The notes below the pieces were generated by a model that ran no database searches, had not been told where the DNA came from, and saw only the letters and a list, made by a program, of their open reading frames with translations. A DNA stretch of 64,000 bases, taken from contig CM120640.1 in NCBI GenBank assembly GCA_051362555.1, positions 21,328,001-21,392,000 on the forward strand, in the 5' to 3' direction. Positions 1 through 64,000 of the stretch are shown here, piece after piece; positions within the stretch are counted from its first letter, which is position 1; each line of letters opens with the position of its first letter. Origin of the DNA: Lingula anatina (lineage: Eukaryota; Animalia; Brachiopoda). The position numbers and the translations under genes were made by a program.

Positions 1-1800
1 CCAGAAAATCTAGCAAATTCTATCAACTGATAGTAGTTCTCTTAAAATGAGAAATATGAACGAGTAAGTTTTAATATAATTTTTAAGTACTGCATTGTTA
101 TAGTAATGGATGTTCTTTATAATATATCCATTCCTTAAGAAATAATCATTTATCTTTTTAAAATATTTTTAAAAGCATCATCAACATACACAGTTAAACA
201 TTCTTTTCTTTTAACAGTATGTCACTTTAAATGCTTTCTGATGAAGACCGTACAGGGCATATTTCAATTCATCGATGATTGTGTGATCATTTTCCTTTCA
301 GTATAACAGCTGAAGCAAACTACTTTCCCTGGATGTCATACAAGGACAATGCTTTTGAATCAGAAGAGAATAACGTGACAACATTAATCTTTTGTGCCGC
401 AAGATATCAAATCTATTCTTTATTAAAGATCACAAAGGAGCAAAGCCATAAGTTCATGGAAAAAGGTATCCACTTGTCTTCCAATATGTACTATGGCCTA
501 AATGATGACATTTTGCAATGAAAAAGGACCATGCAAAAAGTGATATTGATTTTTACTTGTTCTATTATATTCATCAAATTAACACATGTACACCATACAA
601 TGTAGATCTGTCATAAAGAAAATAATTCAATTCTATAAATTATGTAATTTCTCGGTGATTTTGTCATCTTCAATGCACACGGTACCATCAAATTACTGTG
701 CCCATACTAAGTTCCAATAGTTTCCATCATTTAACTTGATAATTTAGGAGTATACAGCTACCCAAAAAATGGCTTTAACACAGTACAATCAACATCATTA
801 TCCTTAGGCCCTGCTTTCAGGATGGTATTGATTGCTGGATGTTGAATTACAGCTATATTTGTGCATCCCACCTCTTTATTTTCTCTGCTAATGTATGTTT
901 GCCCTTGCCTCAGAATCTGAGGGACTACAATGCAAACTGTGGAAATTCAACACATTATCTGCATTTGACAAATCTTTATGACGTCTGCTTTTACAAACAC
1001 AGAGCTGAGGATGAATTGACGCATTGTACTATATGCAATCATCAATTTGGTGAAATAAGTGGCGTTTCGGTCTGGCTGTCACATGGAGTGATATAATAAA
1101 TTGTCAATAAAACAGTAACATCAAAGAATATTTACTTTAAAGCATTACGTGGGGGATTATGCATTTCAAACAAAAGATTTCCATCAGAACTTTTCCTGGA
1201 TGGTTTGGAATTGCAGTTAAACTAATATCCTTTCAAATACTTTGAATTAATTCGGATATATCAAAAGACATTTTTAGAAGGAATAGAATCTGTTCAGTGG
1301 TTTTTGTGATTACCTTCTGCAATGGTTACCAAATGAAAATCACATAGATACAATTGATTTGAAAACTTTCTTCAAGCTCTGTGGGTATTATTAGACATTA
1401 TCTTTGTACAAGAGTGGAATCTAAGTGGTGCACTAATATTTGCAAACTGGAGAGAAAGAGAATATGATCCACACAGTTCCCAGGTAATGAGAATCAGAAA
1501 GTTTGAAGTCTGGGGTTTCTCAGGAATTCACACTTGATAGCCATAGTTGCTCTTGTAAGGCAAAATTATATGCTGTAATACAGAAATACATAGACAGGTG
1601 TAACATTTGTTCCCAACAATACCCAGTACTTATCTTCATGGAAAAAACCCGTAAAGAGCAGATGTCTGTAAAAAAAAAAAATCAAACACTGGTCATCAAG
1701 ACTATTTCCTGCCTTTTCTTCTGTTCAGTTATAGACCTTGGTCCCAAATCACTGAAACTAGCATTTCTCCTTACAAAGCATGCCTGTTGCAATGGTCACT

Positions 1801-1965
1801 CAGGGGCAGATTTAGGCCGTCTTCTGGGTCTTCTGGAAGACGGTCAGACTTTTAAGTTTACATTGACCGGTATCTATTTTTTTCTGTCGGAAGACGGTCA
1901 AAATGGAGGATGGTAATAAAGATAATTTGGAAGACTGTCAGAAAATATCTCTGGGTCCGCCCCTG
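1801..1965. mobile_element. MITE with CAGGGGC..GCCCCTG termini, 6-bp TSD (copy A)
   Basis: Ends CAGGGGCAGAT / GGTCCGCCCCTG, flanked by gtcact/gttact (1 mismatch); an inverted homologous copy lies at 61046-61208. Confidence 0.7.
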
Positions 1966-4900
1966 GTTACTGACAAAAAAGGATTTTGGTCAATTGGGTG
2001 GAGGGTGGGGGGTAGAAACATTATAAACTGCAGAGTTCTTAGCCTGGTAGTCTTGGTTTCTAAGTACAGTAAGCCTTTTCCACTATTTTTGTGTCAATAG
2101 CAATGTTTTTTACAGTTGGCACAGATTTACACTTCAATTTATGGATTGAGAGATCAATGGGAAGACTGAATCCATTTTCAGATAGAGGAGATATGTAGGG
2201 TATCTTTACCTCTGTGACCAAACTGAGATAGTCATTAGAATTATCATTGCACCAAAACCATGACCTGTCACCTTTGAAATATTCAGTATCGAATACCACA
2301 GGTCCCATTTGATGCCTCTCAAGCTCTAATCAACTTCATTCCCTTACAGTAATAGTAATCAATCTCCAAATATTGATAAAAATAATTTCCCCAAGCTTTC
2401 ATAATTAGATTAGCTGTACAGGAGCCAGCTACTTAACTTCTGAGAATCGTGATAGAGTGTAGAACTAAACTTCTCAAGTGAGTTCAAACCTGGTCACTTC
2501 CTCATTAAATAAAATCATTGTCTGAATCCTTTCCTGTGGGTATTTGGATATTTTTTTTAATTCTCTGAAATTTAAATTAACGCAATTAAGAAATGCCAAC
2601 TCCAGTGCAGCTTAGAAAAATTCAGGAAATACTTATTTTTCCTGACAGATTGGATAATACCAATCGACCTTGTTTATACATCTTTCCTTGCCCATAACAT
2701 CCCTCACAAGATTAATAGCTGCAACGTGAAAATTTTAATATGTACCTAAGCATGAACTCAACCTCTATTCTGCCAAACTGCAATGAATACAAGTGCAGCA
2801 AGAAGTCATCTAAGTGATGAAAATCAGTCAGGTCTGAACAATCAGCTCTTAACACCATACAATGATATGTTTTGTTGGTAATGACATCTTCTACTGGTTT
2901 TTTTTTGTTTACGTTATACTTTTGTAGCTCATGTAACACTTGTTTCCATCCCCAGCATCACGTTTTCAGTATCACATTAAATTTCATATCATGTTAACAA
3001 TTCACAACCTAATACATTCTTGAACACTATTTTGGATACTTTTAAGGGACTCAATGCTGTCACCTGCGTTTTTTTTTTCCAATATCTTAAACACCTTGAA
3101 GAAAAACAGATGAACAGATCATCTTTCATGCAAACATAATCTCATCTTATTTTTAAGGTTGAGCAGAGATAAACAGTTGCTCAATTTTTGCTTAAGGCAA
3201 AACAGATTCAACATTCTCCTGTTATTTGACATCTAATGTCATGAATTATCCCAGGCCAAAGAAGACTAGAATTCACTCTTAAAATACCTTTTTGAAACCT
3301 TTTTGCCAGAAAAATGTATGCTTTTATTTATATACACAAAAGTTTCATAATAAAGAAAAATACTGTGGAGAGAGAGAGAGAGAGAGATAGATCAATTGAA
3401 AACTAAATAGCCTGGCTTTTATGTAAAAGAGACACCTCAACATAATTCCTCTCCCTTAAAACCTTACATACACCTTTAAAACAATTTAGCCCCTTAAATC
3501 CTTTATTCTAGAGGGTAACTGATGTTGACATTCCCAAATAGGAAAATGACCGCTGTTATAATGACTGGCCAGTCATTTTAAGCTGACATCAACCTTTGTA
3601 AATTTTATCAAAGGTCAAATCTAAGTGCAGAGAGGGATAGATAAATGATTCGAGAATCCAAGAAAATTGCTTATTTACACAGGAAAATCCATTTTGGTGG
3701 GTAAATATGTCATGGAATGTACCTTTAACTAAACAGCAGGAAGCAAACTCACGGAGAAAGGAGAGTACAGTCCATTATAGCATAACCACATGGTAAAATC
3801 CCCCCCCCCCCCAAAAGAAAACTGGTATAGCTGTATCCCTAAAATACTGGATGTGAAAAGTCATAACAATTATGACTAACCTTTCACTTAACTTTTCTTG
3901 TTAAACTGAACCCTAGCAGAATTTTACTGGTGCTTAGTCTAACAGAATTTTTTCTTACATTCTCACCTAATAAAACAGATGAAAGACAGAAAAACAAATA
4001 ACAGAAAGACAGACAACTTGGACACAATAATAAATTTTCTTAGCTACATAGGTACAATTTGAGTAAAAAAAAACAATGTTTGTTGAAATAGCTTGCTTAA
4101 CAAAGCTCAAGCTAGGTTTTTCTTTTCGTTTCTGATTATATCAGTGTCTTATAAATGTCAACAGAAAAGTCAAGGGAATCCACTCAATCAACCTTTCCTG
4201 TGTCAACTGAATGGCATCATGAAAACGTGTGTCACAAGGCACATGTGAACTTGTAAACCTCTTCATTCAAAGAAAAAAATCCAGAAGCAATAATGTTGTC
4301 TTTCAAATTAATGAAATGTCAACTCTAAGAAACAAAGTAAATTGGAACATGTGTAATCTTTTTCTCCCATCTATGTTAACTCTTAAATGTATAATTTCTG
4401 AAACAATGGCTTTTTCTTTTTTCATTATTTTAAACAACTTATCCTATGCATATTTCACAAGGCAGCTGGAAAGAAATAAGACACACTGCCAACGTGCATA
4501 CATACATATAAGCAGATATTAGGACAAAAGCAGACCCTAGGATATTCCATTGTGCCAATTCTTGACTGTTGTATTGGCATTTACCTATAATGATGTTCAG
4601 CTGGTAAATACCATTTCCCAAATGGCTAATGTTTCGTATAATGAGTGCTTTTTAATAGCTACACAGGCAAGGGGCAAACAGTGTATCTTTTTCTGTCTAT
4701 CAATGGAGTAAGCCATATAGGCCAATTGTTTCAAAAAGGTGACAGGAGAACATGTTTTTCATTTATTAAAGAACACTCCACTTAATGAGTTTTAGTGAAA
4801 ATGATGAGACACCACTGGCTACTGCATAAGATTCAAAGTACAACATAACAAGTTAGTGGCTTTGCTGATGAAACATTACAAGAAAAAAAAAAGGCCAATT

Positions 4901-6372
4901 CCATAAACTTCTCTACTTAAGTAAAGATCTTAAAAATATGTTCAATACTGTGGTCCTTAAATTTTTCATTTAACTTGAAAAATACTTCAATCATTTGGCT
5001 TAAATAAACTTTATATTACTTTATACGAAGGCCAAAGTGGTCAAGAGACCAGGTGTGACAGAGGGTCAAATGTAGGTCAATGAGGTCATGTGTTTTACTA
5101 GCCTCCTACCAAAACATGTCTACTAATGAACAAATCTGAACCTTATAAATTCTTATCATGGCTAATTTATATATCGTACAGTATTAAAACAGCACAGAAT
5201 TCTTTCATATTTTGATAAGCATGTTTCCTTGTCCTGGCATTACACCAGCCAAACAAATGAATTATTACAGGAGGCTGCACACATTTGGGGCTGCACAGTT
5301 TTGAAAGGTCTTCTGTTTAGGAAAACAAACGGCCATTCTAGTAATCAATGAAGGTGCTCTGTTTAGAAAAACCAATAGGCGCATCATAAATCATTGAACC
5401 AATCATTTTCTGTGATTCCAATCATTAGGTTCACAAGATTATGTAATATTCCCACCAGACATTCGCACTGGTTATTTCACTGATGAAGCAATCAGAAAAA
5501 TTGAAAGCACAGCAATTCTTGAATAAGAATTGGAATGTCAAAAAAGTTTGATTGGGCTTAAAATAATTAAAGCACCAATCAGACGTTTTGGATTAATATA
5601 ATTAAAACACCAATCAGACATTTGCTCTAAACAACTTAATAAAAATTGCATGACATTTTTGCATGTAACAGTTTCATTGATACAATTCAATTCCTTCCAA
5701 GACAAAATAGCCCAGACATTTAAAAAAAATTTTGAAGTCATCAGAAAATGATAACACTGCACTCCAAAATTTCTTTGCAAGTGTATCAATTGATTAAGTC
5801 AAAAGTTTAATCTTTTGTCTAAAAGAAACGTTTTATCAAAGTCAGTGTATTGTTCAATCAACACCCCTTTGGACATTTTCCTATGGTAAAGCCAAACATT
5901 ATCCTATCTAAGATTTTCCCACCAAAATTTTCCTTGAAAAAGAAGTAATTATCTCTTAACCATTGCTCAACCCAACCTTGCACTTATACCATGCTTTATA
6001 CCATTTTTAATTAAATAATTTACTTTGAAACATTTCCAAAAGCATTTATACTAACAAGTCTTCCTTTACATTTCAGAAGGAAATATTGACACCAGGTACT
6101 TCAATTTGAAGGGTTTTATCATTTGTAAAGTGTGAATTGCAAAAGATAAATAGACTGTAGCTTTGCAAGATATGCAGACCCAGAAAATATGACTTTGGGC
6201 CTATTTCAAATGCACTTGGTATACCCTAAAGAACTGATCTAGTCATTTATTTTCATTTGTATTTTTTCACACTAAAATAAATATCAGCAAGGACATGATA
6301 CTTTATTTAATGATGATTATCTAAAAATTGTTATAATCTTGAAATAAGTTTTAAAAAATATAATGTTCATAC

Positions 6373-7188
6373 CTCATGTTGAATCAGCTGGTTGGATGCA
6401 CTTTCCACAGTAGTCACTCGATTTTTGCATAACTTTGACTTTACCCAGGGTTCTATATTGTGATTAAACTTCATGAAGGTCACATAGCAAAAATACCAAA
6501 ATAGCAGCAGCAGTGATTCCCATATGTCAATTTGGCCATCTTTGAAAAATCCAATCAGCATGGCTAAGCTACAACTGTAGAAGACACAGTCTCGAAATAA
6601 TGGCCACCATGTTAATTTTAGAACACCTTTGCTGACTACGGCACACATCCCAATGACGAAAAGAATATTAAAAACGGCTGAACCCACAATTGTCCCAATT
6701 CCCACGTTGTTGTGAGCTACAAACAACCCAATGAGGCTCGTGAAAAGTTCTGGTGCACTGCCGCCCGCGGCCATAAAAGTTGCTCCAGCAACATCTTCCG
6801 AGATGCCCAGTTTTTCTGTGATCACCCCTAAGGCAGGTACGAAAAATTCATCACAGACCACAGCCAGCGCGACAAACATATACAAAATGCCAATGACATA
6901 CAAGACCACTGCACCCTGTCTCAGTTGTTCGATTGTGAAAAGTTCAGGAGGATACATTTTATTTTCTTTAGCTGTAGTGCCATTAGTGGTATTGTTGTCA
7001 AGAGCTAGAAGTCTCCTTGTCAAAACTCGATGATCTCCATCTTCAAATTCACTAAGGTGAGGTACAATGATGTCACTAAAAGAACACAAAAAACAAAGGT
7101 ATCCAATCGCCAGGGTGCCTGATACCACCAGAAGATGACTCCCTCGGAGCTTGCGACGCACGCACCTTTTTGCTCGCCAGGCCTTCAT
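6373..7188 (-). CDS. SLC24A: K+-dependent Na+/Ca2+ exchanger (SLC24/NCKX family), first coding exon; gene continues toward or beyond the left window edge
   Basis: Alpha-1 repeat motifs [53 protein letters not shown]; first ATG at 7188; GT donor at 6372-6371; candidate AG acceptor near 7359. No downstream exons confidently identified in 1-6370. Confidence 0.93.
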
Positions 7189-10100
7189 GGTGCACTCTGT
7201 TTTAAGAACAGAAATCACTTTTTATGTGATTTACTAGTTTTTTTCTTCTGTGCAATCAATTTCCTGTGGTGTTTCACAGTGGTGTTTGACTGTTCACATC
7301 CATTTTCTTCCAATATCTTATAATGACCAATCTTTTAATCAGTCACCATAGAAACCACTGTAACAAAAAGAACCATAATCAATACTATTACATGTACTAT
7401 CACAATAAATGAAAAAAATGACATGGTTCATGATGCCTACTTTTCTTTTTGCTTGACGTAGGTCTACAAATGAGAACAATTCAAGGCAATTTAATAAAAC
7501 CTTTTCCGTCTCAACTGTTAAGTTCCGTCTCAATAAAACCAGTTCACCTACATCATTCAACAAATGTATCTTATTAAATATCAGCAGCATATTTTTACCA
7601 CAGTGACTGAACTAATAAATTTATCCCTTTTAAATCTTCCTTTGGAATACAAATAGATTCAAAAAATGTTTCAACACAATATAATATTTAATAATAATAA
7701 TAATTATTATTATTATAAAAAAGTATCTAATTTAAGTTAATAAAGTATAGCAAATCAGAATGTATTTTTTTCTGTTTTCTATGCAAAGAATTCAGTGTAA
7801 AGATATCATAATATTATACAAGAAATGAAAAATTGTAATACTTCTTGTATATATTTTGATCAATTAAAAATCTTAAACATATACAAATCAAATCTGAAAC
7901 TACAAAACTGGCAGTAATGTAAGATGCAAGACATGTTACATAAAAGATAAAAGTTATGCACTGAGAAATTATCAAAATACAAGCAGCGAAAATGCCTAAA
8001 GTACTTTTTGACTCAAAGGCAATTTCTTAATTTTCATTGCTTGTATTAAAAAAACAACTCCTTCAGTTAATTAACATCATCATTTCTTTCAGACAGAATA
8101 TTCAAGTTTAACACCAACGTCCTTAAGTTTTCATGAATGATCTTCTGAAGGTCAAACTGTAAACAGCCAAAACAAAACAAACTCAGTCTAGTAACGAACA
8201 ATTTTAAACCCATATACCAGTATGTAATTGTTACTCATGAAATACTAAAAAAGTCCCTGTTTATTTTCTAACTTGTGAAAGCCAGTGACACTGGCCATCT
8301 CCAGATCATCTTACCTACAACGTGACAGGCGATTCTGAAGCAGCAAGTCCCCAGACATGGATAAAGATATTCAAACAGTTAACCAACTCCTTACACTGGT
8401 TTAATGCTTATTGTTCACAGACCAGCTAAAGTTTTGTTGCTTTCTCCAGGCAGCTTTTATACGGTCTGTGTACACCATGCTACTGAATGCCTGCATTGAT
8501 CCCATCTCTCAGGTAGAGGCTGTGCCGTGACGTTAGCCCCGTTATTGATCTACCATACCATCAATAGTAAGAGTAACCAAGTCAACAAGGAAACTCACAG
8601 GACCAATCAAGAAGATGTTTTAAGTGTCTACTAGGTGATAGGTCATAATTACTCTCAGCAGGACAACTATTCATTATTAAGATGGCACATCGGCCAGAAC
8701 CAGTCAAGATACACTGGGCAAGCTATCATGCCATTTCACAATTTATCCTTTTTTGCTGCTATCATATCAGCAAAAATCAATTCGGTGATCCAATAATTTT
8801 GAAGTAAAGAATAGTAAAGGTGAAAGAAAATCTATACAGCATTATTATGAATCTCATACCACACCTTGTGCAACCAAGAATCTATAACAGACAAGACTGT
8901 GACCAAGAAAAAAAAAACTGTTATTGTAACTAAGGGACCTATCTGAAACTTGATACAGTTAGTTTGGTTAGCCAAATACTCATATTTGTGCTCTGGGCCT
9001 TGTTTGTTAATTGATTCAGAAGTCACATAATTGCAAATCACAAAAAAGGCTATCAAAAGACTGGATTGGATAAACTTTCAATCAATATTCCATTATGTTA
9101 TACAACAAACAGAAACATGTGACAGTGTGAACAATACATGTACCTAGGGTGAGAATTACATATACTTCACTATAACATGAATGTGCCTTACATAAATATG
9201 CTTTTTTGCAATGATAGAAAAAGGTAATTTATTTTAAGTTACGAAAGGCAAAAATTAGGATTTATAAAAACTTTGCAATAATATTCATTTGTCTCCAGTT
9301 ATGTTCAAATTGATTTTAATAAAAACTGTTTCAGTCTCAAAAGCAGAACAGACAAGCTTGACTACAGCCAATCAAATGAAGATCAATTCTTTTTTTTTTT
9401 AATCTGAACAACCGATTAGTACAGAGATGTCTCAAATCAAAAATCATATACTAGGAATTTTCAGATATTTCTCTTTTCAGGATCGGTTAAACGAAAAATA
9501 TGAACAACATTTTTAACAACAATATACAATGGTCATTTGATATACATAGCATTTGAGATACTAACCGAGTTTTTTTCCAGATCAAATAAAAATAATAAAT
9601 ATAGCAGCCTTATCTAGGATTAAAATATCAGTTTTCATTCATTCTACCTGACATAAGGGTCATTAGGTATTTGGGAAACGTGGAGAAAAGCACATATGAG
9701 GAACATTAACTTATTTTCTTATTTTAAAGAAATACATTATTTTAATAATTTCCAAATTTTTTCACTGGATACAAAACAACATGTCTACTAAATACGCATG
9801 GACTCAGAATATGTCTCTCCTGAGTTATAACACATATCAATACTACAAACAAAACCCACCTTTTCCTCCTTACTCAGCAGTGTTAGAGGACAATTTCTAA
9901 CATTATCTCTAGTAAGCCGGATTCAGAGGCAGTTTATAGCCTTAAATCCACAGCCATCACTGGGCATGGGTGGTTTAATAGTTATAATCCCTGGTATCCA
10001 TGGGCTGTAGAAGCTGTAATCTCCATCACTGAATATATACCTAGACATAAAAAGGAAAATAAGCTGTTCACTACAAGCAAAGCTGTTGACAAAACAAACA

Positions 10101-12120
10101 AGTGACCACTCTTAAAACAGACTGTGTATAGTTTTGTCAATAAAATTCAGCCCCATAATTCTTTAACAAGAGGCACCGTGTCATGTTCATATTGAATTAG
10201 TTGTAATCAAAAACCTCTTTAATGTATTCCACGCCAGATAAGCATAATAAATCTGTTTGCCATATGCAGATGATATGTAATGCAAGATTTTAACAGTGCA
10301 CTGGTGTTTCAAAGTAGTTTGGAATATAATGAGTCAAAAGATTTTGATAACTGCCCAAAAAACTGGTCCAAGACGCTGCAACACTAATTTAATACAATCT
10401 GTCTCTTTAAAATATAACAGTTGCAAACTTTTTAAATTTTTGTGTGGGTTACGGGTTGTATTCCGATTCTTTTAAGAAACAAACCAGACTCACATCTACC
10501 TAATCTATGATTAGCCTATCAATCCTTGTGCAAACTCATATTTCTTTCTTTTTTTTTTTTTTTTTTTTAACCAACTTCCTTTCGTAAGTTATTGAAAATG
10601 TCAATTAAGAGACCACAAATGAACTCAAGGGAAAAGGAGGGTGTCTCATCTTATTGCAGATAATCTTTCTAAGTTATCAACAAATTCTCTTTCATGGATC
10701 AATATGTTTAATTTTCTTTCCATAACTTACCAATTGCAACCACATCTCTCAGCATCCTTTCAACCCAGAGCTCACAATCACATGAAAACACACATTGCTT
10801 GGTTTCACAGCACAACTACTGCAATCAAGTGAAATGGGTATCCATGGCCAAGTCTGACGACTCTATTATTTCCTTTTCTCTATCTCAATCCTCTTATTCT
10901 GTGCAAAGACATGAGTCACCATGGTAACTGATCTAAGGCTTAACTATTCAGTGCACTCTAAAAATAAAAAGCATCGGAGAATATGATGTAAAATTAATAT
11001 ACTTAGTAATGTTATTTTAAGGATGTGTGGCCATAGCCAACAGATTAGAATTGGACAAAAAACTAAAAGACAGTCAATGGTTTTTAAACCTCAGCAAAAT
11101 GCACGTTGATAACATAATCAAAGATGAAATGAAATAATCTAATGCGTGATCATTTATTTTGTATCACAAGCCTTTGTTTCCTTGCCTGTTGTTGCCTACA
11201 TGTGGAAAACCTTAAATTTTACTATAGAAAACATTTTCTTAATATTAATGTGCAAATAAATAAAGGAAACTATTCCAGGGAAAAAGACATCACCCAAGAG
11301 AGTTGAAAAAAGTATATTTACATTTTTGTACTTTATTTTCTTAGGAGTGCCACATCTACAGCAATTTTTTTTGTACTTTTTACTAAACAGCTAAGAGTCT
11401 GTATAACTTTTTCAGAATGCAAGCCTTTTATCTTAAAAGTCTAAAAATAGCTATCCGACATCAAAAACCACTTGCCTGAAGTGTAACTGTTCAAATATCA
11501 TAAAGATAATATGGTAATATAATTTTTGTGACATAGGTATACACATGTTCTAATAAACACTTTTGAAATATAGCTAACTACATGTACCTTCCTTGGCAGC
11601 AAATGTGTCCCTCTTCCCCATCAAAACTGGTCATATAAAACAGACAATTCTGTCCAAGGGGACACATCATTCATTATATTGATTATGTATCCCTGTTATC
11701 TGTTAATTAAGTTCTGTATCCGAGTGGGTGTTTCTATAGATAAACCACCTGGATATGCAGCAACTGAAAATCAATATGAAAGAAATGAGCCTAGCTGCTG
11801 ATCGAATGGGTTTTTCTAATATAAGCCTGATGAAGCTAATCTAGATAGCGGCCATCCAATAGTGCAAAAATAATTTCTGGACACGAATAAGTTAGAGAAG
11901 GGTTCAGTACTTGGACACAAATTGATCTCCTGTCTGATGTGACTATCATTACATGGTTTTGGTCACAGTCTCCCTGAATATGTAGACATTACATTGACCA
12001 ACAGGTGAAAAGAATTTTACAAAGACAGAGTAAATTGGAAGCCAAAATTTGGGGCTTTTTAGAGGGTGTCGAGTAAACACAGTTGAAAGTTAGGTAAGGC
12101 AATAAGGCTTTTAAGTTTAA

Positions 12121-12456
12121 AGGGACAATAACTCTTCGTTTCGGCCATAATATAATTTTCCTGGAGTAAACAACAATTTACCTATACTTACCAATGGTTA
12201 ATGAATCCATTTTTACATTCAAAGTTAGTCCCTGGTTTTTTTCTAAAAACTTTGGTTTTTTGTTAAAATCTCTTAAGAGATTATAACAGAGTATAGCCAT
12301 CAATGGATGCCACATGATCTGAAGACAAGCTCAGATGTCAGAATAATAGCTATAACTGCTGTTTTTGTCGTAAAACAGAATATATTATATTTCTATGAGT
12401 TATTCACAATGTTTTTATTGCGAAAGATAGACCTCAAACAAAGAGTTATTATCCCT
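12121..12456. mobile_element. Non-autonomous DNA transposon, Kolobok-like (TTAA TSD, AG terminus)
   Basis: TIRs AGGGACAATAACTCTT / AAGAGTTATTATCCCT, both flanked by TTAA; an inverted partial copy lies at ~39208-39425. Confidence 0.75.
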
Positions 12457-14054
12457 TTAATATAACCTTGATGTTTATCTTTCTTTCTTTCTTTTTTTTA
12501 TTCTTCGTAATCTCTATACAAATTTAACCCAACCTTAAAGTAAGTTTGCTAAAAAAATCTACCAAAGCTGTGCTAGAGCAAGCATTTAAGCTTGTACCAC
12601 AAGAGCTACATCTGCATTTGGACTGGCTTTTCCCTAATTTTACAAACAACCTACCAACTGTGAAGACCATCAAATAAAAATGCTATATATGCTACAAGGC
12701 TACATATCTAATTTTACTTTACATGAAGTTAGTCACTCATCAATGTAGGCAGATATTTTTAACCTTGTCTCATGTGTTAAGGATTTCTACACATGTACAT
12801 GTAGAAGGAGAAATGAACACATAAATATTGCTGATAATTAGTAACTTGTCAAATATACTGTAGATACCTACTATATGAAATCATCAGGAAGGGTTCTAAA
12901 GTTTTCCGTTTTCAAGTGTCCTCAAACACTATTATTCGACACAGTTTCCATTAGACAGGCAGCAATTTCTAGTCAAACAGTGCAAAGCCTCTTTGATGTG
13001 ATGACTGACTTTATACATAGATTACTGGTTTTCTATTGTTCTCTTGTATGAAATGACACAGTCATGCACATTTGATCAGTGCTTATTGATAATGTATAAT
13101 GCTTTGAGTATGTCATGAAATTTAGCTGGGTTTCCTGGTTACATATTGGATTATTTTTCAAGTTATCCATCAAGTACTATGGCAAAGTGTTTACAGAATA
13201 TTCTGGGTATGGACATATATATCAGATAGTGTGAAACATATATAATTAATTATAACTGAGCAGCAAAGCAAGCTATCATGTTGTTGGATATGTAAGAGCT
13301 TAAATATCAATTTCTAGTATATATGATGATAATAATATTAAAATCTGAACCTTATAAATCATCATAATTAATAGCCATCACTGTGAATCTGTACTAGTAC
13401 CGGAACTTCAGTCATGTACATTTGTAGAACTACAATTTAGTACCCTTGCACCAGGGAAATATATCGTAGAGTCCCGGGGGTGCGATATACCAGTACATGT
13501 AATTCCTTGCTTGTGCAAAACTTATCATCATATAATTAAAACTATTGTCCTCATGCATTCATACCACAAAAAACAATGCTCAGAAAAATTCTGCTCTCAG
13601 GTAGTTTATCCCATAGCACATTTGATTTGGGACTGTACATTAACTGTTTTTCCAAGCAAAATAATTTAAAATTAATCCAAAACACTGTTTCCGCAGAGTA
13701 CCGCGATTTTCACTCTCCTTTTAAGGAGGAAGCAATTGCACTCGGCGAAATCAAAATTTTGATTGGTCAATGCTGAGATATAGCTTTGTCACCGAAAGAC
13801 GAGGCCCAAGGTGAAGCTAATCTTTGTATAACGTGTGATCATTGTCATTTAAGCAACTTTCTTCACAGTTCTATGCGCAGAAATTTACACTGGTCTTGCC
13901 AATAGTATTTGACAAGAAAAACGCACATGATAAGTATATTTTATCAGAGGCAGCCAAGGCGTCAGTCAGTCGTTGCAGAGGAAGTGATTTATAGGGCTGC
14001 AGGTGACTGTTTGGGAATGTTCTGATAGATTCATAGTCTACTAACTTGTGGATA

Positions 14055-14583
14055 ATGGGTAAAAGAAGAGGAACCTCTACTGAAGATGATAGCAGCGTGA
14101 TTCTAGGTAAATTATAGCCACTGTAACAAACTGGCGTCAAATACTGTAATAGCTTGTTATCGGTGTTGCTTGTGGCCAGTGTTGGTGTAACAAGCTTCAA
14201 TAAGTTGTTTCACGCCTTTATGAATCTAGGCATCTCGCTCAACTGTGTTGCTTTCTGTTATATTGACTATATGCAAAAGAGTAAGGACCGAAAATGCACA
14301 TTAATTGCCATTGGTTAGTGCACACTCCCTTTCCCGGCCCTTTTCTGTCTTTCTTTTCAAGTCATTCCACTCAGTATTGAAATGTCATGATTTGTTGCCT
14401 AGTACAAGTACATGTTATAGCTTTGCTCCATCAGTTCATCATGGAACTATGCTGCTGTTGCTTTGAAACAAGTTAAATATGGTCCTATATTGTAATTCCA
14501 CCCCTGCCCTGTTAAAAAGGCGTATAAAAATATTACTTTGTAATGCATAATGTACAAGTAATAGTGGTTTATGTACACACACA

Positions 14584-14624
<41 letters not shown>

Positions 14625-15020
14625 TTGGACCCACAACAAACCATTGGTCTAACTAGCTTCTATGTGTAAAGCATCTTGTCAGAAAGATGTGAAATGGGTA
14701 CTGTACTTTCATAATGGTGTATAAATTTCTACCAGAATCTCCAGGAAGCAGCCACAAGAAACACAAGAAGCATAAAAAGAAACACAAGAAAGAGAAGCAC
14801 CACTCCAGTGAAGAGACATTTTCAACCGAATATGGGAGTCCTGACAAACCTGCCATTAAACTCAAAATCAAAATTGGTAGTCAAACTTTAGGAACAAAAA
14901 GGTTTGTTCAGTTCATGACTTAGACTTAGACTTTGACTCAACTCCATTTCCATTTCAGTTTCATAAATGTGTAAAACCGTCCTGCAGAACAGTCGCTGTT
15001 ATTTTTTTTAATTGGTGTAA

Positions 15021-15062
<42 letters not shown>

Positions 15063-18000
15063 CTTTCAAGATCAGAATCATACCCAATTACATTTTTTTG
15101 TGCTATAATGAGTATATTCATATCATATTGGACCTTTAGTTGGTAAATCAAATCAAATCAAATTTATTGCAGTTACATTTTGTGTGACTGTTGTAGGGTA
15201 CATTTATTGAGAGCTTCTTTTCCAACAATGTGCAAATTAAGGAATAGTTCACAAGATTAAAAATCTTTAAATTAAACTGGAACTCAATATTGAATATTGA
15301 GTCCTAGAATTAAATTTATACAAACACTGGTTGTTAAATGCCTTGTTATAAATTATAAAATGTCACATTCATAATTCTCCTTTTATTGTTCTAATATGCT
15401 TGTTTGTTCCTTTTCTTTAGTGTAAGCAAGACTTCCCTCATCACAGATGTAACATCAGGTACTTCTGGTAGTAAAAAGAGCAGGAATTCTACTCCATGGG
15501 AAGGTAGGAAAAAGAGTTTCTCACTCTCTTTTGGCTTAAAACACTCTAAAATATATTCCAGAGTTTTACATGTGTCTTGTGTGAGCTATTTCTTTTCATT
15601 CCATTCACTGGAATATGACACATTTAGTACATTTAGGACTTGTAGGCACATTTCCAGGCATTTGCTTATCCATTATTAGAGACTATTGTTTGCCAACTGA
15701 AATGAAAAATTATGAAACATTTGAATTGTATGTAGACTTCAGCTGGTTGGTTTGCTGTGCTTGATATTAACTTGTGCAGTATTGAGATTTGGGAACACAC
15801 ATTGAAACTGGGATGTCTGATATTTTATATGTTTTGCTGTGTGTGAAAATAAGATTTGATAAATATTTTTAGAACTGTATTATGATAGTAATCAGTTATG
15901 TTTTGTTTGTTTTCCAAACAGATGGAAAAGAACCTGTGTTTGCCACTAAGAAGTCTGACGAAGACACTTCAGATGAAGAGAAACAGTGGTTGGATGCTTT
16001 GGAAAAGGGGGATCTTGATGAATATGGAGAAGTTAAGAAAAACAAAGACCCCACTCTTATGACTGCCAGACAGGTAATTGTAGGGTTATAGATGAATGCA
16101 TTTTAAGTGCAAACAAAATTTTATCTGTACGCATAACTGCACCAGATACTGTCAGCATCCCTGTAGTTAAAGTAATCTCTACTGGGGTAATGCTAGCAAT
16201 TTTTTTCGCTTAGCCAAATCACCACTTTTTGTCAATTTGTTATCCAAATGGTCATAATTTGACTAAAGTCAAATAAAGCCCTTTTTGTTTAGCCAATATA
16301 AGGCAGTTTTAGCATTTGGCTAAATTGGCAAGTGTTAGCGCTACCCCAGCTCTAGAAGAGGAGAAGAGGCCTTGCTCACAAACTTGTTTGAGTCATTATT
16401 TTCACACTTTTTTTTTTTTTTTTCAGTTCAAATCAGAAATATGATTTTCTTGGTGATGTTCTGTCCCCAGATCCCCCAGTCCCCCCAGTCTTGAGGCCAC
16501 TGAGCCATTTCTTGGTCCCCCTTTTTTTTTACAACCCAAAATCATGCCATTGTTATACTTTGAACATGCAGAAGTTATCTGCATGTTAAAAAAAGCATTA
16601 TGTTTAGCTAATTTTGTCTGCTTTGGAACTCTATTAGTGGATATACTCACATTTTTAAAGTCTATTTTTGGTATTTTTATATTGCTTCTAATGTTCATAA
16701 TATAATTATTTTTAGAGAGCTCTTAGAGAAGGTAAACACAATGAGTCCTTGTGGCAGCCACCAACAGGTAAGAATTTTAAAGAAATACATAAGTATGTAT
16801 GTTTGTATTTTTGTATTTATGTATGTAATTTTAGTTCATGGTAACCCTTTGTTACCTCATTTATGCAATGATAATTTTAAACAATTTTGAAATGAATATA
16901 CTGAGTCTATTTTACAAGCCATATTATAAAATAAAAGTTTTCATATGTTACAATAAGTATCAGGTAATATTTCATATAGATACATTATTCATTTGATAAA
17001 TATGGAGATTATATATGTGTAAAACAGAATACAAGACAATCCAGCTGACTGAAGAACAACTACAGAAACGACAACAAAGAGCAAAGAAAAGGAAGCAGCA
17101 AGCACATGAGAAAAAAGAAAAAGCCAAAGTATGTAATCTGTAGATATTTGAAATGAAATATCTCAATATTTTTTCGCCAAGGTGCTTTGTGGTTTGATAA
17201 ATTTTATTTCATGTACTTATTACTATTTAAAGATAAATTTCATGTTGAAAATTGCAGAATGAAGTCAAACAAGACTGCTATTCATTTATAAAGGACAGTT
17301 TTATTCCCATTTTAAGCAAGGCTGTGATTAATGGTGTTGTCTTAACACTAGTTTGAAACAAAATTGGATAGATTAAAATTTTTTGTCTTTTTCATTCATG
17401 TAGAAACAAACTGTAGAGAGGTTGTTGAAGAAGCAAGAAATAAAAGGCAAAGGAAAGGTAAAACCCCTTTTTGGTAGGAGGTGTATTTGATTTAGTTTTT
17501 TATGTGCAAATAGCACTTTACAATCTAGAGTGGCACCAAAATGTTGTAAATTATGTGGTAAATCTGACACAAGGTAAATCTTTTATATCCAAGTTTCATT
17601 AATAGCCATAATCCCCAGAAATCTGTAGAAACAACTTGTTCACACAAAGGTTTTATTTAATTTTTAATATGAAATTTACAAAAAATAATATTTCATCAGT
17701 CTTCTCACTTAAGATATTTTTTAAAGTTTGAAATCTTTACTCAGAACTGCAGCTGTTTAAAAATGGATTTACTTTTGAAAGTGACACATTATCATTATCC
17801 TTCAGACTCGTGGTTCAAGAAAATCTGAGATCCCTAGAATACGATATGTGAATAACCAACAGGTGTGCACTATATCAGTGCCCCAGGGTTTCCAGTTTCC
17901 ATACCAAACTCAGCTACAGAAACAGTGAGTACTGGAGAGAAACCTGTTTCACTCACACTCACAAAAAATAATAAAGATGTGAGCTGTAAGAAACTTTGCT

Positions 18001-18445
18001 AACTAAGGACTACTGGGAATATTCTTAGATATTTATTGTCAAATTTCGGGTAAATCTTAAGTGCAAAATTGCTGCCAGCCAAAGGTTTTCAAAAAGGGAA
18101 CTTTTGTCCAAGTACTCAGCTGCTTAATTGCGGTGTTCACAAAGTGAAAGATAAATATGTAGTTGAAAGATATATTCTTCGTGTTCCATAGTTCATACAC
18201 AAGTTTTTTATTTATTGCCATTTATATACTTTTTTACATGTTCAGTAAGGATATCATCATTGCTAATTCATCTTCTCTGTTGACATTGCAGGCCGCCCCC
18301 ACCAAGGCCCAGTTGTGGAGTGGAAGGGTGCACAAATGCAAAGACTTACACTTGCTCCAAGACAGGAGTTCCTCTCTGCAGTTTACAGTGCTATAAAAAG
18401 AACCTCAGTTCACTTCCTGAGACTAAACAAGTTTTAGTGACGTGA
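14055..18445 (+). CDS. INO80B: INO80 complex subunit B (PAPA-1/ZNHIT4/Ies2), 9 exons, ~310 aa
   Basis: Exons 14055-14106, 14736-14901, 15421-15503, 15922-16073, 16716-16767, 17028-17128, 17404-17457, 17806-17924, 18292-18445; all GT-AG and phase-compatible (933 nt). Motifs HKKHKKHKKKHKK, IKLKIKIG, EEKQWLDALEKG..LMTARQRAL, PAPA-1 region (KQTVERLLKKQ), C-terminal HIT zinc finger CGVEGC..YTCSKTGVPLCSLQCYKKN. Confidence 0.93.
14574..14621. repeat. (AC)n microsatellite; a (GT)n tract also lies at ~15025-15059
   Basis: Dinucleotide runs in INO80B introns 1 and 2. Confidence 0.9.
16182..16349. mobile_element. Short MITE in INO80B intron 4
   Basis: Imperfect TIRs CTGGGGTAATGCTAGCA / TGTTAGCGCTACCCCAG, with a ctcta 5-bp direct repeat on both sides. 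Confidence 0.55.
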
Positions 18446-19363
18446 CAAATAAGCTGTTCAGTAATTTTGTGAAATGGGAGAGTGATTTTTGAAAGGGTTT
18501 GACAATTTTTGCATCCATCATTCCTTGTATCCAGTGTTTGTCAAGCCATATTACTGTTGCTGGCATGTTAGAAAACAAACAAAACAAACAAGTATAATTT
18601 CCATAACTGTATATATATATCTCTTTAAGGGGGGGGGGGGGGGGGTAGGCTTTTTTTTTTCAAAGCACATGGGAGTGAGATGCTGATACTTTTCCTGTGT
18701 TTGTTAGATATTAGCTCAAAAAGAGATTGACAAAACACAGAACAGTAAATGCTTGTAAATAAAATAACCAAACAAAACCTGTTGTTGAACAGTTTCATTT
18801 ACTGTGTGTTTAAAATAAGTAAATAGTTTTATTAGTCTATAGTTAAAGTAAAAAAAAAATTACTGAAATTTACCAGCCAATATTTTGTCTGATGACAGAC
18901 TTAAGGGAGAAGAGGGCCGTGGTTCATATTACAATCACCCATTCAACTAGTTAAGTGACATTTAACATCCACTCCTCAGGGAGGGGGGCATCTGACTGCT
19001 CAAGCACACCTGTTTATTTTCAAACAATCCTGGTTTTTATTTGTAAGGAATTGTATAAGTAAAAAAATTGATTTGTAGAGAATTAAATGGAGAATGCAGT
19101 GTGCACCACTTGGAGTAAACTAGGCATAAAATAGCATATACCGGTAATATTTCAAATATTTATTTTGCCCACGACTTTCTCTTATTTCAGTGACAGTTTT
19201 TTACAAATATGGTTCAAAGAAGGGAGAATGCCATGCAAAATTAACATTTTTTCCTGGTTTCAAAATTGAAAAGAAAGCATCAGTCATTAGAGAATAGATT
19301 CTGGTTTGTGGTTCTGTGGAAATATCTCAAATTTGAATATGACACCCAAGATCCATTTGTTGA

Positions 19364-22226
19364 TTAGCAACTACCTGGATAAGGAAAGGAATAAGATGCA
19401 TTTTGATAAGATCATTTCAAAATCTTATAAAGACTTAAGTAAACACCAAGATTAAAAAAAAAAACAGAATCAAAACATCATTACAAATTAGCAAAAACTT
19501 AAATAGATAGCAGAAATAGTCAATCATCCTAAATTAATAGGTCGGGTTCATAAGTGTCAGAAAATGTCCACCTTGAATCCTAAAATATGAAACATCTTAC
19601 CATAATTAATAGTGTAACTGTCTCTAACTTTGAACACCAAATCCTTCACATCACATTCGGCGGCGACCACTCTGTTATAGAAATTACTGGTACTGCCCTT
19701 GTGGTACTGCATCAGGTCTATTTCTCCGCTGCTGGGGTAATATGGCGCACTTGATTTTATTTTCCCAAAGATGCTTGAGGTACCTACATTTGAAATGAGA
19801 TCCCTGTCAAGCTATTTTAAAAGGCTACATAATATTACAGTTGAAAGATGACGTGAAAGATGGACTTTGTTAATATAATTTGTGATGTCCCACTCTCTTT
19901 ACTATGTGACTAAGGCATTTATCAAATTGCTTTGTAATTTAAAAACACACAGACTGAATTATTTCGTCTTTGCACACATCATTACCAAGTTTCTTAAAAA
20001 CATATTATATTTTATGCGAGAATAGGACAATGAAAGATAGCATGTTTTTCTTTGAAGCAGCCATTTTTCCATGTTCGGAAAATTATATGAAAATGTAACA
20101 TTATTTATTTATTCATTCTTATATATACACAACCTTATGAATAAAAACCATTGTAGCTTTTCGTACAGAGAGTGAACAAGATTTGCCACTAATTAGTATT
20201 ATAAGACTAATATCCTCCTTTACGCAAGGGCAGCAAAGAGTTTAAGTATCAAAAAGCGATCAAAATTAATTTTAAAAAAGAGCTAACTATTCCCTCCCGT
20301 TACTAAGGGAAAATGGTACCTTTGTGTCCCCAACTATATCTCAATCCGTGCGCTGCTTTCAAGAAAGAATGGCCGATCTCATGAGCGCAGGTCTTTATGA
20401 AGAGAGAAGCAGCGTCACTTCTGTAGGCCAAATATTTCACCGTCATTTTCAAGATGTCCGAGTTGTGAGAGCGCGTATTGCTAAACCACCATCCTTTTCT
20501 CTTGTAGTACTTTATCTGCAATCATACAATGCTTTAATTACAGTCTCATTACTATTCTTTATCAACTGATGTATACCCGTGCTGAAAAGAGCCACTCAAA
20601 ATACCAAGCGAATCAGGAAGTCACAAAAAAGCAGTTTCATAAATATCAACACTAACCTCACAAAACAAGCCTATATGTCAAATTGTATATATATTTATAT
20701 ATAGGTCTATAGTAAAAAAAATCAAACCTTAATTTTCTTCCTGTCTCCTCTGCTTTTTACCACCGTGTTGACATTCACAGTCCAGGTGCTACCGGCATAG
20801 GAGATGTATCTGGACCAGTATCTTTTAATTCCATTTTGACAGTAGCCGCACAGCGTGTTGAACCAGGAGCTAGATGGGCGTTTGAAGAGACCTCTGTCGC
20901 AGTCAATGCTGACGCTGACATCAAAGCGCTTGCAAGCTGGGCGTTTCACAACTTTTACCCATTTTAGCTTACCTATATATGAAAATCATGCTTATTTTGT
21001 GTCTTCTACATATATATTTCATGGCCTTCAGGCATTGACATAATATATCTCTTATTATGTCCATGCTTCAGGTAAAGGACAGAGATTAATTAGTTGATTA
21101 TTCACCCTACTCCATCATGTCAACACTCTGGAACTAGGACCCAAAATATATCTTCTATATTCTATCCTAGTCTGGAATCACCAGTGAGAGATAGTAGGCC
21201 TACTATACCCATAACATAACCTTTTTTTTCTTATTCAACAATAACACCATTGCAATTTTACTTTTTTAAACTAAAAGACACGAACATTTATGGTTTATCG
21301 TCCCATTAATAGGCCATACACCATGAATCATTTGTTCATTTCATCACCACAGCATAAAATAATTTTGGACATTCTGACATTTCGTTCATATGTTTGCGTT
21401 TTTTATCCAAAACACTGTATGGTAAATCTTTATCATATTTGACCTGACTTTATTTGTTGTTGCAAGGCATATTACCTTCCTAAATGCTTTCTGCCCAATT
21501 GCAAATGTAAAATGAGAAATTTTGTCATTAAGGGTGTATTCCCAGAGATTTAGATCGATCCAGAGATTAAGATTTAGATCGACCTAACTCCCTGGGGGTT
21601 CACGCTAAATTGCAGTCAGCCGAGCGCGCACCAAACACCCCATTTCCATAGATTTTTAGATCGATCTATCCCTGTGGGGAGTCTCACTAGATTACTGTAA
21701 GCTTGGCCGGCTTAAGCGTCTGTCCCGCCTACTAAAAGCTGTAAGGGGGTAATTAACTATGGTGCCCGCTCGGCTGACTGCAATTTAGCGTGAACCCCCA
21801 GGGAGTTAGGTCGATCTAAATCTTAATCTTTAGATCGATCTAAATCTCTGGGAAAGCACCCTATAGTTAATTACCCCTTACAGCTTTCAGTAGCCGGGAC
21901 AGACGCTTAAGCCGGCTAAGCTGACAGTAATCTAGTGAGACTCCCCACAGGGATAGATCGATCTAAAATCTATGGAAATGGGGTCTAAGTTTGCTCAGTA
22001 GTGATATTTCTGGCGGGTCGTCTTAATTTTTTTCCCCAAAATAAAATGTAATCCAATAATCTATGGCAAGGGCGAAATTTTGGGTTTTATGAAAAATCAG
22101 CGATTTCTTTTAATGGTCCATATTGAAATCCGTTTAGAACTGATACGGATTTATCTTACCTGCCATAACGCCATTGTTGACCAGTGCTATCCACACTAAA
22201 AACACCAAAGAGCAGAGCTTGAGCAT
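19364..22226 (-). CDS. Secreted HEXXH metallopeptidase-like protein, paralogue 1 (233 aa)
   Basis: Exons 22226-22160 (signal peptide MLKLCSLVFLVWIALVNNGVMA), 20972-20728, 20515-20320 (KTCAHEIGHSFLKAAHGLRYSWGHKG), 19783-19601 (YPSSGEIDLMQY..RVVAAECDVKDL), 19374-19364 (GSC*); GT-AG, phases 1/0/1/1, no stops. Confidence 0.88.
21532..21984. repeat. Two interleaved inverted-repeat pairs (A-B-A'-B'), MITE-derived, in intron 1 of paralogue 1
   Basis: A 21532-21633 pairs with 21760-21861; B 21637-21760 pairs with 21863-21984; absent from the equivalent intron of paralogue 2. Confidence 0.85.
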
Positions 22227-23983
22227 TGTTGTCTCACTCGAGTTGATCTGCACACGGTGTGTAATCGTGGCAGAACTGCATCTCCCTTTTAAGTAAGTTT
22301 TTCAGCCCACAAGACTGCATACATGTCGTAAAACGAGATAGTGTAATTTCTTTTCATTCTTTTGTTAGCATAACAGTAACTTCGTCGCGCTAGACACACA
22401 CACCCGGATAGCTTTGTGAAAAGGGCTCTCGACAGAGTGGTCCAGGAGATTAATAAGCGTGCGTACTGAAGTAAAATTTTATTTAAGCCCATGCCATTAC
22501 TGAAACACAGGTAGATAGATAGACAGATAGATAGATAGACCTTTTTATTTCCATAATATACAAAATATAAAAAAATATATTTATTAAAAAAAAAAAAAAA
22601 GCATCTGTTACGCGGCCTTGTTTTACGAAACTGTTTCTTGATATAACCTTATACACTTAGAGATGTATTGCATATTTGGACTATTTAAATGTTTTTAAAA
22701 ACAAGTGCAAGGTTTCCAGAGTCAATCTGTAGAAAGTCATTTCTAATTTCAGTTGTTTTTTGCACAGAAACAAATCACGTGCTCTCCAGTCTGTATGTCC
22801 TCACGTGTACACAAACGGTCCTTCCCGCGAATCTTTGCCCAATTTCCTTTCTCTATTTCCAACATTATGTGCGGACAGTCTTTGCCTTGTTGTTGCCAGT
22901 CAATCATGTTCTGGCACCGTGACATTGTGAAGTTCGTGGATAATTAGTTCCGGGCTTATGCAATTGTACAATTGTAAAAATTTACTACCCTCTGCCGTAA
23001 TTTACGTTTTTTGGATGTCAGTATTACAGATATAATATTTGAAAAAATAACCTATAAGGTAGATTAAGCGGTAAAAAGGTCTTCATTTAAAAAAAAAATA
23101 CCCCCCTCCCCGCCTTTGAAATTGCTGGTTTAAGCCCCGTGGAATTAATGGAACACTTGCGTTTGCGTTTATCTCTCGGTTATTCCATATTTGTCCAAAG
23201 AAGTCTCCTCTCACTATTCCCCCGCCCCGCCCCCCCCCTCTCTCTCTCTCTCCGTTTATTCATGAAATGTAAATACATTTTCAAAGCAAAACACGGGGCA
23301 TAGTTGAAACAAGACGACGCGAAATATAAGACGGGTTTGGGATCTTCTTTCATCAAAGCCACATCTTGTACATGTGTTATTTGATTCCTATGTTTATGAT
23401 TTCCAACAATAATCTGAGATATTCCAATCGTTCTTTTATTGAAATTTGTGTAGGAGTGCTGGCAAACATACAAAATATCGTATGGCTTTAATGATCTTCC
23501 ATATTTTGCAAAAAATAAATGAACAAAAAAAAAAAAAAAAAAAAATAGAAGACAAAAATTTAAATGAATGAATACATCGGTTAAATAAACAGATGGATAT
23601 TAAATAATATTATAAATAGATTATTATAAATAGATTATAATATAAAAAGAGGAATAAATAAAATAGAACATAGTAGAATAATTTTATAAATTTTTTATTA
23701 ATTTTGAGATTTTTCATGTTTCTTGTGACAGGTTGAATGTTTATAGACAAAGTACATGTATATGACAGGTCTTATTGATTTCTACCTAGAATAGTACCTA
23801 AATGACGTAACTTTCAAAGTATATTTTCAGTTGTTGCAGGTCATTTGAAAAAGCTTTTTTCAAGGTTGGTTAGTCTTTGTACAAACTCAAAAGAAAAACA
23901 AAACGAGTTACAGTTATAGTTTTGCATTTCGTTAGGATACGACTCTTCGGGTTTTCTCAAAAAGTAAAGGGAAAGCCTAGCAA

Positions 23984-24620
23984 TCAGCATTTACCTGCAA
24001 AATAAAAAAGACACTTCACTAAAAGGTTTCTCAAAGCGATTGACTGAATGAACCTTAATTTGTTTGTTTGTTTGTTTTTGCTCTATCATCTTCCAATAAA
24101 GATAATTCATCAGTAATTTGCAAGAGGGATTAAGTACTGTGAATGCTTGGTTCATTATTCGTGTCATATATAGGCCTACCGGTACCTATTTGGAAAGTGC
24201 TATCATTCACCTAAAATATCAAAAATCTTACCAGAATTGGTGGTGAAAGTGTCTCCAACTTTGAACACCAAGTCCTTCACGTCACTTTTGGCGGCGATCG
24301 ATCTGGAGTAGTAATTACTGGCCTTCCCCCTGTAGTACTTCATCAGGTCAATTTCACCTCTGCTGGGATAAGATGGCGCATTTGACTTTATTTTTCCAAA
24401 GATGCTTGAGGTACCTACAGATTAAATCGCACCTTTAAAATGCTACACATCATTACAGTTGATTATAATAACATAAGGCATTGCGTGAAACATGGTCTTA
24501 GTAGGGATTAAGTCGTTGATATCCGTCTCCACATGCTGTGCGACTCAGGAATTTATTAAGTTGCTTTATTTAAAAAAAAAGTTTAAACCTACCAATTTCA
24601 CTAAATATTTACAGGCTGAA

Positions 24621-24661
<41 letters not shown>

Positions 24662-26923
24662 AATCATAATTCGTGTTGAAGGAGTCTTTTGCGTCAATAT
24701 GTTTGCTCCCTATGCCTTTGAGAGATTGATACCTTTGTGTCCCCAACTATAGGTCAGTCCACGCGCAGCTTTTAGGAAGGAATGGCCGATCTCGTGAGCG
24801 CAGGTACGTTTGAAGCGAAGTGCAGCGTTACTTTTGTAGGCCAGATATTTCACCGTCATTTTCAAGATGTCTGAGTTGTGGGAACGTGTACTGCTGAAGA
24901 ACCATCCTTCTCTCTTGTAGTACCTTAGCTGCAAAAACGATATGCTTCAATTACAGTCCTATTACCAATTTTCTTTTATTCATAACAAGGCACATTTTTC
25001 CCAATCTTACTAAATCTCTATAAAACAAATTAAAACCTGGTAAAGCAAAAAAAAAAAAAAAAAAAAAATTGCCGAGTGACGCGAATTTACAAACGCACAC
25101 ACACGCGTGCGCGCGCAACACTATCAAATTCTATATCAAAGCAAGAAGTTATAAAGAGATGATCAATTAAAGAGATGATCAAAGGAAAAACAAAGCGGAT
25201 TTTCAAACCTTGATTTTTTTCCTGTCTCCTTTGCTTTTCAGCACTGTGTAGACATTCACTTTCCAGGTGCTACCACCATAGGAAATCTTTCTGGACCAGT
25301 ATTTCTGAATACCCTCTCTACAGTAGCCGCACAGCTTTTTGAACCAGTAGTTAGACGGACGTTTGATGAGCCCTCTATCGCAGTCAATGCTGACGCTGAC
25401 ATCAAAGCGATTGCAAGCTGGGCGTTTCACAACTTTTACCCAATCCAGCTTACCTATATATGAAAATCATGTTTATTTTATGTTTTCTACGTGTATATTT
25501 CACCGCCTTCAGCTAAAGGATAGGGGATTAAGCTAGATTTCCCTTATCCTCTTACAGTTTGTATTCTAAATGTGTTTTTGAAATTGAAATTTTATTATAA
25601 CAATATTTAGGCATTTCACATGAAAGAAACGATAAAAAAAGTCATTTTGCCTCTTGCTCTCTTGGTGGTGACCGAACTAAACTTTTAATGTATCAAGAAT
25701 GAAGGTTAAAAATGAAAGCATAAATAAAGCTGTGTATTCAAAATATAACATTTTAAATTTCTTATAAGGATGGACCCAGGATTTTAGAGAAACCTTAAAA
25801 TTCTGAGTCATTTTTCTCTCTGTATTTCCCTTTTGACAATAGTATAGCGAGAGAAAAACGTTTGTTATCATAAGAAAGAAATATTTAGTACATGTACTAA
25901 GAGTAACTAATAAATAAGAATGAAAATTGTTATAATTGCTTTATTAAACAGTAAGTCGTTTTATTTAGATATATATAGTGGACATTCCATATGTTATTTC
26001 ATAAATCAGTATTAACTTATATAACAGCATTTTACCTCTACTGCCAATCATTTCATCACTGCAAAAAAACACCAATTTATCTCTACTAATTAAAGAATAT
26101 AGATGAAAATATTGTTATAGATATGAGTAATGCAACATTTTTTAAATTTCAACTTGTATGTCATGTTATTTATATGCCGTCTAGGATATTTGTTTAATAT
26201 CTGCACATGTAAATGTATTACAAATTGAAAAAAAGCCTGCACTTTCCATGTTAGACCTTACATGTGTAAATGATAAAACAATATGTAACAGTGCTAAGTG
26301 CGTTTCCTTATTCTATCTATCATTGGTATTTTGAAACTTTCTAGGAGCATTTAGTCTGCCATAATTACATACTCGTATGCTGACATATAGCAAACTGAAG
26401 AAAGATAATATAACAGGTGTCCCTTTTCAAGGCAGTTAAAACAGGTCAATTCACATGAATTCAATTGTTCATTTCATCACAACAGCATAAAATAATTTAG
26501 GACATCCTGACATTTCACCCAGAGGTTTGCTGATCTATCCGAAACTCTGTATGATAAATCTTTATGCTATTTGTCTTTGAAAAAGGGAATACTCTGTTTG
26601 TTGCTGCAAGACAAAGGGACTATTATCTGCCCATTTACAGACGAACTTGGGGAAAATGTTTTACAGTCAGCAGAACACAGAAAATTTTGTCTGTGAATAA
26701 TATTCGTCCCCAAATCCCACTGCTCAATAGCAAATATCATCGAATAATTCATTACAAGGATGGAATTTTATTTTCAGAAATATGAGCCGCTGTGTTTGAA
26801 TTGGGTTATATTGAAACCCATTATTAACCCTTAGAACTTATATAGATTGATCTCACCTGCCAAAACGCCATTGCTGACCACTGCTATCCACACGAAAAAC
26901 ACCAAAGAGCAGAGCTTGACCAT
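23984..26923 (-). CDS. Secreted HEXXH metallopeptidase-like protein, paralogue 2 (233 aa)
   Basis: Exons 26923-26857 (MVKLCSLVFFVWIAVVSNGVLA), 25453-25209, 24928-24733 (RTCAHEIGHSFLKAARGLTYSWGHKG), 24414-24232, 23994-23984 (GKC*); same exon lengths as paralogue 1. Confidence 0.88.
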
Positions 26924-28499
26924 TGTTGTCTCACTCTAGTTGATCTGCGTATGGTATGTAATAGTGGCAGAGCTACATCTCACTTTTAAGTACTGTTCAG
27001 TAATTAGAATGCACGCGTGCTGTTAGAGCAGAATCCCTAAAAGATTTATTTCATTCTTTTGATAGCATAACAGAGTCTTCGCGGTGGTAGTTGTTGGCAC
27101 ACAGTTACACACTGGGATAGCTATAGTATGCGGAACAAGGCTATGCACAGAGGGGTTCAGGAGGTTTAAAAGAACTGCCTTGTTAGGATGGGAAAAGGAT
27201 CGCTCTGAATCAAAATTTTATTTAAGTTATATGCCGTTACCGAAGCACACGCGGGTTTTGCGGTGAAAATGTCTTCCTTTCCAGAAATACACCCCCTTTG
27301 AAAATGCTGGGTACAGCCCTACGTAATGAATGAAACGTTTAGGGTTGAGTTGATAACTTATTCATTCGGCTGTTTGTAAAAAGATGCAGTCTCCTCTAAA
27401 TTATTCTCTCTCTCTCTGTTTTTTTTTTCATAAACGAATAGCCACAGCAAAACAAGGGGCATAATGATGACGACGCGATATATGAGACTGTTCCAGTATC
27501 TTCTTTCATCAATGTCGCATCTTGTTTTATCCACAGGCGTCAAAGTGTTATCTGATTTTTATGTATACGTGTTCCTAGAATGATTTTATTGAAGGTTTAC
27601 TATGCGCGTTTGAAAATTTCCTAAGGTCATATTTTCTATGTCTAAATATTCTGAGCTATTCAAAGCTACCAATCTTTCCCAATCCAATCAATTATAAAAT
27701 CCGTCAATTTAAAGTACCTGACATCAATAGTTCCTTCTAAAATGCAAAGGAAGACATGGTGTTCTAAAGGACTGACCACTCATTTAGATTAAGGGTTAAA
27801 ACTAATAAACAACGGATCCAAGTGCAGGGACAAATAGAGCAATGATTCGTGTGCAGGAGAAAGTTGCTTTTCCCCCCGAGGAAATTTTTTTTTTTTGCGG
27901 CTTGATTCTGTATAGGGTACATTTAAAATTCAAGTAGAAGTTGTGGATCTGTAATTTATTGACCAATGTAGACGTGAGTTGTTATCCTATAACCATTAGA
28001 ATTAGGTAAACGTGCTGTAATACAGCGGTGTTTCTTAGAAGGAATTTGAAGAGGAAACTATTTATATTGGAAATCATATTCAAGAGAAACCATAAACAGC
28101 GGTGTTTCTAAGAAGAAATCATAGGCAAAACAAATTAACATGCAGGAAAAGCTTTAAAATAGTAATTAATAGCATTACGATTTAAAATATGCAAATTTAG
28201 TCTAGCATAACGATTTAAAATGTGCAAATTTAGTGGCTACTTGGAAATCAAGTTTGAGTGGCCTCTATGAATAAAAAACGCGGAAATTTTTAATAAATTC
28301 AAATTAAGCGTGATTAACCGAGAGGGTCAACAACGGTTACAGTCATCACACTGACAAGCCGCTACAAGTTGTTCGTTTCTTTAAATCTCTGCTACCTTGG
28401 CTCAAGTATTCTATGATTAGCGGGGAGGGGATGTGAGCAGGTTCTCTCACATCTTGTGGCCATTTTTTCTCTTATGTCAACCTTTTGCTCCATTAGGTT

Positions 28500-28933
28500 T
28501 AGGCCTTATAGCCGATGATTGCCGTTTTATAATAGTTTTATAGGCTTAGTTTTGGGAGCACAAGTGCATAAATTAAAGACTCCAGCCACGAATTAACTAC
28601 CCCCAACGTAGAATTACTTGTCACAAACTTAGCGTTTCTAAACCATTCATTTCATAAACAATGTGGCCAGCTTCCATCCGGGCCTCTGACTGTATACATA
28701 GGCCCCCTGTTTTTTTATACGGCAGCGATGCGTTCTCGACAATCTCCGGCTCATATAGGGGACGTACCGAAAGAGTAGATAAGCGGATAAACGGTTTGTG
28801 TAATAAAACGCTGTGCTTGTGGCAAGTAATTTTACTTTTGGGTGATAATACGTGGCTGGAATCGTTAATTTGTGCATTTGTGCTCCCAAATCTGAGGCTC
28901 GCGCTAGAAAACGCCTAACCCGTTTATAAGGCC
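28500..28933. mobile_element. Degenerate MITE / long inverted repeat
   Basis: tttgggagcacaagtgcataaattaa..ccagccacg (~28551-28590) pairs with cgtggctgga..ttaatttgtgcatttgtgctcccaaa (~28851-28890); outer aggccttata / tataaggcct. Confidence 0.55.
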
Positions 28934-30491
28934 TGAAGTTGTTTGTTAGGTAAAGAAATTTCGTCTTACATGTACCATATGCTGTATGAATGTGCTCTCA
29001 ACTACCACAATTTATCAGTTTAATGTCATCTCTGAGTGTATGTGTATACTGACCATCTCATTATCCTATGTAGATCTGCAAAGTGTCTGAACGGAGCGTT
29101 GACAATTTGTGTAAAAACTGTAAAAATGTAAGCTCACAGTAAAGATAAAAAGTAGTGACAATAAGTAAAGTCAGGCAAGAAACTAAAAACAAATTTCACT
29201 ATAGTCCGTGAAACTATAGATACTACAAATGCATACAGTATAATTAGCTATACAGGCACTTTTCCTTTTTTTTCAACTGTTATTGCGTGTGATGCCGTTT
29301 ACAATAAGCTTACATCTGGTAGATCAAGGGCCCTAACACATAAATGAGCATAAAATGATGATATTTCTTGAAATTTCTGTCTCTGTGTATATAATATTTT
29401 TCAGACACTTGGTCAACGACCCAAAAGTTTGCCATCCTCCCCTTAGTTCCAGACTGAGCATTAACCTGTTTTTACGACAATACAGTTATTGCAGGACCCA
29501 CAGAACAGTTTGTCTGGCGGTAATATAGACTGGTTTAATTCCGATGTAATATCAATGCTGCTGGCTGCACTGATACGTTAATACAAAAACCAACTTAAAG
29601 ATGCCCAGTGTGAGATTTCCCCCCGAAAAATCATAGTTAACGATTGTTTTCGGGTGTCATTAGAAAAGATATATTGGAAATGTTTTGCTGTGTTGAAAGG
29701 TAAATACGTTGCTTAAAACGACATTATTTTTGTCTATATTTTAAGGGGGATGCTATTTGTATTTATAGTGTTAGGTGTATCGAAGGGAATCTCTCCTCAC
29801 CCCACCAATATTCGGTGTCACAAAAACATCATAATTTGAAGAATACGTTAGAAGTCGTAGAAAGGTATATTGCAGAGGGCGCAAATTTTAAAACCATGTT
29901 GTTTTGGGCAATAAGGAGCCGACATTTTAACTTCAACTTCCGCATTTTGCCAGACAGTTCTGTTTTCTCGACAGCGAGGCAGTGTGTGTAAACAATGGAG
30001 ACACAAAAAAGTGCTTTTTTATAAAGTATGCAATGGTGAAAAACTCCCAAAGCCTTGATTTTATTTTCAAATCTTCAAAAATAATAAATATAAAAGATAT
30101 TGATGTGAAAACCATTTTGTTTGGCGTATGGATTATTATAAATTTATATTTTGTTAAAATGTTAGGCTTAAATATGCCAAAATCGTCTGCGTAATTCTAG
30201 TTCTCTTAACGAGACTGAGACCTTCTGTCTCTGTGCTTACCAGACAATTGAGTAATAGCGTCAAATTTAATTATCGCTGGACAGCACTGAAATGTGCACA
30301 GAAATAGAGAAATATCTGTGTGACATATTCTTATTATTTGGAATAGCTTTAATGGAGGTTGGTTTGTCTCGGAAAAGTCAACCTCTAAAAAGAGTTACAT
30401 TTATAGTTTTGCACTCTTCTCAAAAGCGTCCCAGTTCTTTTCGAATACGTTCCTTCAGCTTTTCTCAAAAGGTAAAGGGAAAGCCTGACAA

Positions 30492-32829
30492 TCAACATTT
30501 ACCTGCAAAATAAAAAGGCACTTCATTAAAAAGGATTCCGTAAGCGATTGACTGAAGGATTACTACTCTGTCATCATCCATTTGAAAATGTTCATCAGCT
30601 ATTTGCAAGAGATATTTGGAATTTATGAGTAAAGTCAGTAAAGTCAGTGTCATATCGGTAACATTTCGAAGTGTTTACGTTCACCTAGAATATCAAACAT
30701 CTTACCAGAATTAGTGGTGTAACTGTCTCTAACTTTGAACACTAAATCCTCCACATCACTTTCGGCGGCGACCACTCTGCTATAGAAATTACTGGCACTG
30801 CCCTTGTAGTACTTCATCAGGTCTATCTCTCCGCTGCTGGGGTAAGATGGCGCACTTGATTTTCTTCCTCCAAAGATGCTTGAGGTACCTTTAAATCAAA
30901 AGATTTAGTCAAAAAATGGCTTTTTAAAGGTACCTGTTATTCCAATCAATAAACAATTGATTTCTAAAGGGTGCCAACGTTTGTTTCCTATCTTTGTAAG
31001 TTTGGAGTACTTCCAAATAGTAGATTAATGCTAGAGAAATCTTCAATTAAAAGAAATATAAAATTTTAAAATAGTGTACATTTATGTGTTCGTTTAGAAG
31101 TTACGTGGTTATAGAGGCTTTACCATAGAACATGCATTGATGTGTGTGTGTGTGTGTGTGCGTTCGTGTGAGTGTGTGTGCGCGTGCTCCCTCATTAAAT
31201 ATGAAAGGTATATCCTTTTCTCCCTCTTTCCCCCCGTGACTCCTTAATAAAAGTCAATGGTGCTGCAGTTATTATTTATCTGGTTTACGTGTTCTTTATT
31301 CTCTTTGGCATACAGTCCTTATTGCCGTTTGTTTGCTGCAACTAAAGTGATCGGTCAACATATACGAGCCTGTAAACCTCCTCAATGCCCTGTACAAACA
31401 TGATTTGGATGTTCACCATTCGTCGGTCGTACAAAAATATGGGAGTTAGAAAGTTATAGTTAGGACAGGACGGTAGGCCCCGGGAAGAAACCAAAAATCT
31501 TGCAGAAAACGTCCGCACAATAACTGTAATGCTGATTTGAATCAAACCAATACCTTTATGTCCCCAACTGTATTTAATGCCGTGGGCATCTCTGAGAAAA
31601 GAATGGCCGATCTCATGAGCGCAGGTCTCTTTGAAGAGGGCAGCAGCATCACTTCTCTTGCTCAAATATTTCACCGTCATTTTCAAGATGTCAGAATTGT
31701 GTGAACGACTAGACGATTTTCGCCACTGAAGCTGAAATTGTAAGATAAAAATTTAAAAACCCGCGCAAAAGATGCGTTTTGACAAGTTAACTTTAAACGT
31801 GTTAAATCACACGTTTACAGGGCGAATGAGGGTTTTTTATTGCCAATTTATCTTTACACAGGTTGTACCTAGTCACATTTCTACTTCTTGCGCTTATGAA
31901 AAAATAAAGCCTTAATGTGCATGTTGATCCGGTTTAATGACTTTAAATTTCGAAAATTTTCGAAAATAAGTGTCCAAAACTTGCTGTAATGTCTTGACGA
32001 GTCCGCTAATCGTAATTTCAAGCCAAAATTTGGTATAGGAACTGTAAACAAGTATCCAAATATTGACGTTCTTAAACCTGAAAAGTCTGCTTATCGTAAT
32101 CTGTGCGCCAAATTCAGCTTTACGGTGCCTTTACAGTCTGAATATTAAAACCAGTGTTTGCCTCTTAGGAAAATAAGTTGCTGGACCGAAAGTCCAGCCA
32201 TCTTGAAAAGTAGCTGGACTGAATGTCTGCTGGGTGGGAAAACTTCTCAGCCCGTTCTGAAAGTTGTCAGCCCCGGGCAGACGGTCCAGCCTTAATTTCT
32301 AACACTGATTAAAACTAAAAACTGTACCTGGAATCGCTGGAAGATAATCATTGAATTCAATAGTATATCTGTTTTAGACATATTTTTATTAATAATGGTT
32401 TGATGCAAATCTTACTGAGAGGAAAAGGCACACCTTAATTTTCTTCCTGTCACCTCTGCTTCTTAAAACTGTGTTGACATTCACTTTCCAAGTACTTCCG
32501 GCATAGGAAATTCCTCTGGACCAGTATCTTTTAATCCCTTCTCTACAGTAACGGCACAACATGGAAAACTGGCTGTTGGAGGGGCGGTACAAAATCAGAG
32601 GTTTATCACAGTCGATATACACAGTGACGTCGAAACGATTGCACGCCGGACGCTTCACAACTTTAACCCAATCAAGTCTACCTGAAATTTAAAAAAGAAA
32701 AGTAGGCCTACTATTTATTTATTTATTTATTTTGCATCAAAATATAGCGTTTGTGGCATATTATCTGTAACTACGGGAGACGACAATAATGCGCGTCGCT
32801 TTGGACATAAAAATTCAGCAATGTGTCTA

Positions 32830-32865
<36 letters not shown>

Positions 32866-33314
32866 ATGGTACTTTGATTGACTAAAAAGGTGAACATACG
32901 CAACTAGGGAAAAGTATGACAGCTAGATAAAATCAGTTTTAATGGGTTACTTTGCTCTTTTTCATTGGTCCCTTATGTCGTAACATAGCTGAATTTGTGA
33001 AAAATAAGTGCTTAATGGTATCCTGAACCCGCACTGTACTGAAAGGTACTCTCCACGCGTTTGAAAATCCCCACAGTCACACGACATAGAACCCAAGTGC
33101 AGAGATGGGTTGACCAATAATTTCCAAAAAGGAGGAAATTGCCCTTTTCTTGAGGAGTAAATCATGTTCAGAGGGCGGGTAGATTCCGTGGAGAGGGCCT
33201 TTAGTTTTTACAATAAAAAAATGAGCATTACTTACCTAAAACGCCGCAGCATTCTAAAGTCATCACGAATGCAAGCGCAACACAAAGGTGCTTCATCGCG
33301 GTTGTCATACTCAT
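30492..33314 (-). CDS. Secreted HEXXH metallopeptidase-like protein, paralogue 3 (~232 aa)
   Basis: Exons 33314-33236 (MSMTTAMKHLCVALAFVMTLECCGVL; start may instead be 33308 or 33296), 32681-32434, 31731-31554 (ETCAHEIGHSFLRDAHGIKYSWGHKG), 30888-30706, 30502-30492 (GKC*). Confidence 0.87.
32152..32307. mobile_element. hAT-type MITE in intron 2 of paralogue 3
   Basis: CAGTGTT..AACACTG termini, perfect 8-bp TSD attaaaac at 32144-32151 and 32308-32315. Confidence 0.8.
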
Positions 33315-33349
33315 ACTCCACAACAGTTATTAAAGCGGACCTTCACAGT

Positions 33350-33390
33350 CTAATGAGTTTAAAAACCAAGAACGTTTCTGGTTTATATAC
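33350..33390 (-). promoter_or_regulatory. TATA box and initiator-like element of paralogue 3 (conserved upstream of paralogue 4 at ~37830-37868)
   Basis: Minus-strand TATATAAA at 33389-33382 and TCATT about 30 nt downstream; the block is conserved upstream of paralogue 4. Confidence 0.55.
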
Positions 33391-35362
33391 CAGGTATATC
33401 AGGTGCGCCTACTTCCTCATTAACATAACTAAGCACTTTTTTACGGTTAATGGACTCAGGACACGACGTGTCCTCTAGCGAGATGTCAGTGTTTATTACT
33501 TCCGCGAGAGAACCGATACCAATTTTATTTTCAATTTAAAGAGTGTGTTTACAAGATCTAATAAATCTCTTTAGGGTCCGTGAAGACGGCTTAGCTTGGA
33601 TAACAAGTCGGCTTTTCGATATAGGTTTTACAGCGTTGTAGGAATTGAATGAAAAAAAAACAAAAAAAAAACGCCACATGGACCTAGCTTCCTTCCCCCC
33701 TTTTTGCTACACGCATGCAGTACTCCCTACTTAGCTATATATATATAATAAAAATACGCAATGGGTGGCTTGTGTACCTTGTATTTAGACGTAAAACATA
33801 CTAGTAGGTCCGTTCTACTATAATCGTGCCAACGTACAAAAATTGGGCGACTTCAACGAGGTTTGATAAGACAGTAACTTGCCGATGACGTCTCAGCAAT
33901 GCAACCGGTAATGCATTGTAGTTATTCTTGAGTCATAAAAATAAGCAAACGTGTTATAATGCATGGACAACGCTGTTTTTCAGAAGGAATTTGAGCAAGA
34001 AACACTTTACATTAGAAATCATTTTGAAGAGAACCGATAAAACCCACAAATTAACATGTAGGAAAAACTTACAAAGTAGTAATCTACTATGTAACGACTT
34101 TGGAATACGCAAAATTGGTCCCTACCTGGAAATAAACTTGGGTTGGCCACTCTAAATATAGAAGGCGGAAATGATATTCTTTTTTTTTTTAAATTTGTCA
34201 ACCAAGTGGATCAACACAGTGGCAAGCCCCTAGAAGTGGTTTTAAAGTTTACATTTCTGCCTACTTTTACCGCAAGTATTTTATGACGAACTGATAAAGG
34301 GACGATAGCTCTATCGTAACCTTGGCACTGTATCCGGGATGCGTGTGTAGTGCCTCGAACACTTTCCATTGTGAATCTTTTTTTTTTCAAAAGTTTTAAA
34401 CTATGTTGTATGATGTAAAATGTCAACCACAAGCATATTTTAAAACACTCCCAAGAATTAAAGTTCGCTTGCAGCTGTTTGATCATTTTGCAGGGTATTC
34501 AGCTCCAAGAAGTTTTATAATTTTTATCAAATGTTCGTACACAAAAATGTCCTTGATAAGGTCACTTGTCATGGCAACCAGCCACCGTATGTAATTAACT
34601 TAGTCTTTAAATAATTATTGTCATTGGTATGGACAATTAACCCCCGGATAATTCCCATCACCAGGTAAAGGAGGGGTAAACAGATAGTCTCACCCATCTC
34701 ATTTTCGTTAAAATAGGCAATAGTTTTGTTTTTATTTCATTTTCTATCTCCTTTCTTAATTTCAGTAAAATATCTCAGAAATGTAGAAATCCCTCAATTA
34801 AATAATTCAAAAGCAGTGCATACCTTTCCTGGAAAGGGGGTTGTCTTAGGGGGGGTCGGAGGGGGGAGACTGGGGGGATTGTCCTGGCGCAATTGTCCTA
34901 GACTTAATTGTATGTATTTAGTAGTATTAAATAAATAAAATACAAATCATTGATATATCATTTCTCAAGATTTTTTTATTTAACAGCTGATCCACGTTCT
35001 TCATCCAAAGCGTTATGCACCACTACCGAGCTCTACGAATGAATGTGGTGATTCCATGACAAAATGCCATAATAATAATGACCAAGTTATGTGTCGTATC
35101 GAGAAAATGTGTATGAATAAGTACAACACCACAGTTCCTTGCAATCTGGTCCTCAGATGTCTTTATTTCTTGAGAAAATCTGGAGTATGGGAAATATCGT
35201 AGGGTGACAATGCGTTTAACGATCTAATTGTAATATTTCAAACACGCGTCAGGTACATGAGCTATGGGAATGGGGCCTTACAGCCTTCTCAAAAGTGTCT
35301 ACATTCCGTTCGGATACGTTTTTTTTCGGGTTTTCTCAAAAAGTAAAGGGAAAGCCTGGCAA

Positions 35363-36967
35363 TCAGCATCCGCCTGCAAAATAAAAAAGAACTTCACTAA
35401 AAAAGGTTTCTCAAAGCAATGTACTAAAAGAATCATTATTGATTTGTTGTATCCCATTTAAGATGATACATCACTTCTTTGCAAGAGGCATTTAGTCCTT
35501 GTGATTAATGGGTCAAAATGAGTAACTATACCTTTTCGAAAAGTGTGAACGTTCACGCAGAATATCAAACATCTTACCAGTATTGGTCTTGTAACTGTCT
35601 CTAACTTTGAACACTAAATCCTTCACATCACTTTCGGCGGCGACCACTCTGTTATAGAAATTACTGGTACCGCCCGTGTAGTACTTCATCAGGTCTATCT
35701 CTCCGCTGCTGGGGTAGGCTGGCGTAGATGATTTTAATCCTCCAAAAACGCTTGAGGTACCTAAATATATCAAAAGATTTCATTTAAGAAAGGGCTTTTT
35801 TCAATTAACAAGTGATTTATAATGGGTATTTAATAAAACGTTTGCTTCCTTGCTTGTTTAGAGTGCACATGTATCTCCAAACTTTTTTAAATTTAATATA
35901 AATGTGTAGAATTGAGTACATTTATTTATTCAGTTAGAAGGAATGGGAATAAGAGAAGAGAAGCCTTTTATATGAGAGGCACACAGTGCAGCAATGTCAT
36001 TGTGTGTGTGTGTGGGGGGGGGGTGCGTACGTATTCAATATGTAGGACACACCCTTCTCTCCTTTTCAGTTATAGTTATTATCAATCAAAGAATCGTGTT
36101 CATTATTCCAATTTGCATTTTAAATCGTCTTTAATGACGTTTATTAGCTGCAAGTAAAATCATCGGTCAGAATAGCAAGAGGCGTTTATAAGTCTGTAAA
36201 GGTTCAAAATACTATCCTTACTCTGTACAACTATAATTTCGATGTTCGTCATTCATCGGCAGAATTAAAAGATGGAGATGTAATGATTATAGTTAGGACA
36301 GGACGGGAATAAACTGATCATCCAGAAAATATTTCTGACGATGTCCACACAACATCTTAAGAAAATCAGCAAAAAAAAAAAAAAAAAAAAAATACCTTTA
36401 TGACCCCAACTGTATTTAATGCCGTGAGCATCTCTGAGAAAAGAATGGCCGATCTCATGAGCACAGGTCTCCTTGAAAAGGGCGGTAGCATCACCTCTCT
36501 TGCTCAGATATTTCACCGTCATCTTCAAGATGTCAGAATTGTGTGAGCGACTCGACGATTTTCGCCACTGAAGCTGAAATTGTAAGATAAAGTAAAAAAA
36601 ATGTGCAAAAGATGCGCATTGACAAGTGAAGATGCGGGGTTTCATTGTGGTAGACAGGTCGATTTATCTTAAGACAGGTTGTACCTATTCACATTTCTTG
36701 CCCTTATGACATAATATAGCATTAATGCTCATGTTAATCTGCAAACGTGCAAAAGATGTGCTTTGACAAGTTATCAATTAAATGTGTTAAATCACACGTT
36801 TATAGGGCAAAGGAGGGGATTTAAAAGCCGCCAATAGTCCGATTAATATTTGGAAACCTTTTACTTATTTACACTTATATTGCTTACGCTTACGACTTGT
36901 GTTGCGCTAATGCTCATGTTGATTTGACTTTTTGAGATGCTGTGAGCCCCTGGGAAATCGGCTTATC

Positions 36968-37017
<50 letters not shown>

Positions 37018-37793
37018 TGCCAAAATCAGCAGTACGATTCCTTTATTCAATCTGAATTTTAAAGCTATACCTGGAACTGCTGTAGGATTATTATTGAATC
37101 TAATAGTATGTTTCTGAACACATAACCATTTATTGGTTTGATGCAAATCTTGCTGAGACAAAAAACAACACAAACCTCAATTTTCTTCCTGTCCCCGCTA
37201 CTTCTCAAAATTGTTTTGCTGTTCACAATCCAAGTACTGCCGGCATAGGAAATTCCTCTGGACCAGTAATTCTCAATACCCTCTCTACAGTAGCGACACA
37301 ACAAGGAGAACTGGCTGCTGGAGGGGCGGTAAAAAAGCCAGGGTTTATCACAGTCGATATACACATAGACATCGAAGCGCCTGCAATGAGGGTGCTTCAC
37401 AACTCTAACCCAGTCCAGCCTACCTAAAATTCAAGAAATAGGTGCTATTAGATAAATGCATTTGCAGTTTTGTATCTTTGACGACCTTTGACGCATTTCG
37501 CTGTGGACATAAAAATTCAATGTGTCTTCATGAAAAGAGCACTTGGTTAAAATTGAAAGGCATAGTTTTGCACCAAGGGAAAAATATGGCAGCAAAATTT
37601 TTTCGTCCTTTTTGTCCTGACATAGGTGGACTCGTAAAAGAGAAAAAACTATTGGTATCCTAAATCCGCCTATACTTAAAATGATTACAAGTGAAAAAAG
37701 TGATTATAACCTACCTAAAACACCACAGCATTCTAAAGCCATCACGAATGCAAGCGCAACACAAAGGTGCTTCATCGCGGTTGTCATACTCAT
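35363..37793 (-). CDS. Secreted HEXXH metallopeptidase-like protein, paralogue 4 (~232 aa)
   Basis: Exons 37793-37715, 37423-37176, 36573-36396, 35760-35578, 35373-35363 (GGC*); frame and splice sites intact. Confidence 0.87.
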
Positions 37794-39207
37794 ACTCTAC
37801 AACAGTTATTAAAGCGGACCTTCAGTCTTATGAGTTTAAAAACCAAGAACGTTTTTGGTTTATATACTAGGTATATCAGGTGCGCCTAATTCCTTGTTGA
37901 CATAATTCGGCACTCTTTTTGGTTAATGGACTAAATACGCGACGTCACTGGTAGAAGTTAGACATTAATTGCATATAACCGCTACCGAGATGTCAGTGCT
38001 AATTAGTTCCGTGTAAGTAACAATATCATTTTTTTTGCAATTAAAGTGGACTGTTTTACAAGAGCCTATATCGCAATGTTGACTTGGGTAGCAAGTCAAC
38101 CTTACGATGTATAGGTCTGAGAGCGTTTTACAAACGATTAACCCAAACGATTGTAGCTGACAGATTTAAATTGACCATAATTAGTAAAAAAAAAAGGCAC
38201 AGGCATTTGATCCTTGCTTTCACTCATCCGCATGTGACATGCATTTAAAAAATAGCAAAAACAGTGTTACATGTACAATGTGTTACGCATGTTGTATATA
38301 GAAATACAACGTAAGAGTAGAAACTTGTTTTATTATCACTGCACCAACACACATATTTTTAACGATTTTCGGGGATTATAAAAAATGCAGATGACTTCTC
38401 AGCACTGCACCCCCAGTGGATCTAGTAATTTATTGGCCAATGTGAACGTGAGTGGTTGTCCTTAGCAAAAGTGCTAAGGTACTGCGGTGCTGTAATGCAG
38501 TGGTGTTTCTCAGAAGGAAGTATAGCAGGAAATTAATTGCATTAGAAGTCATTTTCAAAAGAAACCAAAACCCCCTCAAATAAACATGAAGGAAAAGTTA
38601 ACAAAATATTTATCAAGTAACGGTTGATATTCAACTTAAATAACATTTCTTTTTATTTATTCATAGTTAATCATTATTATATCATTACGTTGAATATTCA
38701 TTTTAAGTTAACCAGGTGTATAAATTGAGAGGTCAGACAACCAGCTGCATTTTCAAAGCTTACTATTCCACCAGCTACATAACTCTATTTGTGAGAATTG
38801 AATTGTTAGTTGCCTGAAATTCAGGTTAAACCCATTGTACAAGAGCTGAAAATGCCACCATGTTTAACTTTTGCAGTATTTAATCACATTTTCATTGGCT
38901 GAAATTTAAGAAGACGGAATGGATAGGTCGTTTGTTTTGCGAGATGATAGTCAATTTTAAACGTCACACTTGAATAAAGGGAAAATGCAGTGGGAGGTTT
39001 GAAGAATTTTATTCTTCAATGATCTGTTCATAGAACAGGTAATAATCTTGTTACAGGTAAATTCACAGACATCAGAGGGAAAAAAGACTAGAAATCTTTA
39101 ACCTCTGATACCTTGACGCTTTGTCTAATATAAACTATCAATATGTACACGTCTATTCACAACTTACCTGCATGGTTTCGAACTTCTTACGATAATATAC
39201 ATATTAA

Positions 39208-39425
39208 AGGGATAATAACTCTTCGTATGAGATCTATATTTTACAATAATAACATTGTGAACAATTCACAGATATATAATATATCCTGTTTTACCACAAA
39301 AACGGCAGTTATAGCTATTATTCTGATATCTGAGTTTGTCTTTAGACCACATGACCTCCATTGATGGCTATACTCTGTTATAATCTCTTGAGAGATTATA
39401 ACAAAAACAAACCTTTTAGAAAAAA
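39208..39425. mobile_element. Truncated copy of the Kolobok-like element at 12121-12456
   Basis: TTAA+AGGGATAATAACTCTT, followed by the reverse complement of ~12250-12456. Confidence 0.7.
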
Positions 39426-39439
39426 AAAACAGGGACTAA

Positions 39440-39690
39440 CTTTGAATGTAAAAAAGATAAAAAGAATCAGAATGAGGCAAGACTATATAGACGGTGGACT
39501 AAGAGTCCCCGACTTCAAGTCTTTTTCAAGAGCGCTTAAACTCGCATGGGTACAAAAATTAATTAACGAAAACAATGAGCGCAAATGGAAAGTGTTATGT
39601 ATGGAATACTTGAAAATACTGGGTGGGGATAAATTTTGGTTCCTCACAAGACATGGTCTATGTTTAAATAAGAATATATTCAATCTGCTA
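39440..39690 (+). mobile_element. L1/Tx1-like LINE fragment (post-RT region)
   Basis: GGLRVPDFKSFSRALKLAWVQKL resembles the GGLG.PD....AL...W...L motif of L1/Tx1 ORF2. Confidence 0.6.
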
Positions 39691-41129
39691 CCGGTAATTC
39701 ATTGGTCGAAGGGAACACGAGTGGTTATTCTTGAGTCATTAAAATAAGCAGACGTGCTGTAATGCAAGGACAACGCTGTTTCTTAGAAGGAATTTGAGCA
39801 ATAAACAATTTACATTAGAAATCATTTTCAAGGGAACCGAAAAAAAACCACAAATGAACACCTGGACAAAGCTTACAAAGTAATAATTTACTATGTAACG
39901 ACTTTGGAATACGCAAAATTGGTCCCTACCTGGTCATCAAAGTGGGTTGGCCACTCTAAATATAGAAGGCGGAAATGATATTCTTTTTTTTTTTCAAATT
40001 TGTCGTGGAGAGCCAAGTGGATCAACACGGTGGCAAGCCCCTAGAAGTAGTTTTAAAATTTACATTTCTGCCTACTTTTACGGGGATGTGAGCTTCTCTC
40101 ACATCTTATGGCCTTTTATTTTCATTTGTGCCAACTTTTTGCTCCTAAAGCTGTTGTTATTTCTCATAATTTTCTTAATTAATCTTGGTTACACTCATTT
40201 ACATACTTTATTATTTTTATATTATGGCACTTATATAGTTTGGAAGTCGTTATATTATCTCCCCAGTTTTGTAACTGCGCATCTTATTAGTTTTCGTAAT
40301 TAATAATTGACAATTTTCAGTTACATGGACTTATCTTACTTACTTTGGAGCAAAAACAGAGCTTCGTTGTGCTTGTGAACATTTGGCTACATTAAGCATT
40401 ATATGACGAACTAATATCGTAACCTTGACACTGTATCCGGGATGCGTGTGTAGTGCCTAGAACACTTTCCATCATGAATCATTATTTCAAAAGTTTTAAA
40501 CTATGTTTTATGATGTAAAATGTCAACCCAAAGCATATTTTAAAACACTCCCACGAATTTAAGTTCGTTTGCAGCCGTTTTATCATTTAGCAGAGTATTG
40601 AGCTTCAAAAGTTTTATAAGATGTTCGTACACAAAAATGTCCTTGATAAGGTCACTTGTCATAGCAACCGACCACCGTATGTAATTTACTTAGTCTTAAA
40701 GTAATTATTGTCATTTGTATGGACAATTAACCCCCTATCACCAGGTAAAGAAGGGATAAACAAATAATCTCACCGATTTCATTTTTGTTAAGATAGGCTA
40801 TAGTGTTGTTTTTTATTTCATTTTCTGTCGCATTTCTTAACTCCAGTAAAATATTTCAGAAAAGTAGAAATCCCTCAAATAAATAATTCAAAAGCAGTGT
40901 ACATCTTTCCTGGAATGAGGGTTGTCTTGATGGGGGGGGGGGGGGGGGTTTGTCGGAGGGGGTGTCTTGGGGATTGTCCTGGCGGAATTGAACGGTGTGG
41001 GGGGGGGGGGGGAGTGTCCTAGACTCAATTTTATATACTTAGTAGTATCAAATGAATAAAATACAAATCATTGGTATATTTTTTCTCAGTATATTTTTTA
41101 TTCAGCAGCTGATCCACGTTCTTCATCCA
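39690..41129 (+). repeat. Segmental-duplication flank homologous to ~33905-35007 (and partly ~27950-28490)
   Basis: Shared blocks such as ttcttgagtcat..ggacaacgctgttt, aatgtccttgataaggtcacttgtcat, cagctgatccacgttcttcatcca; homology to ~35190 onward resumes at ~47640, after the LINE/DIRS insertion. Confidence 0.85.
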
Positions 41130-42175
41130 CATTTCTTTACTGCCCAGTGATAATTTCTGCATAATCCTATCTTGTTGGGAGAATGCATCAAGTTAATATA
41201 AATGGTGTGCTTTCTGAACTCTCACAGCTTTTATTTGGTGTTCCTCAGATGAGCGTGCTTGGCCCGCTTAAGTTTTGTGTTTACACGTTACCCCTTGGAG
41301 CAACTCTGCGTTATCATAAGATAGATAACTACTTTTATGCCGATGATACCCAGTTGTACACATCTTGTAACATCCATGATCCAGCATTGTCTGTGAACAC
41401 AATTGTTGATTGCATATCAGACCTCAGAGGTTGGCTCATTTCAAACAAATTGAAGATAAATGATGGAAAAACAGAATTTTTAGTCATTACTCAACCCCAC
41501 AAGAAGGGCCTTGCTCATAACTTGCAACTTAAAATTGGAGCTAGTATGGCATTTTCCTCCCCCCATGTAAAAAAATTAGGAGTATACTTTGATTCTACAC
41601 TTTCAATGGACAAACAGATCTCCAACATCACAAGGTCTTGTTTATTCAACATTCGGAATATTGGCACCATAAGGAAACATCTGAATCAATCATCTGCTGC
41701 TACTGTTATACACTCATTGGTAACTTCCAGGCTAGACTATTGCAATTCTATATTATATGGGTGTCCAGATGATAAGATCAAAAGATTACAACGCATCCAG
41801 AACATCTCAGCACGGCTTTTAATGCTACAGCCTAGGGATTGCCATATCACTCCAATTCTACCATCAGCTGACTCCCATTCCAAGATTACATGAGATGCGC
41901 ACGCATATCTACCCAGAATGCAATTAGCGCTGCATAATGGTTACCCAGAGCAGCGAACGATTTTTGCTGATGCAAAATCGCGTTTTTTCTTATTAATTTC
42001 CTATCATATGGTCCTTTTCTGCGGCGAAGGACATTGCCTTACTGATGCGGTTAGCATTTGCAATTTATGCCGAAACTGTGTCTCTTAATTTTGAGGCTCT
42101 CGTGCGCGGGAAGTTAATCTCGTTCTTCGACTCCAAGTTCTGGCTGAGTCACGTGGAAGTAGTTTTTTCTTTGTC

Positions 42176-43480
42176 ATGGAAAAAATGAGCAACAAGCAAT
42201 TTAATTTAGCGGAGACTGTGTTTCAGTCCGATGCCGAAAAAGCTAAAGCTAAAGCCAAAAAGGCCTCGGCCGCTCGTGTAGCGCCAAACAATCCAAAAAC
42301 TGACAAAATGTCGGCAAGTAAAGATGGGAAAAGTGCAGTAGCAGATAACGCTTTGTCCTGTTCGTCGGCGTCACGCACGTCGGCTACCAATGCAACGCAT
42401 GATGATGATGATGATGAGGCGTGTTTTACAGCACCTGCAATGAAGAGAGGCGCTGAAAGTGCTCTCTGTTTTGATTCCAACTCCATGGCTAAGAGAAGTC
42501 GCATTGATAGCGAATTTTCCAATGCGCCATTTGATGAATTTGGAGATCATACGGAGGCAGGTGAAAATTATGATATAGACATGCAACTTGATAAATTGCT
42601 TGACCCTGATGATGAAGGGGATATTCAGCAGCAGGAGGATGAACTGTTAGCTGAGTTAGAGAAGGAATTCCTTGCCCCTGATGAAGAAGTGGGGCCTGCT
42701 ATTCAGGCAAAGTTCGGGGAGCTTATTAACAATATGTTTACATCTCCCATGTCAGATGAAAAAGTGAAAGCGTTGTCAGAAAAATGTCTGAGACCTGAGA
42801 ATTGTCCCAATATCTGCAACGCCCGTGTGAATCAAGAAATTTGGGATGTTATGAACACCTCAGCCCGCATTACTGACATTGCAGTGAGCAAAATTGGGGC
42901 AAGGATGGTTAAGAGCGTCTTGCCCATTGTACAGGTTGTAGATCAACTCTATCAAGCAAGAGCCGAGGGGAAAAATGCTGATATACCCCGTGCCATACGT
43001 GGTTGTATGGACTCTCTGGCACTGATGGGCAGTGCTGTGCATGAACTGAATTTGCATCGCAGAAATTCTATTAAAAAGGACTTACCACCCAGAGCGCAGA
43101 GAGTGGCTTCTAAGGTCAAGGACGAGTCTAGTCTCCTATTTGGTACAGAGTTGCAGAAAAATCTTAAAGAATTGGCTGAAGGCGAAAAATTGGGTCTTGG
43201 GGGACCTAAGAAAATTCGTTCCAGTTTTGCTAAGAACCCTTCGCATGCTTTTGGCTCATTACAGCAACAGGCACGTGGCCGTGGTTTCCAGGGTTATAGC
43301 AGGCTTTACTACCCTAGACAGATGTCGGGGGAAGGCAGGTGGGGTGCCGCGGGGTGGACCCAGCAGCAGCGCCCCCACTACCAACAGGGTCCCTACAGCA
43401 CGTACAATTACAAAAAGCAAACTTACAAAACAGGAAGCCAAAACCAAGGCAGAAAGGACAAAAATCAGCAAAAGAAATAG
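42176..43480 (+). CDS. DIRS ORF1, Gag-like protein
   Basis: 434-aa open frame; RPENCP..ARVNQEIW, HELNLHRRNSIK, LLFG motifs of DIRS Gag; first ORF of the element. Confidence 0.85.
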   Translation: MEKMSNKQFNLAETVFQSDAEKAKAKAKKASAARVAPNNPKTDKMSASKDGKSAVADNALSCSSASRTSATNATHDDDDDEACFTAPAMKRGAESALCFDSNSMAKRSRIDSEFSNAPFDEFGDHTEAGENYDIDMQLDKLLDPDDEGDIQQQEDELLAELEKEFLAPDEEVGPAIQAKFGELINNMFTSPMSDEKVKALSEKCLRPENCPNICNARVNQEIWDVMNTSARITDIAVSKIGARMVKSVLPIVQVVDQLYQARAEGKNADIPRAIRGCMDSLALMGSAVHELNLHRRNSIKKDLPPRAQRVASKVKDESSLLFGTELQKNLKELAEGEKLGLGGPKKIRSSFAKNPSHAFGSLQQQARGRGFQGYSRLYYPRQMSGEGRWGAAGWTQQQRPHYQQGPYSTYNYKKQTYKTGSQNQGRKDKNQQKK

Positions 43481-45567
43481 AAATTGTAAGTAAATTTGAT
43501 GAATTTATGAGATTAGCAGAGGCTAGATCTTTAGAGGCAGTGAATAACTTCAAAGCTGGTCGGTTGAGGGAATATTTTGACTTCTGGAGAACAATGACTT
43601 CTGATGCTCATATCCTTTCATGTATTAAAGGGGTGGCATTAGAATTCAATGATACGCCAGTGCAGCAAGCTGTCCCTAAGCCTTACAGATTTGATGAAAC
43701 TAAATCCAGGCTTATTGACCAGCAAATTCAAATTATGTTGAGCAAAAGCATTATTCAACCCGCCCAACATTCTTCGGGTGAGTTCATATCAAATATATTT
43801 ACCAGGGACAAAAAAGATGGTGGTATCAGAGTCATTCTAGATCTGACAGAGTTGAACAAATTTATTCAGTATCATCATTTCAAGATGGATACTTTTCAGA
43901 CAGCTTTAGATTTAATTTTCCCTAATTGCTACATGGCATCGATTGATTGGAAGGATCCTTATTTCTCAGTGCCCATAAGAAATGAAGATCGAAAGTACTT
44001 GAGATTTGTTTGGAATTCAAACCTCTATCAGTTCACTTGTCTGCCTAACGGTCTAGCCTCTGCTCCAAGAATCTTTACTAAAATCACAAAGGTTATGTTT
44101 GCTGAACTTAGAAAGAAAGGTTTTCTTTGCTCTTCATATATTGATGACTCGTTTTTGGTTGGTGACAAGGAAGAATGTGAAGAGAATGTTATGATCACTT
44201 TTGAATATTCTGAGAAGTCTGGCTGGGTTACTCACCCAGTCAAGTCACGATTTAAACCAGCACAACAAAGAACTTTCTTAGGCTTTATTATTAATTCAGT
44301 CCTAATGAATGTTACCTTGACCCCAGATAGAATTCAAAAAATGATCACACGTATCTCTAAGATTATAGATGATAATGGTAGAGTCACTATACGTGCATTA
44401 GCAGAGGTTATTGGACTAATGGTGGCTAGTTTCCAGGCAGTTGAATTTGGGAAACTTTATTATCGTAGGTGTGATAATTTTAAATCACTGGTATTGCAAC
44501 AGCACGCAGGGAACTACAATGCCAGGGTTGTTCTCCCTCAAAGATGTATGATAGATCTTGGTTGGTGGAGGGATAACATCACTACTGCCTCAGCTCCCAT
44601 TAGGAGGTCCACCCCTGATGTGGTCTTGACCTCTGATGCTTCTACAGTGGGCTGGGGTGGTACCTGTCATGGACAGTCCACTGGTGGGAATTGGACGGTG
44701 GAGGAGCAGAAAAAGCATATTAATGAACTTGAACTCAAGGCAGCTTACTTTACCATAAAAGCTTTCTGTTCACAATTTACTAACAGACACATACTCATTA
44801 GAATTGATAACACCACTGCAGTAGTCTATATTAACAATATGGGAGGCAAGAAAGATCATTGTAATGAGGTAGCTAGAGAATTGTGGCTATGGTGCATTAA
44901 CAGGTCTCTTTTTGTTACAGCAGCTTACCTGCCAGGAGCTCAAAACATCGAGGCAGATGCAGAGAGTAGAACATACCATGACAATGGTGAGTGGGAGCTG
45001 GATAGAAATATTTTTCTAAAAATCTGCAGACTTTGGGGCAAGCCTGAGATTGATTTGTTTGCATCAAGAATTAACAATAAAGTGAAAGTTTACTACTCAT
45101 GGAAACCAGATCCAGATTGTATGGAGGTGGATGCATTTACAGTTTCTTGGGCCCATAAATTTGTTTATGCCTTCCCACCTTTTTGCATGATGGGCAAAGT
45201 TTTACAAAAAATGAAAGTGGAAGGTGTGACAGGTATTATTATTTTTCCCTTATGGCCTACTCAGCACTGGTATTCCTTGCTTGGTTCAATGCTTATTGAT
45301 TTTCCTGTTTCTCTCTTTCACAGGGACAGGTCAGTATCGGTCATTCATCACCCTCTCTTGAATGCCCAAGATCACCTTCCCAAGATCAGGCTTGCAGCAG
45401 CACTTGTTTCTGGCAGATGCCAGGCACAGCAGAACTTTCAGAGACAGCTCAGCGGATTATCGAGGCCTCATGGCGTGATGGCACCAAAAAACAGTATAAC
45501 TGTTACTTCAAACAGTGGTTTTCCTTTTGTAGTCAGAGGGATTGGAATCCCTTTCATGCCTCTGTAA
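43339..45567 (+). CDS. DIRS ORF2: reverse transcriptase / RNase H / Dam-like methyltransferase
   Basis: RT (RVILDL..LN, LPNGLASAPRIFTK, YIDD), RNase H (TSDAS, HINELELKA, DNTTAV, ADAES), MTase (IDLFAS, YAFPPF); no stops; true start uncertain. Confidence 0.93.
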   Translation: MGCRGVDPAAAPPLPTGSLQHVQLQKANLQNRKPKPRQKGQKSAKEIEIVSKFDEFMRLAEARSLEAVNNFKAGRLREYFDFWRTMTSDAHILSCIKGVALEFNDTPVQQAVPKPYRFDETKSRLIDQQIQIMLSKSIIQPAQHSSGEFISNIFTRDKKDGGIRVILDLTELNKFIQYHHFKMDTFQTALDLIFPNCYMASIDWKDPYFSVPIRNEDRKYLRFVWNSNLYQFTCLPNGLASAPRIFTKITKVMFAELRKKGFLCSSYIDDSFLVGDKEECEENVMITFEYSEKSGWVTHPVKSRFKPAQQRTFLGFIINSVLMNVTLTPDRIQKMITRISKIIDDNGRVTIRALAEVIGLMVASFQAVEFGKLYYRRCDNFKSLVLQQHAGNYNARVVLPQRCMIDLGWWRDNITTASAPIRRSTPDVVLTSDASTVGWGGTCHGQSTGGNWTVEEQKKHINELELKAAYFTIKAFCSQFTNRHILIRIDNTTAVVYINNMGGKKDHCNEVARELWLWCINRSLFVTAAYLPGAQNIEADAESRTYHDNGEWELDRNIFLKICRLWGKPEIDLFASRINNKVKVYYSWKPDPDCMEVDAFTVSWAHKFVYAFPPFCMMGKVLQKMKVEGVTGIIIFPLWPTQHWYSLLGSMLIDFPVSLFHRDRSVSVIHHPLLNAQDHLPKIRLAAALVSGRCQAQQNFQRQLSGLSRPHGVMAPKNSITVTSNSGFPFVVRGIGIPFMPL

Positions 45568-46373
45568 AATCTGCTGTAGAATTTCTCACTGAGTTGTCAG
45601 AGAGGGGTTTGCAGTATTCTGCACTGAACACTGCCAGGAGCACCTTGTCAGCTTTTCTTACCATCGGGGATTCACCTTTGGGAGAACACCCGCTGATTTG
45701 CAGATTCATGAAAGGTATCTTCAATCTTAAACCACCTATTCCTAAAACTAAGGTTATTTGGGATGCCACTGTTGTTTTGAATTTTTTGAGAGCATGGTCA
45801 CCAGTAAAGAATTTGTCTCTAAAACAGTTGACACTGAAAGTGGTTATGTTATTTGGACTTTTGGCAGGTCAGAGGGGGCAGTCCCTTCATCTTATGGATA
45901 CAAGGAACATTGATCTTAATAAGCATCGGGTGAAAGTTTCTTTTGGCGATCTTTTGAAAACCTCTCGTCCAGGGTATCACCAAACACAAATCACAGTGCC
46001 AGCATATGCTCCAGATCGCAGATTGTGCATATGTGTAACATTGACGGAGTACTTAAAGCGTACATGTCCACTCAGAGACAAGTACACTGCACTATTCATC
46101 AGCTACATGAAACCACACAAACCAGTCTCAAGGGATACGTTGTCGAGGTGGGTGAAGTGTGTCCTAAAAATGGCTGGTATTGATACTTGTGTATTTACAC
46201 CACACAGTGTGCGAGCTGCAGCTACTTCGGCTGCAAAAGCAGCAAATGTACCTTTGCAGACGATCTTAGATACGGCAGGTTGGAGCAAAAAGGATACGTT
46301 TGCTCGTTACTATGAGAAGAAAATTGATAAAAGTGGATTATTTGGTTCAAAAATTTTGAATAAAACAAAGTAA
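45417..46373 (+). CDS. DIRS ORF3, tyrosine recombinase
   Basis: SAM-like N-domain (SWRDGTKKQY..W..FC) and catalytic residues R (GQR), K (LLKT), HxxR (HSVR), W (AGW), Y (TFARYY). Confidence 0.93.
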   Translation: MPGTAELSETAQRIIEASWRDGTKKQYNCYFKQWFSFCSQRDWNPFHASVKSAVEFLTELSERGLQYSALNTARSTLSAFLTIGDSPLGEHPLICRFMKGIFNLKPPIPKTKVIWDATVVLNFLRAWSPVKNLSLKQLTLKVVMLFGLLAGQRGQSLHLMDTRNIDLNKHRVKVSFGDLLKTSRPGYHQTQITVPAYAPDRRLCICVTLTEYLKRTCPLRDKYTALFISYMKPHKPVSRDTLSRWVKCVLKMAGIDTCVFTPHSVRAAATSAAKAANVPLQTILDTAGWSKKDTFARYYEKKIDKSGLFGSKILNKTK

Positions 46374-47547
46374 TGGTTTCAGGGCAGAAAAATAATGACA
46401 TGGCAAATGTGTAATTGTGGCCTAGATTGTGTTAAAGAAAGGACTTTCTTAGTACTGTATAAATGTTTGGTACATACACTTCAAATTAGGGTTAACGTGT
46501 TCAAATTTAAAGTTGGCTCCCTCAGTTTAAGGAGCAAGTTTATTATGTAGTTAAACAGTTCATGTTGTTAAAAAGGTTCATTTGTTAAAAGTTATTATTA
46601 AAGTTAATATATTTAATTTGTGAGTTATCGGCTTATTGATTTTTTCCAATTCATTTCAAGCAGGGTACTACTGTTGTACTACTCCTCAGTTGTGGAATTG
46701 GTGTTTATTGGTACAACTTTAAACCCTCATGTAATCTTGGAATGGGAGTCAGCTGATGGTAGAATTCAAAAATTAAACGAAACTTACCTGTAAGTTGAAG
46801 TTTGATGAGAATTCTACTTATCAGCTGACGAAATGGAGAGATTACATGCCCACCTCTAGCCCTCCCAAATCTCTCCATTTCTTTTTCCCTTGTACCAATA
46901 AACAAGCTTTAAATTTTGCATTCTGGGTAGATATGCGTGCGCATCTCATGTAATCTCTCCATTTCGTCAGCTGATAAGTAGAATTCTCATCAAACTTCAA
47001 CTTACAGGTAAGTTTCGTTTAATTTTTGAATTTTAAAGCATCTGCACTGGTTACCAGTTAGGGCCAGAATTTTATTTAAGGTTTTAGTTTTTACACATGC
47101 TGCTTTTTATAATCTAGCTCCACCATATATAACTGATCTAGTCAAACATTATAGCACTCAAAGATCCCTGAGGTCTGGTGATAAACTTTTACTGAAAGTT
47201 CCAAAATCAAGGTTAAAATCATATGGTGACGTATCATTTTGTGTAGCTGCACCAGTAGAGTGGAATAAGTTGCCAATTTTTATTAGACAAATAGAATCAC
47301 AAGAATCTTTTAAAAAGGAATTAAAAATTCATATTTTTAAGACATTTTATTCATGAATCTTAAATTTTACAATTTTAAAGAAACCTTGGATTTTTTACTT
47401 TTAATAACTGTTTATTACAATTAAGTTAGTTTAGCTCTTATTTATATAAAATATATCTTAACCATTTTTATCTATAAACTTCTTTGTATTTTATGTTGTA
47501 CAGTCTATTGAACATTTTATGGATTTTACACTTGAAATAAATAAATA

Positions 47548-47601
<54 letters not shown>

Positions 47602-47832
47602 ATTTGACGTCATCACTCAGTTGGCTTCCGCTAGAGATTGTGGAAAAATATTGCAGGGTGACAGTGCGTTTAACGATCAAATTGTAATATTTCAAACACG
47701 TGTTAGGTACATAAGATGCTTCCTGTTAAACACAGATGGGAATGGGGCCTTACAGTCTTCTCAAAAGTGTCTACATTCCGTTCGTATACGTTTTTTCGGG
47801 TTTTCTCAAAAAGTAAAGGGAAAGCCTGGCAA

Positions 47833-48232
47833 TCAGCATATGTCTGCAAAATAAAAAAGAACTTCACTAAAAAAAGGTTTCTCAAAGCAATGTACTAAAA
47901 GAATCATAATTGATTTGTTGTATCCCATTTAAGATGATACATCACTTCTTTGCAAGAGGGATTTAGTTCTTGTGATTAATGGGTCAAAATTAGTAACTAT
48001 ACCTTTTCGAAAAGTGTGAACGTTCACGCAGAATATCAAACATCTTACCAGTATTGGTCGTGTAACTGTCTCTAACTTTGAACACTAAATCCTGCACATC
48101 ACTTTCGGCGGCGACCACTCTTTTAAAGAAATTACTGGTACTGCCCCTGTAGTACTTCATCAGGTCTATTTCTCCGCTGCTGGGGTAGGCTGGCGTAGAT
48201 GGTTTTAATCCTCCAGAAATTCTTGAGGTACC

Positions 48233-48283
<51 letters not shown>

Positions 48284-50440
48284 AAAGATATCATTTAAGA
48301 ATGGGCTTTTTTCAATTAACAAGTGACTTCTAATGGGTATTTAATAAAACATTTTCCTTGCTTGTTTAGAGTGCACATGTATCTCCAAATAGATTTAAGT
48401 TAAGGATTACTTTTTTTTAATGAATACAAATGTGTAGAATTGAGTACATTTATTTATTCAGTTAGAAGGAATGGGATTAAGAGAAGAGACTATATGAGAG
48501 GCAGCAATGTCATTGTGTGTGTATGGGGGGAGGGGGTGCGTACGTATTCAATATGTAGGACACACCCTTCGCTCCTTTTTCAGTTATAGTTATTATCAAT
48601 CAAAGAATCGTGTTCATTATTCCAATTTGCATTTTAAATCGTCTTTAATGACGTTTATTAGCTGCAAGTAAAATCATCGGTCAGAATAGCAAGAGGTGTT
48701 TATAAGTCTGTAAAGGTTCAAAATACTGTCCTTACACTGTACAAATATAATTTCGATGTTCGTCATTCATCGGCCAAATTAAAAGATGGAGATGTAATGA
48801 TCATAGTTAGGACAGGACAGGAATAAACTGATCACACAGAAATGTTGCGGAAAATATTTCTGACGATGTCCGCACAACATCGCATGAAAACGAGTATATT
48901 TCTATTATCTTATGTTTTTTTTTAAAGTCTAAATTCCATATACATAGGCCTATGTTTAGTAGACTTCACAATTATGTTTATTACATATATACTCGAACAT
49001 ACAATGTACGTCCTCCCGCTCCGGAGGCGGGTACTCTAACCACAAGGCCTTCAGGTCGGTATACTGGCCGTTCATGCAGAAATACATGGGTGTTTTGAAA
49101 AAAAAACAATACCTTTATGACCCCAACTGTATTCAATGCCGTGGGCATCTCTGAGAAAAGAATGGCCGATCTCATGAGCGCAGGTCTCCTTGAAGAGGGC
49201 AGCAGCATCACTTCTCTTGCTCAAATATTTCACCGTCATTTTCAAGATGTCAGAATTGTGTGAAGGACTCGACGATTTTCGCCACTGAAGCTGAAATTGT
49301 GAGATAAAGTAAAAAAAAAATGTGCAAAAGATGCGTATTGACAAGTGAAGATTAAATAAACATAGGGCGAATGAGATTTTTCATTGTGGTAGACAGGTCG
49401 ATTTATCTTAAGACAGGTTGTACCTATTCACATTTATATTTCTTGCTCTTATAACATAATATAGCATTAATGCGCATGTTAATCTGCAAACGTGCAAAAG
49501 GTGTGTTTTGACAAGTTATTACTTAAATGTGTTAAATCACACGTTTATAAGGCAAAGAAGGGGTTTTAAAAGCCGCAAATAGTCCGATTAATATTTGGAA
49601 ACCTTTAACTTATTTACACTTAGATTGCTTACGCTTACGACTTGTGTTACGCTAATGCTGAATGTAAATTTGACTTTTTGAGATGCTGTGAGCCCCTGGG
49701 AAATCGGCTGATTGTTTTTTTTTTTTGTTTTTTTTTGTTTTTTTTTTTTTTTTTGTGCGCCAAAATCAGCAATACGATTCCTTTATTCAATCTGAATTTT
49801 AAAGCTATACCTGGAACTGCTGTAGGATTATTATTGAATCTAATAGTATGTTTCTTAATTCATATACACATTTATTGGTTTGATGCAAATGTTGCTGAGA
49901 CAAAAAAACAATACAAACCTCAATTTTCTCCCTGTCCCCGCTACTTCTCAAAATTGTTTTGCTATTCACAATCCAAGTACTACCGGCATAGGAAATTCTT
50001 CTGGACCAGTAATTCTCAATACCCTCTCTACAGTAGCGACACAACATTGAGAACTGGCTGTTGGAGGGGCGGTGGAAAAACCAGGGTTTATCACAGTCGA
50101 TATACACATTGACATCGAAGCGCCTGCAGTATGGGCGCTTCACAACTTCAACCCAGTCAAGTCTACCTGAAATTCAGGAAAAATGCTATAAGCTAAATAT
50201 TTTCAAAAATCAAAGTCTGTCATTTGCAGTATTTTATCTGTGACGACCTTTTACGACAATGTATCTCGCTGGACTATGAAAACAGAAAAAAATCTTGGCT
50301 TTCTGAATCCGATTATACTTAAAAGGAAAAGAAAAAACATATGAAAAAAAAAATGTTCATAACCTACCTAAAACGCCGCAGCATTCTAAAGCCATCACGA
50401 ATGCAAGCGCAACACAAAGGTGCTTCATCTTGGTTGTCAT
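47833..50440 (-). CDS. Secreted HEXXH metallopeptidase-like protein, paralogue 5 (~230 aa)
   Basis: Exons 50440-50368 (MTTKMKHLCVALAFVMALECCGVL), 50166-49919, 49290-49113, 48231-48049, 47843-47833 (DIC*); ORF intact but the native promoter is missing. Confidence 0.83.
49010..49070 (-). mobile_element. Possible tRNA-derived SINE head fragment in intron 3 of paralogue 5
   Basis: Minus-strand GGCCTTGTGGTTAGAGTACCCGCCTCCGGAGCGGGAGG (A-box-like plus stem), no B-box; absent from the paralogue 4 intron. Confidence 0.35.
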
Positions 50441-52108
50441 ACAAATGCGCAGCATTCACGCGATACGCGAGGGCGCAGGGCTTCACGTGACTCAACTAGC
50501 CAATCACAGCACAACAATCGCACACGGACTCTGTGATAAGTGCTCGAGGAGCCAAAATTGACTACTTGGACCAGGCAATTATATCTGAGGGAATGGAAAC
50601 GGGAGGGGGTGTGACGATTTTAAGCAATATCATTGAACCTTATCAATAGAGAGCTGATAACAAAAGAACCCTAACTGTGTTAAGGTCACGTGATTTAACA
50701 GAGGCGAGCAATAGCCAATCACAGAATACCTAACCATAACATGTGAGATGGGCACAGACGCGGATTTTTCTTGTATGTGTACATCTTTTTCAGGAATTTG
50801 TACACAGTCGGTGTAGTGTTATCTGTGTCGTTTCGTTTGACGAACGAAGAGGATGACCAGCTCACGAGTAAGGTAAAGATCCATTTTTTATCATGCAGAA
50901 AGCTGTTAAAACGTTAGTTTGAAGTTGGTCTCGGGGTTTTTTATCGGCAAGAAGGGGGGGGGGCACTGTTCAAAATATCATTTAAAAATTTATTTTTCCA
51001 ATATGTCTACATAACATGAAAAAATAAATTACTAAAGAAATGAGGGACTGCAGGTAGGAAAAAGTTAGGCTTCATAGGCTGTAAACATATAAATACGCAG
51101 ATGAAGAACACAGTGGATGTGGTCGTATCCGCCATCTTGAAAATAAAGTTGTAGGATTCTGGCAAATTTGCAAGTTTTTGGAAAAATTGTGAGAGTGACA
51201 CGATGTATCGAGTATACATGCAGAAAACCTATTACTTCTGCAATACTTTTGGGTTATAAGTTTGTCAAAGTCTTTTTAAAATGGCGATAAATAGCCGTGG
51301 CATGAGACACGTTCAGTGATATCCGAGTTTGATGTCAGCACACGCTATTAACACACCTTTCGGGGGTTTTCAGTTTACGGATATTTGTACGATGAAAACA
51401 TGTTAATGTTAGCTTTTATTTAACACCCAAATAAATGTAGCGTGCATTGGGCTATGTTGTTCAGATTGTCATGCAGCTGTTTTAACAAACGAACCAGACT
51501 TATATTGAACTTTGTAAATTCGGACTTGGGTCACGTGGTTTAGACCCAAATTTATGCCCATTTGAATTTGCACGTTTTAAGTATTTTTAATGGGAAATGA
51601 TGAATTGACAGCTTGTTTTTCGTGAAAGACTAGGCTGAAAGGGTGCACTGGTGTACAAATGAACTTCAGTGTAACAGCTGGTCTGCGTTTTTTTACTCCT
51701 CTGCCGTGGCACTTTTTAGCTCACCAACCTCGTTATGGGAATGGAATATAACAGGCGTGTGTGTTTAGACAATTTTGAATTTGTTTTTATATTGTCAGTC
51801 AGTTGGAAATAACAATTTGGATTTTTTTCTAGTCAGGTCTGAATATGCTTCTTACTTATAGAAAGTTTTATATGACCAGGGCTGTGCCGGTGTGAACGGA
51901 ATGGTAGTCCTAGTAACGCAAGTCCGACCGGACACTAAGTCCTGGGAACGTAAGTCCTAGGTCTAGCGTTGCTAGAACTGGAGGTCCTAGGACATACGTT
52001 ACTAGGATTTAACGTCCGTAGGACAACAGTTACCAAGGAATGCATGTCCCACCGCCAGGAATCTAAGTCCGGATGGGACCTGTTATCCTGATTTACATTA
52101 GGAATATA

Positions 52109-53766
52109 CAGGGTTGCTACTTAATATGGAATATTTTTTATCATTGTTATTTTTGAGTGTTGATTAAATTTTTTTTGGCTTGATACATCAAAAAAGTATG
52201 TCACTGAGTGACAAATCATCCAGTCTTCTGTTGTGAGATATTTTGGTCAATGATATCAAATCTGACATAAGATGCCATTCAAAAGAAAGGAACACCCCCA
52301 GAAAACCAAATCAACAGTTTGATGTCAGTATTAACTTTATGCTATGATATTAATGAAAATGATAGCCTCCGGACAGTCATATGTTACACAGTCAAAGAAC
52401 TCACTACAGTAAATCTTGAAAAGTTAGTAATTGCGGGTATGACCTCCAGCAGCCGCTTGTAGCGCCCTCATCCTACAGGGCATACCCTGTGACACGTTTT
52501 TTAGAGTTTGGATGGAGATATCATTCCACGCAGTGGTATTTGCCTGTCGCAGTTCATCACTATTTACCGGCCGATGACCATAGCTATTAATTCTGTGAGT
52601 TACTTTTACCCAAAGTTTTTGAATTGGGTTCATATCTGGAGAGTTTGCAGGCCAGGGCAGTTGCTGAACCCATTGGTTTTGAAGAAAAACAGTGATTCTG
52701 CGGGTTCGACGTGGGGTTGTGCAGTCGTCTTGGTACACAAAGTTGTTCCTAAAGATGACTCTTACCAATCGAAGCATTGTTTGCTGTAGAATGTCTCTGC
52801 AGGAATCCTGGATGAGATTGCCTCCTAGAAAAAACAACTGGTTCTGGGCACCGACATAAGATGCTCCCCAAACAGAGACGTTACCACCCCCTGCTTGCAC
52901 CCTAGGCAGTACACAATCATCGTTTTATGCCCCTCGTACACGTCGGTGGACACGGATTCGACCATTAACCCTAAAAAATCCATATCTGGCCTCATCACTG
53001 AAAACGACGTGATTCCAGTGTTTTGGCTGCAAACGCACGTGGTCCCCAGCCCATTGCAGACGTCGCTGTATATGACCTGCTGTTAACAGTGGTTTCCCTA
53101 CTGGCCTTCGTGCAAAATAACCGGCTTGCAGTAATCTCTTGTTCACAAGGGACCTTGAAACGGGCGTTTGAATGACGTTCTGCCTCTCTTTTCTGAGGAC
53201 ACTGGTTGTCTTTGTACGACCAGCACGGCGTCTTCTAAGGAGAAGGCGATCCTGTCTTCTTGGTGTGATACGTGGACACCCTGGTCGAGGTATTGGAGTA
53301 GGTGCCCCTGTTGCAGCATTTCTTTGGAGGAATTTACAAACGGTTCCTGATAAATGTTGAATAACCTGGCAATGGCTATCCGTTTCTGGCCATTTTCTCT
53401 GAGAGCAAGAATCCCACAGTAAGCTGCGTTGCTTAGCTGTCGAACCATATCATCAGTAAGGTACCTGTCCAGTTTCATAGCGATCCCTTTGTTGCTTCTC
53501 TAAACACACTCCAAAGATTGACCAAACCCATGCGTTTTTATACAAGGGAAGAAATTGCCGAAAAGACCACCCCTCACATTTCTGACCACAGAACATGCAA
53601 CTGCATGCATCAATTGTTTCGAGAGTTGTGTGGTAATTAGGTAACACACCTGGCTACACATGGAAAGACATCTCAGCTTTGGATTTAAAATAGTTAGAGA
53701 GAAATTAAATATTTTGTAGATAATTTACTCGCCAAAAATTATATTCCATATTAAGTGGTAACCCTG
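52109..53766 (-). mobile_element. Tc1/mariner (DD34E) transposon with a frameshifted transposase pseudogene
   Basis: 26-bp TIRs CAGGGTTGCTACTTAATATGGAATAT / ATATTCCATATTAAGTGGTAACCCTG with TA TSD; motifs ARRP..KPLLT, WNHVVFSDEARY, YQDD, WPANSPDMNPIQKLW (catalytic E changed to Q), split over several frames. Confidence 0.93.
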
Positions 53767-53807
53767 TATGTCCGCTCCCCTTTTTCTCTCTTGCACTTAA
53801 AGTGAGT

Positions 53808-53840
<33 letters not shown>

Positions 53841-53952
53841 CTAATATAATATTACCATTACTTTTAAAATATTTCACCTATACAAATACAATGGAATAAA
53901 AAAGGTATATGAAGAATAACACATTTTCATATATTTATTTCAGTTATTTTAT

Positions 53953-56900
53953 TTATTCATCTACAACATAATCTTTCAAATTTGCCCTGTTTACGGCGCC
54001 TTTCAGTGTGCACCCGCCTTCAATCTGGAGGATATAAGCTCCAGATTTGGATATCCCCTTCACAACGTAGGGCCCCAGCCAGGGGTTTTCTTGTTTGCCC
54101 CCCTTTCTGTCACTCCTTCGTAAATTTCTTTTCAACACTTTTGTTCCCACGGTAAGTACCTGTAAAATTAATTTTGATACCATAAGTGTTTTTGCATCGT
54201 TAATCACAGTTCACCTGCATTCAATTTTAATATAAATGGTAATTGACTACGAAGTATACAAATGTACAAGGCGCACCACTAGTAAATGGTATAATCCAAG
54301 CAAACAGTGTACATATTACGGTCATACTATATGAAACCAATGCTTTATAAGTAAAATCAATTTGATTCATGGGGTAATTCACCAAAAGCTTATACCTCAT
54401 CAGTTGAATGGCGAGCGTCAAACCTTTTTTCTGCTCTTGCTGCGCTCTTTTTATATTTCTTAACGCTACCTCTCCCACTTTTTTTTCATTGTTTCAACCC
54501 TCGTTTCAACTTCCTTTTCATACTGAGATGCACTAGGCAGTTGTAGGCCACTTGGGCCTGCTGTATTCTCTTCAGACTGGTCTTCTTCGTCGCTGTTGCA
54601 CACATCAAGAGGGAGCACAGGTTCTCTAAAGATAATATTAACTAAAATTTACAAACAGTTAATAATGCTTTTTATTTCGTATGTTGTATCCATCTGAAAT
54701 AGCATAATTAGAATAAAAAGACGACATTTTCAGTATTAATTACATCACTTCTGGTGTGGGTAAAACCCAATTTTATTTATTTAATAAAACATGAAATAAT
54801 TGAACATTTATGGATAATAATTTACATATTCCTTCATACCTCCCAAACATGAGATAAAAGGGTGAAAACCCAGTAGATGCTTGGACTGATGTATAATAAT
54901 CAAATACTACATCCCCCAAAACGTCATCCCACTGATGATCGTCTTGATACTTTAAAAGCATGTCCTTCAGGGTCTGGTTGAAGCGTTCTGGAATATTATA
55001 TAGGCCTGCATCTTAAAATCTATATACAATATAAATATAATAAAAATGTGGACTTATCTCATCAAGTATATTAACTTGCAAAAGTTTAATAATATATTAT
55101 GTATTACATTAAATGGCTAATATATTCTTTAACTAAAACGTGGGCTAAAATTAAGGACAGTAAGTACGATCACAGAGACATTTTAAAGAATTCCAATCAA
55201 ACACACCCGTGAGACCATTGCACTGGGGATGGTAAGCTGTGGTTCTTTTATGTTTTATTTGAAGTGACGTGGTAATACGGTGCAACAGGTTGTTGTTGAA
55301 TTCTCTTTCCTGGTCAGTTAGCAAAACTGGAAAACATTCAGTAATGCCATGGATATTTTAGTTAACAACTTCGTCGACATGATGTTCATCGGAAATGTTA
55401 CTTTTTACTGTCATCGAAGGGGTATAATCCACCCTATTTAAAAAAGTAAATTAATTAAGTTATCTTAACATGTAACTTCGAAAGAAATCGTTGTCGATAC
55501 ATATTCATTACTGCACCTATAATATTCAACACTTACGTAAAAAAAGGTCCAAAAGAAAGCTGGCTACCCCTGTCGCTTCCTTGGAGGGCAAGGCACGTGC
55601 ATGGGCCATCTTGGTGTAGTAGCACAAAACAGTACATACGTACTGATTGCCCCTTTCTGTTTGTTGCATTGGCCCAATTAGATCGATCCCAATCTACTAA
55701 AAATTAATAAAAATACGTTATTTCTGATTTTACATTAAATTCGTAGATGTTTAACTACATAAATAACTGATAAATAAAGAAATTTCCACAAGTCTTAATG
55801 TTTTCTGTTAAAACAATATGACGATAACAACGAAAAACTATTTTCAATAGCTATTTTTCCAATTAAACACCACGATTAAGATAAAAATTGTCTTGATTAC
55901 CATCCTCCACGCCTCAGGCTTGTTCACAGGAATAGGGTTAAGCGGTGGAGAGCCGTTGTTGCTCTTTTTGTTGACACGCTGACATTTGTCACATTTTAAA
56001 ATGAATTTTCTGATGTCGTCTACCATGTTTGGCCAATAATATATCTTTTCAACCTTGGCCAGTGTCTTATCTCGTCCTAGGTGACCACCTTAAATTTAAA
56101 AACAAGGAAATTAATACATCGCATTCTATGGACACTTTTTCAATGTCTGGAATTACGTCACACAATTAAATAAAGCAACGTATACGCGGTATTGTGAATA
56201 CGGAATTCTTTTAATACATACTTACCAAGCGGTGATGTATGCAGTGTATCCAAAATTTTTTTCACTTCTTCCCTGTTTCTTACAACTTTTTGCCATACTC
56301 CACCAACATCATTATCATCATTATCATTCTGCCCTTCATCTGCTACGTCCCTCACTTTCCTCTTGCTAACTCTGTAATAGAGCTTGCCATGTTCAATCTG
56401 AAATAAGCATTACAATATGCATATGTGTACTCATGATGTTAAAGGAATTAAGCAGCTGTCCCCGGATCTAAAATCCCAGAAATGGTAGTCCCCTGGACCT
56501 AAAATCCCAGAAAAGGTAGTCCCCGGTCCTAAAATCCTAGAAATGGTAGTCCCCCGGACCTAAAATCCCAGAAATGGTAGTCCCCCGGACCTAAAATCCC
56601 AGAAATGGTAGTCCCCCGGACCTAAAATCCCAGAAATGGTAGTCCCCCGGGCATAAATACCCATGAAATAGTAATCCCCTGCAGGACATTTTTTAAAGGT
56701 ACATAGGTCCATTGGACACACATCCCTGGAATTGTATATCTGCGTATAACGTAGTGTGACCTCTAATAATATTGCATATTTAACATCATGAAAATTGAAA
56801 GTTTACTTTATAATTAGACTTGCTTGTTCTCCGAATAACTCTTTTCTGTGTTGGTGTTGTCTCGATAGGATACGTGCCCTCCTGAAGATATTGGAAAATA

Positions 56901-56959
56901 ACTTCAACTTGTACAGTTATATTTTTACTCTTTTCAGGTCTGTTATGGCCAATGAACAT
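53953..56959 (-). pseudogene. Intron-containing Ginger/GIN1-like (Gypsy-integrase-related) transposase, degenerate
   Basis: About 8 exons: IFQYLQEGTYP (~56811-56959), IEHGKLYY..LHTSPLG (~56226-56397), GHLGRDKT..YYWPNM..CDKCQ (HHCC zinc finger, ~55901-56089), IGIDLIGP (~55537-55693), LTDQ.REF..TTAYHPQCNGLT (~55208-55335), ERFNQTLK..TGFSPFYLMFGR (~54839-54987), ~54395-54625, WLGPY (GPY/F, 53953-54159); apparent frameshifts. Confidence 0.85.
56456..56682. repeat. 31-bp minisatellite (~7 units) in a Ginger intron
   Basis: Head-to-tail units AAATGGTAGTCCCCCGGACCTAAAATCCCAG. Confidence 0.9.
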
Positions 56960-56982
56960 GGGGAGAAGAAAAGGTCACCGTC

Positions 56983-59900
56983 TGTAAAGCCTCTCTTCTG
57001 GTCCTCAAATCAAGTTCGGTCCCTTGGTTCTAAACTGTTTACAAGAAGCTCTATACTGGACCTACACCTGTAAATGTCCATCATTACGAGTTCAAACGTG
57101 TTCCCTAAACGTGTCCTTGGCTGACTCTATTATGGTCTCCAATATTTGAGATTTAAAACTTTGAGAGGCTACCAAAAAACGTACGTAAACTGAATGTTAG
57201 AAAGAAATGCATTTCAATTATTTAAAATTGTATTATATTTGCTATAATATATTCTCAGATTTTTTAAAGAACACAAAAGTTTTGCTGCGTGACTACCTTT
57301 AGGATGCTTAAGAATAATACTACAATATTTATGGCGTTCTCTGCCTCATGTTTTCAAGACAGTTACATTCGTGGGTGATTGTGTGCATGTGGTGGTGTTG
57401 GGGGGGGGGGGGGGGGGGGTGCTCACTCACTGCCATGATTGTGCGCTTTTTATTCCGTTTCAAGTTAGTATAAGCTCTTATTTTCATATGGACGCGTTTA
57501 TTCCCGTGAATTTCCTAAATGTCCACTGGACTGGTATGGTCACGCGTTTTGTGCAAGTAGTAGAAATGGATTATATTTTTTTTTCGAATCAGCAGATCTA
57601 AAATAAACAAAGTTTATTAATAAACGCGCAATATTTTCGTAATTAAAGCCTATTTGCCTGTTTGACTGCATTTAAACTAAGACGCAACTGACCATAATGT
57701 GTGTTTGATTGACGGGGCTGGTTTAAGCCCCTTTTACACTGGACGGCGTCCTTTCTGCGTCCAGCAGTACGGCCCCATTTGAGAGTTAAAAATTATAATA
57801 CTTTACGTGCCGACAACTGGCCGTTCATTGAGCATTCATTCTGATACAAAATCAATGCTCGTGCCTCCTTATTAAGACCACAGAGATGCCAAATTTCATG
57901 GTCGCAGAAAGGACGCAGAAAGGACGCCGTCCAGTGTAAAGGGAGTATTAGAGATGTACTTGCTGCATACCTTGTTGATATTTATACCTAGGCTTTCACA
58001 AGCTGTATATCCCATATCATTCAGATAATGTTCAAGTGTTGTTTTGCTACATGATGACAACTTAGCATCCCAATTGTATTGCTTTAGGAGCGTACAGTGA
58101 AGGGAATATCATGAAAACCCAGTGATCTGACCAAAGACATTGTAGAGATCCAGTATAACTACGTAGTATAAGTAGGCCTATGCATACCAGTGCAGTTTAC
58201 TGTTACACAACGCCGTTCTCCCTTGGGCAAAATTAAAGGCTAAAATCCCCGTTTCAATTTACCAGTTCAAGGGAAAGATTCAGAACAGCGCCCTGGCCTG
58301 AATTTTGATCTTACAAACTGACCTCGGAAACCACAAAATTTTCTTTCATGCCCGAAATCTGTGATTTTAAATACTCGATCCCCACCATTAAATGTCCCAC
58401 CGACCCTCACATTGACTGCCTCTCTTGTTATAGAGCACAATTCAAATTAATTTAAAAGAGAAAAACCTAGCTGTTATTACAGAATCAGGATTCTTTATCA
58501 TAGATTTTGTCTCGACTCCAGGGACGTCTCAATTTCTTTTTCGCCCTATATATATGTCTTATTAAGTTGAATGGTCTTTATCGCAGCATCTTTATTTAAG
58601 TTCATTAAAAACCACAAATCAAAGGAATTGTGCGCCGTAATGTACATGATCTTTGGATGGTTATTTTAAGTAATCCGATGTTGATAATTTCGAATCCTAT
58701 ACATTATAGTACATATGCGTACATGGAAAGCATCAAAACAGATTAAAGGCATTTTCGCGTCGATCATTATACCGTTTTATTTGCATCTCATCTGTAGCGA
58801 ACATTTGTTGCCAGATTAACGAAGCACCGCGCAATTATGTAAGAAAACCACGAAAATAGAGCACCCGCACCAGACACGGGCATTTAATTTTGGTTGGTCT
58901 GTAAAGGGCTTGTATTCGACCGGAGGCAGAGTTGTGAATCAATCTACAGTATATTATTTTCCGTTTATATAAAAGTTACCTAAGTCTCGCATAACGCTAT
59001 CTCAAAATTGGTCCATTTATGACCCTTTAAAACACCGCTACAGATGTAGACACTCCAACCCAATTAATTGAGTTCGATGTGAGAAAACTTTCAACAAAAA
59101 GTGAAAATGTGAGCCACATATATTTAGATTAATATCGGAATAAATATATGACACGTTCCATTACTTTCACTGGTTTATGCCATTGTACCCTCTAACTGGG
59201 AAAGCAGTCAGCAGTTATTAAAAGTAATATGAAACATTAATAAAAACGTTATGCAAAACGTGAGCGGTTGTGATAAGTTAATTTACGCTCTCATCTTTCA
59301 TATGAAAAGAAAAATGATTATTTATTACAAGAGTTCAGGGTGGGAAGAGGAGCATAAGGGCATAGCAACTATTATGTTATGAAATAAGTTAAGTTGAGCC
59401 TTTCTTCTGATATACTTTATCGTGTTTCGTGCCTATCTAGCTTAGTCGGTTAAGAAGATATATAACCCCCCCCCTCCCCGCCCACACTTCTTTCAACCTG
59501 TAAGATTGGAAAGTCGGTAGTCTGGCTCGGGCAATAAAATCTCACTATCTCCACATCTGGTTTCTATCTTGGACCTAACTCTATTTAGGTCCAAGTTTCT
59601 ATCAAGCGCGTTCAGAGCTTCAGAGCTTAGGACAAACATATTGCTCCTCGGGCCAGGAAATCTGGAGAAGGGGAGTAGAGGAACATGTCTTCTCAATATG
59701 GAAAGCTATATATTTTTGGTAATTTCCTTTGCAACATTTACAAACACTAAAAAATATCCTTTCTCGAATTAATATCATGTTTACACATTTCTGTAAATAT
59801 CCTGAATTAAAATACCAATGTTAAATGTCAGAGACTTTGATTTATGACGAGAGAGAGAGAGAGGTAAAGACAATCTGTAAATGTCCCGAACCAGAGGAGA

Positions 59901-60818
59901 GTGTTATAAACTGAACACATCTTGGCTACAACCCGTAGACAGTTAGCCCGCAGAGTGGTTTAGTTATTATGATCAACATAATTGTTTATATTTTTATTAA
60001 TATCAAACAATTTTACTGTTTGCAGCTATACCTGTTTGGAACATGTACTCTGCGCCATATAATAGCAATGGTGCAAAGTGGTGATATTGTAAAATCCTGC
60101 AATAAAATTTTCTTCAAATATCAAATTTTATTAGATGGTTGAATACAACATCAGTAATAGAACACTAATAGAATTCAGCATAATGATACTGAATTGTTGT
60201 AAAGACATGAAGGAAGCAGGGTGACCATATATGCTCGGAATATTGTCGGAGAGGGAAATTTCTCCAGTTTGTTCACTGCCCTGTGAAGCCATATTTTGTG
60301 GCCTGAGATGCCGTTACTTCGTGACCTGACCTGTCAAAAGCACGTCCGTGCACTCTTTTCATCTTTTGATTCTTCCACATTAATCAAGATACGGAGTATC
60401 AATTACAAGTGACCCCCGGGGGGGGGGGGCATGAAGGGAATAAATAATTATATGTAGTATCCTTGTGACAGAAGGTTACTCTGCAATTTATATCTTTCAA
60501 TTTATGCTGTGAAATAATAGCCAGCTAGTCCGTTGATCTGGCGAATCAACCAAATGACCGTTAGTTGAGTTGCTTAACTGCAAGTATTTAATCCCCTCCC
60601 CTCCCCCCGAACGTCAAACTGGCAGGTTTCCAAATGAAGACTATACCGCAGAAAAAGTTTGGGGTCCAAAAGAGAGTCAGCCAAGTACACGTTTGGGGAA
60701 CACGTTTGAACACGTCGTGATGGACATTTACAGGTGTAGGACAAGAACAGAGCCTCTGGTAAACAGTTTAGAACCAAGGGACCGAACTTGATTTGAGGAC
60801 CAGAAGAGAGGCTTTACA
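56983..60818. mobile_element. Non-autonomous DNA transposon with ~160-bp TGT..ACA TIRs and a 6-bp TSD
   Basis: 56983-~57142 is the reverse complement of ~60660-60818 (TGTAAAGCCTCTCTTCTGGTCCTCAAATCAAG..); accgtc at 56977-56982 and 60819-60824. Confidence 0.88.
57727..57946. mobile_element. MITE (PIF/Harbinger-Tourist-like) nested in the TGT..ACA element
   Basis: IR tttacactggacggcgtcctttctgcgtcc / ggacgcagaaaggacgccgtccagtgtaaa, with taa/tta-like flanks. Confidence 0.6.
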
Positions 60819-61045
60819 ACCGTCTTCTGTTGCTACTCCAGGCAGACAGAGGTTGCTGCTATCACAACGAGATACGGGATAGAATTTGAAATTGAAATAC
60901 ACTAATTAAATCCATCAGTTGCAACTCAGACTGCTGTCTGACATTTAATCCTTATTATACAGTTGAAATCTCTATCAAAATCCTATAATACTGCTGCATG
61001 AAAAGCAAATAAATAAGATACAGGAATCAAATAATACCCATAATA

Positions 61046-61208
61046 CAGGGGCGGATCCAGATATATTTTCTGACAGTCTTCCAAATTATCTTTGGATCCA
61101 TCCTCCATTTTTAACATCTTCCGACAAAAAACTAAGTTATCGTCAATGGAAACTTGAAAATCTGACCGTCTTCCGAAAGACCCAGAAGATTGCCTCAATC
61201 TGCCCCTG
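61046..61208. mobile_element. MITE with CAGGGGC..GCCCCTG termini, 6-bp TSD (copy B)
   Basis: Perfect ataata duplication at 61040-61045 and 61209-61214; inverted homologue of 1801-1965. Confidence 0.78.
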
Positions 61209-62021
61209 ATAATACACAGAAAATTTCTGATTAAAAAAATGGTATGGTAGATTATGCTTCCTACTAAATATTAACAACACATTTCTGATCACAGAAAAAA
61301 ATATCCTGTGTGCGCACTTTCCATTTTGTGTCAGCACTATTCATGATAATAAATACCCATGTAGGGTACGTATGATATGTAAAGAAGTCGAATTTCATAG
61401 CCTAACAGTCAACATCGTGCAAGAGAACGGCCTTACTAGTACTTGCCCAATGACATTTACTCTCCACTGGCATGCTTTTTAAGAAAATCATGTGAACTGC
61501 ATTGTTTTTTTATTATTTTGCATACTTATCACATACTTTTCACTTGTATTGACAACAAAACTAATTAAAAGCATTGATTTGTATTTTAACTTCTGATCAA
61601 AATAAAAACAACTTGTAAGTTGTAATTTCTACTTTGTGCATAATTTCAATTTCTACTATATATACTATAAGCACGTAAGTAACCTGCGCTGTTATCCACT
61701 ACCTGAGAGGAAGCATTACTGGCCTTAGAGGACACTGTTGTTTATACTTGTCGAAGGTAAACCAAATAATTTCGTTAGGTCGTCGTTGTGGAAAACTCGG
61801 CTTTTACATAGTCAATTCATTGAAAAATCTGTATCAAAGATCATAATGTGTGTAATGTGGTCTCTGTTATCCAAATTTTGAAATAACTTGTCGATAACAT
61901 AGGAGTATTAGTATTTTTTCTGAGGTCTTCGCCGAGGAGCTGGAGGAACTTCAAAGTCACACCTTGAAAATGCTAATATGTGAAAAATTAAATTTTCACA
62001 AAAAAAAAAAAAAAACTGTTT

Positions 62022-63287
62022 AACTAGCAGAAAGAATTACCAAACAGACTGCATTGCCTACTGAAGCTGTATTTTAGTCCCATGTTTCTTTCCTGTAAGT
62101 TTGAGAACAGTAAGTGACATGATTTTTCTTAAATGGTCATCATGGGAGCAGTGCCCAAAATATTTTTTTCCAAATTTTGATGCAATATTACATAACGTTT
62201 AACAGCATAATGACCATCAATTTTTAATAATAAAATATTAGTATTATGGATATTCAGAAAATGTGACTAGCAAAGGTCTTCAGGCCCATGGAACTTCAAA
62301 GTCACAACTTGAAAATGCCAAAATGTAAACAAGACGGCACTGTTCTGAAATGTTTTTTTCCATTTTTAACACTTTTTTAACATAAAACAAAATTAACAGT
62401 TTACTGCCATTTTTATATGATCAACTAAGAAAATTGATGAGATGTGAAAAATATCAATAGAACAGTGTCAAATGTCCAATTTCCTCCATTCTGAGTTTCT
62501 GAACATAGTGAATGATTGAATCTTACAAACTGCAATGATATGAGTTTATTTCCATTTTTGACACCTTATTACACAATACACGATAACAAGTTTACCATCA
62601 TTTTTATTTTACGTAATCAACTAACAATGTTGTAAAGATGCAGGAAATGTCAAACAAACACTTTTACGTATCTTATTAATTAAATAATGAGACTGTTAAC
62701 ATGCCTAAGAATTGAATCTGAGGAAATGTGAAAAAACAGCATAACTTATAAAATAATGGTCCAATTATGCTGATTTTCGAACTTGACCTGCGTTTTAGTA
62801 AGATTGATTACTCCTGTGAGTTTCATGACAACAGGCCCATGGGTTTTCCTTGAAATGTGTTAACAGTGTTGCATATATGCTGAAAAGTGAAAAAAACAGC
62901 ATAACTACAATGTACTAAAATAGTGGGCCGATCATGCCGATTTTCGAACTTGATCTGCGTTTTAGTAAGATTGATTACTCCTGTGAGTTTCATGACAACA
63001 GGCCTATTAGTTTTCCTTGAAATGTGTTAACAGTGTTGCATATATGCTGAAAAGTGAAAAAACGTGCATAAATTCTACAATAATGGCCCGATCATGCTGA
63101 TTTTCGAACTTGACCTGCGTTTTATGAATATTCATCAGCTCTGTAAATATAAAGCCAAAAAGTAAAACTGTCTTCCACTTATGGTGTTAACGCTGAAAGT
63201 GCACGGCGACATGATCGGCGACGGCGTCGGCGACGACAGACGCAGGTGATGGCAATATGTACAGACACATCAGTGTCTGTACATAAA
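62022..63287 (+). mobile_element. Helentron-associated interspersed element (HINE/DINE-1-like) with internal ~160-167-bp tandem repeats
   Basis: Tandem units starting ~62728, 62888, 63055; GACG/GACA-rich tract; terminal hairpin tatgtacagacac-atca-gtgtctgtacata (63256-63285) followed by an A-run; 5' boundary uncertain. Confidence 0.65.
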
Positions 63288-64000
63288 AAGGTACAGGCAT
63301 TTGATCCTTGCTTTCCTTCATCCGCATGTGACGTGCATTAAAAAAAGCAAAAACAGTGTTGCGCCTTCTGTATATAGAAATACAACTTACGAGTATAGAA
63401 AGTTGTTTTATTATCACTGCACTAACACACGAAGCTTAAACGATTTTCGGTGATTATAAAAAAATTGCAGATGACTTCTCAGCACTATAGCCCCCAGTTG
63501 ATCTAGTAATCTATTGGCCAATGTGAACGTGAGTGGTTGTCCTTAGCAAAAGTGCTACGGTACTGCGGTGCTGTAATGCAGTGGTGTTTCTCAGAAGGAA
63601 GTATAGCAGGAAATAATTGCATTAGAAGTCATTTTCAAAAGAAACCAAAAACACCCCAAATTAACATGAAGGAAAAGTTAACAAAATATTTATCAATTAA
63701 TGGTTGATATTCAACTTAAACCTTAAAATCGAGATTGGGTAGCCACTGAATGTAGAATGCGGAAATAACATTACTTTTTATTTATTCATAGTTAATCATT
63801 ATTATATTATTACGTTGAATATTCATTTTAAGTTAACCAGGTGTATAAATTGAGAGGTCAGACAACCAGCTGCATTTTCAAAGCTTACTATTCCACCAGC
63901 TACATAACTCTATTTGTGAGAATTGAATTGTTAGTTGCCTGAAATTCAGGTTAAACCCATTGTACAAGAGTTGAAAATGCCACCATGTTTAACTTTTGCA
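63286..64000 (+). repeat. Distal upstream flank of the paralogue 5 duplication unit, homologous to ~38192-38877
   Basis: Near-identical aaggyacaggcatttgatccttgcttt..ggccaatgtgaacgtgagtggttgtccttagcaaaagtgct..ccaccatgtttaacttttgca. Confidence 0.9.

Follow-up and report, generated by a model that had tools for sequence, protein, structure and literature searches.

A tandem array of genes for putatively secreted zinc-protease-like proteins in the brachiopod Lingula anatina and its relatives among predicted bacterial toxins

To our knowledge, the interbacterial weapons shown to have been domesticated by animals are cell-wall amidases and lysozymes. The amidases are reportedly those that Chou et al. 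2015 introduced as Dae, domesticated amidase effectors. Tick Dae2, derived from the T6SS effector Tae2, cannot pass the outer membrane according to a passage of 10.1101/2020.04.10.036376. Among bacterial systems, Tpe1-Tpi1 and the C-terminal metallopeptidase of VgrG2b with PA0261 are HExxH toxins of the T6SS that act in the periplasm, as set out in a section of PMC6899460. Metzincins are defined in part of PMC11674741 by the extended motif HExxHxxG/NxxH/D. Here, we describe a gene array of Lingula anatina that touches on all of these systems. We consider it the best explanation, and a reasonably probable one, that a predicted bacterial zinc protease-toxin domain was horizontally acquired by the Lingula lineage, amplified, and secreted against bacterial envelopes.

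The array consists of five minus-strand paralogues, c1 to c5, at 19364..50440 of the window (the whole 64-kb stretch of DNA that was analysed), from which the gene models were built:

c1: 47833..50440, minus strand, 230 aa; exons 50440-50368, 50166-49919, 49290-49113, 48231-48049, 47843-47833
c2: 35363..37787, minus strand, 230 aa; exons 37787-37715, 37423-37176, 36573-36396, 35760-35578, 35373-35363
c3: 30492..33308, minus strand, 230 aa; exons 33308-33236, 32681-32434, 31731-31554, 30888-30706, 30502-30492
c4: 23984..26923, minus strand, 233 aa; exons 26923-26857, 25453-25209, 24928-24733, 24414-24232, 23994-23984
c5: 19364..22226, minus strand, 233 aa; exons 22226-22160, 20972-20728, 20515-20320, 19783-19601, 19374-19364

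The first-pass annotation had proposed five minus-strand paralogues of about 230 residues with a shared five-exon and phase structure, and the models rebuilt from the window (230-233 aa) reproduce it. Each copy has five coding exons with intron phases 1,0,1,1; all 20 introns are of the GT-AG type, internal stops are absent, and pairwise identity is 66-87%. A hydrophobic N-terminal leader, likewise proposed, is visible in every copy (Kyte-Doolittle mean of 2.2-2.8 over 12 residues, judged by hydropathy rather than by a signal-peptide predictor), and the same hydropathy scan found no second membrane-type window beyond the N-terminus. On this hydropathy basis, an exon of its own, the first, encodes the putative signal peptide, at the place where the bacterial relatives have delivery parts. 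No sixth copy or fragment was found within the window, and copy number beyond it was judged from RefSeq proteins. The c4 product is identical over 233 aa (100%) to XP_013396473 (P0011), an uncharacterised Lingula anatina RefSeq protein. Since exon boundaries agree across the five paralogues and c4 matches this entry exactly, the models are not a product of chance. RefSeq additionally holds a fused model that runs through array copies in matching order.

Recognisable host genes lie on the flank of the array:

6367..7221, minus strand: exon of a sodium/calcium exchanger gene (PF01699, E 2.5e-31)
15873..16091, plus strand: exon of an INO80 subunit B gene directly beyond c5 (E 5.8e-7 against the full-length PDB chain 6hts_R)

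These flanking animal genes, the 20 GT-AG introns with their shared phases, and the presence of the same proteins and the fused model in RefSeq establish that the array is integrated in the animal genome. All ten pairwise comparisons of c1 to c5 give a dN/dS of 0.21-0.48 with bootstrap upper bounds below 1, and catalytic residues are retained in all five copies; the genes are under purifying selection. Contamination, an assembly artefact or a dead array is therefore very improbable, given introns, host flanks, selection, the 66-87% divergence between copies and the RefSeq counterparts. What speaks for it concerns c1, whose RefSeq counterpart is a 106-aa fragment and which has lost the upstream region that c2 and c3 have in common; its own upstream sequence is unrelated to theirs, starting right at the start codon. 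TATA boxes are located 79 nt (c2) and 81 nt (c3) upstream of the first ATG used. One database model fuses c1 to an eIF4A-like gene, of which the window contains a single 20-codon piece in c1 intron 2.

The catalytic residues are best illustrated by c4:

24733..24928, minus strand: c4 exon 3, carrying H149-E150-x-x-H153 and H168

Here, H168 is the candidate third zinc ligand, while M194 and Y196, encoded by exon 4, form a candidate Met-turn. The motifs quoted in the first-pass annotation (GI..YWSR, SHNSDILK, F..TCAHEIGHSFL....G..YSWGHKGTS, YPSSGEIDLM.Y and R..AA..DV.DL) occur in all five copies. Across the family, HExxH is present in 220/220 rows and sits on helix 139-160 of the structure model; a conserved His follows 15 residues past its second His in 195/220, [DN][LIV]MxY is found in 213/220, and M194 is invariant in 71 members. 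The extended HExxHxxGxxH/D motif occurs in none of the 220. In a fold search, the top entries of the 50 returned are nearly all metzincins (best Z 9.1, rmsd 3.9 Å, 142 residues aligned; 7-16% identity to the protease model), and VgrG2b is absent among these best 50. The sheet, backing helix, active-site helix and C-terminal helix of the predicted model are arranged as in metzincins. Foldseek returned nothing for this model at E 0.001, its best match being MMP1 (E 0.012). The domain is thus predicted to adopt a metzincin-like fold with a non-standard zinc motif composed of HExxH, a His at +15 and a conserved Met. Pfam, NCBIfam and PDB sequence searches assign no family to the domain. Astacin, MMP and ADAM gave no Pfam or NCBIfam match over the cut-off, and a match to a known animal peptidase family, which would have spoken against a bacterial origin, was not found. 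Amidase families did not match either, which places the domain outside Dae1-4 proper (Tae peptidoglycan amidases). Pfam presumably holds models for Tox-MPTase types 2-5; no Tox-MPTase name appears among the Pfam matches, and 71 members have no Pfam hit at E 0.1.

A resemblance to uncharacterised proteins of Bacteroidota and Gammaproteobacteria, proposed in the first-pass annotation, was confirmed by homologue searches. The family comprises 570 clusters at 50% identity, the nearest ESM Atlas clusters are all bacterial (best TM 0.84), and the named relatives beyond Lingula are all bacterial, from five phyla, with no other named animal, among the matches listed (150/570 clusters and 120/263 hits; the remaining 420 and 143 may include further animal members). 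The 78 bacterial loci belong to Bacteroidota (44), Pseudomonadota (25), Myxococcota (4), Actinomycetota (3) and Planctomycetota (1), with one unassigned. Their suspected polymorphic-toxin character is borne out by the complete layout, consisting of a C-terminal domain, delivery fusions, cassettes and a downstream lipoprotein gene. In 138/141 proteins, no more than 20 residues separate the domain from the C-terminus. Among 54 ORFs scanned, 13 join it to PAAR, DUF4280 or Hcp, and among 30 selected long proteins, 12 join it to VgrG, PAAR, DUF4280, Hcp or an eCIS core. In P0286, PF13699, which we take to be the former DUF4157, forms a separate N-terminal domain. T6SS markers accompany 41/78 loci and repeated orphan cassettes 10/78. 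At unmarked loci (24 of 37), none of 39 upstream ORFs is a T6SS part and one has an RHS repeat; a sheath gene is present elsewhere in 4/5 genomes tested. The distribution is patchy, as only 2 of 401 genomes in an order-wide sample, the centre genome included, carry the domain. Viral contigs yielded one weak locus among 366 candidates, and the plasmid search with P0024 gave no match.

The gene following the toxin domain encodes a lipobox in 39/76 cases, compared to 42/291 background ORFs. For one pair, the L020 domain and its lipoprotein, the predicted complex scores 0.89 against 0.01 for the best of three controls; the mark applied to this score is reached by 51/78 solved complexes and 2/108 mismatches. 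Different runs share at least 97% of their contacts, and the partner is modelled with a pLDDT of at least 89. H154 within HExxH and Y201, which follows the conserved Met, are among the residues predicted to be in contact. The small lipoprotein is accordingly predicted to bind beside the catalytic motifs of the bacterial domain. Judged from gene layout and models, the bacterial relatives make up a hitherto undescribed family of polymorphic toxins with immunity partners, whose target would lie outside the cytoplasm, and their domain is a predicted zinc protease toxin. We postulate that it would be injected into the periplasm of a rival to cut an envelope protein, with lipoproteins or their linkers as candidate substrates if VgrG2b/Tpe1 are taken as a guide, while the downstream lipoprotein would shield the producer from its own toxin.

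In the animal, injection parts and immunity gene are absent, and a signal-peptide exon would take their place. The many Lys and Arg residues remarked on in the first-pass annotation are evident in every copy (K+R 34-46 versus D+E 13-24; pI 9.18-10.07), with c4 the most cationic (net +31 after the leader). Net charge per 100 aa is +4.4 to +14.7 in Lingula versus a bacterial median of +1.25 (range -5.8 to +8.3, 65 rows), and the mature part contains 6-7 cysteines versus a bacterial median of 1. Six conserved cysteines may stabilise the secreted form, the additional positive charge could draw it to anionic bacterial surfaces, and tandem duplication would have produced five variants differing in charge. 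From these features we infer a defence role. An animal-secreted enzyme acting in the periplasm must cross the outer membrane, which is an obstacle to an antibacterial reading. The gene could also be bacterial in origin and serve extracellular proteolysis apart from defence, in digestion, the mucus or burrow lining, or the shell or pedicle matrix. We regard this as rather unlikely: the fold is one that secreted proteases of general function have, the link between the nearest bacterial branch and T6SS loci is weak, and no kB-like site was found within 600 nt upstream of c1 to c5 by a crude pattern, but the cationic shift is strong, the gene models contain no pro-domain or accessory domain, unlike digestive and matrix metzincins, and even short bacterial forms (L003, L010, L023, L080) retain a downstream lipoprotein-like gene.

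The bacterial branch nearest Lingula is made up of short stand-alone forms, mostly amid housekeeping genes, and the nearest bacterial sets are placed with supports of 88/85 and 76/87 in an unrooted tree. In the same tree, Lingula, P0004 and the MABP-fused P0005-7 form one side of a branch (95/90), and they share an HNSD motif that is absent from the bacterial rows. As this tree is unrooted and groups Lingula with P0004-P0007, it gives by itself neither direction nor donor. Because T6SS neighbours are missing from most of the nearest bacterial branch and Lingula falls together with four eukaryote-like proteins, the transfer route to Lingula may be indirect. Passage through another eukaryote, such as a microalga, or descent from an old eukaryotic gene that was mostly lost would place the bacterial likeness one step away. 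P0005 has a hydrophobic leader, P0007 a DUF2464/MABP domain, and the P0005-7 pro-region may resemble that of diatom secreted proteins; an Atlas search with the N-terminal part of P0006 gave no usable match. Separate origins of the eukaryote-like rows nevertheless fit the data (AU p 0.257), the MABP branch is long (1.34), and an old gene would demand very many losses, with Lingula the only named eukaryote among the matches listed against hundreds of bacterial clusters. We therefore hold such a eukaryotic route to be improbable. The reading of the array as a domesticated bacterial enzyme is supported.

A broader claim is put forward tentatively, and we would not bet on all of it: an undescribed T6SS/eCIS zinc-protease toxin family, with metzincin fold, non-standard third ligand and transthyretin-like lipoprotein immunity proteins, may have passed into a brachiopod and into at least one further lineage of eukaryotes and become a set of secreted, cationic antibacterial proteins whose genes were amplified. 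This would be the first case of an animal domesticating an interbacterial toxin of the protease type. If true, both a widespread bacterial toxin-immunity family, common in Bacteroidota T6SS loci and with a zinc site off the metzincin rule, and its capture by an animal would be new. A protease-type case would widen the domestication route for innate immunity, brachiopods would gain their first candidate effector of such origin, and five natural variants would be at hand for studying how a periplasmic toxin delivered by injection can be adapted to act from outside the cell.

Literature searches found no work naming the six Lingula RefSeq ids of the family, none on a Bacteroidota T6SS metallopeptidase, and none citing the dae paper and treating a metallopeptidase. 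Titles or abstract openings on Lingula or brachiopod transfer or immunity show none on the family; the word "horizontal" is absent from the available main text of the Lingula genome paper (PMC4595640), whose supplements may list these genes, and the available portions of PMC6838775, PMC8632748 and PMC7864903 contain nothing on it. Metzincins (snake-venom metalloprotease 1dth, ADAM8, mirolysin, MMPs, astacin) share with the array the predicted fold, HExxH and a conserved Met with Tyr two residues on; they carry HExxHxxGxxH/D and a pro-domain, whereas the present family has neither. The separation from animal metzincins drawn in the first-pass annotation stands for motif and pro-domain, with the refinement that the predicted fold is metzincin-like. 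Tox-MPTase1-5 and PVC-metallopeptidase are likewise HExxH peptidases serving as C-terminal toxin domains, listed with RHS repeats and without an immunity protein in a portion of PMC3482391. Tpe1/VgrG2b act in the periplasm, and the gene after the toxin encodes a small immunity protein of the envelope, in many cases a lipoprotein; that family is annotated as DUF4157, a model that 0/71 members of the present family match at E 0.1, and the available text of PMC6899460 mentions no animal copy, whereas the present family has Lingula copies. The Dae proteins, as portrayed in part of 10.1101/2020.04.10.036376, are similar in that a periplasm-targeting T6SS effector resides in an animal, with a signal peptide and no injection apparatus. 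They are peptidoglycan amidases with shown activity, whereas the Lingula proteins are predicted HExxH zinc proteases of an unnamed, tandem-amplified family.

Five sets of the motifs quoted in the first-pass annotation, all on the minus strand, were recovered by a six-frame scan of the window, which contains no sixth copy. The array of five genes with shared exon and phase structure, as proposed there, is confirmed by five complete gene models and by GT-AG borders at all 20 introns.

Exon-by-exon models of the five paralogues
50440-47833, minus strand: c1 gene
37787-35363, minus strand: c2 gene
33308-30492, minus strand: c3 gene
26923-23984, minus strand: c4 gene
22226-19364, minus strand: c5 gene

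Each copy consists of five coding exons with intron phases 1,0,1,1 and encodes 230 or 233 residues without interruption. Exon 1 contains solely a hydrophobic leader, beyond which a hydropathy scan found no second hydrophobic window, and the 11-nt exon 5 contributes the terminal cysteine. The copies are 66-87% identical to each other, and all five retain the catalytic residues. With the leader excluded, a simple counting method gave dN/dS values of 0.21-0.48 in all 10 pairs.

Between c1 and c2 lies an apparently intact DIRS-type tyrosine-recombinase retrotransposon (42095-46373, plus strand), comprising a long first ORF, a reverse transcriptase ORF and an integrase-family ORF; its short inverted repeats, at 41854-41923 and 46726-47035, are perfect, and a LINE-like RT fragment (41165-41893) precedes the element. 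Upstream of c1, on the minus strand, are a Tc1/mariner transposase in two frames (52424-53449) and LTR-retrotransposon integrase remains (53953-56409). The c1 promoter seems to have been replaced, as its upstream sequence (50441-50800) has nothing in common with c2 or c3 beyond the start codon and carries CCAAT-like and CACGTG motifs without a TATA box.

The c4 protein is identical to Lingula anatina XP_013396473, while c3 shares 98.7% identity with two RefSeq proteins and c2 95.7% with another; RefSeq labels all Lingula counterparts uncharacterised. Four RefSeq models of the family share one scaffold; a second scaffold, which may represent the other allele, has two, and a third has a paralogue of lower identity (60-73%). 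A fused database model (P0013) traverses five units in the order seen in the window. On one flank of the array lie exons of INO80B and of a sodium/calcium exchanger, on the opposite flank transposon remains. Given the RefSeq counterparts, the same-order fused model and the animal flank exons, contamination or misassembly is very unlikely. Copies c1, c3 and c4 are 99-100% identical to the corresponding database proteins, and c5 (19364-22226) matches the last unit of P0013 at only 88%; judged from these sequences, this end of the array would reflect strong allelic divergence or copy turnover.

Structurally, the c4 model (mean pLDDT 87, pTM 0.84) best matches 1dth (Z 9.1, 142 residues, 3.9 A), followed by snake-venom, ADAM, mirolysin, MMP and astacin chains, all of them metzincins; Foldseek also ranked MMP domains at the top, none at E 0.001. 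The predicted fold is metzincin-like; HExxHxxGxxH/D, described as the defining motif of metzincins (PMC11674741), is missing from all 220 aligned rows. Instead, a His 15 residues past the second His of HExxH occurs in 195 of the 220 rows and a [DN][LIV]MxY motif in 213. H149, E150, H168, M194 and Y196 are invariant in 71 aligned rows, H168 being a candidate third zinc ligand and M194 a candidate Met-turn. Because of the matching fold and these alternative His and Met motifs, the domain is predicted to work like a metzincin, though not filed as one.

Pfam, NCBIfam and PDB sequence searches returned no family matching the domain. Protein searches yielded Lingula proteins, P0004, P0005-P0007 and bacterial-type proteins (120 of 263 matches listed in one search). 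The best non-Lingula match to the full-length protein in one search (248 aa, E 2.3e-22, 36%) is an ORF of a Cellvibrionaceae locus, L002. Scanning one genome per species gave 89 matches, corresponding to 78 bacterial loci (Bacteroidota 44, Pseudomonadota 25, Myxococcota 4, Actinomycetota 3, Planctomycetota 1, unassigned 1), and the closest clusters in the Atlas come from bacteria (best TM 0.84). The HNSD motif of the Lingula group is absent from 141 new proteins among the 150 listed of 570 HMMER clusters at 50% identity, and from 116 new proteins in the 120 of 263 listed matches; none of these exceeds 125 bits against the Lingula group. As only these portions were listed, more animal members may exist.

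In an unrooted maximum-likelihood tree of 59 rows, picked from the 220 after near-copy removal, the Lingula proteins form one group (support 97/95). P0004 (221 aa, 52% identical, probably truncated at its N-terminus) joins them at 100/97 and has the same cysteine pattern, a likeness suggesting that the family is older than Lingula anatina. P0005-P0007 (483-507 aa), in which an N-terminal MABP/DUF2464-like membrane-binding region is joined to the protease domain, follow at 95/90 and may represent a second capture by a eukaryote; the sets that come next are of bacterial type (88/85 and 76/87). A constraint grouping Lingula and P0004 with bacterial-type proteins, the MABP proteins outside, was not rejected by the AU test (p 0.257), which is compatible with either one eukaryotic acquisition or two. 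The tree identifies no donor; the bacteria-to-animal direction is based not on it but on how the family is distributed and on the presence in bacteria of the complete toxin system. Bacterial ancestry of the domain is highly probable.

The bacterial system is arranged like a polymorphic toxin and the immunity protein that accompanies it, as described in PMC3482391. The interpretation initially proposed is supported and sharpened. In 138 of 141 proteins, at most 20 residues separate the end of the domain from the C-terminus. Fusions occur in 13 of 54 scanned ORFs (PAAR 4, DUF4280 7, Hcp 2) and among 30 hand-picked long proteins (DUF4280 6, PAAR 3, Hcp 1, VgrG 1, eCIS core 1). If fusions are taken together with neighbouring gene families assigned to VgrG, DUF4280, Hcp or TssC, 41 of the 78 loci bear a T6SS mark. 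Repeated cassettes occur in 10 of 78; Flavobacterium and Riemerella loci (L036, L039, L055, L076) have arrays of up to six toxin cassettes, complete or partial, every one followed by a small gene of its own. Long Streptomycetaceae proteins (about 1650-1750 aa) carry an N-terminal helix-hairpin-helix motif and the domain C-terminally, with no known delivery domain:

L001, 1690-6627: Streptomycetaceae long protein
L006, 1339-6603: Streptomycetaceae long protein
L009, 1693-6630: Streptomycetaceae long protein

The gene downstream of the domain usually encodes 110-150 aa and abuts its stop codon. By a rough pattern, a lipobox is present in 39 of 76 such genes versus 42 of 291 background ORFs, the commonest lipoprotein family being a transthyretin-like beta-sandwich. 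For locus L020, the predicted complex of domain and lipoprotein reached a score of 0.89, the best of three controls 0.01 (between-run agreement at least 97%, partner pLDDT at least 89). Among solved complexes 51 of 78 attain this mark, and among mismatches 2 of 108, a calibration only roughly applicable here since zinc was included. The lipoprotein is predicted to sit beside the catalytic motifs, contacting H154 of HExxH, T151, R113-S114 and Y201-Y207 after the conserved Met.

Lingula copies lack both delivery domains and immunity gene, and have gained the leader exon. Their mature chains share six cysteines, versus a bacterial median of one, and carry net charges of +9, +14, +20, +31 and +25; charge per residue exceeds the bacterial maximum in three of five. 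Such changes in cysteines, charge and leader would be expected of a secreted enzyme binding anionic surfaces. The Lingula genes are probably a domesticated interbacterial effector; for the toxin family behind it, literature and database searches gave no name or paper. Against a domesticated antibacterial effector stands that the short bacterial forms closest to Lingula are mostly set among housekeeping genes; these forms keep a downstream lipoprotein-like gene, and a sheath gene lies elsewhere in four of five such genomes tested. On balance, we lean towards a secreted antibacterial role.

By analogy, the putative lipoprotein antidote points to a periplasmic or envelope target, as with VgrG2b/Tpe1, which is reported to deplete membrane lipoproteins (PMC6899460); by Pfam, the domain does not belong to that family. 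A secreted enzyme would have to get past the outer membrane to reach a periplasmic target, a further point against the antibacterial role. Tick Dae2 is described as limited by this barrier, killing Gram-positive bacteria instead (10.1101/2020.04.10.036376), and for the Lingula enzymes a comparable shift to Gram-positive targets, or synergy with membrane-active peptides, would be plausible.
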